Source: an uncultured bacterium
Lineage (GTDB): Bacteria; Armatimonadota; Abditibacteriia; Abditibacteriales; Abditibacteriaceae
DNA: 64,000 bases
Assembly (NCBI GenBank): GCA_963843795.1
Contig: CAWJLW010000006.1
Location: forward strand, 124,001 to 188,000
Direction: 5' to 3'
Both the position numbers and the translations under genes were made by a program. Under the pieces are notes generated by a model, which had not been told where the DNA came from, did no database searches, and was given only the letters and a program-made list of their open reading frames with translations. Positions within the stretch are counted from its first letter, which is position 1. The number at the start of each line of letters is the position of its first letter. Of the stretch, positions 1 through 64,000 are shown piece by piece.

Positions 1-62
1 AGATACACTGTTTTTGTAGTCGTTTTCGTGCTATGAACACTGTGCTCTGCGCGATGGCGGCG

Positions 63-117
63 CGGAAACGTGATTCGCGTTTCCGTACGAAGCCCCGACG
101 TTAGCGCGTCGGGGCTT
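63..117. terminator. Two adjacent hairpins; the second (AAGCCCCGACG/CGTCGGGGCTT) is terminator-like
   Basis: Inverted repeats 63-70/78-85 and 90-100/107-117, followed by T-rich sequence. Confidence 0.4.
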
Positions 118-248
118 TGCTTTCCAATTATTCATATCCGAGTATTTAACTCGGAATTGACATAGAATTTGTACCACGCCACGCTAAATACTTCAAGGCT
201 ATCGTATTTACTGAGCACAAAATTTTTCGCAATAACTTCAAATCGCGC

Positions 249-1016
249 TCAAATCTTGCGGCATCGAAGCGCGATATTATATGATAACTTGCCGAAATTG
301 AGATCGAAATCGCGCGCGCGCAACGTTCTCAGAAGTCGATAATCTTGCCAGTAAGAACGCGCGCTACCGAACGCATCAATCAAATTTTCCACGCCATATA
401 ACAGCGGATACGCCAGCAGACCGCCGTAATAGGTTTCTTCAATTTCCCAGCTTTTGCCTAACAGAGCACACAACTGCCCTTGTGTGTAATGACGATGAAC
501 GTCGTAACGGAATTTCTCGTAGAATTTGCCGCCACCGGGCTTGGGAATTTTCAAGCGCCGTACCAGATCGAACGCGCGATTGGTGACGTTATCGGGATCG
601 AGTCCGGCGAATAAACCACTGTGCGGCGTTGAAAGAATGAGAGTGCCGCCGCTGCGCGTGACACGGGCGATTTCTTTGAGCGTAGCGCGGTCGTCGCGTG
701 TGTGTTCCAAAACTTCGGTGCACATTACTGCGCCAAAACTTTCATCGGCAAAAGGCAGGGTTTCGCCGGTCGTGGCGACGAATTCGACGTGCGGAAATTC
801 GTTTTTGGCCCAGTGTAAATTCTTCAAGTTGCGGTCGATGCCGACGGCGAATCGCCGGTTTTCTTGCGAATCCAAAGCGGCTTTTTTGGCGAGCCATTGG
901 GTATAAATTCCGTTGCCGCAGCCAACATCGAGAATCGGGCCGCTTTCGGGCAGCCAATTGTATAAAAGTTCGTAGCGATCCATCAGCGAATCGCGATAAG
1001 TCACAGGTGTGGACAT
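249..1016 (-). CDS. Class I SAM-dependent methyltransferase (Methyltransf_11-like)
   Basis: ILDVGCGNG motif I, LPFADESFG, EVLEH, GGTLILSTP. Confidence 0.85.
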   Translation of the reverse strand: MSTPVTYRDSLMDRYELLYNWLPESGPILDVGCGNGIYTQWLAKKAALDSQENRRFAVGIDRNLKNLHWAKNEFPHVEFVATTGETLPFADESFGAVMCTEVLEHTRDDRATLKEIARVTRSGGTLILSTPHSGLFAGLDPDNVTNRAFDLVRRLKIPKPGGGKFYEKFRYDVHRHYTQGQLCALLGKSWEIEETYYGGLLAYPLLYGVENLIDAFGSARSYWQDYRLLRTLRARDFDLNFGKLSYNIALRCRKI

Positions 1017-1079
1017 AAGAAATTGGGGTGCAAGTACTTGCAGCGAAAATCGGGAGGAAAAGTTGGAAACAGTTACGAC

Positions 1080-1111
1080 AACGCCGCGCTTTCCATAGAA
1101 AGCGCGGCGTT
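1080..1111 (-). terminator. Intrinsic terminator-like hairpin downstream of the prepilin-type gene
   Basis: AACGCCGCGCTTTC-cata-GAAAGCGCGGCGTT, 14-bp stem. Confidence 0.6.
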
Positions 1112-1129
1112 AGATTTTGTTGCGAAAAG

Positions 1130-1972
1130 TTACGGTGTGGTGAGAGGTTCGATGCACGAATCTTTGGTCATATCGCGTGTCGTGCCATCGAAGAAACCGG
1201 TGAGCGCGTTGCCTTTGGGCGAACCAAACGCCACATCGTGGAAGCGAATCGGGCCGGTCAGGCTCGATTTGTTGGCTTGGCCTTGAGTCGAGGTATTAAC
1301 GGGAAACGAATCCGGCGGAAGTGCTTTAGCGTGACCATCGGCGAACAAAAAGTTGGGACCGCCGTGATTGGCCGTCGCCGTATCGGTCGATGCAGTTTGT
1401 GCTGAAGCCCAGAAAAAGCCATCGTTGAGTGCTTCGTTTTCATCGACCAAAAGCACGATGCTGGACGGTTCTTTGACGCGCGCGCCATTAATGCCGCCCA
1501 CCGCGCAGTTCATCGAATAGGAAAGATGCTTGTCTTCGCCATATTCGGCAGAGGGGCAAATATAAACTTCGGCGTTGCGCGTGTAGGGCGCGATACCGCC
1601 TGCGCCGGTATTGGCAACATTGGGCGATTTCCAGCCGCCCTCATCATTACCGGGCGCGACAATATCGGCCAGAGGCTGATTGTTTGTGCCAGTCACCCAA
1701 TGACCGCTAGGCAATCCCCAGCCCTGATAATTGCCTGGAAACGGATAATAATCGCCGGAATCTTTCGTGTATTGCTGAAACGCCAATCCAAGCTGCTTCA
1801 TGTTCGACTGACAAGCGGTGCGTCGTCCGGCTTCGCGCGCATTGCGAAAAACAGGAAACAAAATTGCTGCTAAGATGCCAATAATGGCGATGACGACCAA
1901 GATTTCGACCAGAGTAAAGCCAGCACGACGCTGCGTTTTGTGGCGGGAAACAACAGGAAATGGACGTATCAT
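1130..1972 (-). CDS. Prepilin-type N-terminal cleavage/methylation protein with DUF1559 and H-X9-DG-like C-terminal motif
   Basis: [41 protein letters not shown] and [18 protein letters not shown] at 1972 with AAGGAG RBS. Confidence 0.9.
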
Positions 1973-2195
1973 GAGAATTCTCCTTGAACAACTAACGGCA
2001 TAACAATTGACGGCATCAGCAAGAGGAATTGTGCTGACGGACGAACCGCCAACGAATTTGCCGCTCATCGAAGTGCCGCTAAAGACACTTATTATTTTAC
2101 CGCGTTGCGTTCAATATATCACAAATGGCCGCGTGTTACCGTGGTGATAGGTGCAAATATCGTGATTTTTTGGTTCAGCAACTATACTGTCCGTT

Positions 2196-2735
2196 ATGGA
2201 ATCGCTGCGAGGAAATATCGTCGGGCTGACGCGCGGCCAGTTCGTTTTCGGCATCGTTTGCCTGCTGGCTCTGGTTGCCATTATTTGCGGTGCGCTTTAC
2301 GAAATCGGGCGCGTGCGGCGCGAAAGCCGCAGCGGAAATATCGTGATTTCTCAAGCGCAATTCCGCCTGCGATTGCTTTCGGCTGCGATCTGGTTTATCG
2401 CTTTGGCCACGCTGGCTTACTGCTCGACGCTGGGTTTGCCTGTGCGGGAAAATGGTGTGGTGGTGCGTGGTTTGTGGCCCAAACAATGGGCCGCATTAAC
2501 GGGCGGTTCGCTTTTGCTCATCGTCATCGCGCTCATTTTGCTGGCCTACGATGTGTGGCGCGTCAGTGCGCGTTCGCGCGCGCAGGAAACGTTTTTCGAA
2601 AAACAGCTTGAAGAATTGGCCCAGCGCGAAATCGAACACGCACAGAACAAGAAAAAAGCTTCCACTGAAAAAGCCGATTCCCCGACAAACATCGCACCTG
2701 ATACCGATTCCCCGAGCGAACATTTTGAACCCTAA
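2196..2735 (+). CDS. Hypothetical membrane protein (3 TM)
   Basis: 179-aa ORF with three hydrophobic segments, directly upstream of ribD. Confidence 0.65.
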   Translation: MESLRGNIVGLTRGQFVFGIVCLLALVAIICGALYEIGRVRRESRSGNIVISQAQFRLRLLSAAIWFIALATLAYCSTLGLPVRENGVVVRGLWPKQWAALTGGSLLLIVIALILLAYDVWRVSARSRAQETFFEKQLEELAQREIEHAQNKKKASTEKADSPTNIAPDTDSPSEHFEP

Positions 2736-3894
2736 TCTCCCGTCGCAATTTGCCCCCGACAGTGAAGACGAACAATGGATGCGCCGCGCACTGCTTTGGA
2801 GTGCGCGCGGACGTGGTCTGACTTCACCTCGCCCTAGCGTGGGCTGCGTTTTTGTGCGCGATGGGCGCGAACTGGGCGGCGGCCATACGCAGCACGGCGA
2901 TGGCACACCGCACGGAGAAATTTCGGCTCTTAACGCCGCGCGCGCCAATGGTTTCGATCTTCGCGGAGCGACCGCTTATGTCACGCTTGAACCATGTTCG
3001 CACTGGGGCACGACGCCGCCGTGCGCCGAAATGCTGATTCGCGAAGGCGTGAAACGCGTGGTGTGCGGTGTGGTCGATCCCGATTTGCGCGTGGCCGGTC
3101 GTGGGCTGGCGAATCTACAAAGCGCGGGCATCGAAGTCGTGGCGGGCGTTTTAGGAGAAGAGTGTTTTCGAGCGCAAGATGCTTTTCTGCTTTCTGTCGT
3201 GCGCCAAACGCCGTTTATCTCTCTCAAACTCGCGGTTTCGCTTGATGGTAAGATCGCTTTAAATAATGGCCAATCGCAGTGGATTACAGGAGCGGGCGCG
3301 CGTGAACAAGTGCAGCGGTTGCGCTTCGAGCACGACGCGATTTTAGTCGGCGTAGAAACGATAATTCAAGACGATCCGCGTCTGACTTTACGTTTGCCAG
3401 ACAAGAATAAGCCCTTCGATAAACCTTTTGTGCGCATCGTTCTCGATTCGCGCGGTCGCGTGCCCATTGCAAGTACTTGCATCGCAACCGCACATGAGAA
3501 TCCGACAATTGTTGCGACGACCGATCAAATGCCCGATGAAAAACGTGTGGAATTGGAAGCTTTAGGCGTGCAAGTACTTGCCTGTGCGCCCGATGAAAGC
3601 GGGCGCGTGAATTGGGATTATTTGCGACGTCAGTTATGGAGTCACGGCATTTACAGCGTGATGATCGAAGGCGGCGCGCAAGTCGCGGGCAGCGCATTGA
3701 AAGCGCGCATCGTGGATCGCGTCGATTGTTTTGTTGCTCCGAAGTTTTTAGGTGATGGCCAAAGCGCATTAGCCGGTTTCTCGCTCAATAATTTGGCGGA
3801 TGCGCCGCAATTAGAACGCGTAAACACGCAAAATATCGGTGATGATATTCTGATTTCCGGCTATCTGCCGTCGCGCGAACCTTCCGATAATTGA
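2725..3894 (+). CDS. ribD: Bifunctional riboflavin deaminase/reductase RibD
   Basis: HGE...YVTLEPCSH.G.TPPC Zn-deaminase motifs; KLAVSLDGKIA, SQWITG, MIEGG reductase motifs; start (TTG 2725) approximate. Confidence 0.95.
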   Translation: MNPNLPSQFAPDSEDEQWMRRALLWSARGRGLTSPRPSVGCVFVRDGRELGGGHTQHGDGTPHGEISALNAARANGFDLRGATAYVTLEPCSHWGTTPPCAEMLIREGVKRVVCGVVDPDLRVAGRGLANLQSAGIEVVAGVLGEECFRAQDAFLLSVVRQTPFISLKLAVSLDGKIALNNGQSQWITGAGAREQVQRLRFEHDAILVGVETIIQDDPRLTLRLPDKNKPFDKPFVRIVLDSRGRVPIASTCIATAHENPTIVATTDQMPDEKRVELEALGVQVLACAPDESGRVNWDYLRRQLWSHGIYSVMIEGGAQVAGSALKARIVDRVDCFVAPKFLGDGQSALAGFSLNNLADAPQLERVNTQNIGDDILISGYLPSREPSDN

Positions 3895-3900
3895 ACCCGT

Positions 3901-4881
3901 ATGATTTTCGCATTGATGGCGATGATGTTCTTCGCCGGTTCCGCTGTCGCGGCCAATCGCGCCGTGCAAACGCTGGGTTCGCTCAAAACTAACGCGCTGC
4001 GTTTGGGCATCGCAGTTTGTGTCGGCACCGTCTGGGCGCTCACGTTCGGACACGGCGCGTGGGGCGCGGGCTTGCATTTGATGCTGATTTCAGGCGCGCT
4101 GGGATTTGGCGTCGGTGATGTCGGCTTGTTTCTCGCTTTGCCCCTGCTCGGTTCGCGTTTGACGGTTTTAATGACGCAATGTCTGGCGGTTCCATTGGCC
4201 GCGCTCACCGAATGGTTATGGCGCGGCACGGTTTTGACTTCTGCGCAAACGCTCGCGTCGGCTTTGATTTTGGGCGGCGTGGCGCTGGCTTTAGCGCCCA
4301 ACCAAAGCGACGAAAAAGCGAAATCTGCCGTCGGCAATTGGACAGTCGCGGGTGTGGTCTTCGGTTTGATTTCGGCAGCCGGACAAGGTTCGGGAGCCGT
4401 TTTTAGCCGCGCCGCTTTCGATGTCGTGAAACGCAGTGGACAGGAATTGGACGGTTTGACTGCTTCGTGGCAGCGCGCAAGCGCAGGCTTGATTATCGCG
4501 CTTTTAAGTTGGTGGGTTTTGGAACGCGTTTCGGCGCGCAAACTGAAATCGCCGCAAACCGCATTGGTCGAAGTCGCGCACGAAATTTCGGAGCACGAAA
4601 ACGAAAATGTCGCTGCAAGTACTTGCAGCGCGCAACCCGCGTCACATGGCACGCGCTGGCTGTTTCTACACGCGGCGTTGGGGCCGTTATTGGGCGTGGC
4701 TTCGTTACAAACTGCGCTCAAGACTACACCTTCGGCTTTAGTTTTGTCGATTGCGGCATTAACGCCCTTGGCCGTGATGCCCTTGGCGTGGTGGCTCGAA
4801 GGCGACCGGCCCGGCGCGCGCGCGCTTTTGGGCGCCGCGGTTGCTGTGGCGGGCGCAGCGTTGGCGGTTCACGCGACGTGA
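3901..4881 (+). CDS. DMT/EamA family transporter
   Basis: ~10 hydrophobic helices, SGALGFGVGD and EamA-like repeat. Confidence 0.8.
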   Translation: MIFALMAMMFFAGSAVAANRAVQTLGSLKTNALRLGIAVCVGTVWALTFGHGAWGAGLHLMLISGALGFGVGDVGLFLALPLLGSRLTVLMTQCLAVPLAALTEWLWRGTVLTSAQTLASALILGGVALALAPNQSDEKAKSAVGNWTVAGVVFGLISAAGQGSGAVFSRAAFDVVKRSGQELDGLTASWQRASAGLIIALLSWWVLERVSARKLKSPQTALVEVAHEISEHENENVAASTCSAQPASHGTRWLFLHAALGPLLGVASLQTALKTTPSALVLSIAALTPLAVMPLAWWLEGDRPGARALLGAAVAVAGAALAVHAT

Positions 4882-4896
4882 GCGGCTTTAAAACAC

Positions 4897-4934
4897 AAAA
4901 ATCGCTCCTGCAAGTACTTGCAGGAGCGATTTTT
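4897..4934. terminator. 38-bp perfect palindrome around the GCAAGTACTTGC core; bidirectional terminator candidate
   Basis: AAAAATCGCTCCTGCAAGTACTTGCAGGAGCGATTTTT between convergent genes. Confidence 0.75.
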
Positions 4935-4954
4935 CGTTTCAACAACTGGCAAAA

Positions 4955-5689
4955 TTACGCCAGCGCTTCGGACATTGGGCGCATTTGGATTTCGATAATG
5001 CGCGAACCTTCCGACTGTGTGCAAGCCAGCAAAACTACGTCGGCCACATCTTGCGCCTCTAACATTCCCGATTCGGCCACGCCTTCTTCGGTGCGACCAG
5101 TGCCGATGGCGAACTCGGTTTTCACGCCGCCGGGACAAATCACTCCGACTTTGATGCCCTTTTCGCGCAGTTCGCGGTCGAGCGCTTGGGCGAAACCAAT
5201 TTGCGCGAATTTGGTGGCGCAATAAACCGCTTCTCCGGCGAAGCCATAAATGCCCGCAATCGACGACAGCATTAACAAGGTGCCCGATTTTTGCTCGATC
5301 ATGACGGGAACCGCGTGGCGACTGAATAAAAATGTCGAGCGCACGTTGGTGTCCATCATATCGTCGTAATCTTGCGCGCTGGTTTCGACGAGTTCTTTAT
5401 ATTTGCCCGCACCCGCGTTGTTGAGCAGAATATCGATGCGGCCGAATTTGTCGACTGCCGCTTGAATAACCGCTTGCGCTGTGCTTTCTTCACGCGCATC
5501 GCCCGCGACGGCAATCGCTTGCGCGCCCGAATCCTCGCACTGCTTGACCAGTTCATCCAAACGATCTTGGCGCCGCGCTGTCAAAACTAAATTTGCGCCG
5601 TGTTGGGCCAATGTGCGCGCTGTGGCCTGACCGATGCCCGCGCTGGCTCCGGTGATAATGGCGACTTTGCCACCTAATTTTTTGCTCAT
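4955..5689 (-). CDS. Short-chain dehydrogenase/reductase (SDR)
   Basis: TGASAGIG, NNAG, S..YCATK catalytic motif. Confidence 0.92.
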   Translation of the reverse strand: MSKKLGGKVAIITGASAGIGQATARTLAQHGANLVLTARRQDRLDELVKQCEDSGAQAIAVAGDAREESTAQAVIQAAVDKFGRIDILLNNAGAGKYKELVETSAQDYDDMMDTNVRSTFLFSRHAVPVMIEQKSGTLLMLSSIAGIYGFAGEAVYCATKFAQIGFAQALDRELREKGIKVGVICPGGVKTEFAIGTGRTEEGVAESGMLEAQDVADVVLLACTQSEGSRIIEIQMRPMSEALA

Positions 5690-5812
5690 AAATTCTCCTG
5701 AAAATCGTTTCTAAAATGGAATGCGGGCATGTTAAAAGCAAATCTTACGCCTGCGAAATTTTCCATCACGCTTAAAATTGCGCGCCAAATGAGTTAAATT
5801 GAAAAGTCGATT

Positions 5813-6421
5813 ATGTTCACAGGATTAATAGAATGCGTCGGCACGCTGGCGCAATTGGAAAAACGCGGTGATGCCATGCGCCTCACCATCGATACCGGCG
5901 ACAGCAAGTACTTGCAGGACGCTCAAATCGGCGATAGTATCAGCGTTAATGGCGTTTGTCTCACCGCAACCCACATCGATGGCGCGCAGTTCAGCGTTGA
6001 TGCCATTGAAGAAACCTTGCGCCGCAGCACGCTTGGCCTCAAAAACGTTGGCGACCGCGTAAATCTCGAACGCGCGTTACTGGCGTCGGCGCGTCTGGGC
6101 GGCCACATTGTGCAAGGTCACGTCGATGGCGTAGCCGATGTGGTGCGTAATCAGGACGAAGGCCAAAGCTGGTGGGTCACGTTTCAGCCGCCGAGTGAAT
6201 TGATGCGCTACATCGTGCAAAAAGGTTCGGTGTGTCTGGATGGAATTTCGCTGACAGTCGCCAATGCGGCTTACGATAAATTTTCGGTCGCTCTTATTCC
6301 GCACACACGCGAAGTCACGACGGCAGACGAATGGCAGATGGGGGCGCAGGTGAATCTGGAAATTGATATCATCGCCAAATATGTCGAGCGCCTGACGCAA
6401 TTTGCACACGGCCACGAATAA
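5813..6421 (+). CDS. ribE: Riboflavin synthase (alpha chain)
   Basis: MFTGLIE start, GDSISVNGVCLT, VNLERAL, GGHIVQGHVDG. Confidence 0.97.
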   Translation: MFTGLIECVGTLAQLEKRGDAMRLTIDTGDSKYLQDAQIGDSISVNGVCLTATHIDGAQFSVDAIEETLRRSTLGLKNVGDRVNLERALLASARLGGHIVQGHVDGVADVVRNQDEGQSWWVTFQPPSELMRYIVQKGSVCLDGISLTVANAAYDKFSVALIPHTREVTTADEWQMGAQVNLEIDIIAKYVERLTQFAHGHE

Positions 6422-6451
6422 AAATCTTCTGCAAGTACTTGCAGAAGATTT
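6422..6451. repeat. 30-bp perfect palindrome with the iterated core
   Basis: AAATCTTCTGCAAGTACTTGCAGAAGATTT immediately after the ribE stop. Confidence 0.85.
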
Positions 6452-6491
6452 GCAGGGCACGCGAGACGCGGTTTAAAGCGTCCAACACTTT

Positions 6492-7748
6492 ATGTTTTCT
6501 TCCATTGAAACCGCACTTGAGGCTTTTAAAACGGGCCGTTTTGTGCTTGTTACCGACGACGAATCGCGCGAAAACGAAGGCGATTTGATTATGGCGGCGC
6601 AGTTCGTCGATAAAAGCGCCATCAACTTTCTGCTACAAAATGCGCGCGGTATGATTTGCGTGCCTCTTCCGGGCGACCGTTTGGATGCGCTGCAACTTGG
6701 CCCGATGACCGAACGCAACACGGACCGTCACGGCACCGCTTATACCACAACTATCGACGCTGCTCGCAAATTGGGCAACACGACCGGCGTTGGCGCTTCC
6801 GACCGCGCGCGCACCGTTCAAGCCTTGATTGACCCGCAAACGCGTCCCGACGATTTGTCGCGGCCCGGCCATATGCAACCATTGCGCGCGCGACAAGGCG
6901 GCGTTTTGGCGCGCGCCGGACACACCGAAGCCGCAATTGATTTGTGTCAACTGAGTGGCCTTTATCCCGGTGCTGTAATTTGCGAAGTGATGGACGATGA
7001 CGGCGATCCGGCGCGTCTACCAACCTTACAAAAATTGGCCAGCGAGCACGATATTCCGATGATTTCCATCGAAGAACTCATTCGCTATCGCCGCCGAACG
7101 GAGAAATTGGTCAAGTGGGTTGCCGAAGCGCGTTTGCCAACTGCTCTGGGTGAATTTCGGGCCATCGCCTACGAATCGATCATCGATCAAACGCCGTATG
7201 TTGCACTCGTCAAAGGCGAAATCGAAGCCGATAAACCGGCTCTGGTGCGCGTGCATTCCGGTTGTTTAACTGGTGATGCGCTTTTGAGCTTACGCTGCGA
7301 TTGTGGCGAACAATTGCACACCGCGCTGGAACTGATTAACGAAAGCGGCTGCGGCGTTTTGCTTTATATCGACCACCACGAAGGTCGCGGCATCGGCATT
7401 ATCAACAAGCTGCGCGCTTATTCATTGCAAGATCAAGGCATGGACACCGAACAAGCCAATCACGCTCTGGGCTTTGGCTCGGATATTCGCGAATACGGCA
7501 CGGGCGCGCAAGTTTTGCACGACCTGGGCGTGCGCAAAATGCGCCTTTTGACCAACAACCCCACCAAACGCGTCGGCCTGGAAGGTTACGGCTTAGAAAT
7601 CGTCGAACGCGTGCCTTTGCAGCCAACCGTACAGAAAGAAAACGAGCGTTATCTTTGGACGAAAAAGCACAAAATGAGTCATCTTCTCGATGCCTTTGAT
7701 GAAGTCAAGAGCGCCTACGACGAAAGCAACGGCGAACAGAAATTATAG
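6492..7748 (+). CDS. ribBA: Bifunctional DHBP synthase / GTP cyclohydrolase II
   Basis: DDESRENEGD, RAGHTEA, VRVHSGCLTGD..SLRCDCG, LLTNNP. Confidence 0.97.
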   Translation: MFSSIETALEAFKTGRFVLVTDDESRENEGDLIMAAQFVDKSAINFLLQNARGMICVPLPGDRLDALQLGPMTERNTDRHGTAYTTTIDAARKLGNTTGVGASDRARTVQALIDPQTRPDDLSRPGHMQPLRARQGGVLARAGHTEAAIDLCQLSGLYPGAVICEVMDDDGDPARLPTLQKLASEHDIPMISIEELIRYRRRTEKLVKWVAEARLPTALGEFRAIAYESIIDQTPYVALVKGEIEADKPALVRVHSGCLTGDALLSLRCDCGEQLHTALELINESGCGVLLYIDHHEGRGIGIINKLRAYSLQDQGMDTEQANHALGFGSDIREYGTGAQVLHDLGVRKMRLLTNNPTKRVGLEGYGLEIVERVPLQPTVQKENERYLWTKKHKMSHLLDAFDEVKSAYDESNGEQKL

Positions 7749-7878
7749 AAAGGAATGTGGAAGTTAGGATGTGGGAGGTGGAACCTCACATTATATAAAA
7801 TTGGCGCAGATAAGAAAAATTCACCCCGCAAGGACTTGCCGCACAATTCCAACTTCCACATTCTCCATTCCCCACATT

Positions 7879-8346
7879 ATGAAAATTCACGAAGGCCAAC
7901 TCAGTGCGCAAAATTACCGCATCGCGATTGTCGTCGCGCGTTTCAACGATTTTATTACCGAGCGCTTGCTCGAAGGTGCGACCGACAGCTTTCGTCGTCA
8001 CGGCGGCGATGCCGCAACCCTTGAAGTCGCGCGCGTGCCGGGCGCTTTTGAGCTGCCGATTGTCGCCAAAAAATTAGCTGAAACCGGCCGTTTCGATGCA
8101 GTGATTTGCCTGGGCTGCGTCATCAAAGGCGCGACCGATCATTACGATTACGTGTGCGGTCAAACCGCTTCGGGCATTATGAGCGCCAGTTTAAATAGCG
8201 GCGTGCCAATTATTTTCGGTGTTTTGACAACCGATTCCATCGAACAAGCCATCGAGCGCGCGGGCACCAAAGCTGGAAACAAAGGTGTCGATGCGATGCT
8301 GGCGGCGATTGAAACCGCCGGCGTTTTAAAGTCCATCGCTGAATAA
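7879..8346 (+). CDS. ribH: 6,7-dimethyl-8-ribityllumazine synthase
   Basis: [43 protein letters not shown]. Confidence 0.97.
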
Positions 8347-8368
8347 CATTGCAAGTACTTGCAAGCGC

Positions 8369-8420
8369 AAAATCCCAAAAAGCTCGCGCATCGATCGATG
8401 CGCGAGCTTTTTGGGATTTT
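8369..8420. terminator. 52-bp perfect palindrome (ATCGATCGAT centre) between convergent ribH and rplY
   Basis: AAAATCCCAAAAAGCTCGCGCATCGA|TCGATGCGCGAGCTTTTTGGGATTTT. Confidence 0.75.
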
Positions 8421-8437
8421 TGAATCTGGCCCGAAAA

Positions 8438-9109
8438 TTATTCGGTTTCGGCGTTGGCTTCGCCATCCGAACCGTGTTCCGAAGGCACTTCTTCGGCAGC
8501 AGCGGCTTGGGCTTCTGCTTCTTCGGGTGTCAGCGGCTCGACTTCTTCGGCGACCGGCGGGTTGACGACAGCAACCGGAGTTTCGCCATCGGTGATGGCG
8601 ACGACGCCATTGGGCATGCTCAAATCGCTGACCAAAATTGGCGCACCATTGAGTTCCAAACGCGAAACATCGGCTTCGATGTGGTCGGGAATGTCGCCGG
8701 GACGGCTGGCGATTTCAATATCCAACTGCGCCTGCACCAGAATGCCGCCTTCGACACGCACGGCGTCGGTTTCGCCAACCAGGACAATCGGCACGACAGT
8801 GTGAATCGTTTCGTTGCGCGATACGCGCTGGAAATCGACCGAATACGGATAATTTTTGGCCGGATGGCGATGAACGCTTTTCAAAATCGCGGTTTCGTTG
8901 ACGCCGCCTTCTTCTTCCAACACGACCATACCGCGCTGACCGCCATGCGAAATCAAATCGCGCAGTTCGCGCGCGTTGACGGCAATTTTAACCGGTTCTT
9001 CTTTGTGACCGTAAATCACGCCCGGCACTTCGCCGGTGGCGCGCATCTGTTTGGCCGATTCTTTACCTGTTGTGTTGCGACTGGTGACTTTCAAATGATA
9101 CGAAGACAT
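8438..9109 (-). CDS. rplY: 50S ribosomal protein L25/Ctc
   Basis: R...GK..AKQMR..GEVPGVIYG, HP......VDFQRV, acidic tail; downstream of prs. Confidence 0.93.
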   Translation of the reverse strand: MSSYHLKVTSRNTTGKESAKQMRATGEVPGVIYGHKEEPVKIAVNARELRDLISHGGQRGMVVLEEEGGVNETAILKSVHRHPAKNYPYSVDFQRVSRNETIHTVVPIVLVGETDAVRVEGGILVQAQLDIEIASRPGDIPDHIEADVSRLELNGAPILVSDLSMPNGVVAITDGETPVAVVNPPVAEEVEPLTPEEAEAQAAAAEEVPSEHGSDGEANAETE

Positions 9110-9161
9110 AAAACTCCTTAATTACGCTGTACAAGTACTTGCACAGCTTCTTACATTAAAT

Positions 9162-10319
9162 TTAGATGTGACTTTCAAACATCGTCGAAACCGAATCGTC
9201 GTGGTGAATGCGCAAAATGGCCTGCGCGCACACTTCTGCAACCGATAGCACGGTAATTTTACCAATGTTGCGCTCGGGCGGAATCGGAATCGTATCCGTG
9301 ACAATTAATTCGCGAATCGCTGAATCCTGAATTCGTTTCACGGCATCGCCGCTCAAAACCGGATGCGTGGCGCAACCATAAATTTCGCGCGCGCCCATAT
9401 CGGCCAGCTCGTTGGCCGCAGCGCAAAACGTGCCGCCGCTGTCAATCATGTCGTCGATCAAAACGCAAATCTGGTTTTCGACGTCACCGATTACATCGAC
9501 AATTTTCACTTTGCCCGGTTCAGGACGACGCTTGGCCACAATCGCCAAATCAGCGCCCAAACGTTCGGCCAAATGAGTGGCGCGACTGACGCCGCCCACA
9601 TCAGGCGATACGACGGTCACTTCTTTGTCGCAAATGCCATTTTTGATTAAGTAATCGGCGATAATCGGCTGCGCGGGCAGATGATCGACCGGCATATTAA
9701 AAAAACCTTGAATTTGCCCGGCATGCAAATCAATCGCAAAAATGCGGTCGGCTCCGGCATAGGAAATCAAATCGGCGACCATTTTCGCGGTAATGGGTTC
9801 GCGTGGGCGCACTTTTTTATCCTGCCGCGCATAACCGAAATACGGAATGATCGGCACGATGCGCCGCGCGCTCGCTCGGCGAAATGCGTCGCACATAATC
9901 AACAATTCCATCACGGTATCGTTGACCGGCGCGCACGTTGGCTGCACGATAAATACATCCGCACCGCGAATGCTTTCTTCGATAGCGCACCAGCTTTCAC
10001 CGTTGGCAAAGCGCGTCGTAACCATTTTGCCCAGCGGCACGTTCAAACATTGCGCGATGTCGCGCGCCAGTTGTGGATGCGCGTTACCCGCGAAAATTTT
10101 GAAAGTCGGTTCGGTATTGTGCGAAGGCTTATGCTTCAGCATTTCCGCTAAATCCGGCGCACTGTCCCGTTTCGATTCGATGCGCGCGCGCCGCGCCCTT
10201 TTGGCGCTGTCGGCGGGCGCAACTACGGCCCCGCCATCCAAGGCCACCGTTAAGGCGTCGGCATCTACACTGGCAATTTCGCTGGCGTTATCCGTGCTGG
10301 GAATAATTTCTTTAGCCAT
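9162..10319 (-). CDS. prs: Ribose-phosphate pyrophosphokinase with ~70-aa N-terminal extension
   Basis: FANGE, PYFGYARQDKK, DLHAGQIQGFF, VSPDVGG, DDMIDSGGT. Confidence 0.97.
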   Translation of the reverse strand: MAKEIIPSTDNASEIASVDADALTVALDGGAVVAPADSAKRARRARIESKRDSAPDLAEMLKHKPSHNTEPTFKIFAGNAHPQLARDIAQCLNVPLGKMVTTRFANGESWCAIEESIRGADVFIVQPTCAPVNDTVMELLIMCDAFRRASARRIVPIIPYFGYARQDKKVRPREPITAKMVADLISYAGADRIFAIDLHAGQIQGFFNMPVDHLPAQPIIADYLIKNGICDKEVTVVSPDVGGVSRATHLAERLGADLAIVAKRRPEPGKVKIVDVIGDVENQICVLIDDMIDSGGTFCAAANELADMGAREIYGCATHPVLSGDAVKRIQDSAIRELIVTDTIPIPPERNIGKITVLSVAEVCAQAILRIHHDDSVSTMFESHI

Positions 10320-11070
10320 TGCTTACTCCGCCGCGTCCTTCGGCAAGCAGCTCAAATTCCAGTTCTTCCAATTGCTGCTTGGTGTTGATGCCGGTCATTT
10401 CGCGTTCATTAATGAACACGCCATTCACGCGCTCGCCCGCTTGCGTCAGCAAGCCGATGACATCGGTCAGGTAAAGTTCGCCCGCAGCGTTTTCCGCCTT
10501 GAGCTTGGCCAGTTGCGGCCACAATTTCGCGCTTTCGAAGCAATAGGTGCCCGCGTTCACGGTGCGTTTTTGCAATGTTTCGTCGTCGGCATCTTTGGCT
10601 TCAATTATCGAATGCACTTGCCCATCGTCTTCGCACAACACGCGGCCATAAGTGCCTGGTTCGTCCAAAACTCCGATCAGCATCGAAGCCGCCGCTCCGT
10701 TTTCCTGGCGCTTTTCGACTAACTGGCGCATGGTTGCGGTCGTCAAAAGCGGCACATCTCCGCAGGTGACCAGAATATCGCCTTGAAAATCTTGCAGCGA
10801 ATCAGCGGTTTGTTGCACGGCGTGGCCAGTGCCCAGCATTTCGCTTTGCAGGGCGAATTCGGTGTTCGGGAAATCGGTGGTGATGGCCGTTTTTACTTGC
10901 TCGGCCTGATGACCGACGATGACGACCGTGCGGTCGGGTGCAAGTGGTGCGACGGCTTCGAGAACGTGCGCGACCAGAGATTTGCCCAACAGTTGATGCA
11001 GCACTTTGGCAAGATCGCTTTGCATTCGCGTGCCTTTGCCAGCCGCCAGAATAACCACCGCAAGTTTCAT
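10312..11070 (-). CDS. glmU: GlmU N-terminal uridyltransferase domain only
   Basis: VILAAGKGTRMQSDLAKVLH, LGTGHAV, GDVPL, GELYLTD, GIN...QL; no hexapeptide acetyltransferase domain. Confidence 0.85.
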   Translation of the reverse strand: MKLAVVILAAGKGTRMQSDLAKVLHQLLGKSLVAHVLEAVAPLAPDRTVVIVGHQAEQVKTAITTDFPNTEFALQSEMLGTGHAVQQTADSLQDFQGDILVTCGDVPLLTTATMRQLVEKRQENGAAASMLIGVLDEPGTYGRVLCEDDGQVHSIIEAKDADDETLQKRTVNAGTYCFESAKLWPQLAKLKAENAAGELYLTDVIGLLTQAGERVNGVFINEREMTGINTKQQLEELEFELLAEGRGGVSNG

Positions 11071-11226
11071 AATCGCTCGACTTCTTTGGAACTTCGATTT
11101 GACTTCTTCTTACCAAATCCTCGCCAAAAGCGGGCACAAAAAAAGGATGAAGCGCAGAGAAAAGATCGCGTCGCTTGTGGAAAGCGACAATTTCTTCACT
11201 CTTCCGCCTTCATCCTTAGTCTCGAA

Positions 11227-11298
11227 CTGGGCCGCCAGGATTCGAACCTGGGAATGCCGGAACCAAAATCCGGTGCCTTACCGCTTGGCGACGGCCCA
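11227..11298 (-). tRNA. tRNA-Gln(TTG)
   Basis: TGGGCCGTCGCCAAGCGGTAAGGCACCGGATTTTGGTTCCGGCATTCCCAGGTTCGAATCCTGGCGGCCCAG; cloverleaf, anticodon TTG, CCA not encoded. Confidence 0.97.
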
Positions 11299-11394
11299 AT
11301 TTCTAAACGCCTTAGCCATTTTACCAATTCTCGCTTACACGGTGCAACTTTTTGGGCAAGAATCATCCTGCAAGTACTTGCTACGCACCTTTCT

Positions 11395-12694
11395 TCAAAT
11401 AAACTCCCGCGTTACTTCGCCACCTCTGCTCGAAACGATTTGAGTTACTAACGTGGCAGCGAGAGCCAAAATCGCCAGACCGATAAGCAGCCAAATCGCG
11501 TGGTCCGCCATTTTTTCGACGATTGGCCCGACCGGATTATTCCAGCCCAGCGCGCGCTCGAAGAACCACGCCGTTGCCGCAACGCCCGCCACACAGGCCG
11601 CTGCGCATCGCAGCGGCGAATAAAATTGCGTGCGTGCCAGAAGAACCAGCCATGGCATGGTGCAGACAATAATCCACAGTTGCACCCATTCGATACCCAG
11701 ATTGAAAGCGAACATGCTCGATACCAACGTGATGGTATCGAAACTAAATTCGGTCAAAGTTGAGGCGAAAGCCAATCCGTGCAGGAGTCCAAAGCTGCCC
11801 GCAATGAAAATTTCCCGTCCTTGAAAAATCGGTATTAAGGCGTGAATCGCGGAAATGAAAATCGAGAGGGCAATTGCCGATTCGACCAGGGCCATCGGCA
11901 GATGAACCCAGCCCAACGCGCCGAAAATTAATGTAATCGAATGGCCGAGCGTAAAAGCGCTGGCGACTTTGACGATGCTCCACAGCGCGTTTTCGCCACC
12001 CGCGTAACCGCCCCAGCGTTTTCGCACAGCGACCAAAGGCGCGGGCAGCAGAAGGGTGAGCAGAAATAGCAAATGATCGGTGCCTTGGGCGATATGGCGT
12101 TCACCCAGATGAAAAACACCTAAAAAACCGCGCGCCCAGCTGCCGTTCGAGCGGTTAATGACAAGCGAAGGATTGGTATCGCGCAGCGTTCCAATCAAAA
12201 CCGGAGCGCCGCTCAGTTGGCCGTTGTGCCAGTCGCTGGCTATCGAAACCAGCGCAGTGTGAGTAATTAATTGATGAAAAATGACATCGTAATTGAGCGT
12301 CAGACGGTCGGCGGGTGCGCCCGCAGGCGGCGTCAGGGTGAGATCGACGCGCACATCGGGATTTTGCTCGGTGATGGGCGTGAGCTTGTTAATCGTCACT
12401 TTCCAAGCGCCGTCCATCGGGCGCGACCGGATGAATATGTTGCAAGACATAACTTTTGAGTTCGGTGCCATAATCGCGAACCGTCGCGACGGCATCCAGC
12501 TGCAGCGGTTTTTGCCAGCCCAACTTGAGTTCGATAATCGGCAAATCGAGCTGAACGTCGATGCTTGTATTGCGCAGGTGCAGCAACACTGAGGAACTCG
12601 GCATCGGATGACTCTGCCCCGGCGCGCTTGCGCCGAGGAGACAAACCAACATCAAAAAATGAGCTAGCGAATTTTTTGCATGGCCGCGTTGCAT
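11395..12694 (-). pseudogene. HupE/UreJ family protein, one frameshift near 12410 (possibly a sequencing error)
   Basis: Signal peptide + HPMP start in one frame; HIAQGTDHLLFLLTLL, FTLGHSITL, FGLLHGLAFA, FNLGIE in the other. Confidence 0.8.
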
Positions 12695-12783
12695 GGTCGT
12701 TTTAGGCAGTGAAAAGCTACCTGCACAAAAGCGCGCTACAAGTACTTGCAGCGCGCTTTTCACGTTTTTAGAAATGAAGTTCA

Positions 12784-14094
12784 TCAGCGACGAAAGCCGA
12801 TGGTGTCATCAATGGCGCGCATTTCGCCCATCGCTTCGGGGTTTTTGGCGCGCTTGAGATGCTGCTTTAATTCCTCGACTTGCGACAAAACGGCAGCGAA
12901 AAATTCCTCGTCCAACACCATGGCTCCGCTGTGCGCGCGCTGTAAGGCCGCTGCGGTAAAGGCTTCTTTGAGATAGGCCGGCGTGAAGCCATCGGTTTTG
13001 TCGGCGACTTGCGCGGCCAGCTTTTCCTTGTTGAATTCGGGCGTAATTTTATCGGTCAAACTCGAACGATTTAAGACGCGCAGACAATATTCAAAGCGTT
13101 CTTCGCGCGCGGGCAAGCCCAGATGAAAAACACGGTCGAAGCGCGACGGACGCTTCAAAAGCGCTTCGTCGATGCGTCCCGGATGGTTGGAACTGGCGAT
13201 TGTGAGAATACCTTCGTTAGAGCGAAAACCGTCGATTTCATTGAGAAAAACTGTGCGGTTTTCCGGTCCGATTAAGCCGTCGATGTCTTCAAAAGCCAGA
13301 ATACACGGCGCCATGCGGCGCGCGCGCTCAAAAATGCCTTTAATGGCGTTTTCCATTCCATAGGCTTCCAAATCGCGCACATATAAAAATGTGCAGTCGG
13401 GCAGAGCCGCAGCGGCGGCTTTGCACACCATCGTTTTCCCCGTGCCCGGAGGCCCGACCAGTAAAACGCCGCGCCTCCATGAAAAACCCAGCGCTTCAAA
13501 GGCTTCGCGATGCGCGAAAAAACCTTCGATGGCTTCGCGTAAACCACTCATTTGCGCTTGAGGCAGCACGATGTCGTCCCACGTCACTTTGCCAATTTCT
13601 TCGTCGATTTCCTTCGCCTGCTCCCAGCCGCCCGAATAGCGCAGGCTGCGGCCCAAAGGGCGCATCAGATATTCGTTGGCGCTTGTCACAATCGCGCGCA
13701 CCGTGGCTTCGTCATCGGCAATCGCAATCGACTGCGCCTCGCGACCAAAAGAAGGCGGCAAAACCACTTCGATTTCCTTGCCTTCAAAAGTTGCGCCGAT
13801 CCATTGTGCCCAGGGCAGAATTTTTTCCAGATCGGAATATTCGCAGGTCAGCGAAACGCCAGTTAAAAGGTTACGGAAATCCGGCAATTCGCTTAGCCAA
13901 CGTAATAAGCGCTTGCGCTCGGTGTGAAAATTGAGCAGTGCAGCATCGGGACGTTGCTGACGAATATGGTAAGCGGCCAAAGTCGCTTCGTTGGAATCGG
14001 AATCGAAAGCGCCGAAAATTTCCGTAATGGCGCGGTCACGCCACGAAACTTTTGGCGCGTCGTCGCTATTATGGCTGTGAGTATTTTCGTTCAT
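12784..14094 (-). CDS. AAA+ family ATPase
   Basis: Walker A GPPGTGKT, Walker B-like LAFEDID, SRH NHPGRIDEALLKRPSRFD. Confidence 0.9.
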   Translation of the reverse strand: MNENTHSHNSDDAPKVSWRDRAITEIFGAFDSDSNEATLAAYHIRQQRPDAALLNFHTERKRLLRWLSELPDFRNLLTGVSLTCEYSDLEKILPWAQWIGATFEGKEIEVVLPPSFGREAQSIAIADDEATVRAIVTSANEYLMRPLGRSLRYSGGWEQAKEIDEEIGKVTWDDIVLPQAQMSGLREAIEGFFAHREAFEALGFSWRRGVLLVGPPGTGKTMVCKAAAAALPDCTFLYVRDLEAYGMENAIKGIFERARRMAPCILAFEDIDGLIGPENRTVFLNEIDGFRSNEGILTIASSNHPGRIDEALLKRPSRFDRVFHLGLPAREERFEYCLRVLNRSSLTDKITPEFNKEKLAAQVADKTDGFTPAYLKEAFTAAALQRAHSGAMVLDEEFFAAVLSQVEELKQHLKRAKNPEAMGEMRAIDDTIGFRR

Positions 14095-14164
14095 TAGTTT
14101 GACTTTACAACGTTTTGCGCGTATTCGCGCGTTGCAAGTAGGCGCTGCAAGTACTTGCAACGCA

Positions 14165-15862
14165 TTAAATGCGAAACATTGCGCCCAATTGGCGGCCCAA
14201 CAAGCGGTTGGCCAATAAAAATGTGATTGTCAACAAAGCCATACCGACCACGCCCAGCGCGCAGGCTAGAAAAGTGCCGCCCGAAACGTTCAAGGCCAAT
14301 TGATAAATTGCTTTGGCTATCGGTGCCGAACTTTCATCTGAGGATAAAATCAGCGAATCGGAAACTTCCAGAACCGCAAAGGCAAATGTCAACAAACCCG
14401 CCGCCATCAAGTTCGCCGCAACCAAAGGCCGCGTCACCGTCCACAAAACGCTTAGCGGTTTGGCGCCCAAATTCGCGCCCGCTTCTTCAAGGGTGACGCT
14501 GGTTTGTTGCAAGCCGCTCGAAACGGCGCGCAGTGCATAAGGCAAACGTCGAATGGTGTAGGAAATTATCAGCAAGGGCAGCGCGGAGCCGGCATCCGCA
14601 TCGAGCGGCGTGCCGATGAAGCCAATCAACAAGCCAAACGCCAGAATCAGGCCTGGCAGCGCCAAAGGCAACATCGCTAAAGTATCCAAAAAGGTGCGGC
14701 CCCACACGCGCCCGCGCACCAGAGCATACGCCAGAAAAAAGCCAAGAATCACGTCAAGGCTCATCGAAGCCGCGGCACAAAGCAGGGAAATTTTGATCGA
14801 ATTAGTCGCCAGTTGCGCTTCGCCGCTTTGTGGATCGAGCAGCGTGGTGAAATTTTCTGTCGTCCATTCGGGCCACAAAGAACCCGTCCACGAATGCGCC
14901 AAACTGGTGAGAACTACACCAACGTGCGGCAAAAGCGCCAGGGCGATAACGCAGCCAAAGCTCAGCCATGCCAGCCATTGCCGAACCCCACGCACCACGA
15001 TTTCACGGCCCGCGCCGGTCGCGCGACTCGCCATCGCGATGCGATTATTATCCAGTGCACGACGTGAAATCCAGAAAATCACTCCCGCTAAAACTGTGAG
15101 CCACAGCGCTAAAATGTAGCCGCTGGGATTGGTGATATCGACGCGCGCATCGAAAATGCGCACCGCCGCAACTTGTTCGTAGCCAAAAATCAGCGGCGTG
15201 CCCAAATCGGTGAAGCCGAATATAAACACAATCAGCGCGCCCGACAAATAACCCGGCCACAAAAGCGGCAATGTCACGCTACGAAAAATTGTCCAGCCGC
15301 TCGCGCCCTGATTTTCCGCCGCTTCTTCCAGCGCCGGATCAACATTCGCCCACGCTGCCGTCAGATTCAGGTAAATCAGCGGATACAAGTGCAGCGCGGC
15401 CACAACGATTACCATCGGCAACTTCAATTGCAGCCAATCAATTGGCGCGGCAAGTACGTGCAGGCGCATTAAAAGGGTGTTGATAACGCCTTCGCGTCCC
15501 AGCATTTGACTGATGCCAACCGCGCCGACGAGTGGCGGCAACAGCAGAGGCACGAGCAGCAAGCCGGACAGCCAGCTTTTGCCGCTGAATTTCCAACGCG
15601 CGGTCATATACGCGAGTGGAAACGCCAGCAAAGAAGCGGCGATCATGGCGCCGATGCCGATTTTGCAACTGTTGAGAATGCTTTCGCGCACAATTGGGTC
15701 TTGACCCGGCAAGGCCAGAAGTGCGGGCGAAAATTGGCCGTCGGGTGCCAACGCGCCGAGCAGAACTTTGCCGACTGGATAAATCAGAAACGGGCCAAAA
15801 ACTAGGGCGCATAATAGCCACGTCGCCAGTGAGGGAAGGGCGCGGCGCAGGGTGAAGTTCAT
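14165..15862 (-). CDS. ABC transporter permease, FbpB/ThiP type (two BPD_transp_1 domains)
   Basis: Two EAA loops (LEEAAENQGA, LEEAGANLGA). Confidence 0.88.
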   Translation of the reverse strand: MNFTLRRALPSLATWLLCALVFGPFLIYPVGKVLLGALAPDGQFSPALLALPGQDPIVRESILNSCKIGIGAMIAASLLAFPLAYMTARWKFSGKSWLSGLLLVPLLLPPLVGAVGISQMLGREGVINTLLMRLHVLAAPIDWLQLKLPMVIVVAALHLYPLIYLNLTAAWANVDPALEEAAENQGASGWTIFRSVTLPLLWPGYLSGALIVFIFGFTDLGTPLIFGYEQVAAVRIFDARVDITNPSGYILALWLTVLAGVIFWISRRALDNNRIAMASRATGAGREIVVRGVRQWLAWLSFGCVIALALLPHVGVVLTSLAHSWTGSLWPEWTTENFTTLLDPQSGEAQLATNSIKISLLCAAASMSLDVILGFFLAYALVRGRVWGRTFLDTLAMLPLALPGLILAFGLLIGFIGTPLDADAGSALPLLIISYTIRRLPYALRAVSSGLQQTSVTLEEAGANLGAKPLSVLWTVTRPLVAANLMAAGLLTFAFAVLEVSDSLILSSDESSAPIAKAIYQLALNVSGGTFLACALGVVGMALLTITFLLANRLLGRQLGAMFRI

Positions 15863-15894
15863 AAAAAACGTGGTGCAAGTACTTGCAGGCAGTT

Positions 15895-16449
15895 TTAAGC
15901 GGTCGAAACGTCCTCGTCAAGCGGGAAACCCGACACATTTTGCAGGGCAGAATGATCTTCAGTCGCGTTATCGGGCTTTTTGATCACTGCCATGCTGCCA
16001 TCGGTTTCCAAAACGACGGCTGAAACTTGTGAAATCGAAACATAACCGGCGGCGCGCATCGCCGAGAGCACTTCATCGCGGGGCACGCGCTGTTCGAGCA
16101 TAGATTCTTCTAAAAAACTGCCTTCAAAGAACAACAGCGTTGGATCAGCTTTGACCAATTTTTTTATCCAATCGAAACGAATCGAAGTCCAAGTGATTAA
16201 GAACTGCAAGCCCATCAACAGCGAAAACGCGACGATACCTTCGAAAATAGCGACATCTTTAGACAGTAAAATCGTGGCTAAAATCGAACCTAGCGCGACC
16301 GTGACCACGAAATCGAAGGCGTTCATCTTCGACAGCGTGCGCTTGCCAAACACGCGCAGCAAAAATACCATCGCCAGATAAGAGCAACTGCCGCTGATAA
16401 CAACGCGCAACAAGCCAAACCAATTATCGAAAAATAGCGCGCTACTCAT
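15895..16449 (-). CDS. DUF421 (YetF-like) membrane protein
   Basis: LRVFGKRTLSKMNAFDFVVTVALGS, VVLETDGSMAVI. Confidence 0.88.
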   Translation of the reverse strand: MSSALFFDNWFGLLRVVISGSCSYLAMVFLLRVFGKRTLSKMNAFDFVVTVALGSILATILLSKDVAIFEGIVAFSLLMGLQFLITWTSIRFDWIKKLVKADPTLLFFEGSFLEESMLEQRVPRDEVLSAMRAAGYVSISQVSAVVLETDGSMAVIKKPDNATEDHSALQNVSGFPLDEDVSTA

Positions 16450-16585
16450 AATTCCATTCCCTTTAATCTGGCGCATTAAGAGAGCGCCATGCCATTCAAC
16501 AAAGCAACAAACTACGCCCTGCAAGTACTGAGCAAGTACTTGCAGGGCGTAATTTCGCTTTCAGGCAGCTTTTAAGAGCGTTAAT

Positions 16586-17989
16586 TCAATGCGCCAATTG
16601 TTGCGCGGCTTTGCTCAACTCATCCAAACGCGCTTCCGAGCGCGCTTCCATATAAACGCGCACCAGAGGTTCGGTGCCCGAAGGACGTAGCAAAAGCCAC
16701 GAATCGTCGTTCAGATTCAGTTTCACGCCGTCCAAAGTCACGACGTTTTTGACTTTCGCGCCAGCGATTTCACCTGGCGTATTATCGCGCATTTGGTCCA
16801 GCAATTCGGTTTTCTTTTTGTCGTCCAGATGCACATCGATGCGCGTCGAATAAAATTCGCCATATTTCGCCATGATGTCCTGATAAACCTGCGTCAAAGG
16901 CTTTTTGTGAACCGCCCAGATTTCGCACGCCAGCAAATCGGCCAGCACGCCATCTTTGCCGGGCAAGTGTCCTTTAATCGACAAACCACCCGATTCTTCT
17001 CCGCCCAGAATCGCGCCTTGTTCTTCAATCGCTGCGCCCAGCCATTTGAAACCGACTGGTGTTTCGATGACTTCTTGGCCGTGAGCGCGCGCAATCGCGT
17101 CCAGTAGACCGGTCGTCGGAACGGTGCGCGCGACCGGGCCTTTTAGGCCGCGATGTTCCAAAAGATGCACGTAAACCAGCGCTAAAACTTGATTCGGCGT
17201 GAGATAATCACCCGTGCTATCGACGATGCCGAAACGGTCGGCGTCGGGATCGTTGGCCAAACCCAGAACCGCTTTGTGCGCCTTGACGTGCGCTTGTAAC
17301 ATGGCGTGACATTTCGGATTTGCTGGGTCGGGCAGAATGCCGCCAAACATTACGTCGGGCGTGTCGCGAATGCGCATCGCTTCCCAATCGTGTTCGCGCA
17401 GCAGGTCATCGACGTATCCGCGACCGCTGCCGTAAACCGCATCGCAAATCGTGCGCGCCGGGTTTTTCTTGAGCAAATCGAAATCAATCACGCTTTTCAA
17501 TTGTGAAAAGAACGCCGGTTTGGGGTCGAATTCTTCGACGCTCGCACTTTGCGTATCGGGGAAATCTTGTCCGATCATCGGTTCGAGCGCGTTCGTAGTT
17601 TCTTTGCCCGCCGGACCGCCATTGGGCATAAAGAATTTGAAGCCGTTGTATTGCGGTGGATTGTGCGAGGCGGTAATCATGATGCCGGTTGCCAAATCGT
17701 TCGAGCGCGTCGCCCACGCTAAAGCCGGTGTCGGCGCATCGCGATTCGACAAGCGAACCGGAATGCCAGCTTCGGCGATGGTTTCAGCAGTTGCGCGCGC
17801 GAATTGCGGCGAAAGAAAGCGCGTATCGTAGCCGATAGCGACGCCGTTGCGGCTTTTTTCGGGCAGGTTTTGTTTGAGATAAGCGGCTAAGGCGCGCGAC
17901 AAAGCGCGCACATTGTCGAAGGTGAAATCTTCAGCGATCAGGCTGCGCCAACCGTCGGTGCCGAACTTAATTTTGTCGTGTGAATTCAT
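16586..17989 (-). CDS. Phosphoglucomutase/phosphomannomutase family protein
   Basis: FGTDGWR, TASHNP, DPDADR, GGEESGG, RPSGTEP. Confidence 0.95.
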   Translation of the reverse strand: MNSHDKIKFGTDGWRSLIAEDFTFDNVRALSRALAAYLKQNLPEKSRNGVAIGYDTRFLSPQFARATAETIAEAGIPVRLSNRDAPTPALAWATRSNDLATGIMITASHNPPQYNGFKFFMPNGGPAGKETTNALEPMIGQDFPDTQSASVEEFDPKPAFFSQLKSVIDFDLLKKNPARTICDAVYGSGRGYVDDLLREHDWEAMRIRDTPDVMFGGILPDPANPKCHAMLQAHVKAHKAVLGLANDPDADRFGIVDSTGDYLTPNQVLALVYVHLLEHRGLKGPVARTVPTTGLLDAIARAHGQEVIETPVGFKWLGAAIEEQGAILGGEESGGLSIKGHLPGKDGVLADLLACEIWAVHKKPLTQVYQDIMAKYGEFYSTRIDVHLDDKKKTELLDQMRDNTPGEIAGAKVKNVVTLDGVKLNLNDDSWLLLRPSGTEPLVRVYMEARSEARLDELSKAAQQLAH

Positions 17990-18039
17990 AATGGGTTCTC
18001 TCAATTAATTTTTCTGCTTCCTCGAAGCCGCATCGAATT

Positions 18040-19641
18040 TTAGCGTTTTCGATACCAACGCAGTTCGGGATTTGGGTACAAAAAGTCGTGCGGCACAAAA
18101 GCGCGTCCCGGCAAACTCAACGGCGATTGTACCTTTTTCTGCCACACCAATTCGTAATCACGCGCCAAAACGCGCTGCCAATGGACATATTCCGGATCGT
18201 GTAAACGCGCTTTGTCGCGCCAATCAAATTCGTTGAGCGAAAGCCACTTCGGGCCTTGCACATCCAAATCTTCCCAATCCATTGCCAGCTGCGACACCTG
18301 AAATTTGCCGTCTGGCGTCGGCGCGGGCAAAACAAAACCGCGCATCGGCGCATTGGTCGGCAACACGGGCGGCGAGCCAAACCACAATTGATCGGCTAAG
18401 GCCACGTTTTGCACTTCGTTCGTATTTTGAGATTGCAGCCACGCCAAAGCCTGGTCGCGCGCGTCGGGCTGCACAAACGGATAAAGCGCGTTGAAGGAGC
18501 CAATCGCCGTGAAGCACAACACGAAGGTGGCAAGCACTTGCAAAGTTTTTTTGTTGAGAGAATTCAGCGCAATCGGCACGACGCAGCACGCGCACAAAAC
18601 CGGCACAATCGGCAAAACGTAACGCAGAAAGCGCACTTGCGATGTGCCAAGCGCCAGAACGTAAATTGCCCCGAATACCAGAGCGGGCTGCAAGTACCTG
18701 CGCCCTTCCCATTGGCGCAGCGCGCCAATTCCGAAAAGAGACCACAAATATAAAGGTGCACCCAGCGCAAACGGCAGCGTGAACGTGAGATGATAAATCC
18801 AACCGTTGCCGGTTTGCTGAAAAATTTCGCCGCTGCCGATTTTAGGATGCGTCAACAATTCAAAGGCCACGCCCTGCTGCAAATTCGGATCGTTAGTGCC
18901 CCAGAATTCGCTGAAACTTAAAATGCTATACGGGCAGCCCATGAGAAAACCCAAAATGGAAATTCCGATGATTTTCGGAAGGTAATCGCGACTGCCTTGC
19001 GCCGTTAAAACTACGAACAAGGGCGCGATAACCACCAGAATCGCATTGTATTTGGTGGCAGCGCCCAATCCCGCAGCGAGCGCGGCCCACAGCAAGTACT
19101 TGCGATGTGTGGTTTGGCCGCGCCGCGTCATCCATAAACACAAAACTACCCAAAACGTCGCCGCGACATCGACGGTCGCGAAATGCGCGTGCTGCACCAA
19201 TCCGGGAGCCAACGCGCACAAAATCGCCGCGAAAATTGCACCGCTTTTATGCAACGGACGCAGCCATAAATATAATGCAGGAATCGTCAGCGCGCCGAAA
19301 AGTGCGGAGATGAAACGTCCGCAGAAAACGATGTCGTGAATGACCGGCCAGGGCGCGTTTCCGGCTGCGGGCGTCGTGATGCCCATGATTCCATTAAGCC
19401 AGTAATCGAGCCAGACGAAATAGATATACAGCGAAGGGTAATTGAAAAAATGCGGGTTCCAATTGCCACCGAATAGGTTCAAATTGGCGACGGCTTCGAC
19501 GATTTGGCGCTCGTCTGGGTGATAGGAAAACCAGTGCGTCGCATCGGGCAACGCCCACGTCAGGCCAATGAAACGTGGCAAAGCGGCGAGCAGAAACAGA
19601 CACAGTGCAAGGGCGATTTTATTGTCGAGAAAACGCTTCAC
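18040..19641 (-). CDS. GT-C fold glycosyltransferase (GT39/ArnT-like)
   Basis: HPDE motif, NPHFFNYPS, AHFATVD, ATKYN, multiple TM helices. Confidence 0.8.
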   Translation of the reverse strand: MKRFLDNKIALALCLFLLAALPRFIGLTWALPDATHWFSYHPDERQIVEAVANLNLFGGNWNPHFFNYPSLYIYFVWLDYWLNGIMGITTPAAGNAPWPVIHDIVFCGRFISALFGALTIPALYLWLRPLHKSGAIFAAILCALAPGLVQHAHFATVDVAATFWVVLCLWMTRRGQTTHRKYLLWAALAAGLGAATKYNAILVVIAPLFVVLTAQGSRDYLPKIIGISILGFLMGCPYSILSFSEFWGTNDPNLQQGVAFELLTHPKIGSGEIFQQTGNGWIYHLTFTLPFALGAPLYLWSLFGIGALRQWEGRRYLQPALVFGAIYVLALGTSQVRFLRYVLPIVPVLCACCVVPIALNSLNKKTLQVLATFVLCFTAIGSFNALYPFVQPDARDQALAWLQSQNTNEVQNVALADQLWFGSPPVLPTNAPMRGFVLPAPTPDGKFQVSQLAMDWEDLDVQGPKWLSLNEFDWRDKARLHDPEYVHWQRVLARDYELVWQKKVQSPLSLPGRAFVPHDFLYPNPELRWYRKR

Positions 19642-19729
19642 GCGCGCAGTTTAGCGCTGTAATAGATGCTGCAAGTACTTGCGGGATAAATTGGCGCAAC
19701 TCAATGTATGCCAACACTTCAAATGGCTC

Positions 19730-20341
19730 ATGAAATTTTGGCTTCCCCTCGCGCTCGGCGCGCTGTTTTTTACCGCTCATTCGGCTGTAGCAAAAGATGC
19801 GACCAAAGATTCACTAAAAGATTCACCAAAAGTTGATGCGCGCTTTGAGCGCATGAGTTACACGATGTTGCCCGACGATAATCCCACGCACGCAGAAAAA
19901 ATCGCTGAAGTGAAAAAAGCGATGGATGACGCCGTTGCCCTTTATAATGCGCTGGGCGTTTTCGGTAAGCAGATCACTGCCAGCTACAATCCCAAAACTC
20001 CGACTGCCGATGGCAATTACAACGGCAACATTCGTTTTGGCGGACAAATCGGGCGCCGCACCGCGCTGCATGAATTGGGTCACGTTCTGGGCGTGGGCAC
20101 TTACCAGAAGTGGAACGAATTGATGGTCGATGGCAAATGGACGGGGCCACACGCCTTAGCGCAATTGCGCGCTTTCGATGGGCCGGACGCGGTTTTACAC
20201 GGCGACCGTCAGCATTTCTGGCCTTATGGTTTGAACTACGAAAAAGAATCCAGCCCGGAAAATGATCGCCGGCACGTTTTGATGGTCGCCGCGTTTCGCC
20301 GCGATATGGGAATTGATAGCAAAGAAGACGACCAAAAATGA
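19730..20341 (+). CDS. Secreted putative zinc metallopeptidase-like protein
   Basis: Signal peptide; HELGH..GVG (HExxH), HFWPYGLNY. Confidence 0.7.
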   Translation: MKFWLPLALGALFFTAHSAVAKDATKDSLKDSPKVDARFERMSYTMLPDDNPTHAEKIAEVKKAMDDAVALYNALGVFGKQITASYNPKTPTADGNYNGNIRFGGQIGRRTALHELGHVLGVGTYQKWNELMVDGKWTGPHALAQLRAFDGPDAVLHGDRQHFWPYGLNYEKESSPENDRRHVLMVAAFRRDMGIDSKEDDQK

Positions 20342-20348
20342 TCTCGAG

Positions 20349-20385
20349 AATAAAAGCGCCACAGAAATTCTGTGGCGCTTTTATT
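20349..20385. terminator. Bidirectional intrinsic terminator
   Basis: AATAAAAGCGCCACAGAA-a-TTCTGTGGCGCTTTTATT between convergent genes. Confidence 0.75.
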
Positions 20386-20396
20386 TTTGCCCTGTC

Positions 20397-20663
20397 TCAA
20401 TTAATTTTCCCGTGCGCACGCAGAGTTTTCATCAGCGTTTCGTCGTCGGGGTGCACCATCACATCGTCGCCGATTTCATATGTCGGGCGAATCGCGCGGC
20501 CATTATTCCAACCAGCAATTTTCTCTTCGGCGGCTTTATCGGCATCGACGTCCACGTAACGATATTCGATGCCCAAACCTTTCATGCGCTTAAAGGCGCG
20601 CTGCGTCCATCCGCACCACGTCGAGCCGTAGATAATCACTTCTTCTGCATTGTTTTCGTTCAT
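20397..20663 (-). CDS. Glutaredoxin/NrdH/mycoredoxin-like protein (CGWT)
   Basis: IYGSTWCGWT, YRYVDVD, NNG....PT; 88 aa. Confidence 0.75.
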   Translation of the reverse strand: MNENNAEEVIIYGSTWCGWTQRAFKRMKGLGIEYRYVDVDADKAAEEKIAGWNNGRAIRPTYEIGDDVMVHPDDETLMKTLRAHGKIN

Positions 20664-20708
20664 ATTTTCTCCTGCAAGTACTTGCAGCGTGGTTTTACGC
20701 TCGTCCGT

Positions 20709-21038
20709 TTACGATCCTAAAACGGCATCGATTTTCTGGATCAATTGCGTTTCGCTCAGGCCACCGGCACTTTGATCGACGATTTCGCCATCTTTGAAAA
20801 AAGTTAAATTTGGAATCATGCCCACACCATAACGCAGCGATAGTTCTTGGTTGTCGTCAATATCGCACTTCAAAATTTTGACGCGGCCCTCGTATTTTGC
20901 GGCCACGCGATCTAGAATTGGGGTCAGCGCTCGACACGGTGAACACCACGGTGCCCAAAAATCGACGATAACCGGCTCGCCCGCTTGCAAAACCTGTTCT
21001 TCCCATTCGTTTTCATTGACCACTAAAGCCTTCGCCAT
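20709..21038 (-). CDS. trxA: Thioredoxin
   Basis: VDFWAPWCSPC, 109 aa. Confidence 0.9.
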   Translation of the reverse strand: MAKALVVNENEWEEQVLQAGEPVIVDFWAPWCSPCRALTPILDRVAAKYEGRVKILKCDIDDNQELSLRYGVGMIPNLTFFKDGEIVDQSAGGLSETQLIQKIDAVLGS

Positions 21039-21183
21039 TATTCAATTGCTCCTCGATGAAAATTTCGACTAACTTCGCCCCGACGCCAACTCTCCAAAAG
21101 CGTTCCGGCCCACTGCAAGTACTTGCCACGCGCTTTTGATGTAAAAATAAGAACTTCACTGCCAATTTATAAAGGAAGAAATC

Positions 21184-22992
21184 ATGTCCACACTCACCAC
21201 TTTGAAACCCGTCAATCGCTTGCGCGGCGCCTTGCCCAAAATTGGTATTCGCCCGACCATCGACGGACGTTTGGGCGGCGTGCGCGAATCTTTAGAAGAA
21301 CGCACCATGAACATGGCGCGCGCAACGGCACGCTTGATCGAAGAAAATTTGCGCCATGCTTGTGGCTTGCCGGTCGAAATCGTGATCGCAGAAACCACTA
21401 TCGGCGGTGTTTCCGAAGCCGCGCAGTGCGCCGCCTTATTCGAGCGCGAAAACGTCGGCGTTTCTCTCACCGTGACGCCATGTTGGTGCTACGGCAGCGA
21501 AACCATGGACATGAATCCGCTCACGCCCAAAGCCGTGTGGGGCTTCAATGGCACCGAGCGGCCGGGCGCAGTTTATCTGGCCGCAGTTTTGGCGTCTCAC
21601 GCGCAAAAAGGTTTGCCCGCGTTTGGCATTTACGGGCACGAAGTGCAGGACAGCGATGACGAAAGCGTGCCAGACGATGTGCAGGAAAAAATCTTGCGCT
21701 TTTGTCGCGCCGGTTTGGCCGCAGCCACGATGCGCGGCGGCAGTTATCTGGCGATGGGCGGCGTTTCGATGGGCATCGGCGGCTCGATTGTCGATCAAAG
21801 TTTTTTCGAAGAATTTCTGGGAATGCGCGTCGAAACCGTTGATATGAGCGAATTCTCGCGCCGCTTGGAAGACGAAATTTACGACCGCGACGAATATGCA
21901 CGCGCTCTGGAATGGGTAAAAGCCAATTGTCCCGAAGGTGAGGATGTGAATGATGAGGACAAACAGCGCACGCGCGAGCAAAAAGACGAAGATTGGGCGA
22001 CGTGCGTCCAAATGGCACTCATCGCGCGCGATTTGATGAATGGTAATCCCAAACTCAAAGAAATGGGCTTTGGCGAAGAAAGCGAAGGCCATAACGCGCT
22101 CGCGGGCGGCTTTCAAGGCCAGCGCCAGTGGACGGATTATCGGCCCAACGGCGATTTTCTGGAAGCGATTTTAAATTCCAGCTTCGATTGGAATGGCATT
22201 CGTCAGCCTTACACCATCGCGACCGAAAACGACGCCTTGAATGGCGCTTCGATGCTGTGGGGCCATCTACTAACTCAAGGCCAGGCGCAACTGTTCGCCG
22301 ATGTGCGCACTTATTGGAGTTTGGAAGCTGTCGGTCGTGTGACCGGTCACACGCTTGAAGGCCGCGCCGAAAATGGCATTTTGCATTTAATTAACAGCGG
22401 CCCGGCGGCTTTGGATTGGACGGGCGAAATGGAAATCAATGGCCAGCCCGCTTTGAAAGCCTGGCCCGAAATCACCGATGAAGATGCGCAGAAATGCTTG
22501 GATGCCACGAAGTGGTGCGCTTCGGATTTGGGTTATTTTCCGCGCGGCGGCTGGAGCACCGATTTCACCACGCGCGGCGAAATGCCAGTCACAATGTTCC
22601 GCATCAATCTGGTGAAACATCTTGGCCCGGTCTTGCAAATCGCCGAAGGCTGGACAATTAATTTGCCCGAAGACGTGCATCAAAAATTAGATGCGCGCAC
22701 CAATCCAACGTGGCCGACAACGTGGTTCGCGCCGATTCTGAACGGCGTTGGCCCGTTCGTCGATGTTTACAGCGTGATGAACGCGTGGGGCGCCAACCAC
22801 GGCGCGATTTCCTACGGCCACATCGGTGCCGATTTAATTGCGCTCGCTGCGATTTTGCGCGTGCCCGTCGATATGCACAACGTGAGCGCCGAGCGCGTGT
22901 TTCGCCCTGCGGTGTGGAATCGTTTTGGTGCGATGGAAGCCCAAGATGGCGATTATCGCGCGTGCGCGGCGTATGGACCGTTGTATCGTTGA
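21184..22992 (+). CDS. fucI: L-fucose isomerase
   Basis: [48 protein letters not shown]. Confidence 0.97.
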
Positions 22993-23003
22993 AATTGAGT
23001 GTT

Positions 23004-23051
23004 GACCAGTAGAAGTGTTCTGCAAGTACTTGCAGAACACTTCTACTGGTC
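23004..23051. repeat. 48-bp perfect palindrome with the iterated core, overlapping the stop of the convergent gene
   Basis: GACCAGTAGAAGTGTTCTGCAAGT|ACTTGCAGAACACTTCTACTGGTC. Confidence 0.9.
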
Positions 23052-23741
23052 GAAAAGTGGCAGAGACCACGATTGTTGAAGCTGTGAATACGACTGGTTT
23101 TTGACGTGTCCATCGGCGAACAGCACGTTGTAACGTTTCATCAATGGCGTCAATGTGCCGTGCCATTGTCCAACACCATCGTAGAGCAGATTCAATTCTG
23201 CTGGATGTGTGACGTTGGAATCGTGGGCGTGGCGCGCAGCGACTTCGGTACGATAGTAGTAGCTGGTGCCGAATTTCTCGAAACTTGATGGCGTGACATT
23301 GGTTGGTGCGTTGCTCCAATCGCGCACTTCAAAGCCCGTATCAGCAGGGCACTGGAAGATTTGGGTGGAGCGAGCATAAGGTTGCAAGACCTCGTGTACC
23401 ATGCCCAGCGATGGAATCGCCGCGCTAAATTGCGGATACCGGCTCCATATCAGGGGTGACGCACGATCTGTTGGATCAATGGCGTAGGGATAGTAGCCGT
23501 CATAGTCGCTCATGTACTGCGCCACTGCGACGCCGATTTGCCGCAGATGCGAATTGCACACGAGTTGACGGGCACTGCCGCGTGCGGTCATCAAAACCGG
23601 CAACAGCAAAGCGGCCAGTAAGCTGATGATGGCCAGCACGAAAAGCAGTTCGACCAGTGAAAAGGCGCGCACGCGAACGTATCGCGTGCGCGCCTTTAGG
23701 TTGGTTTTGAGATTGTGATGTGTGCGATTGGATGACATCAT
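23043..23741 (-). CDS. Prepilin-type N-terminal cleavage/methylation protein with DUF1559 and H-X-DG motif
   Basis: AFSLVELLFVLAIISLLAALLLPV..ARGSAR...CNSHLRQIG; YNVLFADGHVK. Confidence 0.88.
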   Translation of the reverse strand: MMSSNRTHHNLKTNLKARTRYVRVRAFSLVELLFVLAIISLLAALLLPVLMTARGSARQLVCNSHLRQIGVAVAQYMSDYDGYYPYAIDPTDRASPLIWSRYPQFSAAIPSLGMVHEVLQPYARSTQIFQCPADTGFEVRDWSNAPTNVTPSSFEKFGTSYYYRTEVAARHAHDSNVTHPAELNLLYDGVGQWHGTLTPLMKRYNVLFADGHVKNQSYSQLQQSWSLPLFDQ

Positions 23742-23745
23742 TGCA

Positions 23746-24100
23746 CTATACCTCTATTGGCTCGCAGTTACCCGTGCCTGAACATATACGATCTGGCACA
23801 GAGCCACGGAAGTACTCGACTAACCATGACCCTTGCTGGATGCTGTCTTTTTCACAAGTTATCCAGCGGGACTCATACACAGCACCAAGTTACTCCGTCG
23901 TATGTATTCACATGGGACGTATAGAATGTGCCCGATGCATGCACGGGTTCCCAACCCTCTGGACAAACATTTGAAGAGCCAATCACGTTGGGGCATGGTG
24001 CTGGATCATCTGCGTAACCCGTTCTGGTGTTTGACAGAATGAAAATCACAGCAAGCAAAGGCAGAAATGCCAGCAGGACGAAGTTTGCTTTACGAATCAT
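23746..24100 (-). CDS. Small secreted Cys-rich protein (75 aa as given; ~118 aa if a frameshift at ~23878 is corrected)
   Basis: Signal peptide, AGGAG RBS; alternate frame continues VYESRWITC..RICSGTGNCEPIEV* to just before the next start. Confidence 0.55.
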
Positions 24101-24112
24101 AATCTTGTCTCC

Positions 24113-24838
24113 TCACTTTGTGGTTTTAGTCTCCACCTGAACCGGAGCCTGAAAGAAGTCGTAGGGGGGCACCACTTCTTCGTCAATGGTGGCTACTCCT
24201 CTTTCACCCGAAATGCGATTGGGGGCGGTAGTCAGTTCGTGTCGCGTAATACGTCCACTGGCCCACAATCTAACGCCCCAACCACCAGAGTTCACGGAGT
24301 TGGTGACGCTCATATCGCGGTAGTCGTGGAATTCCTGCAACCGCTGATTTTTCATCTGCCGAATCGATCTGGTGAGCGTTTCGCCTTGTTTGGCGTAATC
24401 AGCAGGCTGAGCAAGTTTCTCTATGAACCCCCAGGAAAAAGGTGGTTCTCCCTTGAGGTCATCTCTGTAAGAAATGCCCGCGGTTTGGGCACTCTTGGGA
24501 ATGGCATCGAACACCGCTTGCAGTGCGGCTTCATCTGTGGGTTGAGCGCTCAGCATCCGCTGAATGATCTCCTTGTGCGAGGCAGCCCACGGGCGAAACT
24601 TTTCGCGCAATTCTTTGGCACGCCCAATTGCTATTTCGGTGCGGGCCGCTTCGACTTCGGGATCGTAGCCCGGCGGTCGTTGCAACCCATCGGGCGTGTA
24701 ATATTTCTTTTCCGTGGCTGCGACGGCTGTGGCCCGATTTTGCAGGTAAAAGAAGCTGCCACCGATACCCGCAGCCAAGGCAAACATGGCTGCTGCAACC
24801 ATGACCAAGCGCTGATTCTGCGTCTTTTCTGTCTTCAT
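24113..24838 (-). CDS. Hypothetical membrane-anchored protein
   Basis: 241-aa ORF, N-terminal TM helix, GGAGG RBS. Confidence 0.7.
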   Translation of the reverse strand: MKTEKTQNQRLVMVAAAMFALAAGIGGSFFYLQNRATAVAATEKKYYTPDGLQRPPGYDPEVEAARTEIAIGRAKELREKFRPWAASHKEIIQRMLSAQPTDEAALQAVFDAIPKSAQTAGISYRDDLKGEPPFSWGFIEKLAQPADYAKQGETLTRSIRQMKNQRLQEFHDYRDMSVTNSVNSGGWGVRLWASGRITRHELTTAPNRISGERGVATIDEEVVPPYDFFQAPVQVETKTTK

Positions 24839-24853
24839 GACATTTCCGACCTC

Positions 24854-25308
24854 CTAATCAAAGAAAGATGCGGGTGGCATCCCACTCTGAAGTTTCTTGA
24901 CGACCCTTCCGTTGCGAATTAGAAGAACGTCACTTGATCTTTGGGACTGAGAGATTGAACAACCTCCTTTTTGACATTGAACAGGAAAGTACAGCGTGAG
25001 CTGGGGAGTGCCTTTTTCAAAGTACTCAATTGTGGGTTGGGCTGGGCGCTAACCACCAGCACTTGTAAGCCATGGGTCGCGCCCATGCTAATCCATTCCG
25101 CTACCAGCAGGCCACAACCACAATCATCAGCGGGCACAGAAAGCAGCAAGGTATTGGGATACCGGCTCCAATTGTAACCGGCAATTTGCGGCGGCAGGTT
25201 CGCAGTCGCGGCATGATACGACCCAACCGCTAATGCCGAACTGACAAGAAGTAAGAAAATTAACAACCCTCGACTGCCTGCGATACGAGACCAACGACTT
25301 GTACTCAC
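24854..25308 (-). CDS. Membrane-anchored thioredoxin-fold-like hypothetical protein, probable frameshift near 24922
   Basis: AGGAGG RBS + GTG; DDCGCG motif; shifted frame gives LIRNGRVVKKLQSGMPPASFFD* ending at the next RBS. Confidence 0.45.
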
Positions 25309-25459
25309 GAACCCACCTCCTACGCCGGAAAACGAAGATACGGAAAGCGAAGATACGGAAATCTCGCTTACATATCCAGTACACACCATAAGTCATATTC
25401 GGTATGCAAGTTTTTTTGACAAAAGCAAAGAGTACCTTTTTGGGGTTTAACTTTCCGGC

Positions 25460-25495
25460 AAAAACCGCGCTGCAAGTACTTGCAGCGCGGTTTTT
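25460..25495. repeat. 36-bp perfect palindrome with the iterated core
   Basis: AAAAACCGCGCTGCAAGTACTTGCAGCGCGGTTTTT between divergent genes. Confidence 0.9.
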
Positions 25496-25525
25496 TCGTG
25501 CGGCGATTTATGGCATCATGAAAGT

Positions 25526-25822
25526 ATGAAAAAGAAAAAATCATCCGCGAAAATTGTCCTCGGCGTGGTGAGCGGAGCTTTGGCTGCCGGAGCCGCTGGC
25601 TGCGCGCGCAATGCTTACGATCAAAACGGCAATAACGCTGTCGGGCGCGCATACGGCGGCGGTGGTTACTACGGCGGCACGCGCATTCGTCCCGGAATTG
25701 GCACGGGCTTTAGCAGCGGCACGATGCGTTCCAGTCCGGGAACTGGTTCGGTGCAATCCAGCCCGCGCGGCGGTTTCGGCTCAACCGGACGCAGCGGTGG
25801 CGGCTTCTTTTCCGGCAGCTAA
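25526..25822 (+). CDS. Gly/Ser-rich lipoprotein (YgiB/DUF1190-like partner of the ATP-grasp ligase)
   Basis: Lipobox AAGC; C-terminal RGGFGSTGRSGGGFFSGS. Confidence 0.7.
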   Translation: MKKKKSSAKIVLGVVSGALAAGAAGCARNAYDQNGNNAVGRAYGGGGYYGGTRIRPGIGTGFSSGTMRSSPGTGSVQSSPRGGFGSTGRSGGGFFSGS

Positions 25823-25847
25823 AACAGTTAGCCAAAACCCTCAAATT

Positions 25848-27011
25848 ATGCGAAGAATTTCCATCACGCCACGTGCTGGCTGGCAGCGCACCATCGAATC
25901 GCAAGGTCTCACTTTCGCGCGCGCCGACGAAAAAATTTACTGGGAAGAAAGCGCATTTTATGCTTTTTCTCGCTTGCAAATCGAGCGCATCGAAGCCGCG
26001 TCCGATGCTTTGAACGAAATGTGTCTGCAAGCCGTGCAGGTCGTGATCGACGAAGACTTGTGGGGCGAATTTGCGATTCCGCAAAAGTTCGTGCCTTGGG
26101 TCAAGCAATCGTGGGAAACCGACGAGCAAACGATTTACGGGCGCTTCGATTTCGTTTACAACGGGCGCGATGAACCCAAACTTTTGGAATACAACGCCGA
26201 CACGCCGACTTCTTTGCTCGAAGCAGCGGTGATTCAGTGGTTCTGGCTGCAAGATTGGAAAGAAACGCCTTCGGCGCAAGACATTTTGCACGAAATCGGC
26301 GCGGTCGATTGGGATCAGTTCAACATGATGCACGAGCGCTTGATCGAAGCGTGGGCGCCGTTCAAAAATCAAACGATTTACTTCAGCGCGATTGATATCG
26401 CGCCCGAAGATGTCGCGACCGTCGATTATCTGCGCGAAACTGCCGCGCAAGCGGGCGTGAAAACCGAACTTTTGCCGGTTCATCGCATCGGCTGGAATCG
26501 CAATCGCCGAGTTTTTGTCGATGCCTTCGAGCGGCCCATTGAACGCGTTTTTAAGTTGTATCCGTGGGAATGGATGCTGCGCGAACCGTTCGGCGCGCAA
26601 CTGCCGCAAGCCAAAACGCGCTGGCTCGAAGCGCCGTGGAAAATGCTTTTGTCCAACAAAGCGCTTTTGCCATTGCTGTGGCGCATGTTTCCCGAAAGCC
26701 CGTATTTGCTGCGCGCGGAATGGCGACCGTGGAGCGACACTTATGTGTGCAAACCGATTTTCGCGCGCGAAGGCAACAATATTCGCGTGGTCGAAAACAA
26801 TCGCATTTTGCACCAGACTGGCGGCCCATATGAAGGCGGCCCGATGATTTATCAGGAATGGTGCCCGCTGCCGGAATTCGATGGCTCGTTCGCGGTTGTC
26901 GGCTCGTGGATGGTGAACGGTTACAGCGCGGGCATCGGCATTCGCGAAGACAGTTTGCGCATCACCGGCAACGATTGCCGCTTCGTGCCGCACGCGTTTT
27001 GGAATGCTTGA
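25848..27011 (+). CDS. Glutathionylspermidine synthase family ATP-grasp protein (YgiC/YjfC-like)
   Basis: [45 protein letters not shown]. Confidence 0.93.
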
Positions 27012-27022
27012 ATATTGAAAGG

Positions 27023-27056
27023 AAACGCGCACTGCAAGTACTTGCAGTGCGCGTTT
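27023..27056. terminator. 34-bp perfect palindrome with the iterated core
   Basis: AAACGCGCACTGCAAGTACTTGCAGTGCGCGTTT after the stop codon. Confidence 0.7.
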
Positions 27057-27133
27057 TGCTGTCGGAAAAGCGTTATCGTGATAAATTGTTAAAGCGCCTT
27101 CGCGCCAATAACCTAAAATTAACACGAGAAATT

Positions 27134-28225
27134 ATGAGTTTGAAATGTGGCATCGTCGGTTTGCCCAATGTCGGAAAAAGCACGCTTTTTAACGCGCTGA
27201 CCAAAGCTGGAATTCCCGCCGAAAATTATCCGTTTTGCACCATCGAACCCAACGTCGGCATCGTCGAAGTGCCCGACGAACGCCTGCAAAAATTGACTGA
27301 AATGGTCAAGCCGCAGCGCACTTTAGTGGCGACAACTGAGTTTGTCGATATTGCCGGCTTGGTCAAAGGCGCGTCGCAGGGCGAAGGTTTGGGCAATCAA
27401 TTTCTGGCCAACATTCGCAACACCGACGCCATCGCCCACGTCGTGCGCTGCTTCCAAGACCCCGATGTGGTTCATGTTTCGGGCACAATCGACCCGATTT
27501 CTGATATCGAAGTTATCAACACCGAATTGGCTTTGGCCGATTTATCGACGGTGGAAAAAACCATCACGCGCACCCAGAAAGCGGCCAAAGGCGGCGACAA
27601 AGAAGCGGCTGCGCTGATGCAAGTTTTGCCGCGCGTGCAAGAATGTTTGAACGATGGCCGCGCCGTGCGCTCGTTAGATTTAAGTCGCGATGAATTGAAA
27701 ACTTTGCAGCCTTTGAATCTTATTACGGCCAAACCGACGATGTATCTGGCGAATGTCGATGAAAGCAAAATGGATGACAATCCGCTGTTGCAACGGGTGC
27801 GTGAATATGCCGCGCAAGAAAACGCGCCTGTTGTGCCGATTTGCGCGGCTCTGGAATCGGAAATCATTGACATGAGCGATGAAGAAAAGATGGAATTCCT
27901 GAGCGAACTGGGTTTGGAAGAGCCCGGTTTGAACCGCGTGATTCGCGCGGGCTATGCACTGATGGGCTTGCAGACTTATTTCACGGCGGGCGAAAAAGAA
28001 GTGCGCGCGTGGACAATTCAAGTCGGTGATACCGCGCCTCAAGCCGCGGGCGTAATTCACACCGATTTCGAGCGCGGTTTCATTCGCGCCGAAGTGACGG
28101 CCTATGACGATTACGTTTCTCTGGGTGGCGAAGCGGGCGCGAAAAAAGCCGGCCGCCTGCGCGTCGAGGGCAAAGAATATATCGTGAAAGATGGTGACGT
28201 GATGCACTTCCGTTTCAGCGTGTGA
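27134..28225 (+). CDS. ychF: Redox-regulated ATPase YchF
   Basis: [59 protein letters not shown]. Confidence 0.98.
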
Positions 28226-28454
28226 TTGCGAAACGTGTTGCAAGTACTTGCAGGTATGCTGCGAAAGCGGTTTAAAATTGAAAGCGATGTGCAATTTCTC
28301 GATTCGAATTATTTCGCCCGCAGCGTGCGCTGTGGAGCGTTGATTCGTGTCGATTTTCAACTCGCTCCCAAGCCCGCTGCAAGTACTTGCAGCGGGCTTT
28401 TTTGTGTCTAATTTACTCACTAATCTCTGCACTTTGCGTGAAAGCAAAAACATT

Positions 28455-30074
28455 ATGAAAAAAATACAAATCTACGACACTACCTTGCGCGATGGCGCGC
28501 AGGCTGAAGGCATCTCGTTTTCGGTCGCCGACAAGTTTAAAATCGCACGCGCCTTGGACGATTTCGGCGTCGATTTCATCGAAGGCGGCTGGCCCGGCTC
28601 CAATCCCAAAGATGTCGAATTTTTCGACCTGGCCAAAACCTACGATTGGAAACACGCCCAACTCGCCGCCTTTACCATGACGCGACGCGCCAATATCCGC
28701 GTGGAAGACGACGCCAATTTACAAACCATCATCGCCGCGCAAACGCCCGTCGTGACTGTTGTCGGCAAATCGTGGGATTTTCATGTCGAACGCGCGTTGC
28801 GAGTTCCGCTGGACGAAAACTTGCGCATGATCGAAGACAGCGTGCGTTACGTCAAAGCGCAAGGTCGCCGCGTTTTCTATATCGCCGAGCATTTTTTCGA
28901 TGCCTTCGCCCAATCGCCCGAATACGCGTTCAAAACTTTGCAAGCTGCGGTCGATGGCGGCGCGGAAAGCCTTGCGTTGCCCGATACCAACGGCGGCTCG
29001 ATGCCCGAACACATCGCGCGCGGCGTGCGTGAAGTGTTGGAGCGTTTCGGTTTGCCGGTCGGCATTCACACGCATAACGATTGCGAAATGGGCGTCGCCA
29101 ATGCGCTGGCTGGCGTGCAAGCCGGAGCGATGCAAGTGCAGGGCACTGTGAACGGTTTCGGCGAACGCTGCGGCAATTGCAACCTGATTTCGACTATCGC
29201 CAACTTGCAATTGAAAATGGGTTACGAGTGTGTACCGCCCGAAAACGTCGCCAAACTGACGCATTTGTCGCACCTTGTCAACGAAGTCGCGAACTTAGTT
29301 CCCGATGATCGCCAGCCGTTTGTCGGCAAATCGGTTTTCGCGCACAAAGGCGGAATGCACGTCGATGCGGTGCAAAAAGCCGGCGGGCGCGCTTACGAAC
29401 ACATCGAGCCGGAAAGTGTGGGCAATGCGCGCCGCATCTTGGTTTCCGAACTGGCCGGAACTTCCAACGTGCGCGAATTGGCGCAGACGTTCGGCGTTGA
29501 TTTGCAAAAAGGCGGGCCGGAAGCGCGCCGCGTTTTGGATGCGGTGAAGAATTTGGAAGCGCAAGGCTTTGAATTCGAGGGCGCCGAAGCCAGCTTTCAA
29601 CTGTTGGTGCAGCGCACTTTGGGGCAAGAGCAGCCGCTTTTCGAGCTGTTGGGCGCGCGCACTGTAAACGAATTGCGGCCTTCGCGCTGAGGGCGAAAAT
29701 TGGACGACCGAAGCGACCTTGAAAATCAGCGTCGAAGGTGAAATCGTCCACGTTGCTGCCGAAGGCGAGGGCCGGTTCACGCGCTGGATAATGCGATGCG
29801 CAAAGCGCTGCGCCAGTTTTATCCCGAATTGGACACCATTCGCTTGAACGATTTCAAAGTGCGCATCGTCAACACGCGCGAAGGCACAGCGGCCAAAGTG
29901 CGCGTGTTGATCGAAAGCGGCAACGAAAATAAAACGTGGTCAACGGTTGGCGTTTCGACCAACATCATCGACGCGAGTTGGCAAGCACTACGCGAAGCGT
30001 TGCAATATGGATTGACGCTGGGCGAAAGCGAGAGGGAAACAGCCAAGAACACGAAAGGGTGCAAAGATTTTTGA
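28455..30074 (+). pseudogene. cimA: Citramalate synthase, frameshifts near 29685 and 29770 (likely sequencing errors)
   Basis: YDTTLRDGAQAEG, EGGWPGSNPKD, AHKGGMH; C-terminal regulatory domain (KVRVLIES..WSTVGVS.NII.ASW.AL) in shifted frames. Confidence 0.88.
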
Positions 30075-30134
30075 AAAGCTTCTGGTCTTTCATTGAGTTT
30101 TTACAAGTTTCGCGTCCTTTGCAGTGAATTAAAC

Positions 30135-30844
30135 ATGAAATCAACCGTTGAAGAAATCCGCCAGCGTTTTGAACCGATGTTGAACGTTTTTCCAATCTGG
30201 AAACCGGCCAATCGGCCACTATTGATGCGCCTTTATCGTTGGAATTGGTTGTGCAATCGGTCGCCGCCCTTTAACCTGATGCGACGCATGTTTTGGATGT
30301 CGGTTGTGGCGCGGGCAACTACTCGCTCAAACTGTTGCAACAATTGCCGCATTTGAATGTGACGTTAATTGACCTCAGCGCGCCGATGTTGGAGCGCGCC
30401 AGCGAGCGCGTTTCGGCTGCCACTTCCGGTGAAGTGACCGCGATTCAAGGCGATGTGCGCGAACTCGATTTGCCAGATGCACAATTCGATTGCGTTTTAG
30501 CCGCCGCCGTTTTGCATCATCTGCGCGGCGATGAAGAATGGCAGCAGGTTTTTGCCAAATTTTATCGCTGCTTGAAACCGGGCGGTTCAATTTGGATTGT
30601 CGATTTGATCGAACATTCGACGCCGCAAATTCAAACTTTGATGTGGCAGCGCTACGGCGAATATCTCAGCGATTTGAAAGACGACGCTTATCGCGATCAC
30701 GTTTTTGCGTATATCGAAAAAGAAGATACCGCACGTTCGTTGATGTTTCAGATTGATTTGCTGCGCGAAGTCGGTTTCGAACGCGTCGAAATTCTGCACA
30801 AAAACAGTTGCTTCGCCGCGTTTGGCGGCATCAAAGCGAATTGA
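30135..30844 (+). pseudogene. Class I SAM methyltransferase (CmoA-like), 5' frameshifts near 30170 and 30272
   Basis: MKSTVEEIRQRF..VERFSNLETGQSATIDAP; LDVGCGAGN; AVLHHLR. Confidence 0.8.
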
Positions 30845-30854
30845 TTCAAAATAG

Positions 30855-30888
30855 AAAAGCGCGCTGCAAGTACTTGCAGCGCGCTTTT
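30855..30888. terminator. 34-bp palindrome AAAAGCGCGCTGCAAGTACTTGCAGCGCGCTTTT, bidirectional terminator candidate
   Basis: Between convergent genes; identical copies at 43481 and 56396, one-mismatch copy at 12727. Confidence 0.8.
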
Positions 30889-30909
30889 TGTGTTCCCAAT
30901 CAGCGTTAT

Positions 30910-32061
30910 TTAAGCGGTGCTTTTTTCAAACTGCCCGTGACCAATATGGTTATTGACAACTAACGTGCCCAGCACTTCAACAATCGCTCGTAAAGCCAAG
31001 AGCGCAGTAATATCGGAAGTGTCGTAAGGCGGCGAAACTTCGACGGCTTCCATTCCACACAAGCCTTCTTTAGCGACCAGACGCAGCAATTTCAACACTT
31101 CGCGCGGCAAGAAGCCGCCCGGTTCGGGCCAGCCGGTGCCGGGCACGAAACCGCAATCGACACTATCAATGTCGAACGAAAGATAAACTGCTTTGGCGCC
31201 TTTCCACGCGGTTTCGAGCGCGATTTCGGCGACTTTTTCGATGCCCAATTCTTCGACATCGCCAATTGTCAGGATATTCGAGCCGCGCTTGAGCGCTTCT
31301 TTGACGCCGATGCGCGGGCACTGCCAACCACCCAAGCCGATTTGCACCAAGTTCTCCGGCGGCGCGTTGGGAATGTTGGTGGCGTGGAACCACGGCGTGG
31401 TGTGCATCCGCTCGTCCATGTCTTTTTCCTGAAAATCGACGTGGCGGTCGATGTGAATAATACCGATATTGCCATCAACGTGTTCGGCCAAACCACGCAC
31501 GCACGGATAACCAATCGAGTGGTCACCACCAATCATGATCGGAAACACGCCTTTGCCGGCTACGAAACTGACCGCTTTGGAAATTTGGTCAAACGATTTT
31601 TCGATGTTGGCAATCGTGAACACATCGCCCAAATCGACCAAGTCCAACGATTCGCGCAGGTCGAGCGCCATTTCGTAATTGTAAGTCGTGTAAAGTGCCG
31701 AAATGCGGCGCACAGCTTGCGGCCCGAAGCGCGTGCCGGCGCGATAAGTGGTGCCGATATCGAACGGAATGCCCATGACGGCGGCTTCGTAATCGCCGAC
31801 TTTGGTGACATCTTCGAGATAAGGCGCTTTGAGAAACGTATTGATACCCGCCCAGTGCGGTAATTCTCCGCGCGAAAAGGTGGAAATGGTGCGGTCGCCA
31901 ATCGAAGGTGCGGCTTCCAAGCCCATTTCAAGACCGCGTTTAATGTCTTCGAGGTATTTTTTGTTGGGAATTTTGCCTTCGGCTTCGGCGGCTTCCAAAC
32001 CGTGATATTGTGTCGGATCGTCTTCTAATTTGCCATCTTGGTGATCGTGAAACCAACCCAT
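30910..32061 (-). CDS. gdmH: Ureohydrolase (arginase family), guanidine hydrolase GdmH-like
   Basis: GGDHS, HIDRHVD, SFDIDSVD..FVPGTGWPEPGG; N-terminal TFSRGELPHWAGINTFLKAPYLEDV and DERMHT.PWFHATN as recalled from cyanobacterial GdmH. Confidence 0.8.
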   Translation of the reverse strand: MGWFHDHQDGKLEDDPTQYHGLEAAEAEGKIPNKKYLEDIKRGLEMGLEAAPSIGDRTISTFSRGELPHWAGINTFLKAPYLEDVTKVGDYEAAVMGIPFDIGTTYRAGTRFGPQAVRRISALYTTYNYEMALDLRESLDLVDLGDVFTIANIEKSFDQISKAVSFVAGKGVFPIMIGGDHSIGYPCVRGLAEHVDGNIGIIHIDRHVDFQEKDMDERMHTTPWFHATNIPNAPPENLVQIGLGGWQCPRIGVKEALKRGSNILTIGDVEELGIEKVAEIALETAWKGAKAVYLSFDIDSVDCGFVPGTGWPEPGGFLPREVLKLLRLVAKEGLCGMEAVEVSPPYDTSDITALLALRAIVEVLGTLVVNNHIGHGQFEKSTA

Positions 32062-32166
32062 AAGTGTTCCTTTATCTGTTATCTATCGGCGCTGTGAAAG
32101 CGCCGGGTCTATATGTAAATTGTTGTGCGACTTGCGTGCTGTCCGACGATAAACACACAATAAGCT

Positions 32167-32544
32167 ATGCGAAAGTCTCTATCATTGCTTATGTCTCAGT
32201 TGTGGTTTCTGGTCGTGTTTTCAATCACAACACTGTTGCTGACAGCTTTAGCGGCGGCCTGGCTTTTCAGAGTCATTCCGCTGCTTCCCTTGCTGGGCAT
32301 CCTCGCACTGATTGGCTGCTGTCTCAACCGATTTAGTTACAACACTCGTGCTGTGTTCGTTAACTTGGGCGCAGCCTTCCTTTTAGCGCTGCTGTTTTCA
32401 AAGCGCTCACCTGCCATTGCAGCCGCTATCATGGCTTTTCCGGTTGTCTTTATTGTTACCGTGGCCATCGGAAACTGGATGGACAAGCCAAATGAAGAGG
32501 CTCTGGCTGAGGCCAAATGCACACAACCGGGAACGACAGAATGA
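32167..32544 (+). CDS. Small hydrophobic hypothetical membrane protein
   Basis: 125-aa ORF with ~4 TM segments, opposite strand to the surrounding operon. Confidence 0.5.
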   Translation: MRKSLSLLMSQLWFLVVFSITTLLLTALAAAWLFRVIPLLPLLGILALIGCCLNRFSYNTRAVFVNLGAAFLLALLFSKRSPAIAAAIMAFPVVFIVTVAIGNWMDKPNEEALAEAKCTQPGTTE

Positions 32545-32628
32545 TACTGCCATTTTCTGCAGAGCTACCAAATGGGTGGGCCACAAATTAAACGGCCTCG
32601 ATAAAAGCGTGGCATAGAAAAGTACCTT

Positions 32629-33978
32629 TTAAAAGAAGCGCGCGTAACGCTGCACTTCCCACTCGGAAATCGTGTTGTGATATTCGTCGGCTTCGCGGCG
32701 CTTGATACCGACAAACTCTGCGACCAGTTCTTCGCCCAGAACATCTTTGAACCACGGATCACTGTCGAAAGCATCAATCGCTTCTTCCAATGATTTGGGC
32801 AAAGGTTCGATGCCGCGCGCTTTCATCTGGCACGGCGACAACTCGTAAATGTTATCTGAAATCGCTTCGCCTGGCTCCATTTTCTGCTCAATGCCATCTA
32901 AACCCGCCGCCAGCATCAGCGCCGCTGTCAGATAAGGATTGCAGCTCGAATCGGCGCCGCGACATTCCACACGACCCCCGCCCATCGGCACGCGATAATT
33001 ATTCGAGCGATTGTTCTGCCCCAAATTGTTGAAAACCGGCGCCCACGAATAATAGCCCATTTGACCGCGCTTCACCAAACGCTTGTAAGAATTGATCGTC
33101 GGCGCCGCGACTGCCATCAAGCCACGTCCATGCGCTTTCATTCCGCCAATGAAATTGTAGCCAATTTCGGCCAGACCCAAGCCGCGCGGGTCATCCGCAT
33201 ACTTGAACAAGTTCTTGCCGCTTTCAATGTCGGCTAAGCTCATGTTGAAATGAGCGCCGGTTCCGGCTTGGTCGGCGAACGGTTTGGCCATAAAAGTGGC
33301 CAATAAACCCAAATCCGCCGCGACTTTTTTGGCCATAAATCGCCAGAAAATATAGCGGTCGCTCATTGTTAACGCATCGGCATAGGCGAAATCGAATTCA
33401 TACTGGCCATGCCCGTCTTCGTGGTCGAACGAATACACGTCCCAGCCCAACTCGTTCATATATGTCACCATGCGGTCGAGAAAGGCGAAATTGTGCATAA
33501 AGCCGCTCACATCGTAGCAGGCTTTGGGCAGATTGTCGTCGCGGTTGGGCACGAACAATTTGCCGTTTTCGTCCTGACCTAAAACGTAAATTTCGCCTTC
33601 AATGCCGAGATTGAAGGTGTAGCCCATTTTGGCGGCGCGTTCGAGCTGCTTTTTCAAAGCGACGCGCGTGGAAAGCGGATACGGTTCGCCGTGAAATGTG
33701 TTGTCGGCGGCCAGCCACGCGATTTCTTTTTGCCACGGCAAAATCATCACGGAATTCGGATCGGGCAGAGCGGCGATTTCATCATCGTTCGGGCCTTGTC
33801 CTAAGCCATCAAGCGCGTAGCCGGTGAACAATTCCGAGCCTTCCATCATGTGTTCAAAATGGTTGATGGGAACGCATTTCGATTTGGGCACGCCGTGAAT
33901 ATCAACATAACAGCCCAGCGCGTATTTTACGCCTTTTGATTCCAAATCGTTCTTTAATGCGGCAATATCTTTAGACAA
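32629..33978 (-). CDS. glnT: Type III glutamate-ammonia ligase / GS-like gamma-glutamyl ligase (GlnT/GmaS family)
   Basis: [58 protein letters not shown] start with AGGAG RBS. Confidence 0.85.
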
Positions 33979-34023
33979 AACTCAGGCTCCTTTTTAGTCT
34001 GCAAGTGCTTGCAGACGTAAATT

Positions 34024-34769
34024 TCAAATATCCAACGGCGCTTTTTCGACCAGCGCTTTTTTGACGAAATACGTCCAATCGTCGACTAATGCCGCGAACA
34101 AATCGGCGCCCATTTCCGGTGTGGCTAAAGTGGGCGAACCGGTGTGGCCTAAGCCGCGAGGTTTGTGGCACGGTGTAGGAAAACACTAAATTGGCGGTGC
34201 GGTCGGGATCGTCTTCGATGCGTTCGGTGCGCACCAAATCCGGCGCAAGGTGCTGCATCAGCGCGGTTTCGGCGGCGTTGGCGTGCCAATCCTCAGCGTC
34301 TTTGGTGTAAGCGCTGTGGACACGCTGCGAGACATCGCATAAATGTTTTTGCGCGATTTGCGCAGCCGGAAAATCGCGCCGCACTTCTTCCAGCGCGCAG
34401 CGTAGCGGAGCAGCGTTGGAAACGTGACCGTTCATCATCACGATGCGCGTGAACCCATACGCGATGACATCGCTTAAGATTTCTCGCAATGACAAGCGCC
34501 AGAGTATTCGGCGACAGCGACAAAGTTCCCGGCCAATGGCGCGTGTGGCCCAGCGCGCAGCCGAACGGCAGCGCAGGCAAAACCGGAACGCCGGTGCGCG
34601 CTGAAACCGCGTGCGCCACGGTTTGGGCGCATAGCGTATCAACGTTGAGCGGCAGATGCGGGCCGTGCTGCTCGGTCGAGCCGATGGGGAAAAGTACGAT
34701 ATCAACGCCATCGGTTCGCATATCGCGCACAATTTCCCACGTCAATTCTTCCCATAAAACCGGCTTCAT
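34024..34769 (-). pseudogene. Creatininase/creatinine amidohydrolase family protein, frameshifts near 34490 and 34150
   Basis: PIGSTEQHGPHLPL.VD, H...WPGTLSL, NGH.SN, DWHANAAET, G.P..AT.E.G. Confidence 0.85.
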
Positions 34770-35490
34770 TCCGCTTCCTTTTCCTGCAAGTACTTGCGGA
34801 TGACTTCACGATAACGCGCGCCATCCATAATTTCGTTGTGGCACGGATAAGCAACTTCGACCGGCAATTCGCGCAACCTTTTCATGGTTTCGATATAAGT
34901 GGGAATATCGCTGCATGGCAGGAAATCGAAAATCTCGCCATCGTAAATCGCATCCGTCGAAAATAACGCGCGATTGGCTTCGTCCCATAAACAAATCAAA
35001 CCCGGACTGTGGCCGGGTGCGTGAATGACTTGTAACTGTCGGTCGCCCAAATCGAGAATTTCGCCATCGTGTAAAATTCGCGTCGCGGGCGCGGCTTTGG
35101 GCTGCCAATCTTGCGCGGTGAAAGTTGGATAGGGCAAAAACGCGAAATCTTCGGTTGCTAAAAACCGCTCGCCATAAGTATTTTCGCGCGTGGGTTGCGC
35201 CAAAATTTCGGCTTCATCCGCGTGCGCCCAACGCTCATCGAATTCCCAATTGCTGCCCAGATGATCGTAGTGCGAATGGCTGGCAATTAAAATCGGATTT
35301 TCGCTCAGCGGCGCGATAAATTCGCGCAGCGAAGCCAAACCCAAACCGGAATCAATCACGATGTCGAAATCGCGGCCTTTAACCAGGAAAATATTGCAGC
35401 GATAATCGGCGCGATAAGCAGGCTCAGTGATGTGCCAGATATTGCGGCGACTTCGCGGTAAGCAAACCAATGGGAAGTACGTGAACTCAT
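34766..35490 (-). CDS. Metallo-beta-lactamase fold hydrolase (probable frameshift near 35450)
   Basis: SHSHYDHLG, APGHSPG, STD, PCH; ATG overlaps the upstream stop. Confidence 0.85.
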
Positions 35491-36507
35491 GGCGTGGGCA
35501 GAAATTGTGATATGAATAGATTGCTGTTCTGTGGCGGCTGTGCCATTACTTTTTGTGCCACGAAGAAGTCGGCGATCTCCTGTGATGTCTGCGCCAAAGT
35601 TCCCGGCTTGTCGGCTGTGCCCATCAAAGTTGCGTTTTCGGCTGTGTTATACAATTTCACTTTGCCCAGCATTGCGGTCGCTTCTTCTTTGCTCACGCCG
35701 AAGTATTTCTGTGCGGTAGCGGCGGCCAAATCGGGATTTTTCACAGCTTCCTCGTTGCCTTTGGCGCAAGCGGCGACGAAGGCTTTAACATCGGCAGGCC
35801 GGTCGTCAATTACTTTGCGGCTCACCGTCAAGACATCGACAATGAGGTTGGGCACTTCTTTGCTGGAAAAGACGATTTTACCGCCCGCGCCTGCGGCTTT
35901 GGAAAGCCACGGTTCCCACGTCACCGCTGCGGGAACTTTGCCCGCCAATACCGCCGCGCCGCCAGCGTCGGCGTCCATGTTGGTAATCGTGATATCGCTG
36001 GGTTTCATGTCGTTCTTTTCCAACGCTTTGAGCAGCAGAAACTCATTGGTCTGGCCTTTGGTCGCTGCCACTAGTTTTGCCTTTCAAATCTTGCAGTGAA
36101 GCGATGCCTTTTTCCGTCACGATGCCATCGGCACCATTGCTGGTGTCAACGGCGAAAACGTTTTGCAACGGGTTAGTATTCGCGTCGCGCGAAAGTAAAA
36201 TCGGCGTGTCGGCGGTGGTTAAAGCGGCTTCGATTTGGCCAGAAATCAAGGGCGGCACGCCATCGGCGGGGCCGGAAAATTCTTTCCATTCCACGTTCAA
36301 GCCCGCGTCTTTGAAATAACCTTTATCGCGCGCCAGCATCACGCCGCTAAATCCAATCCATTGATTGAACGCGACGCGAAACGGCTTGTCGGAAACCGTC
36401 TCCGTCACAGCAGAATTTGTTGCGTTGTTGGTCGCTGTTGTGGTTTGCGACGCGCAGCCCGCAATGAGCAATGAAGCCGATAGTGCGGCTAAAAGATTAA
36501 TTTTCAT
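35487..36507 (-). pseudogene. ABC substrate-binding lipoprotein (SsuA/THI5-like), frameshift near 36075
   Basis: Lipobox LIAGC; WIGF....LA.DKGYF; D.SNGADGIV; AAVTWEPWLS. Confidence 0.82.
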
Positions 36508-37184
36508 AATTGGGTGGTTGCGATTAAAGCATCGCTTTGTGCGGCCCAGCCCACAGCGCCGCTTTCGGAAGTAATCACCGCGATGGCAGCTTGGTGTTCG
36601 CTTTCATCGAAGGCCGCGCAGCAATCTTCGAGGAGTAAAGAGAAAAAGCCCAAATCGTTGGCCGCGCGATAAGTGGCCAGCACGCAGCATTGCGTGGTGA
36701 GGCCGCAAATCAATAGATGCGTGATGCCTTGAGCGCGCAGTTGGGCTTCTAAATCGGTGCCGCAAAAGATGGATTGCGCGGGTTTGAAAATTACGGTTTC
36801 CTCGTCGCACGGTGATAGCTCGGCAAGTACTTGCGCGCCCCATTCGCCGCGAACTAAGAAGCGTCCACTTTTGCCCGCGCTGCCGACGGGATAACCGGCG
36901 TTTTTGTAGCGATAGGCTTTGGACGACGGTAAATCGGACAAATCATTTTGGTGCGCCTCGATTGTCCAAATCACCGGTATCTCGCATTCGCGCGCCCATG
37001 AAACGACGCGTTGAATCGGCGCAATGACTGAGCGAATCGAAGCGTCTAATTTCAAATCGTGCAGACAAAAACCATCGGGATGACAGAAATCGTTTTGCAC
37101 ATCAATCACCAAAAGCGCGCTGCGTTCGAGGTCGAGTGGGAAAGCGTGCGGACAGGCTGGCACGATGAAATTCATGACGTGCAT
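36504..37184 (-). CDS. Isochorismatase-family cysteine hydrolase (biuret/guanylurea hydrolase-like)
   Basis: IDVQNDFC, H..DLSDLP, G..GRFLVRGEWG, FKP, GLTTQCCV; D-K-C triad. Confidence 0.85.
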   Translation of the reverse strand: MHVMNFIVPACPHAFPLDLERSALLVIDVQNDFCHPDGFCLHDLKLDASIRSVIAPIQRVVSWARECEIPVIWTIEAHQNDLSDLPSSKAYRYKNAGYPVGSAGKSGRFLVRGEWGAQVLAELSPCDEETVIFKPAQSIFCGTDLEAQLRAQGITHLLICGLTTQCCVLATYRAANDLGFFSLLLEDCCAAFDESEHQAAIAVITSESGAVGWAAQSDALIATTQL

Positions 37185-37188
37185 AATT

Positions 37189-38034
37189 TTAGCTGTTGGC
37201 TGAGGCCAATTCGGCATCCACGACTTTGCGGCCTTCGTCGTGCAGCAAGTGCGAAACTTCTTTGCGCAATTCAAAAAATTCTGTGCTGTCGCGCGCACTC
37301 GCATCACGGTCTTGACCGAAGGGCACCGCAATTTCGGCTTTGAAATGGCCGGGGCGCGCCGTCATCACGAAAATGCGGTCGGCGAGGTAAATCGCTTCGT
37401 CAATGTCGTGTGTGATGAGTAGGGCGGTGGTTTTTTCGTGTTTGCGAATGCCCAGCACCAAATCTTGCATCACGGCGCGCGTTTGTGCATCGAGAGCGCC
37501 GAACGGTTCGTCCATCAGTAGAATGCGCGGCGCGTTGGCCAGGGCGCGCGCAATCGCCACACGCTGACGCATTCCGCCGGAAAGCTGCTTGGGAAAATGA
37601 TGATGAAATCCGTGCAAATCGACTTCGGCCAGAAAATGCGAGGCGCGCTTTTCCTGTTCTTCCAAGCTCAACTTTTGCATGCGCGGCCCGAATTTCACGT
37701 TTTCGCGCACCGTCAGCCACGGGAACAGCGTGTAGGCTTGAAACACCATGCCGCGCTCGGCGCCGGGATCGAAAAATTCCTGTCCATCGAGAAACATGTG
37801 GCCCGAACTCGGCTCGGTCAGGCCGCCGATAATGTGCAGCAAAGTACTTTTGCCACAGCCCGATGGGCCGACAATCGCCACAAATTCGCCCTCGTCCATC
37901 GCAAAGGTCGTCGGCTCTAAGGCCAAAGTGGAACCTTTGCGAGTTGTGTAGGATTTCGAGATGTCTTCGATGTGTAGAATCGGTTCGATTTTTGGTGGCG
38001 CGCTTTCGCTTTTAGATTTGGAGGCAGCGATCAT
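37189..38034 (-). CDS. ABC transporter ATP-binding protein (TauB/SsuB/NrtD type)
   Basis: GPSGCGKST, LSGGMRQR, LLMDEPFGALD, ITHD. Confidence 0.95.
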   Translation of the reverse strand: MIAASKSKSESAPPKIEPILHIEDISKSYTTRKGSTLALEPTTFAMDEGEFVAIVGPSGCGKSTLLHIIGGLTEPSSGHMFLDGQEFFDPGAERGMVFQAYTLFPWLTVRENVKFGPRMQKLSLEEQEKRASHFLAEVDLHGFHHHFPKQLSGGMRQRVAIARALANAPRILLMDEPFGALDAQTRAVMQDLVLGIRKHEKTTALLITHDIDEAIYLADRIFVMTARPGHFKAEIAVPFGQDRDASARDSTEFFELRKEVSHLLHDEGRKVVDAELASANS

Positions 38035-38900
38035 CCGTTTCTCCCTTGTTCGGCCCACGGCAACAAACGCGGCTGCAAGAATTTAAATAGCATGTCGGTG
38101 GCAAGGCCCAGTAAGCCCAGCACCAAAATGCCGACGAAAATTTCATCGGTGCGCAAAAAACGCTGCGCCTTCATAATGCGATAGCCCAAACCCGAATCGG
38201 TCGCTACCACTTCGGCAATCACTAAATAAGTCCATGCCCAGCCAATCATCGTGCGGCAGGTTTCCATGATACCGGGCAGCGTGGCTGGCAGCAACACATT
38301 GAACAAAACCTGATGCGGTTTCGCGCCCAGCGTGCGCGATGCGTTGAGCAAATCTTTGGGCACCAAGCGCGTTACATCGGCGACGATGATAATCATCTGG
38401 AAATACGTGCCCAGAAAAATCAACAAAACCTTCGCGCCTTCGCCGATGCCCGCCGCGACCATGACCAGCGGAATCAAAGCCGGAACCGGAATGTAGCGAA
38501 TGAACCCGTTGAGCGGTTCTTGCGAGGCTTCGATGCCTTTATACGCGCCGATGAGAATGCCCAATGGAATCGCCAAAACCGCCGACGCCAAGAAGCCCAT
38601 CGAGATGCGGAAGACCGAAATTTTCATGTCCGGCCACAATTCGCCGCTGCTCCACAAACGCGCTGCTGCGCTGAGAACCGCGCCCGGCGTGGGCAAAATC
38701 AGTGGCGAAACTTTGCCGCCATAAGACAGAAAACACCACAGCGCGATGACGATGGCGAACGTGCTACAGGACAGCAGCCAATAAACTTTGGCGGGAAGTT
38801 CGGCGCCTAAGCGAAACATATTTGGCTTGCGGCGCGACGTGATGGCAGTGGGCGATGCGCCGGGTGTGGCGATGAGTTCAACGTTGGATGAGGCTTGCAT
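38031..38900 (-). CDS. ABC transporter permease (TauC/SsuC type)
   Basis: LPTPGAV, RYIPVPALIPL, ASRTLGA, WTYLVIAE..GLG. Confidence 0.93.
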   Translation of the reverse strand: MQASSNVELIATPGASPTAITSRRKPNMFRLGAELPAKVYWLLSCSTFAIVIALWCFLSYGGKVSPLILPTPGAVLSAAARLWSSGELWPDMKISVFRISMGFLASAVLAIPLGILIGAYKGIEASQEPLNGFIRYIPVPALIPLVMVAAGIGEGAKVLLIFLGTYFQMIIIVADVTRLVPKDLLNASRTLGAKPHQVLFNVLLPATLPGIMETCRTMIGWAWTYLVIAEVVATDSGLGYRIMKAQRFLRTDEIFVGILVLGLLGLATDMLFKFLQPRLLPWAEQGRNG

Positions 38901-38951
38901 GTGAATCTTCTCCCGTTGGTGACTGCAAGTACTTGCACGAGCAAACCAGTA

Positions 38952-40086
38952 CTATTTTTTGTAATCGTAAGGCGCGGCTTTGCCCAAACCTTTTTTCACC
39001 GATGCCTGCACAAATTTGGCATCAATCGCTGCCGCGTAATCTGGCACTTTAGGAATTTGTTTGGCGTCCACCAAAACTTGCGCGTTGTCCTGTCCCGACA
39101 CATACAGCGAAGTCGGCTTCTCGCTTTTCTGCATCGCATTCGAGCGCTTCGGGCGCACTGAAAATGCGCGTGCCCATCAGGAACGATTTGTAATCGGCCA
39201 CCGGCGTATCGGTGCGTTTGGCGAGAATTTTCACGGCTTCGTCCGGGTTGGCTTTCCACCAATCCATGGCGTCATACCAAGCATCAACGATTTTCTGAAT
39301 TTCTTCGCTGCGTTTGCCGACGACATCGCTTTTCATCACCAGCAAATCGGGAATCGAACCGGGCACATCGGAAGAATCGAAAACTGCGGTCGAGCCTTTG
39401 AGGTCGTTGAGGATTTTGGTGCGCGACGGCTCCCAAACTACAGCGGCATCGACTTGTTTCGACAGCATCGCGGCGGGGCAATCTTGCACTTTGATGTTAG
39501 TGAACTGCATATCTTTTTCGCTCATGCCGTTGGCTTCAAGCGCTTTCAATAAAAGAAAGTGGTCGCAAGTCCCCAACTCGGTCGCCACTTTTTTGCCCTT
39601 CAAATCTTTGACGCTTTTGAAGCCGGGCTGCGCGATCATCGCATCGTTGCCAAACGAATTGTCATTCACTAGAATCGCTTTCAAATCCAAGCCTTGCGCC
39701 AATGGCCCCATCGTATCGCTCCACGTCTGACAGTTGGCATCGACTTGTCCCGCAGCCAGCGCATTCAATGAATCGGTATAAACCGGAAACCAGACCAGCT
39801 TCACATTAGCGCCGTGCTTTTTGAAAAAGCCCTGTTGGTCGGCGATGTCCCACGCCACCCAGCCCGGCCAATCGGAGTAACCGATGGTAATGGGTTCGCC
39901 AGAAGCGGCGGGCGCACCAGCCGACGACGCAGTTTGGGTGTTCGAATCGGGCGTTGCCGCGTTGTTACCGCAGCCGGACGCGCTGAAAAGCAGCGCGGCA
40001 CAGGTGGCGAGCGTGGCGCAGGCGCGGCGTAGAAATCGAACGGGAGAAACGGGCGGGGTTGTGGGGCGAGTGAACGGCGAAATCAT
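38952..40086 (-). pseudogene. ABC substrate-binding lipoprotein (SsuA/THI5-like), frameshift near 39145
   Basis: Lipobox ASGC; IGYSDWPGWVAW, VNDNSFGND, AAVVWEP, IPDLLV; GAGGAG RBS. Confidence 0.85.
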
Positions 40087-40247
40087 GGGCTTGGCTCCTC
40101 TATCGAATAGAATATGGGCCAGCCGTTGAGGAAATGCGGCGTTTGCGCGGGCAAAACCAAAGCGTCGAAATCGCTGTGTCGAAATCGGTAGGAATGGTAC
40201 GCGAACGTTCTTTCTTTCCACCAGCGGCGGCGGGAAGGCCAGAATCC

Positions 40248-40309
40248 AGCGTCGTGGGCCAAAGCTGTTGCTGCGCAACTTTGTCTTCCGTTCGTGTCCT
40301 GAGCCGACA
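40248..40309 (-). promoter_or_regulatory. Candidate cis-regulatory RNA in the operon leader (glnA/glutamine-riboswitch-like architecture)
   Basis: Minus strand: UGUCG...ACGGAAG-ACAAAG-UUGC-GCA-GCAA-CAG-CUUUG-GCCCA-CGACG-C; closing stem, GGAAG junction and a hairpin. Confidence 0.3.
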
Positions 40310-40467
40310 ATTGATCGCATTCAATTTCGTTGAACAACCGCACGAAAGCTGAACGCGATTTGATTATCCGCAGCTTAGATTTCACGGATGTTTCGTGGGC
40401 GTAAACTTTTCGCTGCGTTACGGTAAAATCCACAAATCGCGCTTGCCAAGCGCATCCTCAATGCGCC

Positions 40468-40503
40468 AAAATGTGCGCTGCAAGTACTTGCAGCGCACAT
40501 TTT
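40468..40503. repeat. 36-bp perfect palindrome with the iterated core
   Basis: AAAATGTGCGCTGCAAGTACTTGCAGCGCACATTTT between divergent genes. Confidence 0.9.
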
Positions 40504-40530
40504 CGTCGTTAAATTTGGGAGGCGATTCAC

Positions 40531-41370
40531 ATCGAATCGGGATTATTTTGGTTGGGCGTTATCGGCTTGGGCGCGGCGCATGCTTTCGAGCCGGATCACA
40601 TGGCCGCCGTCAGCACGTTTGTGGCGCAGCGTCCCACGCCGCGCGAAGCCGCCAGTTTCGGCTGCAAATGGGCACTGGGGCATGGGTTCAGTTTGTTGCT
40701 ACTGGGCGGCGCGCTGGCCGCTTTAAAACTGCTGGTGCATCAGCCCGCGTTGTTTGCTTCGGGCGTGCTGGATAAAATCGTCGGACTGGTGTTGCTCGGC
40801 TTGGGTTTGTGGATGATGATTCAACTGCGCACTGGCCCGTATTTACCGCGCACGCTGATTGGTTGGCGCGCGGTTTTGCGCGGTCGTCCTTGGCGCGAAC
40901 GCACGTTGGAAGAACAAATCGTTGAACAACAGGCCAACGCGCGCCAGTCGAAAAACGCAAGTGAAGATGACGATTTGCCCTTGTTTGGTGCGCCCGGAGC
41001 GACCACGACGCGCGCGACTTTACAGCCCGAATCCAGTGCGCGCGTCGTGACGCGCATGGCCACAGCCGAAGGCGAAAAAAGCGGACTGGGTTCCTTATGG
41101 ATGGGAATGTTGCACGGCGCGGCGGGAACGGGCGCGTTCGTCGGGCAGGCCGCGATTACACTTTCGCAAAGCTGGATGACGGCGTTGCTTTACACCGTGC
41201 TATTTTCGCTGGGCGTGCTGATGGCGATGAGCTTTTACGCTTCGGTTCTGGGCGGCGCATTGACTTATGGACAAGCGCGCAGTGCGAATTGGCTGCGCAC
41301 CGCGCGTTGGCTCACAGCGGGCGCGACGTGCGCAATCGGTATCTGTCTGGTGCTGGGAGTTGAATTTTAA
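40531..41370 (+). CDS. UreH/NiCoT-like nickel transporter family membrane protein
   Basis: HAFEPDH (HX4DH-type metal motif), WALGHG, GMLHGAAG; start either ATC 40531 (after GGGAGG) or TTG 40552. Confidence 0.75.
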   Translation: MESGLFWLGVIGLGAAHAFEPDHMAAVSTFVAQRPTPREAASFGCKWALGHGFSLLLLGGALAALKLLVHQPALFASGVLDKIVGLVLLGLGLWMMIQLRTGPYLPRTLIGWRAVLRGRPWRERTLEEQIVEQQANARQSKNASEDDDLPLFGAPGATTTRATLQPESSARVVTRMATAEGEKSGLGSLWMGMLHGAAGTGAFVGQAAITLSQSWMTALLYTVLFSLGVLMAMSFYASVLGGALTYGQARSANWLRTARWLTAGATCAIGICLVLGVEF

Positions 41371-41413
41371 AAAGCCGCTGCAAATACTTGCAGCGGCTTT
41401 TCTTTCAAATTGG

Positions 41414-43441
41414 TCAATCTGGCAGCTTATCGCTTTCCAAATTGAGCCAGGCGCGCTCGTCTTTGGACAATTCAATTTCCAGCGCGGGTAAACTGGTGCG
41501 AATTTCGCTGAGCGCGCGCGGGCCGATAAGCGCGAAAATTGGAAATTCCTGATTCAAAACATAGGCTGCCGCAATGTTGATCGGCGACACACCTTTGCGC
41601 TCTGCAAGTACTTGCACGCGTCCCAAACGCGCGAAGTTATCTTCAGAATACCAGCAGCGCACGAGTTCTTCGTCAGCCGTGAAATCGCGGTCGCCTCGCA
41701 CAAAAAAGCCGCGCGCCTGACTGCTCCACGCGAACAAGGCGATTTCGTGTTCCTGAAACCAATTACGCGAATCGGCATCGCTGCTGGAAATGCAACCTTT
41801 CCACATCGGCTCGACCAAACGCGCGAGAGAAAAATTATTCGACGCGCACACAAATCCGTTCAAATTGTGCGCTTTGGCATATTCGTTCGCAGCGGCGATG
41901 CGCTCGATTGACCAGTTGGAGCCGCCGAAAACGCCGATGCGACCGGCTTGTTGGTGTTCGTTCAACACTTCGATGAATTCGCCCACCGGCACTTCGAGAT
42001 TGTCGCGGTGCATCATGTAAAGATCGACCCCATCAACCTGCATTCTTTCCAGACTTTCGTGGAGTTGGCTGGTCAAACCATCGGGCGTGCAAAACGGCGT
42101 ATGCGCGCCTTTGCCCAGAATCACGATGTCGTCGCGAATGCCGCGCGTTTGCAACCATTGACCCATCAACATTTCCGACTTGCCGTGGCCGCCGTAAATA
42201 TGCGCCGTGTCAAAAGCATTGCCGCCCGCTTCGATCCATGCATCGAACAAGGCGTGCGCGTGTGTGGCTTTATTCGCTGCGCCTTCGAGCATGGTGCCCA
42301 AAACCAACTGCGAAATGGGCTTATCCAAACCGCGCACTTTGCGATATTTCATCGGTGCGCGCTCCTCAACGCGCAAAGTTTGCCCGCCAAGCGGCTTGGC
42401 CCAGCCTTCGGATGTGTCGGCTTGGTATTCCAAACCGATTCCAGCGCGCCATAAATCCAACGCGCGCGCGTTGCCTAAAGCATCTTGCGCCGACATCGCG
42501 GGTGAAGTGACTTTTCCGGTTTCGACCGCGCGCGCAAAGGCTTCGATTTCGTATTCATACAAGCCGCGCTCGGCCTGCACAATTTCTTCGCGCGTTTTGC
42601 CATCGGAGTTGACGATAATTTTGATTTGCCCGTCAGTTTCGCCGCAAAACCACGGCGAAGGAACGTGAATATTGCCGCGCTCGCCGTAAATGCGCACCGC
42701 GTTTTCCAGATTGCAATTCACGCCACAGGAGAGTTGCGCGACGATGTCGCCATCGAATTTCGCGGTTGCGCTCGTCCATTCATCAACACCGCTTTGCCCC
42801 AGATGGCCGACCGCTTTGAATTCGTGCGGCTCGGCGAAATCCTGACCTTTGGCGACGCCGGCAATCAGGCGCGTCATCGACATCGTGTAGCAGCCGACAT
42901 CCAAAATTCCACCGCCGCCCAACTCGCGATTGAACAAACGACTTTCGGCGTTAAAGCCAGCTTGAAAACCAAAGCTCACATTGAGCATTTTAATTTTGCC
43001 GATAACGTCATCGCGCAGCAGTTCGACCAATTTCGCGGTTTGCGGATGGCAGCGATACATGAACGCTTCCATCAAAACGACGCCCGCATTTTCGCACGCT
43101 TCGACCATAACTTGCGCTTGTGACAAATTCATCGCCAGTGGTTTCTCGCACAAAATGTGCTTGCCCGCGCGCGCTGCCGCAATGGTGTTTTGCGCGTGCA
43201 GCGGATGCGGCGTCGAAATATAAACCGCTTGAACTTCGGCATTTTCGAGCAAACTTTCGTAAGTGGCGTGGCGATGTTGAGCGTTGAATTCGTCGCCGAA
43301 TGAATCGGCACTGGCTTGCGAACGGCTGCCGATGGCGACGAGTTCGCCGCAAGTACTTGCAGCCAGTGCGCGCGCGAAAGTTTTGGCGATGGCGCCGGTG
43401 CCGATAATGCCCCAACGCAGTGATTTTGGTGATGATTTCAT
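41414..43441 (-). CDS. Gfo/Idh/MocA oxidoreductase fused to an aldo-keto reductase
   Basis: WGIIGTGAIA, HILCEKPLA, GGGILDVGCY; then FDTAHIYG, DLYMMHRD, GGSNW, AWSSQARG. Confidence 0.9.
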   Translation of the reverse strand: MKSSPKSLRWGIIGTGAIAKTFARALAASTCGELVAIGSRSQASADSFGDEFNAQHRHATYESLLENAEVQAVYISTPHPLHAQNTIAAARAGKHILCEKPLAMNLSQAQVMVEACENAGVVLMEAFMYRCHPQTAKLVELLRDDVIGKIKMLNVSFGFQAGFNAESRLFNRELGGGGILDVGCYTMSMTRLIAGVAKGQDFAEPHEFKAVGHLGQSGVDEWTSATAKFDGDIVAQLSCGVNCNLENAVRIYGERGNIHVPSPWFCGETDGQIKIIVNSDGKTREEIVQAERGLYEYEIEAFARAVETGKVTSPAMSAQDALGNARALDLWRAGIGLEYQADTSEGWAKPLGGQTLRVEERAPMKYRKVRGLDKPISQLVLGTMLEGAANKATHAHALFDAWIEAGGNAFDTAHIYGGHGKSEMLMGQWLQTRGIRDDIVILGKGAHTPFCTPDGLTSQLHESLERMQVDGVDLYMMHRDNLEVPVGEFIEVLNEHQQAGRIGVFGGSNWSIERIAAANEYAKAHNLNGFVCASNNFSLARLVEPMWKGCISSSDADSRNWFQEHEIALFAWSSQARGFFVRGDRDFTADEELVRCWYSEDNFARLGRVQVLAERKGVSPINIAAAYVLNQEFPIFALIGPRALSEIRTSLPALEIELSKDERAWLNLESDKLPD

Positions 43442-43530
43442 AAACCAACTTTATCGCAAAACTGTGCGTATAGAAACGCCAAAAGCGCGCTGCAAGTACT
43501 TGCAGCGCGCTTTTCTGGTTCTCAAATTTG

Positions 43531-44910
43531 CTACGGCGTGGCGGAAGCGGCTTCAGGCAGGTTTTTGTCGTCGGCAGCAAAGGGCTTGACATCGCTCGAA
43601 GGTGGGCGTTCGTCGGTGGGCGAAATCGGGCAGCCGCTGGTGTCGCACATTCCGCCGGTGATGATGCGCGCGCCACGATTTTCAGCTAAATAAGCCCAGC
43701 CCCAGCGAAAAATGACGATGATGCGATTGTAGAAACCGATGAGGAAATAAACGTGGACGAACAGCCACGAAATCCACGCCAAAAAGCCGCTCAAATGCAC
43801 GCGATTGAACATATCCGCAACCGCTGCTGCGCGTCCAATCGTCGCCATTTTACCTTTGTCGAAATATTTGAACGGCTTGCGCGCTTCGCCTTTGAGTGTC
43901 GCGATAATATTCTTGGCCGCGCGCTCGCCTTCTTTAATTGCGACCGGCGACAAACCGGGCAACGGCTCGCCGGTTTGGTGAGAATAATTGGCTAGATCGC
44001 CGACCACGAAAACTTCGGGATGATTGGGAATCGATAAGTCCGATTCGACGATGACGCGTCCGCCTTTATCGGTCGGCACGCCCAAAACTTTGCCCAAAGG
44101 CGAAGCCGAAATGCCCGCCGTCCAGATAATGGTGCGTGCGCGCACGATTTCGGTTCCGATTTCCACTTTGCCGGGTTCGATGTCGGTCACGCGCGGGCCG
44201 AGTTTGATTTCAACGCCGATTTTTTCCAATTGTCGCTGCGCCGAAGCCGATAAATCTTCAGGATATTCGTTCAGCACGCGGTCGCCGCTTTGCACCAAAA
44301 TCACGCGCGTGTGCGTCGGATCGATGGTGCGAAAATCGTTTTTCAAGGTATTGCGCGAAATTTCGGCAATCGCGCCCGCCATCTCGACACCGGTTGGCCC
44401 GCCGCCCACGACCACAAATGTCAAAAGTTCGCGGCGCTCTTCGCTATCAATCGCCATGCGCTCGGCGGCTTCGTAAGCGCACAAAATGCGGCGGCGAATT
44501 TCCAGCGCGTCTTCGACCGATTTGAGGCCGGGCGCGACCTGCGCCCAATCGTCATGGCCGAAATACGCGGTTTGAGCGCCTGCGGCCACGATCAAATAAT
44601 CGTAAGTCATGTTGCCATCGGCCAGTTGAATGTACTTTTTCTCGACATCAATGCCAGTCACTTCGGCTAAAAAAACCTGCACGTTGCGATAGCGCGATAA
44701 AACCGCACGAATCGGAATCGCGATTTCACCGGCAGAAAGCGCAGCGGTAGCGACTTGATATAAAAGCGGCTGGAATAAATGATGATTGCGCCGGTCAAGC
44801 AGAGTGACGCGCACGGGCGCTTTGGCGAGTGCGCGCGCCGCATACAAACCGGCGAAACCTCCGCCGATGACCACGACGTGCGGCGTGCGCACAGATTTTT
44901 GGGAAGCCAT
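43531..44910 (-). CDS. ndh: Type II NADH dehydrogenase (FAD-dependent)
   Basis: VVIGGGFAG, HLFQPLLYQVAT, VVGGGPTGVEMAG, VGD, YFDKGKMATIGR. Confidence 0.92.
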   Translation of the reverse strand: MASQKSVRTPHVVVIGGGFAGLYAARALAKAPVRVTLLDRRNHHLFQPLLYQVATAALSAGEIAIPIRAVLSRYRNVQVFLAEVTGIDVEKKYIQLADGNMTYDYLIVAAGAQTAYFGHDDWAQVAPGLKSVEDALEIRRRILCAYEAAERMAIDSEERRELLTFVVVGGGPTGVEMAGAIAEISRNTLKNDFRTIDPTHTRVILVQSGDRVLNEYPEDLSASAQRQLEKIGVEIKLGPRVTDIEPGKVEIGTEIVRARTIIWTAGISASPLGKVLGVPTDKGGRVIVESDLSIPNHPEVFVVGDLANYSHQTGEPLPGLSPVAIKEGERAAKNIIATLKGEARKPFKYFDKGKMATIGRAAAVADMFNRVHLSGFLAWISWLFVHVYFLIGFYNRIIVIFRWGWAYLAENRGARIITGGMCDTSGCPISPTDERPPSSDVKPFAADDKNLPEAASATP

Positions 44911-45188
44911 AAATTTCTCGGTTTTAAGTTAAATTCGACAATTCGCGCTACAACGCAATTGCAAGTACTTGCGGCGACTGTGACGGGCGCAAGTTTGTCT
45001 GTTTGCGCGCATTTTCACAACCACTTTCTGTCAAATTTCACGCCACCAAATGCCGCGCGTGCTGTCATTGATGGCAAACGAAAGCCAACGAAAAGTTACA
45101 CTCGCTTCCAACGAATGCGCTCCTGCTTCAAGGTGAATGAGCCAGAGAAATCTAAACGGAAGGCGCATTTTGTTGCATTTTTATCATT

Positions 45189-45914
45189 ATGGCCGCTTCT
45201 TCTCTACATAACGATCTTTCATTTGAACGCAGTGCAGCCCGACCCGCTTGGCCCGCGCATTTGGCGGGCGGGTTCTTACTGTTAATCGCGCTACCAGCAT
45301 TTGATTTGGGCGCACGCGCTTCGAGCGGAGATTGCGCGGCGCTTTTATTCCTGGGCGTGTGCGCTTTCCTTATCGGCTGGACGCCATTGCGCCGCTATTT
45401 CGAGCGCGACGACGCGACTGGTCACAATGCAACGACATTCGCACTGATGGCAGCGATGTTCACAATTTACATGCTGTCGCGCCGCCTGGAACCGGCGGGC
45501 GGTCCAGCATTGAAATTCGCGTGGTCGCCTGATGAACCGTTTCCCATTTCCTATGCGGCGTTCATCAGCGTTTTGGGCGCGCTGATCGTCATTTGGCCAA
45601 CGTGGAAAGTTTGTAGCGGCGTGACGCGCGCGATGGGTTTGGCGATAGTGATTTTGAGCGTCTTGGGCGCGGGCACGTTTTGGTTTCTGGGCCATTATTT
45701 CGCAGTCGGCCCGGTCGATGTTCTGGTGCCAAACCCGTTTGTGCAGTTGTGGATGCAGGCCGTCGAATATGGCGCGCTGGCAATTTTATGTCACGCGGCG
45801 GCATCGCACATCGCCGCGCGGCGCTGGATTTTACGCGTGCTGCCCCTTTTGCTGCTGGCCCTTTGGGCGCGTCATCAATTTTCCGCTCCCATCGTGGAAG
45901 ATGATGGTGAATAA
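45189..45914 (+). CDS. Hypothetical membrane protein
   Basis: 241-aa ORF with ~7 TM segments. Confidence 0.65.
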   Translation: MAASSLHNDLSFERSAARPAWPAHLAGGFLLLIALPAFDLGARASSGDCAALLFLGVCAFLIGWTPLRRYFERDDATGHNATTFALMAAMFTIYMLSRRLEPAGGPALKFAWSPDEPFPISYAAFISVLGALIVIWPTWKVCSGVTRAMGLAIVILSVLGAGTFWFLGHYFAVGPVDVLVPNPFVQLWMQAVEYGALAILCHAAASHIAARRWILRVLPLLLLALWARHQFSAPIVEDDGE

Positions 45915-45973
45915 CTCAAAGACGGTTCCTGCAAGTACTTGCAAGAACTGTCTTGCTCTTTTGATTTAAAACT

Positions 45974-47446
45974 ATGAAATTGAAATTTGAGCCGACACGC
46001 GCGGCATGGTGGGATGGCGTCGGTCTGGTATTGTTAATTTTGGCCTTGTGCTCGCAGCTCAACATTGGCGACATCGGGCGCGACACCTACGCCACGCAGG
46101 GCTATGTCACCAAGCAATTGAAAATCGCGCTACCTGACATCGCGTTGCTGTTGAACTTCGTCTGGTTTTTGGTACGCACCACGATGTTGCGCGGCTGGCG
46201 GCGCGTGTGGTGGCCGCCGCTGCCTTGCTGGGCGCTGTTGTTCGCGTTCACGCTTTCGCTGGTTCATTCGCCTTCGATCTGGAAAAAATCGGCACTTGCA
46301 GTGCGTACCGCGCAGGGCGAACTGCAAGATAGCGCGCCGCCCATCGCTCGTCGGGCGCAGTTGAAAATCATTCTCAAAGATAAAGGTGCTTCGCAAGCCA
46401 TTAAAGAAGGCATCGCCGATACGATTCAAATGGGTTTGTATTTTCTGATCGCACCGCTGATCTTTGTGAATTTGCTGCGCGACCGTCGCACCTCCGAAAA
46501 CACCGAAATTTTCATCGACCGGCGCGAATTGGCTCTTAAAAGTTTGGGCATTGGCGCATTGTTGGCGGTCGCGCTCGCTTTGTGGCAGGCGGCGCAAGCG
46601 AGTTCGGCGCCACCGATTTCTGGTTTTGGTTCGCCCAACGCGTGGGCGGCGTGGCTAGCGATTGCTCTGCCCTTAGGTTTGACGTGGGGCAACAGCGACC
46701 CGGCATTGGGATGGGCACGACGTTTGGCTCTCCCGGTTGCGATTATCGGTTTGTTGACCGTGATGTCGCCGTGGGCGTATGCCGCCGCACTTTTGGGAAC
46801 GTGGGCGACGGTGTGCTGGGCCAAAGGTGTGCGGCGTGTGCGATTGGGCGTTGTGGCACTTTTACTGACGGTTTTCTGTGGCATTATCTGGGTGCAAACG
46901 CCGCGCGATGCGCGTCGGGAAACTTTTCTGCGCATTGATAATCCTCAGGCCAAGAGCGATGACGGCAAAAAAGTGAAAAAGCAGTATGTCGAGTGGGCGG
47001 CGGCGATTGGCTGGGCAATGCCGGGTGAAGGCGCGTTCGCGACTGGGGTCGGGCCGGGCAACTATCAGGGCAATATCGGAACTTATTACGCCAGCGGTTT
47101 GCCCAACGAAGAAAAGATGCCGCCCGATTCCAACAACTTGTATCTCGTCCAAGGCGTTTCTCTGGGGATCTTGGGATTGGGCGCGCTGCTATGGATGGTG
47201 GGGCATTTCGCGCAAATCGCGTGGCGCGCGCGGGCTGCAATAGGCGATAACTGGCTGGCAATTGGCGCTCTGGGTTCGCTGTTTTCGTGGTTCTTAGTCA
47301 ACTTTTTTCACGCTGCGATTGTGCGTGGCACCGGACTTTTGCTAGCCTTGATTTTTGCCTTGTGCGTGGTTTGCGTCGAGGTGTGGCGCAGCGGTGCAAA
47401 CGCAGATGCGATAACTGAAACAAGCAAGCCAATTGCAGCGAATTGA
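45974..47446 (+). CDS. O-antigen ligase/polymerase family membrane protein
   Basis: FGSPN, TGVGPGNY, N.YL....LGILGL Wzy_C-like motifs. Confidence 0.7.
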   Translation: MKLKFEPTRAAWWDGVGLVLLILALCSQLNIGDIGRDTYATQGYVTKQLKIALPDIALLLNFVWFLVRTTMLRGWRRVWWPPLPCWALLFAFTLSLVHSPSIWKKSALAVRTAQGELQDSAPPIARRAQLKIILKDKGASQAIKEGIADTIQMGLYFLIAPLIFVNLLRDRRTSENTEIFIDRRELALKSLGIGALLAVALALWQAAQASSAPPISGFGSPNAWAAWLAIALPLGLTWGNSDPALGWARRLALPVAIIGLLTVMSPWAYAAALLGTWATVCWAKGVRRVRLGVVALLLTVFCGIIWVQTPRDARRETFLRIDNPQAKSDDGKKVKKQYVEWAAAIGWAMPGEGAFATGVGPGNYQGNIGTYYASGLPNEEKMPPDSNNLYLVQGVSLGILGLGALLWMVGHFAQIAWRARAAIGDNWLAIGALGSLFSWFLVNFFHAAIVRGTGLLLALIFALCVVCVEVWRSGANADAITETSKPIAAN

Positions 47447-47595
47447 ACGTCAGGGCAAGGTTCGCGTCTGAGAGTTTTATAAAGTTTTTAGGCGCAACCT
47501 GACGAAAAAACGGGTGTCGCATAGTGCGCTGATAGAGAAATTTTAAGTGAAACTGTTTCAGTAACTCATTAATTTCGCAATTTAAAAGGAGAACT

Positions 47596-48120
47596 ATGAA
47601 AAATCAAATCAAGACTGTATTGGGCGCGATGGCGCTGATTTCTACACTCGGCGCAACTAGCGCTTTTGCTGCAGGCGCCAAAGTGTGCGTCGAAGCCGAA
47701 AAAGCCAGCGCCGTGGAATCGCCCCTTAAGAAAGTCGCCAAAGCTGACAAAGCGTGGAGCGGTGGCGGCTATATCGACATTCCGTGGGATCGTAACAAGA
47801 CCAAAGGCATCGGCAGCGCGACTTTGAAATTCAATGTTAAAACTGCGGGCGTTTACTATGTTTGGGCGCGCACTTTCTGGGCGAATGGCTGCGGCAACTC
47901 GGTCGAAGTCAGCGTCAATGGCGCCAGCCCGAAAATTCTGGGCGAAGATGGCAACTACGATAAATGGCATTGGGTTGGCGGCAAGGCGCGTGTGCAATTG
48001 AAAGCGGGCGTCAATACGTTGGTTTTGAAGAACCGCGAAACCGGCGTTAAAGTCGATCAGTTCTTCTTCTCGCAAGACGGCGAATATGTGCCGGTCGGCA
48101 TTCGCAAAGCAACTTCGTAA
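47596..48120 (+). CDS. Secreted carbohydrate-binding-module-like protein
   Basis: Signal peptide; VEAE, AGVYYVWAR, WHWV, LKAGVNTL, RETGVKVDQ; AGGAG RBS. Confidence 0.65.
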   Translation: MKNQIKTVLGAMALISTLGATSAFAAGAKVCVEAEKASAVESPLKKVAKADKAWSGGGYIDIPWDRNKTKGIGSATLKFNVKTAGVYYVWARTFWANGCGNSVEVSVNGASPKILGEDGNYDKWHWVGGKARVQLKAGVNTLVLKNRETGVKVDQFFFSQDGEYVPVGIRKATS

Positions 48121-48208
48121 ACCTTGATAAATGTAAGACGAAACCCCGCTGCAAGTACTTGCAGCGGGGTTTTGCACGACAAATTTCAGAAATTTTGAGA
48201 ACAGAAAA

Positions 48209-48787
48209 ATGCACATCATCGTGGGTTTGGGGAATCCGGGCGCGCAATACGAGCGCACGCGCCACAACATCGGTTGGATGGTTTTGGACGAATTGGCGCG
48301 TCGTCACGCCATCGAAATTAGCAAGCGCCAGTGCGAAGCGCGCGTGGGCAGTGGTTTTTTAACGGGCGAAAATGCGACGAAAATTCTTTTGGCCAAACCA
48401 TTGACTTATATGAATCTCAGCGGGCGCAGCGTGCAGGCGTTGTTGAAATTTTATGATGTCGAGCGCGCGAATTTATTGATCGTGACTGATGATTTAAACT
48501 TACCAACCGGTAAATTGCGCTTGCGCGCCGGTGGCAGCGATGGCGGTCACAATGGCTTGAAATCTATCACGCAAATGTTGGGCGGCAACGATTTCGCGCG
48601 GCTGCGCTTTGGCGTTGGCGCGCCGCACGCGCGCGAGCGTCAGGAACGTGGCACAGCCGATTTCGTACTACGACCGTTCGACAAATCGGAAAGCGAAGAA
48701 ATCGCGCTTTCGATTCAAAATGCCGCCGATTGTATCGAACATTGGGCGCAAAACGGCGTCATAAGTTCTATGAATCGCTTCAATTGA
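48209..48787 (+). CDS. pth: Peptidyl-tRNA hydrolase
   Basis: IVGLGNPG..Y..TRHNIG, KPLTYMNLSG, GGHNGLKSI. Confidence 0.97.
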   Translation: MHIIVGLGNPGAQYERTRHNIGWMVLDELARRHAIEISKRQCEARVGSGFLTGENATKILLAKPLTYMNLSGRSVQALLKFYDVERANLLIVTDDLNLPTGKLRLRAGGSDGGHNGLKSITQMLGGNDFARLRFGVGAPHARERQERGTADFVLRPFDKSESEEIALSIQNAADCIEHWAQNGVISSMNRFN

Positions 48788-48888
48788 ATAGAATTGAAGT
48801 GAGAGAAACATTTATTGTGCCCTGCAAGTACTTGCAGGGCTTTATCTTACAAAGCACGTTTGTTACGCAGAAAAAATCAGGAGACACT

Positions 48889-49356
48889 ATGAAATTAATT
48901 CAGACTCTCGCACTGGCCGCTTTTGGTGCCACGACTTATCTCAGCGCTCCGGCGCAGGCCGCGCCCGCCATTCAGTGGCAGCCCACTTTCGAAAGCGCTC
49001 TCGCCGCGGCCAAACGCACCCAAAAGCCGATTATGGTCGATTTTTACGCGACGTGGTGCGGCCCGTGCAAATTGTTGGATGAAAAAGTGTATTCCAACGC
49101 CAAAGTAGTGGCGGCTTCGCGCAACTGGATTAACGTCAAAGTCGATGGCGAAAAGCGCGCCGATTTGATGAAAAAATATGGCGTCACCGGCTTTCCGACT
49201 GTGGCTTATTTGTATCCCAACGGCAAAGTTTCGAAAAAGCAAGAAGGTTTGGCGATTCCCAAAAGCGAGCAGAGCGATATGAACAAAGCCGTCGCGTATT
49301 TAGTGAAAGATGCGGTCAATACGCTGAATAGCCAGCGCACCAAAATCAAAAAATAA
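48889..49356 (+). CDS. Exported thioredoxin family protein
   Basis: Signal peptide, VDFYATWCGPC, YGVTGFPT. Confidence 0.85.
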   Translation: MKLIQTLALAAFGATTYLSAPAQAAPAIQWQPTFESALAAAKRTQKPIMVDFYATWCGPCKLLDEKVYSNAKVVAASRNWINVKVDGEKRADLMKKYGVTGFPTVAYLYPNGKVSKKQEGLAIPKSEQSDMNKAVAYLVKDAVNTLNSQRTKIKK

Positions 49357-49432
49357 GTTCGCTCACTTCAAAACCGCGCTGCAAGTACTTGCGCAAGTAC
49401 TTGTAGCGCGGTTTTTTGTTTCACTGGGCTTT

Positions 49433-50086
49433 ATGTCTGAATTTTCTCATCCACAAATCAAAATCTGCGGCACAACTTCCATTGCAGACGCGCGTTTGGC
49501 CCAAGATGCGGGCGCCGACTTTCTTGGCATTATCGTCGAACACGCGCCCAGTCCGCGTAACCTTTCCCTCAAACAAGCTCGGGATATCGCCGCCGAAATT
49601 TCTACACCGATTGTTGTTGTGGCTGTGAATCGTGATCTGGATTGGTTGGTCGAAGTTCAGCGAACGCTCAACGCGCACGCGTTGCAACTGCATGGCGATG
49701 AACCACCTGAACTAGTGCGCGAACTCAAAGCCCAGAATATCGAAGTCTGGACGGCGATTAGTGGAAACGACGCGCGCAATCGAGCGCGCCAAATGATCGA
49801 TGCGGGCAGCGACGCCCTGTTGATCGATGCGCGCTCGCACAACCAAAATGGCGTGATTTACGGCGGAACTGGCTTGCGCGGCGATTGGAATTTAGCACGC
49901 GAATTGGTGAACGATGGTGCGCGAGTGATTTTAGCGGGCGGTTTGGACGCAGAAAACGTGCGCGACGCGATAGATTACGTGCGACCCTGGATGGTCGATG
50001 CCATTTCGGGCGTAGAAAAAAGCAAAGGCGTCAAAGACGGCGAAAAAGTGCTGGCGTTTGTGAAGGCAGTCAAAGAATCTGCGTAA
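49433..50086 (+). CDS. trpF: Phosphoribosylanthranilate isomerase
   Basis: IKICG, QLHGDE, GGTG...DW, ILAGGL..ENV, D..SGVE...GVKD. Confidence 0.95.
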   Translation: MSEFSHPQIKICGTTSIADARLAQDAGADFLGIIVEHAPSPRNLSLKQARDIAAEISTPIVVVAVNRDLDWLVEVQRTLNAHALQLHGDEPPELVRELKAQNIEVWTAISGNDARNRARQMIDAGSDALLIDARSHNQNGVIYGGTGLRGDWNLARELVNDGARVILAGGLDAENVRDAIDYVRPWMVDAISGVEKSKGVKDGEKVLAFVKAVKESA

Positions 50087-50100
50087 GGTGAGAAAAACTA

Positions 50101-50421
50101 ATGAGACAAAACACTGGCCACAGAAATCAAAAAACTATCAAAGGCCCAACCTGGAAACGCGCCAATCTGGTCAATCCTACCAAAGGTCGCGAGCTGATTT
50201 TACGCGCGGCCAGACACGAAATTGATAAAGAAATGCGCCATCTTTCAAAGCTCGAAAACCTGAGCGAGGAAAATGGGGACAGCGTTTTTGTACGAGATAT
50301 TTTGGTGAAAATTATCAAAACGCACAACATTCCAACCGCAACTCATAACACTCTTACTGCGGCTGATATCAGCGAACTCAACGCTTATTACGCGCGCGCA
50401 CTGAGCAAAATTATGTCGTGA
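50101..50421 (+). CDS. Hypothetical protein
   Basis: 106-aa ATG ORF directly after trpF; no recognised motif. Confidence 0.45.
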   Translation: MRQNTGHRNQKTIKGPTWKRANLVNPTKGRELILRAARHEIDKEMRHLSKLENLSEENGDSVFVRDILVKIIKTHNIPTATHNTLTAADISELNAYYARALSKIMS

Positions 50422-50451
50422 AAGGTAAACAAATCTAAACCAGCCGTCACT

Positions 50452-52050
50452 TTAAACTTCTATTGTTACACGTTCAGCGGAAACAATTTTCGGTGTGCTA
50501 TCGCTGTGATGTCCGTCCAGATGCGCGCGAAAATCGACTTCGAAAGTGCGGCGCCACGGCAAGATAATGTCGCATTTTTCAAGGGGAACCTCGAAATGGC
50601 GGCGCGCCAAAAGTTGGGCGAAATGGCCGAGTTCGCGGCGCGTCTGGGTTTCGACCGACACGTTATCACCTTCGTTCATCTTCAACGGAGAAATGCCCAG
50701 ATCGCGCGCGGCGCGCTCAACTCCGCTGCGTACTTTGGCCTGATAAAACCAGTCATCGACCAAGCGCTCGAACACGAATTGGCGCTGTAAAGCCAACGAT
50801 TCCTGAAGTTTTTCTTCACTCCATTTGTCGCTCAAATTTTCATAGCGCTTCATTGCCGCGCCCTGTGCCAAAACGGTTCCGGTTGTGTTACCTGCCGTGT
50901 TCCAGCCGGCATAAATCGCCAGTTTTCCCAGCAATTTGCGCTTATCGAGTTCGGTCATTAACAAGTTATCGCCGCCATTAGGAAACGCAACATCGCACAA
51001 AGCCACGCGTTCGCCATTGCGCAATGCGGTTTCTAAGGCGTCCATCCACTTGCTGATGCGCGTGCGACGCTCGGCACGCGCTTCCTCGCTTTCGTCTTTT
51101 TGCGAACCGCCAACCGGCGCGTTAATGAACAATTGGAAATCGTTTTGCCCGCTGCAAGTACTTGCGGTTGAGTTTCCACTTGATGCTTCGACCATCTGGC
51201 CTTTGCCCGCTGTGACGTGTTGTTGCAGCGCGATATGATAAGGCCGATCTTCAAAGGGTGCAATACGCTCGTAATCGGCGTCATCCGAAGGCCGCGCGCA
51301 CCAAGAGACGCCCGTATTCCAGTGACGCGCCAGAAGTGTTAATGCGGCTTCGTCGGCTCCGGGATGCAGCGACATTTTGTCGCCCACATTTAAGGCATCG
51401 CAGTGCGCGAGCAACTCATCTTGTTCGCTGCGATGCAAGCCCCATTCGGTGGCGTCTTCCTGAGTGATGAGCAAATAATCGAAAACGCCTTCGCTAAGCC
51501 ATTCGATCATCGACAAATTCACGTCGTGATTGCGACGGCGCGCTGCCAGATAACTTTCCAACACCGCAACGGGAATTTCGCGCGTTACTTTTTCCAGTTC
51601 ACCCCTGAGATGTTCGCTGTTGAAACGCCGCGCCTCATCGGCCAAACGCGCGTAACGCATGATGTTGTAATAATGCGCTACCGCCGCATCGCCATCCATC
51701 GTAATCGCCAAGCGCATCAAAATGTTGAAACCATAAATCGGCACGCCGGGCCGCGACTCGCGCCACTCTTTCAAAACGCTCAAGCGCTCCAACGCTTGTT
51801 GGGTCGAAACCTGCGGGCGTCGCGATGCGACCAAACCGCCATAAGCCAACATATCGACCGAAACGATGAGCGCTTCGACTTCGGGCAACTCGTGCAGCCA
51901 CGTCGCAAAAACTTGGCAATCAGCGGGTGAACTGAAAAACCCTAGCGTGCGGTCGTCGGGTTCAATCAATTGCGTGCCGCCCATCGCAGCGATCTGACGC
52001 GGAAAACGCGTGTTGCAAGGCCGATTATCTAAAGGAATTAATGCTATCAT
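50452..52050 (-). CDS. DUF4127 family protein
   Basis: IPLDNRPCN, SVDMLAYGGLVASR, PGADE, DVAFPNGGD, YAGWNTAGNT.G, LPWRRTFEV. Confidence 0.85.
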   Translation of the reverse strand: MIALIPLDNRPCNTRFPRQIAAMGGTQLIEPDDRTLGFFSSPADCQVFATWLHELPEVEALIVSVDMLAYGGLVASRRPQVSTQQALERLSVLKEWRESRPGVPIYGFNILMRLAITMDGDAAVAHYYNIMRYARLADEARRFNSEHLRGELEKVTREIPVAVLESYLAARRRNHDVNLSMIEWLSEGVFDYLLITQEDATEWGLHRSEQDELLAHCDALNVGDKMSLHPGADEAALTLLARHWNTGVSWCARPSDDADYERIAPFEDRPYHIALQQHVTAGKGQMVEASSGNSTASTCSGQNDFQLFINAPVGGSQKDESEEARAERRTRISKWMDALETALRNGERVALCDVAFPNGGDNLLMTELDKRKLLGKLAIYAGWNTAGNTTGTVLAQGAAMKRYENLSDKWSEEKLQESLALQRQFVFERLVDDWFYQAKVRSGVERAARDLGISPLKMNEGDNVSVETQTRRELGHFAQLLARRHFEVPLEKCDIILPWRRTFEVDFRAHLDGHHSDSTPKIVSAERVTIEV

Positions 52051-52092
52051 AAGACAAGTAAAAGTGGCGCACAGTATAACGAGACTGCGCGA

Positions 52093-52677
52093 CTAACTGA
52101 TTTCTTCGATTTTTGGGGTTATGGTAGAGCCGGAGTTTTCGCCTTCGCGCGCATCTTGCCGCGCGCGCGAAGGCATCAGATGAATCTTGTTCAAAAGGTC
52201 GCGTGCCGCCTGATTTTTGCCGTTCAGCGATAATTCGTGGCGCAGGGCGGTAATGGCGTCTTCGTAGCGTTTTTGCTTGTAATAAGCGACGCCGAGATTG
52301 TAATGCGCGTCTTTCCAGGTCGGACGCGCGCTGACCAAAGTTTCCAGGGTTTCAATCGAATCGTCGATTTTTCCCAGTGCATCGTAGCACGCGGCCAGAT
52401 TGAGCAGCGCCATTGAGTTTTGTTCTTCAAAGGCGAGCACATATTTGAGATGGGGAACGGCTTCATCGGCGCGACCAGCCAGATAAAGCGCCGCGCCCAA
52501 ATTGAGACGACCTTCCAAACGCGAAGGTTCGAGTTCCATCGCGGCTTCCATCGCTTCGATGGCAGGGCCGACTTTGCGCTTTTCCAGCGCCTGCGCACCC
52601 TGTTTCCAAAGCTCCGCCGCGCGCTGAGCGCCTTCTTCGGAGTTGGCCTGAGGTGAAGTTTTCTTTTTCCAAAACAT
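52093..52677 (-). CDS. Tetratricopeptide repeat protein
   Basis: Repeated NLG/A..Y TPR units. Confidence 0.85.
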   Translation of the reverse strand: MFWKKKTSPQANSEEGAQRAAELWKQGAQALEKRKVGPAIEAMEAAMELEPSRLEGRLNLGAALYLAGRADEAVPHLKYVLAFEEQNSMALLNLAACYDALGKIDDSIETLETLVSARPTWKDAHYNLGVAYYKQKRYEDAITALRHELSLNGKNQAARDLLNKIHLMPSRARQDAREGENSGSTITPKIEEIS

Positions 52678-52742
52678 GAAATTGTGCCCGCAATTACAAG
52701 TGGAATAACCAGAGAAATTATTGCAAGTACGTGCGCGGCGTT

Positions 52743-53114
52743 CTAATAATCGTCTTCGCTATCTTCGTCTTCCACATCGGGATCACCGTCGGAAAACGAA
52801 TCGAGTTCCTGACCTTTAAAGACAGTGACCAAGAAATCTTCGCGCGCGAACTGAGGCAAATGTGAACTGACAATGTCTTGATCGATTTGATCGACCAGTT
52901 CGGCGACCGCGTCACCGTCCAAATCTTTTTCTAAAATCAAAGTTGCATGAATCAAGTCGAGGCCGAAATGCAAATCGACCTGTCCCAGACGCGTGTCGTC
53001 TTGCCAGATGATAAAAATCTCTGACGATTCGGTGCGCACCACGCGCACCAAAGTTGCTCCAGAGCCTGCGCGTTCGCGCGCTCGGCGCGGTTCTTTATCT
53101 TCGTTTCGTGCCAT
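52743..53114 (-). CDS. Hypothetical protein
   Basis: RVVRTESSE..RLGQVDLHF..IHATL; acidic tail. Confidence 0.65.
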   Translation of the reverse strand: MARNEDKEPRRARERAGSGATLVRVVRTESSEIFIIWQDDTRLGQVDLHFGLDLIHATLILEKDLDGDAVAELVDQIDQDIVSSHLPQFAREDFLVTVFKGQELDSFSDGDPDVEDEDSEDDY

Positions 53115-53254
53115 CAATTCGCATCCTTAAAATGCCAGCTTTGCGGTTCCTGCGTGCGGCAAGTACTTGCGCAACTTCTTGCGGTGTCTATCAGATTATA
53201 GCGCAGCCTCGCAATTCTGACTTTAATCACGAGGAGTTGCGCTAAAATCGAAGC

Positions 53255-54892
53255 GTGACTTTTTCAACCCATTCACTCGACAAACGAGAAAAGCGCTGGT
53301 TGTGGTCGATTATTGCGCTGCATCTTTTAGCGATTGCGCTGCCTTATCTGTGGGCGTTTCTCATCGTGCCGCCCGGCTATGTGTGGGGCGGTTTGCTTTT
53401 CAATCCTGACGATCAGAACGTGCATCTCGCGTGGGCCAAAAGTGCCGCGCAAGGTCAGCTTTTTTCGCGCGATGGTTTCACGACCGAAAATCTCAGCGAC
53501 GGTTCGCGCCCGCTTTTCTTCAACGCCCTCACTGCGTTTATTGGTTTGCTATTGAAAATCACCGCGTTACCAGTGGTTACGATTTACCATTTTTTACGCT
53601 TGATTTTCGCCGCGTGCGCCCTGAAATGGTTTCACGATTTGTGCGCGCAATGGACGCATTCGCCGCGCGTGCGATTAACGGCTGTGGCTTTGGCGGCGTT
53701 TGCTGGCGGCGCGGGCTGGCTACAAAATTGGCTGCCGCAAGTATTTGCGGGTATTCATTTCGTCGATAAACCCGCACAAGCTATCGCGATGATGCCCGAA
53801 GCGTGGGGCTTTTTCTCGGCGTTCGTTTTCACGCTCAACATCGCCACTATGGCGCTTTTGTGCCTCGCACTTGCGCGCTTGCTGCGCTTTCAGCAAAGCG
53901 CGCAACGCCGCGATTTAATCGTCTCCGCCATCTCGGCATTTTTTCTGTCGAACATTCACACTTATGACGCGTTGCCTTTAATGATTTTGATAATTGCGGC
54001 CACGTTATGGCAGCGCGAACGAAAAAATTGGAAGGGCGCCGCGATTGTGATAATCGCGGCGAGTTTGCCGGTTTTGTATCAAGTCGTAGTCTTTGCGGGC
54101 AGCGAAGAATTCCGCTTGAAAGCGCTTACGCCGACGAGTGCGCCGCCGCTTTGGGACTTGGCTTTTTCCTACGGATTTTTACTTTTGCTGGCGCTAACAG
54201 GTGCGTGGCAACTGCGACGCGAGCAGGGCGCACGCTGGCCCTTGTTGTGGATTGTCATTACCTTCGTCATTATTTACGCGCCGGTTTCGTTCGCGCGCAA
54301 AATGATTGAAGGTGTGCACTTGCCCTTGTGCTTCTTGGCTGCTGTCGCGATTGTCGCACTGATTGAACGCGCGCATTCGGTTTCGCTGCAACGCTTTTCC
54401 CTTGCAGCATTTGTCGCGTTTTTATCCATTTCGAGTTGGCAGTTTGTCGCTTGGTGCGTTGGCGAAAACTGGCGCGATAATAACATTTCGCGCGGGCCAT
54501 TGATGCCGCCGTTACTGCTTACTCAGGGCGACATGGGAGCGCTGCGTTATTTAAATGCGCTACCAAACGAACGCAAGTACTTGCGGGCAGTTTTGAGCTT
54601 TCCTAAATTGGGCAATTACATTCCGCAAGCCACTGGCTTCAACACTTATATCGGTCACTGGGCCGAAACGCTGCACCGTGATGAAAAAATAGCGCAGATG
54701 ACAGCATTTTATGACGGGTCGATGAGTGAAACTCGGGCGCTAAAATGGCTGCGCGATAATCGCATTGCATACCTCATTGAAGGTGAATACGAACGCGGAA
54801 TTTTTCCTAACACATTGCCCTCGGCGCGCTTTGGTTGGAAACCGCTTTGGACGGAAAATGGCACGGCAATTTATGAGATGTCTCGAAAATAA
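53255..54892 (+). CDS. Multi-pass membrane protein, probable GT-C glycosyltransferase
   Basis: NPDDQNVHLAW acidic luminal motif, many TM helices, C-terminal soluble domain (YIGHWAET). Confidence 0.65.
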   Translation: MTFSTHSLDKREKRWLWSIIALHLLAIALPYLWAFLIVPPGYVWGGLLFNPDDQNVHLAWAKSAAQGQLFSRDGFTTENLSDGSRPLFFNALTAFIGLLLKITALPVVTIYHFLRLIFAACALKWFHDLCAQWTHSPRVRLTAVALAAFAGGAGWLQNWLPQVFAGIHFVDKPAQAIAMMPEAWGFFSAFVFTLNIATMALLCLALARLLRFQQSAQRRDLIVSAISAFFLSNIHTYDALPLMILIIAATLWQRERKNWKGAAIVIIAASLPVLYQVVVFAGSEEFRLKALTPTSAPPLWDLAFSYGFLLLLALTGAWQLRREQGARWPLLWIVITFVIIYAPVSFARKMIEGVHLPLCFLAAVAIVALIERAHSVSLQRFSLAAFVAFLSISSWQFVAWCVGENWRDNNISRGPLMPPLLLTQGDMGALRYLNALPNERKYLRAVLSFPKLGNYIPQATGFNTYIGHWAETLHRDEKIAQMTAFYDGSMSETRALKWLRDNRIAYLIEGEYERGIFPNTLPSARFGWKPLWTENGTAIYEMSRK

Positions 54893-54909
54893 AGATGCCG
54901 TAAAACCAA

Positions 54910-54943
54910 AAAAGCCCGCTGCAAGTACCTGCAGCGGGCTTTT
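54910..54943. terminator. Palindromic terminator candidate with a one-mismatch core
   Basis: AAAAGCCCGCTGCAAGTACCTGCAGCGGGCTTTT between convergent genes. Confidence 0.7.
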
Positions 54944-54955
54944 GGCGTTCAAGAT

Positions 54956-56155
54956 TCAGGCGTAAGAGCCGCCCGCCACATCGCCGCGCTCTAAACGCGC
55001 GCGTTCGCGCTCGACGCCCACGCGGCTTTCGTAATCGCTTTCACGATAAGCCTGCAACGGATCAATCGGCAAATCGTGACCTCTGCGCCATTCTTCCAAA
55101 AGTGGCTTGATATCGGAATAGAAGGCGCGCTTCAGACATTCTTCGGCACCAACTATATCTTGTTTGCTTTGCATTTGCGCCAAAAGTTCGCGGTCGACCA
55201 GACACGCTTTGGCATAAAGTTCCTGCGCGGTTAAAGCGGTTTGCAACATGGCTTGAATTTTGGGTTTTAAGTTGTGCGATTGGTCGATCATATAGAAAAT
55301 TTTGTTGACATCAACGCCGCGCTCGGCGGCGTTGCGGATTTCGTGAAAAATACGAAACACGGCGTACGGGTCGATAGACCCCAGAGTCAAATCGTCGTCG
55401 GCATATTTGCGGTCGTTGAAATGAAAGCCACCCAGCATATTTTCGTCCAGCAAAGTCGCCACGATGTGCTCGATATTGGTGCCCTGCAAATGATGGCCGG
55501 TATCGACCAGAACTTTCGCATTCGGCCCGGCTTTTTTAGCGAATAGATACGCCATGCCCCAATCGGCGATGTCGGTATGGTAAAACGCCGGTTCAAACGG
55601 TTTGTATTCGACTAACAAAGTCATCTTGTCCGGCATCGCGTCGTGCCAGCTTTTAAACGCTTTTTCTAAACGCTTTTTGCGCGCAATGATGTCGTCTTGG
55701 CCGGGATAATTGGTGCCATCAGCCATCCAAAACGAAATGCAATCGGAATCAACGGCGCGCGCGATTTTCAGGCAATCTTCGACATGGCTGTTGGCTGCTG
55801 CGCGCGCGGCGTCAACTGGCGAACACGCCGAGCCGAATTTATAGATTTGGTCTTGAAACAAATTTGGATTGATCGAACCAATTTTCACACCGTGCTTTGC
55901 CGCCATTTTGCCGACTTCATTGGGGTCGGTTCCGGGCTTAAAATCCCACAAAACGTGCGTGGCAACGAGCGGGCAGCAACCGCTGTATTGATGCACGATG
56001 CCTGCGTCGGCCAATTTTTCTTCAATTGTCGAAGCCGCGGCACTTTGCGTGAATTTGCCGAAGCGCGTGCCGGTATCGGCGTAGCCCCATGAAGGCGTTT
56101 CGATATGAAATTCGTCGAGCAATTGAAACAATGCGTCATTCTGAATCACGGCCAT
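54956..56155 (-). CDS. rhaI: L-rhamnose isomerase (RhaI-type TIM barrel)
   Basis: ETPSWGYADTGTRF, W.ADGTNYPGQ, EYKPFEPAFYHTD, VDTGHH, GGFHFND.KYADDDL. Confidence 0.85.
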   Translation of the reverse strand: MAVIQNDALFQLLDEFHIETPSWGYADTGTRFGKFTQSAAASTIEEKLADAGIVHQYSGCCPLVATHVLWDFKPGTDPNEVGKMAAKHGVKIGSINPNLFQDQIYKFGSACSPVDAARAAANSHVEDCLKIARAVDSDCISFWMADGTNYPGQDDIIARKKRLEKAFKSWHDAMPDKMTLLVEYKPFEPAFYHTDIADWGMAYLFAKKAGPNAKVLVDTGHHLQGTNIEHIVATLLDENMLGGFHFNDRKYADDDLTLGSIDPYAVFRIFHEIRNAAERGVDVNKIFYMIDQSHNLKPKIQAMLQTALTAQELYAKACLVDRELLAQMQSKQDIVGAEECLKRAFYSDIKPLLEEWRRGHDLPIDPLQAYRESDYESRVGVERERARLERGDVAGGSYA

Positions 56156-56384
56156 AATTTTGGTTTTCCTTGCAATTTGGTTTGAGTTAAGTAAGACGGC
56201 CCGCGCACTACCCTGCAAGTACTTGCAGCGAGCTTTCTGGCAAAGCTGTCACGATAGATAGCCCGCGTTCTATTGTGCGCTGAGCTAAAACTTCCGTGGC
56301 TGAAAGAACCTGCTGTATTTTTGTGTTGGCACGATACGATTGAATTGTTTTCCTAAATGCCGCACCGTTTTCGGTAGAAAGCAT

Positions 56385-56440
56385 CATGGAAGTGCAAAAG
56401 CGCGCTGCAAGTACTTGCAGCGCGCTTTTGCACTTCCATG
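56385..56440. repeat. 56-bp perfect palindrome with the iterated core (longest found in the window)
   Basis: CATGGAAGTGCAAAAGCGCGCTGCAAGT|ACTTGCAGCGCGCTTTTGCACTTCCATG. Confidence 0.92.
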
Positions 56441-56451
56441 TTTCAAATTTT

Positions 56452-58443
56452 TCAATTCGATAATTCATCGACCAGCACGCGCAGAGTTTCGGAAACGCTC
56501 CAGGCCTGTGCGGGCGTGCCGCGCGGGTGGTGTGGTGCGTCGCCATCGAAAATTTCAGAAATTGAATTGATGCCAGCTTCGTCGAGATGGTTTAGCATTG
56601 GCTGCAACCAATCGCGAGATTGCTTGAGCGACTTCTTGCTGTGGCGATTAACGCGCAGATACGCACTGAGGAACGGCCCCAGAAGCCAGCCCCACACTGT
56701 GCCCTGATGATAACTGCTATCGCGCTGCCACTGATCGCCAATATAAATGCCGCGATAAGCCGGATCGTGCGGGCTGAGCGAGCGCAGACCATAAGGCGTG
56801 AGAAGTTCGCGCTGCACAGTTTCCACCACGCTTTTTTCCACTTTTTGCGTCAGCAGGCGATGCGGTAGCGAAACAGCAAAAATTTGGTTGGGGCGAATTT
56901 GGTCGTTTCTGTAGTCGCCGTCGATGAAATCATAAAGGCAGCCGCGTTCTTCATTCCAAAACTGCGAGGTAAAGTTGGCTTTGGCGCGCTTGTGCCAGCT
57001 TCTGCACCGTGTGGCGAACGGAATATCGCCCATTTGCGTGGCGAGATGTTCGGCAATATTCAAAGCGTTATACCAGAGCGCTTGAATTTCGACCGGCTTT
57101 CCGGCGCGTGGTGTGAATGCGACATCGCCAACTTTGGCGTCCATCCACGTCAATTGAGTGTTGCTACTCGCGTCGCCACCACGCAGCAAACCGTCGTTTT
57201 CATCGGCCTGAATGCCGTAACGCGTGCCGCGCCAGTGCCACTCCAAACAATCTCGTAACGTCGGATAAAGCGTGCTCAATGCGGTGCAATCATCGGGGCG
57301 CGCTTGAAGATATTGGCCGACCGCGTGGAAAAACCACAGAGTGGCGTCGATGGTGTTGTAATCGGGAATTTCACCGGCGTCGGGAAAGCGGTTGGGAATC
57401 ATGCCCTGCGAAACCGCGCCCGCAAAAGCCAGCAAAATCGAAAGCGCTTCGCCTTCGCGCTGCGTGGTCAGGCACAAACCGGGCAGCGCAATCATCGTAT
57501 CGCGGCCCCAATCGCTAAACCACGGATAACCGGCTAAAATCGTGTGCAAACCGTCGCGACGGCGCACGATGAATTGATCGGCTCCCAGCGCCAAACGCTG
57601 CACCCATTTCGCATCGCCGTTGCTCGCGCGTCCCGACATTTCGCCCAGCGCGCGCCGCCGACCGATTTCACTGCTTTTGGTCGCGCGCATTTGCTCGACA
57701 TCTACAGTTTCTGTTGAGAACACCAGGGTGGAAGCGTTATAGGGCGAAATTTCCCAACGCAGAACCCCCGGATTATAAGCATCTTCGCACCAATCCAAAC
57801 CGCGCTCGTGTTCTATCGTATATTGAAAATCGTAATACCATGTGCCTTCGGGAGAAAAATCAAAGTTGCCGCTCATCATTACGGGCGGCAAGCCCTGATG
57901 CGGACACATCGTGAGCGTGCGCATATCGCCAGCGACTTCATCGACGATATGTTTGTTGAAATCATCGTTTGTGTGATAGATGCCGTGATAATCGCGTCCG
58001 GTGATAAAAGGCCGCGCTGTGAACGTCACTTCGTGATCGGACAACAGTTCGTAAGTGATGACAGTCACATTGCGCTCGTGCGGCATCCACAAAGTTTTTT
58101 GCACCACGATATCGGCGTTCAGTCCGGTCGTCGCAGCGGGAATCACGTACGTCCAGCGCGGCAACGGGTCGATTTCAAAGCGGTCGAGCCATTGATAGCC
58201 TTGCGGATGAATTGCGTTGGGAAATTGATTGCAGCCCAGTTCAAAAGTTTGCTCGCCGTTGGGCGTGTTCAGGTGCACAGTTTCATTGACACGGTTGACC
58301 AGCACGACGCGCCCCAGCGGCGGTTGAGTCGCCGGACAAAACGCCGCATGATAGCGGCGCGCATTACAGTTGACCAGCGTGCCCGAAGCGAAACCTCCGA
58401 TGCCGTTGGTTTCAAGCCACTCACGAGATAAATCGAATTGCAT
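56452..58443 (-). CDS. Glycogen debranching enzyme / amylo-alpha-1,6-glucosidase
   Basis: EWLETNGIGGFASGT, AGYPWFSDWGRDTMI, LTWMDAK, GKPVEIQALWYNAL, YHQGTVW, QAWSV. Confidence 0.93.
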   Translation of the reverse strand: MQFDLSREWLETNGIGGFASGTLVNCNARRYHAAFCPATQPPLGRVVLVNRVNETVHLNTPNGEQTFELGCNQFPNAIHPQGYQWLDRFEIDPLPRWTYVIPAATTGLNADIVVQKTLWMPHERNVTVITYELLSDHEVTFTARPFITGRDYHGIYHTNDDFNKHIVDEVAGDMRTLTMCPHQGLPPVMMSGNFDFSPEGTWYYDFQYTIEHERGLDWCEDAYNPGVLRWEISPYNASTLVFSTETVDVEQMRATKSSEIGRRRALGEMSGRASNGDAKWVQRLALGADQFIVRRRDGLHTILAGYPWFSDWGRDTMIALPGLCLTTQREGEALSILLAFAGAVSQGMIPNRFPDAGEIPDYNTIDATLWFFHAVGQYLQARPDDCTALSTLYPTLRDCLEWHWRGTRYGIQADENDGLLRGGDASSNTQLTWMDAKVGDVAFTPRAGKPVEIQALWYNALNIAEHLATQMGDIPFATRCRSWHKRAKANFTSQFWNEERGCLYDFIDGDYRNDQIRPNQIFAVSLPHRLLTQKVEKSVVETVQRELLTPYGLRSLSPHDPAYRGIYIGDQWQRDSSYHQGTVWGWLLGPFLSAYLRVNRHSKKSLKQSRDWLQPMLNHLDEAGINSISEIFDGDAPHHPRGTPAQAWSVSETLRVLVDELSN

Positions 58444-58650
58444 AGTGAATAAAGAATTATTTAAATGGTTTTACATAATACCCAAAATACCGAATTATGG
58501 CGCGTGGCAAGTACTTGCCACACAAAAATTGGAGCTTATATCTTTTGCTTCATTTCTCTGTTGCGTCAAAATGGCCAAACTCAGAAAAGTCACACTCAGA
58601 CTTTGTGCGACCTTTTAATGTTCTCTTGCAACAATGCATTGTGCTTATAA

Positions 58651-59796
58651 TCAGGCAAAGCGCAAAATCAGCCAGCCGATAAGCGCGCCGCCCGCGATGA
58701 ACCACGCCGAATTGAAGCGCGTTTTATGCAGCAACAGCCACGAAACTAAGCAAATGCCCAGCGTCCAACCATCAATCAATGCCGCGCGTCCCAGTTGCAG
58801 TGAAACGCTGGCCATCAAGGCCAGCGACGCGGCGTTGACCGAGTCTAAAAACCAGCGCAGCGCGACTTTGTTTTGTGCGCGTTCGAGCGTGCCCAACAAA
58901 AGTTTGACTAACAGAAATGAAGGCAGGAAAATACCAATTGTCGCGGTGATTGCGCCCGCTGCGCCACCGATTTGATAGCCGACGAAAGTCGCGGTCGTGA
59001 AAACCGGGCCGGGTGTCATCTGGCCAATTGCTACGGCGTCGATGAGTTGCGTATCGCTGAGGTATTTGGGCACAAATTCGTCGCGCAAAAACGCCAGCAA
59101 AACGTAGCCGCTGCCGTATAAAATCGCGCCGATTTTCAAAAACGACCAAAACAGGAAAATGGTTTTGCCGCCCACAAGCGCGCTCGCCAATAATAAAGGC
59201 GCACTTTTGGGCGTCGTGTTTTCGTCATCGGGCGCTGCAAGTACTTGCGGCGTGGTTTGCCGCGTTTTCGAGCGTTGCAGCCCGCCCGCGCACAAACCGA
59301 GCAGAGCGGCGACGAATAAAATAAACACTTCATTGGCGCGCCCGCTCAATGCGGCGCCAAAAGCACCCAATGCCAAAATGTAAGTGAACGGATTTTTCAA
59401 CGCGGTCGGTGCCAATTTGCCCAACGCCTGCACGATAATCGCGATGACGACCGGCTGCACGCCATATAAAAGCGCGCGCGAAATCGGCAGTTGTCCGTAT
59501 TTCGCATAAGCGACCGAAAGCGCGAAAACGATGATGAAGGCGGGCAAAATGAAAGCGGCGCCCGCAACCCACAAGCCAGCAGTTCCCGCACGCCGGCGAC
59601 CGATGGCCATCGTGAGTTCGGTCGAGTTGGGACCGGGAATCAAGCTCATCGCACCCGCGAGATCGAGAAATTCCTGATTGGAAATCCAGCCGCGCCGCTC
59701 GACAAATTCGCGTTGCATCAGCGCGATGTGCGCGACCGGCCCACCAAACGAAACTATACCTAAACGCAGAAAAATTAACGCCAATTCACGAAGCAT
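58651..59796 (-). CDS. chrA: Chromate efflux transporter (long-chain CHR)
   Basis: SFGGPVAHI, IPGPNSTE, YGSGYVL, GQMTPGP. Confidence 0.93.
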   Translation of the reverse strand: MLRELALIFLRLGIVSFGGPVAHIALMQREFVERRGWISNQEFLDLAGAMSLIPGPNSTELTMAIGRRRAGTAGLWVAGAAFILPAFIIVFALSVAYAKYGQLPISRALLYGVQPVVIAIIVQALGKLAPTALKNPFTYILALGAFGAALSGRANEVFILFVAALLGLCAGGLQRSKTRQTTPQVLAAPDDENTTPKSAPLLLASALVGGKTIFLFWSFLKIGAILYGSGYVLLAFLRDEFVPKYLSDTQLIDAVAIGQMTPGPVFTTATFVGYQIGGAAGAITATIGIFLPSFLLVKLLLGTLERAQNKVALRWFLDSVNAASLALMASVSLQLGRAALIDGWTLGICLVSWLLLHKTRFNSAWFIAGGALIGWLILRFA

Positions 59797-59843
59797 AAAA
59801 AGAAGAATCGGTCATGATAAGCGTGGCAAGTACTTGCCGCGCT

Positions 59844-61880
59844 TCAATGCACATCGGGATACATCGGCAGTTGCGGCAGCGCGTTTTCATCGACCCTAAC
59901 GCCCTGCGCTTTGAGTTCTCTCAGCGGAACATCGCTGAAATTTTGCAAGAGTGAAGGATCGAGAATTTGCGCGGCGCGCTCTTTCGACCACGCGGGAGTT
60001 TTTTGAAACAAAACCACGCGCGGATGATCGTAAACTGTCAAAGCTTCTTCGCTATTATCATCGGGCAAATCGAGCGTCCATCCAAACAAATTCAGGCGCG
60101 GATAGCTGGCCCATTGTTTGACCGGCACAAAGCCCAGTTCGCCACCGAAAAGCGCGCTGTAATAGCGCTTGGTCAGCGGATAGCGCGGGCCGATACGCGG
60201 CAGCGAAGCCCACATTCGAGGCGAAGAAATCACGATATATTCGGTCTGGTCGAGCGTGTCCAAAAGATACTGTCGCTTGTTCATCGAATCGCTGTCGAGC
60301 AGCTTCAAATCGAGCATCACGAAGGGCGCTTTATCGCTCAGCGGCAGCGCATCGTCCCACACGGTTTCATTTGCCCAGCGCGTGCCACGCGGCTGCGCTT
60401 CCATCCATTTTGACGCCGCGACGCGTGTGTGAGGACGACGATAAATCGAACTTACCGCCGCGCCCCACAAAACTGTTCCACCCAACATCGCGCCGAATAC
60501 CAGCGCTGCAAGTACCTGCAGCGCATTTTGTGAACGCGTGCGGCTCCACTGCCACAATTGCTGCGCGCACCACGCGCCCAAAAGCGCCACAAACGGCGTC
60601 ATTAACAAATAGTAGCGCGTGAATTTGGAAAATTGACCGGCGTGATACCCAAAAATCAGCGCGACCCACAAAGCGGCAATCGCGATTTCGTATCGGTAAG
60701 GGCGCGCGACCAAAATGGGCACTTTGCGTGTTAAAAACAACCCCGGAATCGCGACAATTGCGGGCAGCATCAGTTGCCAGCCAACCGCCCACACCAGCAA
60801 GTTGCGCAACGGCCAGAGGTAATCGCTGCGCCCGAACCATTGCAAATTCCACGGCACATCGTTCAATCCCAGCGTAATATCGCGCTGCTGCGCCAGTGAC
60901 GCCCAAAAGTTGGCCGGTGCATTTGCGGGCCGCAAATCGAGCAAGCCACCCAGCGACCACCAGGCATTTTCGCCCCGAAACGCCATCGGATGAAAAACTC
61001 GAAACGCAAATACCGTTGCAATCAAAACCAAAATCGCGCCGCTTACCAACAGCCAACGTGTGCGTGATAAGCGAATATCGACACCGCTATTTAATAAAAA
61101 TAGGGGCAGAATCGGCGCGAATAAAATCGTCGAAATCTTGCACGCCAGCGCCAACCCCCAACCGATGCCGCAGACAAGCGCCCAGACGCTCGCGCGCCGC
61201 GTCGCAAGTACTTGCGCGCCATCGCGCCAGTGCAGCGCGGCCCAGAACGCGAAAACCAGCCAGAAGGCGGCGAAGGTATCGACGACATAAAAATGCGCGT
61301 GCTGCAAATGCAACGCAGTGAACGCGATGAGAATGCCCGCAACTGCGCCCCACAACACGCCCAGCCAGCGCCGCGCAATGAGCCACACCAGAACCACAGT
61401 TCCACTATCGAAGGCAGCCGACAAAAATCGGCCCAGCAGCAACATTCCTTCGTAATTATCACGATCTAATTTGCCCGCGATAAATTTGGCGAAAATTAGC
61501 GGAAATTGTCCGTATACGAACAATCCCATATTGGGCAAATTAAACGGATTGAGCGGCGAACGTGCACTATCGAACCACGCGCTCCAATTATCGGGCCAGC
61601 CCAGCGCGGGCACCGTCATGGTGAAAAAGCGCTCGTCGGGATGCAAGTGATAACCATCGTCCCAATTCAACCCGACGAAACGAAAACCGATGCCGAGCAG
61701 CAGCAAAACGCACAGCGCAAAATAACACGCGCGGCGCAACAACGGCGAAGTGAAAAAGCCTAATTTCTCCGCAATTTCAGCGGTTTGGTTTTCGGTTGTG
61801 GCCGGTTCGATTTCAGGTTTTGAATTCTGTTGATAGCACGCTTGAGCGCGCCGTTTTTTCTTGTATTTGCTTTTAGCCAT
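59844..61880 (-). CDS. GT-C fold glycosyltransferase (GT39-like)
   Basis: NWDD..HLHPDERF, YGQFPL, AHFYVVD, VYDHP.V. Confidence 0.8.
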   Translation of the reverse strand: MAKSKYKKKRRAQACYQQNSKPEIEPATTENQTAEIAEKLGFFTSPLLRRACYFALCVLLLLGIGFRFVGLNWDDGYHLHPDERFFTMTVPALGWPDNWSAWFDSARSPLNPFNLPNMGLFVYGQFPLIFAKFIAGKLDRDNYEGMLLLGRFLSAAFDSGTVVLVWLIARRWLGVLWGAVAGILIAFTALHLQHAHFYVVDTFAAFWLVFAFWAALHWRDGAQVLATRRASVWALVCGIGWGLALACKISTILFAPILPLFLLNSGVDIRLSRTRWLLVSGAILVLIATVFAFRVFHPMAFRGENAWWSLGGLLDLRPANAPANFWASLAQQRDITLGLNDVPWNLQWFGRSDYLWPLRNLLVWAVGWQLMLPAIVAIPGLFLTRKVPILVARPYRYEIAIAALWVALIFGYHAGQFSKFTRYYLLMTPFVALLGAWCAQQLWQWSRTRSQNALQVLAALVFGAMLGGTVLWGAAVSSIYRRPHTRVAASKWMEAQPRGTRWANETVWDDALPLSDKAPFVMLDLKLLDSDSMNKRQYLLDTLDQTEYIVISSPRMWASLPRIGPRYPLTKRYYSALFGGELGFVPVKQWASYPRLNLFGWTLDLPDDNSEEALTVYDHPRVVLFQKTPAWSKERAAQILDPSLLQNFSDVPLRELKAQGVRVDENALPQLPMYPDVH

Positions 61881-61934
61881 CGCGCGCAGTTTATCTTTCC
61901 CCTGCTGGCTTGTTTGCAAAAAAACCGAAATAAG

Positions 61935-61966
61935 AAAGCGCCCGGCAAGTACTTGCCGGGCGCTTT
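61935..61966. repeat. 32-bp perfect palindrome with the iterated core
   Basis: AAAGCGCCCGGCAAGTACTTGCCGGGCGCTTT. Confidence 0.85.
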
Positions 61967-62046
61967 GGTGTTTAAGAATGTGCTTTCAAGCTGAGCTTTA
62001 GATTTACAGAATCGATGAACAAACGGTTTTTGTGCTCTGCAGTGTT

Positions 62047-64000
62047 TTAGTTGGTATCGGCTTCGATGTTGAGGGTGACTGTGTAGTTTCCATCGCGCTG
62101 CACGCCAAAGAGGAAGGTGTAGCTGCGCGATTCGTTGATGCCCAGGGGGGTGCCCAGAACCAGGGTGCCGGCGTTGCGATCTGCTGTACTGGTGTTTTCG
62201 ACCACGCTGCTGTTGAGGGCACCACCCAGTGATTGTGCTGGCTCTTCAAGTGTGGTGCCGCTGACTGGAACCGAGCCGCCACCGACCAGAATCACGTTCT
62301 GCTGTGTGCTGGAAATCAAGCGCAGGTCGGCCTGATTGGTGTCGTTGTAGCCGGGGCTTTGCAGGCTGGTCTGGTTGATGACCCGGAAGCGCAGGCGTTT
62401 GATGACCTGCCCACTGGTGTTGGTGATGGTGCGGCGCAGGGCCAGAGTGCCCAGGGGTGAGTTGGGGTTGGCTTTGGCGGTCGCACTGGTGGCACGCGCG
62501 CGATTGGGGGCGCGGTTGGCGGCGTTGGTGATGCCCGGTTGGAGCAAAGCGACGCTGAAGCCCTCGTTGCGATTGATCGGACTGCTCAGGTTCTGAGGAC
62601 CTGGAGCGCCGAGTTGAGATTGATTGCCGTTGTAGAGGCCAGCATCGGTGGAGATGAAGTTGAAGTCGGCGGCGTTGTCGCCTGTGTCCTGAGGCTTGCC
62701 CTGGCTGATGATGCGCACAAAAGCGTATTCGCCAGCAGTGTTGGGGGCTGAGGAAAGTGCTGTGCCTTCGCCCGTCACCGTAGAACCGGCAAAGGCCACG
62801 GCATCTTGCGTCACACCCCCAGCATTGCGCAATTGCAAGCCTGCTGCCTCGGGAATATCGACTCCGCTGGCCTGGTTGGTCGCCACGGAAAGTGAGTAGC
62901 CGCTGCCGGTGAGCAGGTAGTAGCCACGCGCGGGAAGAGTGACACCCGAAGCGATGGTGATGGGGTTTGCGGCACTGTCATACAGCACGCTCCACCCGCT
63001 GATGTTCAAGGGCGCATCGGTGGTATTGTAAAGCTCGATGTATTCATCAGCAGAACCACGCCGAACCACGCAAACGGAACTCGCTGATTAATGCGCCGGT
63101 GGTCGCACTGGCCACGGCGTCTGTATTGGTGAGGCTAAATTGAACCGAAGCTGGCGTTGCGCCATTGGCGCTGGCTGTCACGGTGTACGTGCCCGTTGTG
63201 CCGTTGGCCGTCGCTGGGCTGCTGGCGAAGCCAGTGCTGCCAATTGTCGCCGGATTGTTGCTAAGAGTGGCGCTCGCGCCGCTATCTGGGGCCGTGAAGG
63301 TCACTTTGCCGCCATTTACGGGTTCGCTGTTTGTGCTACTGACCGCTACGGTGAGCGGATTCGCAAAAGCGGTATTAACTGTCGCGCTTTGACTGTTGCC
63401 GCCACTGTAGGTCAGCGTGAAGCCACGACTCTCGAAAGCGCCAATATCGGCAGTATCTTGCTGCGGATCGAGCGATGCCGCGTTGGTCAGTTGCCGGCGC
63501 GTTGGCATTATCCGCCGCATTGAGGGCTGGACTTCCTGGCAACAACGCCATGGTTTGCGTCGGGCCGCCATTGTCGGCCAAAGTGCCGAGCAACGGGTTG
63601 ATTTTGTTAGCATTAGTGCCCACAATATTGCCGTTAGTGCCGTTGGTCAAGCCACTTGTGCCATCGCCAATCAGATTGTTGCTGCTGGCACTATTGAAAG
63701 AGCCAGAGCTGTCTCGGCTGCTGCTTCCTGCCACAATGCTGTTTTTGAGCAGCATTGCGCCGAAACCATTGTTTACTCCTGTGCCATTGCCGTTGAAAGT
63801 AGAGTTAACAATGGTTGCGTTACCTCCATCGGTAGAAGATGAACCAATACCTGTGCCTGTCCCGCTAATGGTGGAGTTAGTGACAGTAGCGTTGCCGCCT
63901 TGGACAAAAATGCCAACGTTTCCGCCGCTAACGGTGCAATTTGTAACGGTGATGCGGAGGCCTCTAAAATTGTGGATGTTAAACCCACTGTTACCCGCAA
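62047..64000 (-). CDS. Large extracellular protein (5'-partial): choice-of-anchor Q / beta-helix, Ig-like and lamin-tail domains; frameshifts near 63760, 63460, 63065
   Basis: LADNGGPTQTMALLPGSPALNA, DIGAFE, SGGNSQSATVNTAF..PL.V, ISEFR.RG...DEYIELYN. Confidence 0.75.

Follow-up and report, generated by a model that had tools for sequence, protein, structure and literature searches.

A highly iterated 12-bp palindrome with helically phased flanks in an Abditibacteriaceae genome: a possible DNA-uptake signal

The palindrome in the window and in the genome

The window is a 64-kb stretch of DNA from the 4.3-Mb genome (11 contigs) of an uncultured soil bacterium of the Abditibacteriaceae, labelled G000 in the comparisons. 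Its genes include ribD, ribBA, and those for riboflavin synthase and a fucose isomerase, and the 12-bp palindrome GCAAGTACTTGC recurs among them (Table 1). Exact copies number 44, against a mean of 0.01 and a maximum of 1 in dinucleotide shuffles (n = 100), and matches with at most one mismatch number 57, against a shuffle mean of 0.14. A sequence-only reading had reported about 44 exact copies and about ten single-mismatch variants; the count of 44 was reproduced and all ten listed variants were recovered together with three more. Thirteen of the exact copies are coding and 31 intergenic (21 in tandem, 6 in divergent, and 4 in convergent gaps), a gene context that rests on the analyst's own gene calls. 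The earlier statement "most intergenic gaps" has to be lowered to about half to three quarters of the gaps longer than 30 bp.

Table 1. Motif copies and associated features in the 64-kb window
Feature	Position	Strand	Remarks
All 44 exact palindromes GCAAGTACTTGC	1030..61956		weak symmetric flank consensus AAAAGCGCGCT-core-AGCGCGCTTTT
Two copies within ribD	3469..3581	+	3469 read ASTC, 3570 read QVLA
Copy at apex of perfect inverted repeat, convergent genes	4897..4934		bidirectional terminator-like hairpin, GUAC loop; RNA fold -27.4 kcal/mol, z -9.6
Copy within riboflavin synthase gene	5904..5915	+	KYL frame
Copy with 9-bp site-specific arms	6422..6451		riboflavin synthase / ribBA gap
Copy with 18-bp perfect site-specific arms	23004..23051		convergent gap 3' of fucose isomerase gene
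Copy with 12-bp arms and A/T tails	25460..25495		terminator-like
Copy with 11-bp arms	27023..27056		stop codon 22 nt before
Copy with 9-bp arms and T tail	28370..28399
Copy with full consensus arms	30855..30888		convergent gap
Copy with 12-bp arms	40468..40503
Copy with 11-bp consensus arms	43481..43514		stop codon 27 nt before
Copy with 10-bp arms	48141..48172
Head-to-tail pair, exact 49381 and one-off 49393	49370..49415		centre of a single long hairpin
Copy with 22-bp perfect arms	56385..56440		RNA fold z -10.1
Copy with 10-bp arms	61935..61966
Remaining coding copies	4615, 19092, 34786, 36823, 41604, 43349, 51154, 54573, 59237, 61204		span 4615..61215; without long arms
13 single-mismatch copies	7828, 9131, 12738, 15450, 18530, 18690, 34001, 41380, 49393, 52723, 53737, 54921, 60508		span 7828..60519; 49393, 52723, and 53737 added to the ten listed earlier

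The enrichment holds genome-wide, where the exact 12-mer occurs in 2,567 copies (0.6 per kb) on every one of the 11 contigs. Coding copies number 751 (29%), which corresponds to a 14-fold intergenic bias, and perfect copies outnumber one-off copies by 2567:506, a point in favour of an uptake signal. Short-read contigs from runs X1 and X2 (one study, possibly the source sample) cross the sites at 43349, 44961, 45931, and 53159 with the motif unaltered. The same core is present in three more metagenome contig sets that are about 70% identical to G000 (about 1.2 AGTACT per kb), and the motif is therefore not an assembly artefact, a concern that the sequence-only reading had raised. The observation itself is confirmed, and no earlier description of the motif was found in the literature searched.

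Many copies lie in hairpins. The core is contained in 532 of 771 terminator-like hairpins (69%), arms of at least 8 bp flank the motif at 183 of 291 convergent sites, and the motif is enriched in convergent gaps. Site-specific perfect arms reach 33 bp, and, like the pair in the window, exact 12-nt pairs in other parts of the genome are found at hairpin centres. A 13-mer variant with one central A or T added, which lacks GTAC, occurs in 66 copies with the same flank phasing as the motif. Few copies lie in islands of mobile DNA of the IS, restriction-modification, or injection-system type.

Origin of the sites and dialects among relatives

Orthologue comparisons determined that 79 of 99 sites align without gaps, which indicates a mostly substitutional origin and counts for an uptake signal. 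Extra G000 residues beside the motif were found in 19 of the 99 comparisons, against a background of about 4%; this is not predicted by point mutation alone and counts against the uptake reading. The metagenome comparisons gave 7/53 and 7/51 against about 3%. The copy in the riboflavin synthase gene aligns gap-free with the orthologues of G009, G001, and one motif-poor relative, and the ribD orthologue of G009 carries its own dialect at the second place (3570), also without gaps. Between close species the sites differ by synonymous or clustered substitutions, and sites alter proteins. Between two species that are 83% identical, 88 of 117 sites retain the core, compared with 542 of 2152 same-GC 8-mers and 152 of 456 other palindromic 8-mers in the same pair. 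Analysis of short-range spacing revealed that sites are more evenly spaced than chance (gap CV 0.757 vs a null of 0.870 ± 0.026). Coding density rises about five-fold with distance from intergenic sites, from 0.08 to 0.35–0.48 per kb, with three control words flat; sites fill gaps.

Enrichment of the exact 12-mer does not extend to 40 relatives, nor that of its 10-base core to 400 genomes of the phylum. The finding is not refuted by this, because relatives carry other dialects. Dialects with a common AGTAC were found in 7 of 27 family genomes, which counts for the uptake reading; the counts and samples taken for the other 20, including G017, the sister of G012, revealed no such motif. GTAC is present in every main dialect, AGTACT reaches 0.75–1.2 per kb in six genomes, and dialect words are 8–24 bp long. 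The dialect of G006 is a 24-bp palindrome that resembles an inverted pair of Haemophilus uptake sequences. Its half-site AAGTACGGT matches 8 of the 9 bases of the Haemophilus USS core, in favour of the uptake reading, with a chance probability of up to about 0.1 once multiple comparisons are allowed for. The half-site is followed by an A/T run similar to that of the USS, and the half-sites form inverted pairs with an 8-base spacer, the commonest spacer of USS pairs. The half-site breaks the USS inner core (ACGG vs GCGG), which counts against the uptake reading. The family offers natural experiments: it has at least five dialects, some sites are common to dialects, and sister genomes differ in whether they carry the motif. 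This should make the reader of the motif findable by comparative genomics of whole proteomes.

Helically phased A/T flanks

A/T tracts on both sides of the motif centre are helically phased, with a best period of 10.5–10.6 bp and an extent of about 70–80 bp; this is an average over sites, which single sites do not show. The phasing is present in six dialect groups, with a similar phase in G009, G006, G001, G012/G015/G019, and the metagenome sets. Its amplitude is 0.27–0.29 in both arms and at coding and intergenic sites, compared with 0.05–0.075 for control tracts, and holds when the nearest tract is left out. Synonymous choice strengthens the phasing in genes (0.25/0.29 vs 0.14/0.21). Among 190 close motif pairs, spacings peak near 20, 30, 40, 51, and 62 bp (R 0.30 at 10.5); beyond 45 bp the pairs are only weakly phased (p about 0.003), and the metagenome sets did not show phasing of pairs at 10.5. 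GC minima lie about 15, 25, 37, 46, 57, and 67 bp from the motif centre, in agreement with the nucleosome register.

Pasteurellaceae USS feature a weaker, upstream-only phasing with an amplitude of 0.157 ± 0.029 (controls 0.005–0.039). Its register is near that of the motif (phase 2.3 vs 2.9), which counts for the uptake reading. In reading frames 0.124 of 0.19 remains after synonymous resampling, and outside long frames the amplitude is 0.085 ± 0.035, so that the parallel is a weak one. No clear phasing was seen in the flanks of 153 DUS sites and none at 133 HIP1 sites on a Nostoc plasmid (0.057 ± 0.042). The phased flanks around the motif are a new element of this analysis and provide a measurable signature, applicable to every HIP-like word for sorting by mechanism.

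Possible roles of the motif and likeness to known systems

By analogy, the motif most resembles the self-recognition tags used by Haemophilus and Neisseria for the uptake of their own DNA, and the best reading, a tentative one, is a palindromic DNA-uptake signal. The sequence-specific part of a type IV pilus/ComEA/ComEC machine would favour motif DNA with bendable flanks, and fragments that bear the motif would be taken up and recombined more often. Mutations toward the motif would spread by molecular drive where genes and spacers tolerate them, and the spread would stop near one site per 1–1.6 kb, where further sites are useless. As the specificity of the reader drifts, flanks would change, in part at sites already present, and dialects around AGTAC would result; a single palindromic copy could form the apex of a terminator hairpin, the role of inverted DUS/USS pairs elsewhere.

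In favour of this reading, G000 has matches to pilB/T/C/D, minor pilins, pilMNO, secretin, comEA, comEC, dprA, and comM, several of these pilus and competence genes being named by the analyst's reading of the sequences. The conservation of the core between species, the even spacing with the rise in coding density, the share of terminator-like hairpins that contain the core, and the rarity of sites in mobile DNA also favour it. Against it, comEC, comEA, and pilM are found whether a genome is rich or poor in the motif, motif-poor relatives have the competence genes to the same extent, and loss of the motif does not track loss of competence. The lack of dprA in G017 is an assembly gap, because topA is also missing, and the comM gene of G017, G006, and G009 alike is cut or split. 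No reader of the motif was found among the candidates examined, and no basic short pilin like ComP/PpdA is evident by length and charge among the 57 prepilin genes, about 50 of which are DUF1559-like. PMC7811141 reports that two USS within 100 bp do not increase uptake, which also speaks against an uptake role, and the two-sided 70-bp phasing with helically spaced close pairs fits an intracellular binder better than uptake.

Such a binder could be a nucleoid protein, abundant and dimeric, that occupies the palindrome roughly once per gene and there bends or wraps some 140 bp of DNA, as a sequence-positioned, nucleosome-like chromosome code kept by selection. We consider this unlikely. Strong two-arm phasing of similar phase across dialects and metagenome sets, the contribution of synonymous choice, the helically spaced pairs, and GC minima in the nucleosome register argue for it, and the 13-mer variant would be tolerable to a half-site binder. 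The histone-fold profiles PF00808 and PF09123, however, each matched 0 of 5 genomes (divergent histone families may escape them), a TetR match is absent from G000, a single HU match occurs in rich and poor genomes alike, and tandem AP2-domain proteins occur in both groups. The motif-poor majority of the family, G017 included, is odd for essential architecture, and the limits of the pair phasing weaken the case. More improbable is a methylation-directed repair ratchet (Elhai's HIP1 model), in which GTAC/AGTACT is methylated and a repair nuclease biases mutation toward a fixed context until saturation near one site per kb; it is compatible with, and not exclusive of, a role in transformation. 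GTAC in every main dialect, under-dispersed spacing, and an AGTACT density at the set point predicted by Elhai (PMC4390886, as excerpted) are consistent with it, as is a DPPY beta-class orphan methyltransferase (C6:2517365-2518135) kept across the family. This enzyme, the only orphan methyltransferase, does not track the motif, as it occurs in 13 motif-poor genomes as well as in 7 of 7 rich ones. Between the two groups its sequence differs at no more than 2 of 265 columns, and the motif-poor G020 shares one of these differences. Among solved structures it is nearest to M.RsrI (E 1.6e-36), whose specificity is GAATTC. A C5 methyltransferase was unmatched in G000, G001, and G012, 66 copies of a variant without GTAC are tolerated, and the model does not predict flank phasing, which HIP1 on the Nostoc plasmid lacks.

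It is very doubtful that the motif is a tiny REP/MITE-like element or scar placed by a transposase, nuclease, or fold-back synthesis. The extra residues, the head-to-tail duplicates, the long perfect arms, and the REP-like look of the 24-bp G006 element point to it, but most sites are gap-free, close species differ by substitutions, and genes harbour 751 of the copies. Y1 transposases are absent in G006, weak in G000, and plentiful in motif-poor genomes, the RAYT-like gene of G000 is broken by a stop and has its own GTAG REP repeats, no GTAC target duplications were found, and Ku matched 0 of 5 genomes. Strong sites for gyrase (a type IIA topoisomerase), cut with a 4-base GTAC stagger, are scarcely credible. 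The convergent-gap enrichment, a long periodic footprint that resembles the 130-bp gyrase motif (PMC6379681, in part), and agreement with the pneumococcal topo IV consensus (PMC3814380) at six preferred positions favour them, yet three disfavoured positions of that consensus are also present. On the analyst's reading, the E. coli matrix (PMC6379681 supplement DS10) has GC minima about 19, 30, 40, 51, and 61 bp from its centre, antiphase to the motif flanks, and GyrA has one weakly discriminating column, outside the catalytic region.

The interpretation of the sequence-only reading is thus partly supported. A protein-recognised, HIP- or uptake-like signal is backed by the origin of the sites through substitution, their conservation across species and even spread, the dialects, and the phased flanks; the partners it suggested (methyltransferase, RAYT/TnpA, ComEA) do not co-distribute with the motif where tested. 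If the DNA-uptake reading holds, a prospect still somewhat short of probable, the Abditibacteriaceae may be the third bacterial DNA-uptake-sequence family. They would also be the first such family beyond the Proteobacteria and the first whose dialects are self-palindromic, and the signal would be a bendable element of about 140 bp centred on the palindrome, perhaps shared one-sidedly by Pasteurellaceae USS. Were the reader cytoplasmic, it would be a sequence-positioned, nucleosome-like code in a bacterium without a recognisable histone.

Comparison with USS and DUS draws on parts of PMC1626085, PMC3630211, PMC7811141, and PMC12616744. Like these, the motif features about one site per 1–1.6 kb, a very strong consensus, substitution origin in permissive places, terminator use, dialects with a common core, and A/T flanks. 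Perfect copies that outnumber one-offs are described as an unusual trait of USS/DUS (PMC1626085, excerpt), and DUS dialects share a core, with overlapping dyad DUS pairs in Simonsiella (PMC3630211, excerpt). Unlike them, the motif is self-palindromic, belongs to another phylum, and is phased symmetrically to about 70 bp; its core is AGTAC, and their inner cores, CTG in DUS and GCGG in USS (PMC12616744), are absent from the 12-mer. Competence machinery is present in G000, but is not specific to motif-rich genomes. REP/RAYT systems are likewise palindromic, intergenic, hairpin-forming, and present in hundreds to thousands of copies, whereas the motif is 29% genic with variable arms and mostly gap-free alignments, is not an extragenic fixed unit spread by insertion, and has no cognate co-distributed RAYT, the RAYT-like gene having separate GTAG repeats. 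The SlmA binding sequence GTGAGTACTCAC (PMC3020112) is a 12-bp palindrome with an AGTACT centre, and has GAGTACTC in common with the G009 and G012 dialects. SlmA is not supported: the motif has thousands of copies, PF00440 (TetR) was unmatched in G000, G001, G006, G015, and G019, and the terminus is not depleted (at the skew maximum, 100 kb contain 61–64 sites). The E. coli gyrase motif likewise has a helical periodicity of GC over a symmetric stretch of about 130 bp, but is antiphase and degenerate where the motif core is an exact 12-bp word (PMC6379681). HIP1 and alternate HIPs (PMC4390886, PMC5861425, and PMC13756078, in part) are also hyper-abundant palindromes in genes and spacers at about one per kb, with cross-species conservation, substitution spread, and replacement by other words in some lineages. 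HIP words are GC-rich (≥75%) and cyanobacterial, while the motif has 50% GC; it is also longer (8–24 bp), with a 14-fold intergenic bias, terminator apices, phased flanks, and no tracking methyltransferase among those matched. It surpasses the over-representation (>16-fold) and density (>0.2 per kb) of HIPs, at 44 copies vs 0.01 and 0.6 per kb, and its conservation exceeds that of control palindromic 8-mers (88/117 vs 152/456).

Distribution of the palindrome and its dialects

The highly iterated 12-bp palindrome GCAAGTACTTGC, which has a 10-base core centred on AGTACT, is a real feature, as the sequence-only reading had held: the window contains 44 exact copies (shuffle mean 0.01) and 13 copies with a single mismatch, and the genome under study (G000; 4.30 Mb in 11 contigs) contains 2,567. 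No other palindromic 12-mer is as frequent among the top words of G000. Homologues of one gene have source names that assign the organism to Abditibacteriaceae. The window spans C6:124001-188000 of G000, and its gene content is ordinary housekeeping DNA, with riboflavin, sugar and transport genes. The number of copies with 0, 1, 2 and 3 mismatches is 2567/506/371/1534 in G000 and, scaled, 0/0/94/1618 in the relative G006. A 13-mer variant with an extra A or T at the centre occurs 66 times in G000, 54 of them intergenic. Motif density is flat along the large contig C6, including at the skew maximum, and the motif is scarcer in regions interpreted as islands of IS, of type I restriction genes and of injection-system genes. 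The element that splits comM in the relative G009 is likewise motif-poor (3 AGTACT per ~8.5 kb).

The exact 12-mer is present in 0–3 copies in each of 40 relatives, and the core reaches at most 19 copies in any of 400 phylum genomes versus 2,706 in G000. AGTACT counts are bimodal over the 27 family genomes, at 2,813–4,733 in 6 and 1–285 in 21. Seven of the 27 are rich, meaning that they carry an iterated version of their own (a dialect, see table); no comparable word was seen in 6–118 kb samples of the remaining, poor genomes, samples small enough to miss one. Beyond these word counts, genomes other than G000 were examined in samples of 6–452 kb each. In a rapidly built RpoB tree of 29 rows, from which the short G025 was omitted, the rich genomes fall in the genera g1 (2/2) and g6 (5/6); their sisters without the motif are G017 (sister of G012) and G003 (of g6).

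Several side observations concern other words. The G001-type words CAAAGTACTTTG and AAAAGTACTTTG occur 11 and 17 times in G000, possibly as remnants of an older dialect or as acquired DNA. Samples of genus g5 (L012, L015, L022, L027, L057-L060) are nearly devoid of GTAC and CTAG (observed/expected 0.09 and 0.06), a mirror image of the motif-rich genera. The non-palindromic CGTGGCTGC is mildly over-represented in G007 (L021, L065, L152; 16 per 61 kb versus 0.9 expected), G018 (L066) and G016, and is possibly a Chi-like or other low-density signal. Viral contigs gave 6 single 16-mer matches; the G009 14-mer retrieved 119 stretches, 8 of which show a modest AGTACT excess, and the contigs L658, L679, L684 and L711 hold 7–19 AGTACT per 16–20 kb.

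Dialects of the motif and positions of features discussed in the text
Feature	Genome or locus	Position	Observation
Dialect CAAAGTACTTTG	G001
Dialect TCGAGTACTCGA	G009, G015, G019
Dialect CGAGTACTCG-like	G012
Dialect AGTACGGTCGAWWTCGACCGTACT, 24-bp palindrome	G006 (AGTACT-low)		131 perfect pairs among ~406 half-sites per 400 kb
Dialect CAAGTACTTG	Metagenome loci L163-L242		Mostly three assemblies, 61-70% GC, ~70% identical to G000
DUF1559-like prepilin paralogues	G000, window	1130-1972, 23043-23672	~50 in G000, two in window
Near motif copy in 16S rRNA gene	L001	1713-1726	Hairpin GCAAGT-TT-ACTTGT, two bases added centrally
Cluster read as contractile injection system	G000	C3:2634-27317	Sheath, tube and baseplate genes; 32 kb motif-free
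Orphan M.RsrI-like adenine methyltransferase	G000	C6:2517365-2518135	56-75% identity in 19/19 relatives checked, neighbours changing
Fused N6-methylase/specificity gene	G000	C6:2026314
RAYT-like gene (L323)	G000	C6:750558-753788	In-frame stop; GTAGGGCG-type REP palindromes either side
Candidate minor-pilin cluster	G000	C6:385-397 kb	Partly frameshifted
Tandem AP2 proteins	G000	C6:1248447, C6:2124483	Matched in 18/31 class genomes, rich and poor
comM split or cut, three g6 genomes	G009; G006; G017	C1:2145624-2176085; C3 and C18; C50

Placement, spacing and origin of sites

Genes were called with our own hexamer model on an assembly that contains frameshifts, which gave 3,454 genes in G000. The motif density is 0.20 per kb in coding and 2.9 per kb in intergenic DNA. 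Of the copies, 751 are coding and 1,240 lie between tandem genes; convergent gaps hold 291 and divergent gaps 265, while 20 could not be assigned to a class. The proteins carry the mark of the motif, since QVLA is found 563 times where 38 are expected and 500 of these are spelt by the motif.

Arm complementarity beyond the core is specific to each site and well above that of shuffled arms. Perfect arms of at least 8 bp are commonest at convergent sites (63%), followed by tandem (23%), divergent (8%) and coding sites (1%). The core lies within 532 of the 771 terminator-like hairpins 3' of genes in G000. RNA folding of six terminator-like window sites gave z-scores of −4 to −10; one armless site had no such fold. 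The G-U excess in the stems is slight (55 G-U vs 39 A-C in 392 hairpins). No known RNA family overlaps the motif, and the sole RNA-family match in the window is a tRNA.

Coding motif density rises with distance from an intergenic site. It is 0.08 per kb in the first 200 bp and reaches 0.35–0.48 per kb at 1.5–5 kb; its one fall comes in the final bin, which is small. Three control words stay flat. The gaps between motifs are under-dispersed (CV 0.757 vs 0.870±0.026 for a null with intergenic sites fixed), as though the cell required roughly one site in each stretch. The spacing of close pairs favours helical multiples (R 0.30 at 10.5 bp over 190 pairs). Beyond 45 bp this preference weakens, and the metagenome sets do not show it at 10.5.

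The dialects share sites. AGTACT is present in G009 at 5 of 37 G000 sites, and at shared Val-Leu pairs it is found in G009 at 5/9 with the G000 core vs 11/203 without, and in G001 at 4/7 vs 1/51. In two metagenome species that are 82.9% identical, AAGTACTT is retained at 88 of 117 sites (25% for matched controls) and ranks second in conservation among 342 common 8-mers; coding sites that are not shared differ by synonymous or clustered substitutions.

Phased flanks and comparison with known signals

A/T tracts repeat every 10.5 bp on both arms of the motif in G000, with a relative amplitude of 0.29 in genes; intergenic sites outside hairpins give 0.28, and sites that lack the nearest tract give 0.27. 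The value for control tracts distant from motifs is 0.05–0.075, and the phasing fades by about 75–80 bp. A like phase is found in G009 (0.21), G006 (0.16), G001 (0.18), G012/15/19 (0.25) and the metagenome sets (0.10), with standard errors of 0.02–0.08. On synonymous resampling in genes, 0.14/0.21 of the 0.25/0.29 amplitude remains; over half of the coding phasing thus survives, so part of it is carried by amino-acid choice, a confound from which the intergenic phasing is free. The phased flanks point to recognition of double-stranded, bendable DNA.

HIP1 and alternate HIPs (PMC4390886, PMC13756078, PMC5861425) and DUS/USS (PMC3630211, PMC12616744, PMC7811141, PMC1626085) served as comparators. 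HIP1 in a Nostoc plasmid (133 sites, 200 kb) has a flank amplitude of 0.057±0.042, and 153 DUS in viral contigs gave 0.04–0.11 with errors near 0.05. The USS set comprised 513 single sites in 64 loci, after loci with fewer than 0.3 USS per kb or shorter than 3 kb were dropped and anchor matches were excluded; upstream phasing is 0.157±0.029 (controls 0.005–0.039), with a phase, aligned on AAGT, of 2.3 vs 2.9 for the G000 motif. This result is only suggestive, because the USS phasing largely survives synonymous resampling in long frames and is 0.085±0.035 outside them. The USS of the Pasteurellaceae loci L392-L469 appear to have 10.5-bp A/T phasing upstream to 60–80 bp, partly from amino-acid choice; the USS alignment in the accessible part of PMC1626085 took in just 11 upstream bases. 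Of the 9 bases of the Haemophilus USS core, the G006 half-site has 8; the run downstream of it is also similar, and its pairs have the 8-base spacer that is common in USS pairs. The probability of such a core match by chance is 0.002 for a single comparison and as much as 0.1 when all comparisons are allowed for.

The motif appears to work like DUS/USS or HIP and by sequence belongs to neither. The proposal of a HIP- or uptake-like system unlike recognised families is partly supported. No description of the motif was found in the literature, although supplements of methylome surveys might list it for an Armatimonadota genome. The exact 12-mer had no mention in a search that mostly excluded subscription journals, and a search for Abditibacteri with palindrome, AGTACT or methylation motif gave no relevant title among the matches listed; other literature searches yielded comparators alone. 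The present analysis adds the G006 dialect, the filling of gaps, the phased flanks and the comparator tests to the dialect picture.

Candidate readers and alternative readings

A role as a DNA-uptake signal is tentatively favoured, at slightly less than an even chance. The uptake-related genes comEC, comEA, pilM, comM and dprA occur in rich and poor genomes alike, and the co-distribution expected for ComEA was not borne out. It is rather unlikely that the motif is a site for nucleoid wrapping, a reading that the phased flanks favour; HU is common to rich and poor genomes, histone folds have no match in G000, and neither is supported as a binder. A methylation ratchet, in which methylation would drive the accumulation of sites, is improbable: the orphan methyltransferase, a candidate CcrM-like housekeeping enzyme, is found in rich and poor genomes alike and a C5 methyltransferase is unmatched in G000. 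No co-distributed methyltransferase of the kind suggested was found among these.

An origin of the sites as inserted elements is very improbable. When sites are aligned by codon with their orthologues, 79 of 99 comparisons have no gap within 9 bases, and the remainder have extra residues in G000 at 19/99 and in the relative at 1/99 (background ~4% each; some sites were counted against more than one relative). RAYT/TnpA had also been proposed as co-distributed; Y1 transposases are present in rich and poor genomes, and the RAYT-like gene of G000 is broken and has its own REP palindromes. That the motif is a gyrase site is scarcely credible, as the E. coli gyrase matrix (PMC6379681, sheet DS10) is in antiphase to the motif flanks; GyrA is shared by rich and poor genomes.

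No reader, i.e. a protein recognising the motif, was found among the candidate proteins examined in rich and poor genomes. TetR and Ku are unmatched in G000, and neither SlmA nor Ku is supported; nor are the AP2 proteins, which occur in rich and poor genomes. A link between loss of dprA and of the motif in G017 was rejected because the adjoining topA is likewise unassembled. The aligned part of G017 comM does not include the apparent stops. Fragments of the 3' part of comM are numerous in g2 genomes, suggesting that comM is an integration hotspot.

Follow-up and report, generated by a model that had tools for sequence, protein, structure and literature searches.

Four classes of guanidine riboswitch and two routes of guanidine breakdown have been described so far, and where guanidine and methylguanidine come from in nature is still open (PMC12186494, PMC12508155). 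The described systems closest to the present locus are the cyanobacterial gdmH-ghaAB-gimABC locus and the comammox guanidinase (PMC12704784, PMC11410670). They share with it a GdmH-type enzyme carrying all the signature residues, a linked ABC importer, a leader RNA element and a urease encoded elsewhere. HypA/HypB-type chaperones belong to the cyanobacterial guanidinase loci and are absent near the comammox genes. The present locus differs in having no guanidine-I riboswitch, in the NicO-like gene and accessory genes for urease in its neighbourhood, and in an added pair of a creatininase-fold hydrolase (Crn) and a GmaS-like ligase (GS3) together with accessory hydrolases; HypA (PF01155) was not found in this genome, which is 92 per cent complete. 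A second point of comparison is the gca/cgdAB/atzF operon with MgdH/MgdL (PMC12508155). In both cases a two-gene add-on in a guanidine operon appears to widen the substrate range, but here it consists of a hydrolase and an ATP-dependent ligase, not a dioxygenase and a lyase, and is attached to a guanidinase.

General features of the operon

The window analysed is a stretch of 64 000 nucleotides. The nine genes of the operon all lie on its minus strand, with the order and labels that an earlier note had given them: a binding protein (SBP1), an ABC permease and an ABC ATPase, a cysteine hydrolase (CysH), a second binding protein (SBP2), an MBL-fold hydrolase, Crn, GS3 and a ureohydrolase (UH). 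Pfam and NCBIfam agree with these labels. Four of the eight junctions overlap by 4 nt and three have gaps of 4–51 nt. The remaining gap, between GS3 and UH, measures 567 nt here and 66–258 nt in relatives; it holds an ORF of 125 amino acids on the opposite strand (32167..32544, plus; 48.5% GC), which matches no family, has no homologue in any fetched relative locus and is probably not part of the system. A terminator-like hairpin centred on a genome-wide palindrome follows the last gene (30855..30888, minus strand); a scan for promoters and terminators gave hits at chance level only.

The nine-gene cluster is conserved in the family. Since Crn, GS3 and UH are adjacent in six of the eight other family genomes that have UH, the arrangement is not due to chance. 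The earlier note did not recognise the gene combination as a characterised pathway, and our literature search likewise found no description of it; the proposed catabolism of guanidine-type nitrogen is supported by the present data. The leader motif, the frame breaks, the 567-nt gap and the divergent NicO-like gene, all discussed here, had gone unmentioned; the motif and the NicO-like gene are located just past the end that the note had set for the operon.

The explanation that we favour, and regard as reasonably probable, is a guanidine-scavenging operon for uptake and breakdown of guanidine as a nitrogen source, under a predicted leader riboswitch. It builds on directly established gene content, synteny and signature residues, and on the motif with its covariation and distribution. 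The core of the operon is the ABC importer with the guanidinase, and the genes do not form one linear five-step pathway. The predicted riboswitch would switch on the importer and UH; UH would hydrolyse guanidine to urea and ammonia, the urea would pass to the urease, whose genes lie elsewhere in this genome, and nickel would be brought in by the product of the divergent NicO-like gene. Crn and GS3 form a conserved module of their own, one that joins either of the two known guanidine routes. Our committed guess is that the substrate of this module is methylguanidine or a closely related N-alkyl guanidine, with Crn releasing methylamine and urea from methylguanidine and GS3 capturing the amine in a gamma-glutamyl amide. 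CysH, SBP2 and the MBL-fold protein would be interchangeable additions that extend the operon to other amides or ureides.

A bolder proposal, to which we give somewhat less than even weight, is that the leader represents a fifth, family-private class of guanidine riboswitch and that the operon joins a guanidinase to an undescribed hydrolase–ligase module, which would be either the route of the missing methylguanidine amidinohydrolase or a new way of assimilating guanidino nitrogen with glutamate. If true, a fifth aptamer fold would mean that guanidine sensing has evolved independently once more in bacteria. The hydrolase–ligase pair is widespread and is now seen beside both guanidine routes; its substrate, once found, would be another guanidino compound mined for nitrogen by bacteria.

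Guanidinase, importer and nickel supply

The best solved relatives of UH (30910..32061, minus strand; arginase family) are the guanidinases of Nitrospira (E = 2e-150) and Synechocystis (9e-147), the next being at 1e-48. A Thr/His/Trp/Glu signature and six metal ligands serve as criteria for guanidinases (PMC11410670). UH has all four signature residues (T105, H220, W311 and E341, equivalent to positions 105, 222, 313 and 344 of N. inopinata) and all six ligands (H181, D205, H207, D209, D297 and D299). Judged by these residues, UH very probably has guanidinase activity, and the earlier assignment to the GdmH type rather than the agmatinase type holds. A plain agmatinase is ruled out by the signature residues, and UH stays below the cut-offs of the agmatinase NCBIfam models (206/302 and 162/174 bits). 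A DmgH/MefH-type enzyme was also rejected: UH is a single gene and matches at E = 1e-33 only.

The importer genes, all on the minus strand, encode the NMT1/SsuA-type SBP1 (38952..40086), the permease (38031..38900) and the ATPase (37189..38034), each recognized by Pfam and NCBIfam; SBP1 scores 155 bits against TIGR03427 (cut-off 334), the model used here for guanidine-binding proteins of the GimA kind, while its gene context points to guanidine. Among 27 family genomes, UH (nine genomes) and the carboxyguanidine deiminase CgdAB (five) never occur together and, though exclusive, accompany the same SBP1. In genome G009, an SBP1 orthologue (73–76%) is the sole transporter in a guanidine carboxylase operon. 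SBP1 is a likely component of a guanidine importer, and we predict with some confidence that it binds guanidine.

The putative nickel transporter (NicO/UreH-like; 40552..41370, plus strand) is divergent from the operon and matches Pfam NicO weakly, below the cut-off. It is kept beside the operon: divergent homologues are present in G012 (partial), G013, G014, G020, G041 and G042.

The leader motif

The most novel part of the locus is a conserved motif of about 90 nt in the leader (40214..40305, minus strand). Two invariant strands flank a variable, covarying hairpin P2, whose length ranges from 24 to 51 nt among copies; an outer stem P1 spans 40305–40237, and a downstream hairpin P3 could compete with P1. 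There are 14 copies in 13 genomes, one per genome except for two in G015. Twelve stand directly before SBP1 and one before CgdAB-Gca-AtzF; the last precedes the gene of an EFE-like dioxygenase, after which SBP1 comes next. Two of these placed copies were outside the training set. The copies come from kin in one family, which are not independent, and mostly precede one orthologous gene.

In the alignment, 92.9% of cells are paired, with double changes in five of 17 pairs and six pairs invariant, and the covariation score was reached by none of 500 shuffles. P1 and an extended P3 give folds within about 4 kcal/mol in all 14 copies. Single sequences folded no better than shuffled ones (z +0.5 to -1.6), and among the copies neither a conserved terminator nor a pairing with the ribosome site was found. 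The structure is conserved, covaries and sits in the 5′ leader of genes that are linked by function, which is one criterion for a riboswitch of any class, and we think it likely that the motif acts as RNA.

A known riboswitch was rejected, as the leader has no match in Rfam at E up to 5–10, nor with the Rfam covariance models of guanidine-I, -II and -III. The motif shares with guanidine-I to -IV and GGAM-2 to -6, in the text of their descriptions (PMC12186494, PMC7736828), a leader position before guanidine import or breakdown genes and covarying stems with invariant internal loops. According to the same text, GGAM-2 to -6 belong to other phyla and lie mostly ahead of sugE; the lineages and gene contexts described there for guanidine-IV and GGAM-2 to -6 differ from those of the motif.

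The motif is present in eight of the nine family genomes with the guanidinase, in all five with the carboxyguanidine deiminase and in none of the 13 with neither, that is, in 13 of 14 with a guanidine route. In two genomes without a guanidine-I match it heads guanidine carboxylase genes, and an SBP1 paralogue (70% identity) in G012 is without it. It is absent from all 94 other relatives outside the family. Searches of viral contigs and of 61 genomes surrounding a locus from Verrucomicrobia gave no copy, the latter search having had no positive control. Exact-pattern matches in two genomes outside the family (G027, G151) were treated as chance because the outer stem is missing and the model gives them no score. 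In other phyla, guanidine-I riboswitches occupy the equivalent slots (L105, L108 and L123).

The leader is put forward as a candidate new guanidine-type riboswitch with predicted binding, the ligand being guanidine or methylguanidine with slightly better than even probability. A guanidine-I riboswitch lies back to back with the motif in three genomes, so the ligand of the motif could differ. This arrangement, the restriction to one family and the fact that no expression platform was found would suit a protein-binding or nitrogen-status element, or a sensor of something other than guanidine, ahead of a loose nitrogen-scavenging collection of genes. We consider this unlikely, given the presence in 13 of 14 genomes with a guanidine route and in none of the 13 without, the covarying hairpin of variable length between invariant strands, and the low copy number, with no copy near urease, urtA or glnA in this genome.

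Frame breaks

Five frame breaks affect four of the nine genes: SBP1 (near 39140), SBP2 (at 36072), Crn (near 34480 and at 34154) and probably the MBL gene (near 35445, read against the N-termini of homologues). They are probably assembly errors, because independent contigs of about 98–99% identity lack the extra base at both sites that they cover (34154 and 36072). By tblastn, three of the nine operon genes are broken, against three of 104 genes elsewhere, and this copy of the operon may therefore be decaying while the operon is genuine in relatives. The inserted orphan ORF and genome G014, with a degenerate Crn and no GS3, would agree with such decay. We nevertheless hold it to be rather improbable: besides the evidence of the independent contigs, there are no in-frame stops, and UH, GS3, the permease, the ATPase, CysH and the leader are all intact.

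The Crn–GS3 pair

GS3 (32629..33978, minus strand; Gln-synt) scores 574 bits against TIGR03105 (cut-off 470). GS3 keeps the GmaS catalytic residues and lacks the ammonia residues of glutamine synthetase, with T53 and W313 where type I has Asp50′ and the glutamate flap; it is therefore a GmaS-like amine ligase, and an ammonia-assimilating glutamine synthetase closing the route is ruled out. Like GmaS (PMC7948447; PDB 7CQL, 9QUR), it has equivalents of D177, E179, E186 and R312, a Trp replacing the glutamate flap and no Asp50′. Unlike GmaS of the methylamine pathway, of which it is a paralogue, it forms a separate clade, coexists with canonical GmaS and pairs with Crn, not mgsABC. S184 and D197 occupy the positions of GmaS Q175 and N188, the changes to S and D being found in 42 of 42 alignment rows, and these substitutions give the amine pocket more room and a more acidic character than in GmaS. 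MgsC is absent from this genome, where gamma-glutamylmethylamide thus has no known fate, and is present in only three of ten other tested genomes bearing the pair.

Crn (34024..34769, minus strand) has the creatininase fold and metal-binding motif. It is a distinct subfamily: V and T/S replace creatininase Y121/E122, and its pieces score 75 and 42 bits against TIGR04448 (cut-off 235). An AlphaFold model (pLDDT 71) confirms the fold and nothing beyond; ESM Atlas look-ups returned family names only.

Crn lies directly upstream of GS3 in all 15 loci of the GS3 clade, as delimited by a quick tree, and 3637 Crn-like proteins were found at E up to 1e-60. Plasmid searches gave no Crn and only GmaS of 40–42%. 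The human-gut-labelled locus L153 and loci L132–L164 (Crn of at most 41% identity, partial or distant) were set aside, as were the distant ligase loci L048–L075, except L051, in the neighbourhood clustering. The pair occurs across phyla with either guanidine route: among 24 pair loci of at least 10 kb, 17 have a guanidine marker and seven have none, and 11 have an ATP-driven carboxylase; the guanidine-type Asp is present in all eight readable carboxylases. In three loci, the pair lies within methylamine/dimethylamine clusters, next to a second, canonical GmaS.

That the substrate is methylguanidine is a tentative guess. The methylguanidine amidinohydrolase of Alcaligenes sp. N-42 is presumably an orphan activity. 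As cited in PMC12623156, it catalyses the reaction proposed here for Crn, the comparison being one of reactions. A creatininase structure has 1-methylguanidine bound, according to the title of PDB 3A6D.

Alternatively, the pair could be a third, ATP-driven guanidine route, in which GS3 makes gamma-glutamyl-guanidine and Crn frees glutamine and urea, complementing a low-affinity guanidinase (Km 13.6 mM; PMC11410670). Guanidine-I riboswitches directly ahead of GS-Crn (L123) and of SBP-permease-ATPase-Crn-GS (L105, L108) point this way, as does the altered pocket. Such a route is improbable: it would be redundant with the carboxylase in 11 of the 24 long loci, leaves the three methylamine-cluster contexts unexplained and has no precedent that our literature search could find.

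Accessory genes

SBP2 (35487..36507), an NMT1-type protein by Pfam, and the MBL-fold hydrolase (Lactamase_B; 34766..35490) are, like CysH (36504..37184), accessory genes on the minus strand. CysH, of the isochorismatase family, has the catalytic triad D28, K134 and C167, with Q137, Q165 and E207 where BiuH has K145, D173 and Q215. We take Glu at the Q215 position to be a signature of guanylurea hydrolase (GuuH). CysH thus has the fold and triad of BiuH/TrtA/GuuH (PMC7948467) with three BiuH residues replaced, and falls below the cut-off of the BiuH model NF050097 (193/370 bits); by these features it is BiuH-related, not BiuH.

The CysH slot holds an orthologue (66%) in only one relative and proteins of 28–33% identity in four others. 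Shorter versions of the operon in G014 and G041 lack CysH, SBP2 and MBL altogether; in G041 two contig ends overlap at only about 95% identity and are therefore not shown to form one locus. In the single multistep route of the earlier note, all hydrolases would act in series on one guanidino compound, either larger or cyclic, such as a creatinine-like molecule, biguanide or a product of guanine oxidation, and guanidine would be reached through guanylurea. This reading could draw on the tight gene packing, the Glu of CysH, the PuuE-like, Rieske and SDR genes recurring around the pair in other phyla and the proposal of guanine oxidation as a guanidine source (PMC12623156), but it is improbable, as CysH is non-orthologous among relatives, G014, G041 and most distant loci do without CysH, SBP2 and MBL, Crn lacks creatininase Y121/E122, and three relatives carry GGT and RidA as insertions.

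Operon layout and frame changes

The window spans C6:124001–188000 of the source genome G000 (4.30 Mb, 11 contigs, 92% complete) and carries nine minus-strand genes from 40086 to 30910, which encode a binding protein (SBP1), a permease, an ATPase, an isochorismatase-family cysteine hydrolase (CysH), a second binding protein (SBP2), an MBL-fold hydrolase (MBL), a creatininase-fold hydrolase (Crn), a GmaS-like glutamate-amine ligase (GS3) and a GdmH-type ureohydrolase (UH). Order and common strand are as in the earlier note, and Pfam and NCBIfam uphold its label for each of the nine genes. Four junctions overlap by 4 nt and three have gaps of 4–51 nt; ligase and ureohydrolase are 567 nt apart, with an orphan opposite-strand ORF between them (32167–32544, plus strand; 125 aa, membrane-like, lower GC) that has no homologues among the fetched loci.

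Our verdict is a conserved, intact-looking operon, probably for guanidine scavenging, rather than a five-step chain. Most of what it contains varies on known themes; the hydrolase–ligase module and a candidate new guanidine-type riboswitch are undescribed in the literature searched. The gene combination does appear uncharacterised, as the earlier note supposed: no description of the operon, the Crn–GS3 pair or the leader motif was found in the literature searched, including PMC11399263, PMC12623156, PMC11410670, PMC12508155, PMC7948467, PMC9800807, PMC12625717, PMC7948447, PMC12704784, PMC9478397, PMC7736828, PMC11109978 and PMC12186494; supplementary motif lists of large RNA screens could contain the motif. 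The family, probably Abditibacteriaceae, is named in none of the 15 papers listed among 149 matches.

Frame changes are found in SBP1 (one), SBP2 (one) and Crn (two), and probably in MBL near its start. With intact proteins from relatives as queries against G000, three of nine operon genes change frame, versus three of 104 others, an excess that favours decay of the operon; against decay, contigs from an independent run (about 98–99% identical) cover just two of the break sites, 34154 and 36072, and the extra base is missing from both; in-frame stops are also absent. We consider assembly error the likely source of these breaks. Outside the operon, an HMGL-like gene (citramalate/isopropylmalate synthase type; 28347–30074, plus strand) looks split into two ORFs, possibly by another frame break.

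Conservation within the family

UH is present in nine of the 27 family genomes (G000 included), and Crn–GS3–UH are adjacent in six others (G003, G012, G013, G020, G041 and G042; GS3 71–77%, UH 88–90%). G014 combines SBP1–permease–ATPase with a degenerate Crn and UH, and the UH locus of G018 is a fragment. CysH has an orthologue (66%) in G020 only, with stand-ins of 28–33% in four other genomes; GGT and RidA genes interrupt the cluster in G012, G013 and G042, and in G041 Crn directly follows the ATPase. Because the content around it differs among family genomes, the core of the operon is the importer plus the putative guanidinase, usually with the Crn–GS3 pair.

Five of the 27 genomes encode carboxyguanidine deiminase (CgdAB), and all five lack UH; such family counts come from kin genomes, which are non-independent, and are therefore given without a P-value. 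In G009 the same SBP1–permease–ATPase is followed directly by CgdAB–Gca–AtzF (Gca, guanidine carboxylase), and in G002, G010 and G021 the importer and these genes are divergently oriented. Thus, a single importer serves two guanidine routes that exclude each other, an arrangement that speaks for both the guanidinase assignment of UH and guanidine as the predicted ligand of SBP1.

Ureohydrolase and urease

The assignment of the ureohydrolase as GdmH-like holds at the sequence level. Its closest solved structures are the guanidinases of Nitrospira (9FEK) and Synechocystis (7ESR/7OI1), and the guanidinobutyrase match trails by about 100 orders of magnitude. All four signature residues used as the guanidinase criterion in PMC11410670 are present (T105, H220, W311 and E341, once a two-residue tag offset is allowed for), as are all six metal ligands. 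G000 encodes urease and urtA; HypA, guanidine-I riboswitch, CgdAB, Gca, MgsC and Dmm were searched for in this 92% complete genome and not found. The urease genes lie in two places (contig C6, 1.25 Mb and 2.89 Mb; L169, L189): at one, ureC is accompanied by urtABCDE, glnA and a NicO-like gene; at the other, ureA is accompanied by ureF/G/D-like genes.

The Crn–GS3 pair

The GS3 genome scan returned 64 loci. A quick tree (78 rows) places 15 sequences, each with Crn directly upstream, in a clade of their own (SH-aLRT 99) separate from mgs-linked GmaS. A selection by Crn covered 47 metagenome loci (L085–L131, out of 80 returned); 35 of these have a GS-like gene, and nine of the 12 without one are contigs shorter than 4 kb. 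Among the 24 loci that span 10 kb or more and have a GS3 match of at least 56%, Gca or CgdAB occurs in 11, UH in five and only the guanidine-I riboswitch in one, with no marker in seven. The Asp of K. lactis 1584 is found in all eight carboxylases readable at the site. In L022, L024 and L027 the pair lies among mgs genes (in two, dmm genes also) with a second GmaS.

GS3 retains the catalytic residues of GmaS and is without the glutamine synthetase ammonia residues described in PMC7948447; it differs from GmaS by Q175 to S and N188 to D, two changes shared by all 42 rows examined from the wider clade. Crn shares the creatininase fold but lacks Y121/E122. As MgsC orthologues occur in just three of ten pair-bearing genomes tested, the pair is independent of the N-methylglutamate pathway. 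Methylguanidine, a tentative candidate, is the one simple substrate that would match both its guanidine and its methylamine neighbourhoods; PMC12508155 describes another two-gene methylguanidine add-on within a gca operon.

A NikR-like regulator lies directly 3' of GS3 in many Crn–GS loci (L092, L094, L096, L098, L103, L104, L110, L111). A satellite cluster (Rieske oxygenase alpha subunit, SDR, FGE-sulfatase domain, TIM-barrel and PuuE-like proteins) recurs by SBP1 paralogues or the pair (L229 in G012:C14, L023, L051, L088, L131) and may process a larger precursor. Methylamine/dimethylamine clusters (mgs, dmm, canonical GmaS) occur in Armatimonadota, this family included (L024, L027, L080–L084, L192). 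A second GmaS-like paralogue clade, mostly from Actinomycetota (L019, L020 and L029–L044 except L030, L042, L043), has a conserved cluster of APC permease, AllG-like protein, formamidase and two proteins without confident Pfam match.

The leader motif

Upstream of SBP1 (40214–40305, minus strand), the aligned DNA of relatives contains a variable hairpin flanked by two invariant strands. RNAalifold predicts an outer stem (P1) and the variable hairpin, together with a core that combines two short invariant stems with large internal loops. In a 14-copy alignment, biased toward the motif model, 92.9% of cells are paired and five of 17 pairs changed on both sides; the covariation score was reached by 0 of 500 shuffles, and slid controls drop to 29–44% paired. 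A MAFFT alignment of 12 copies gives 88.1% paired and again 0 of 500 shuffles. Two results count against a riboswitch: single motif sequences fold no better than shuffles, and no conserved terminator is evident across the 14 copies, although the P1 3' strand has an alternative downstream pairing of similar energy in all 14.

Across 401 genomes of the phylum, the exact pattern matched 14 and its reversed control none; 12 of the 14 are within the family, and the two outside it lack the outer stem. When 121 genomes were searched with the model built from 12 copies, 14 copies turned up in 13 genomes, every one a family member; of the two additional copies, one lies before SBP1 in G020 and one in G015 before an EFE-like 2OG dioxygenase gene with SBP1 next in line. 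By route, the motif occurs in eight of nine UH genomes, all five CgdAB genomes and none of 13 with neither. One G015 copy lies directly ahead of CgdAB–Gca–AtzF, and a guanidine-I search of G009 and G015 gave no match; in other phyla, guanidine-I fills the leader slots held here by the motif. Also counting against a guanidine-type riboswitch, guanidine-I and the motif stand back to back in G002, G010 and G021, and a second SBP1 in G012 lacks the motif. We regard the motif as a candidate new guanidine-type riboswitch.

EFE-like 2OG-Fe(II) dioxygenases recur in guanidine-type operons (L227 in G015:C212, L113, L128, L014), once directly behind the motif. The window has 44 copies of a perfect 12-nt palindrome (e.g. 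27035, 30867, 43493, 56408), and the 4.3-Mb genome has 2563; copies often form the middle of terminator-like hairpins, and others lie within ORFs.
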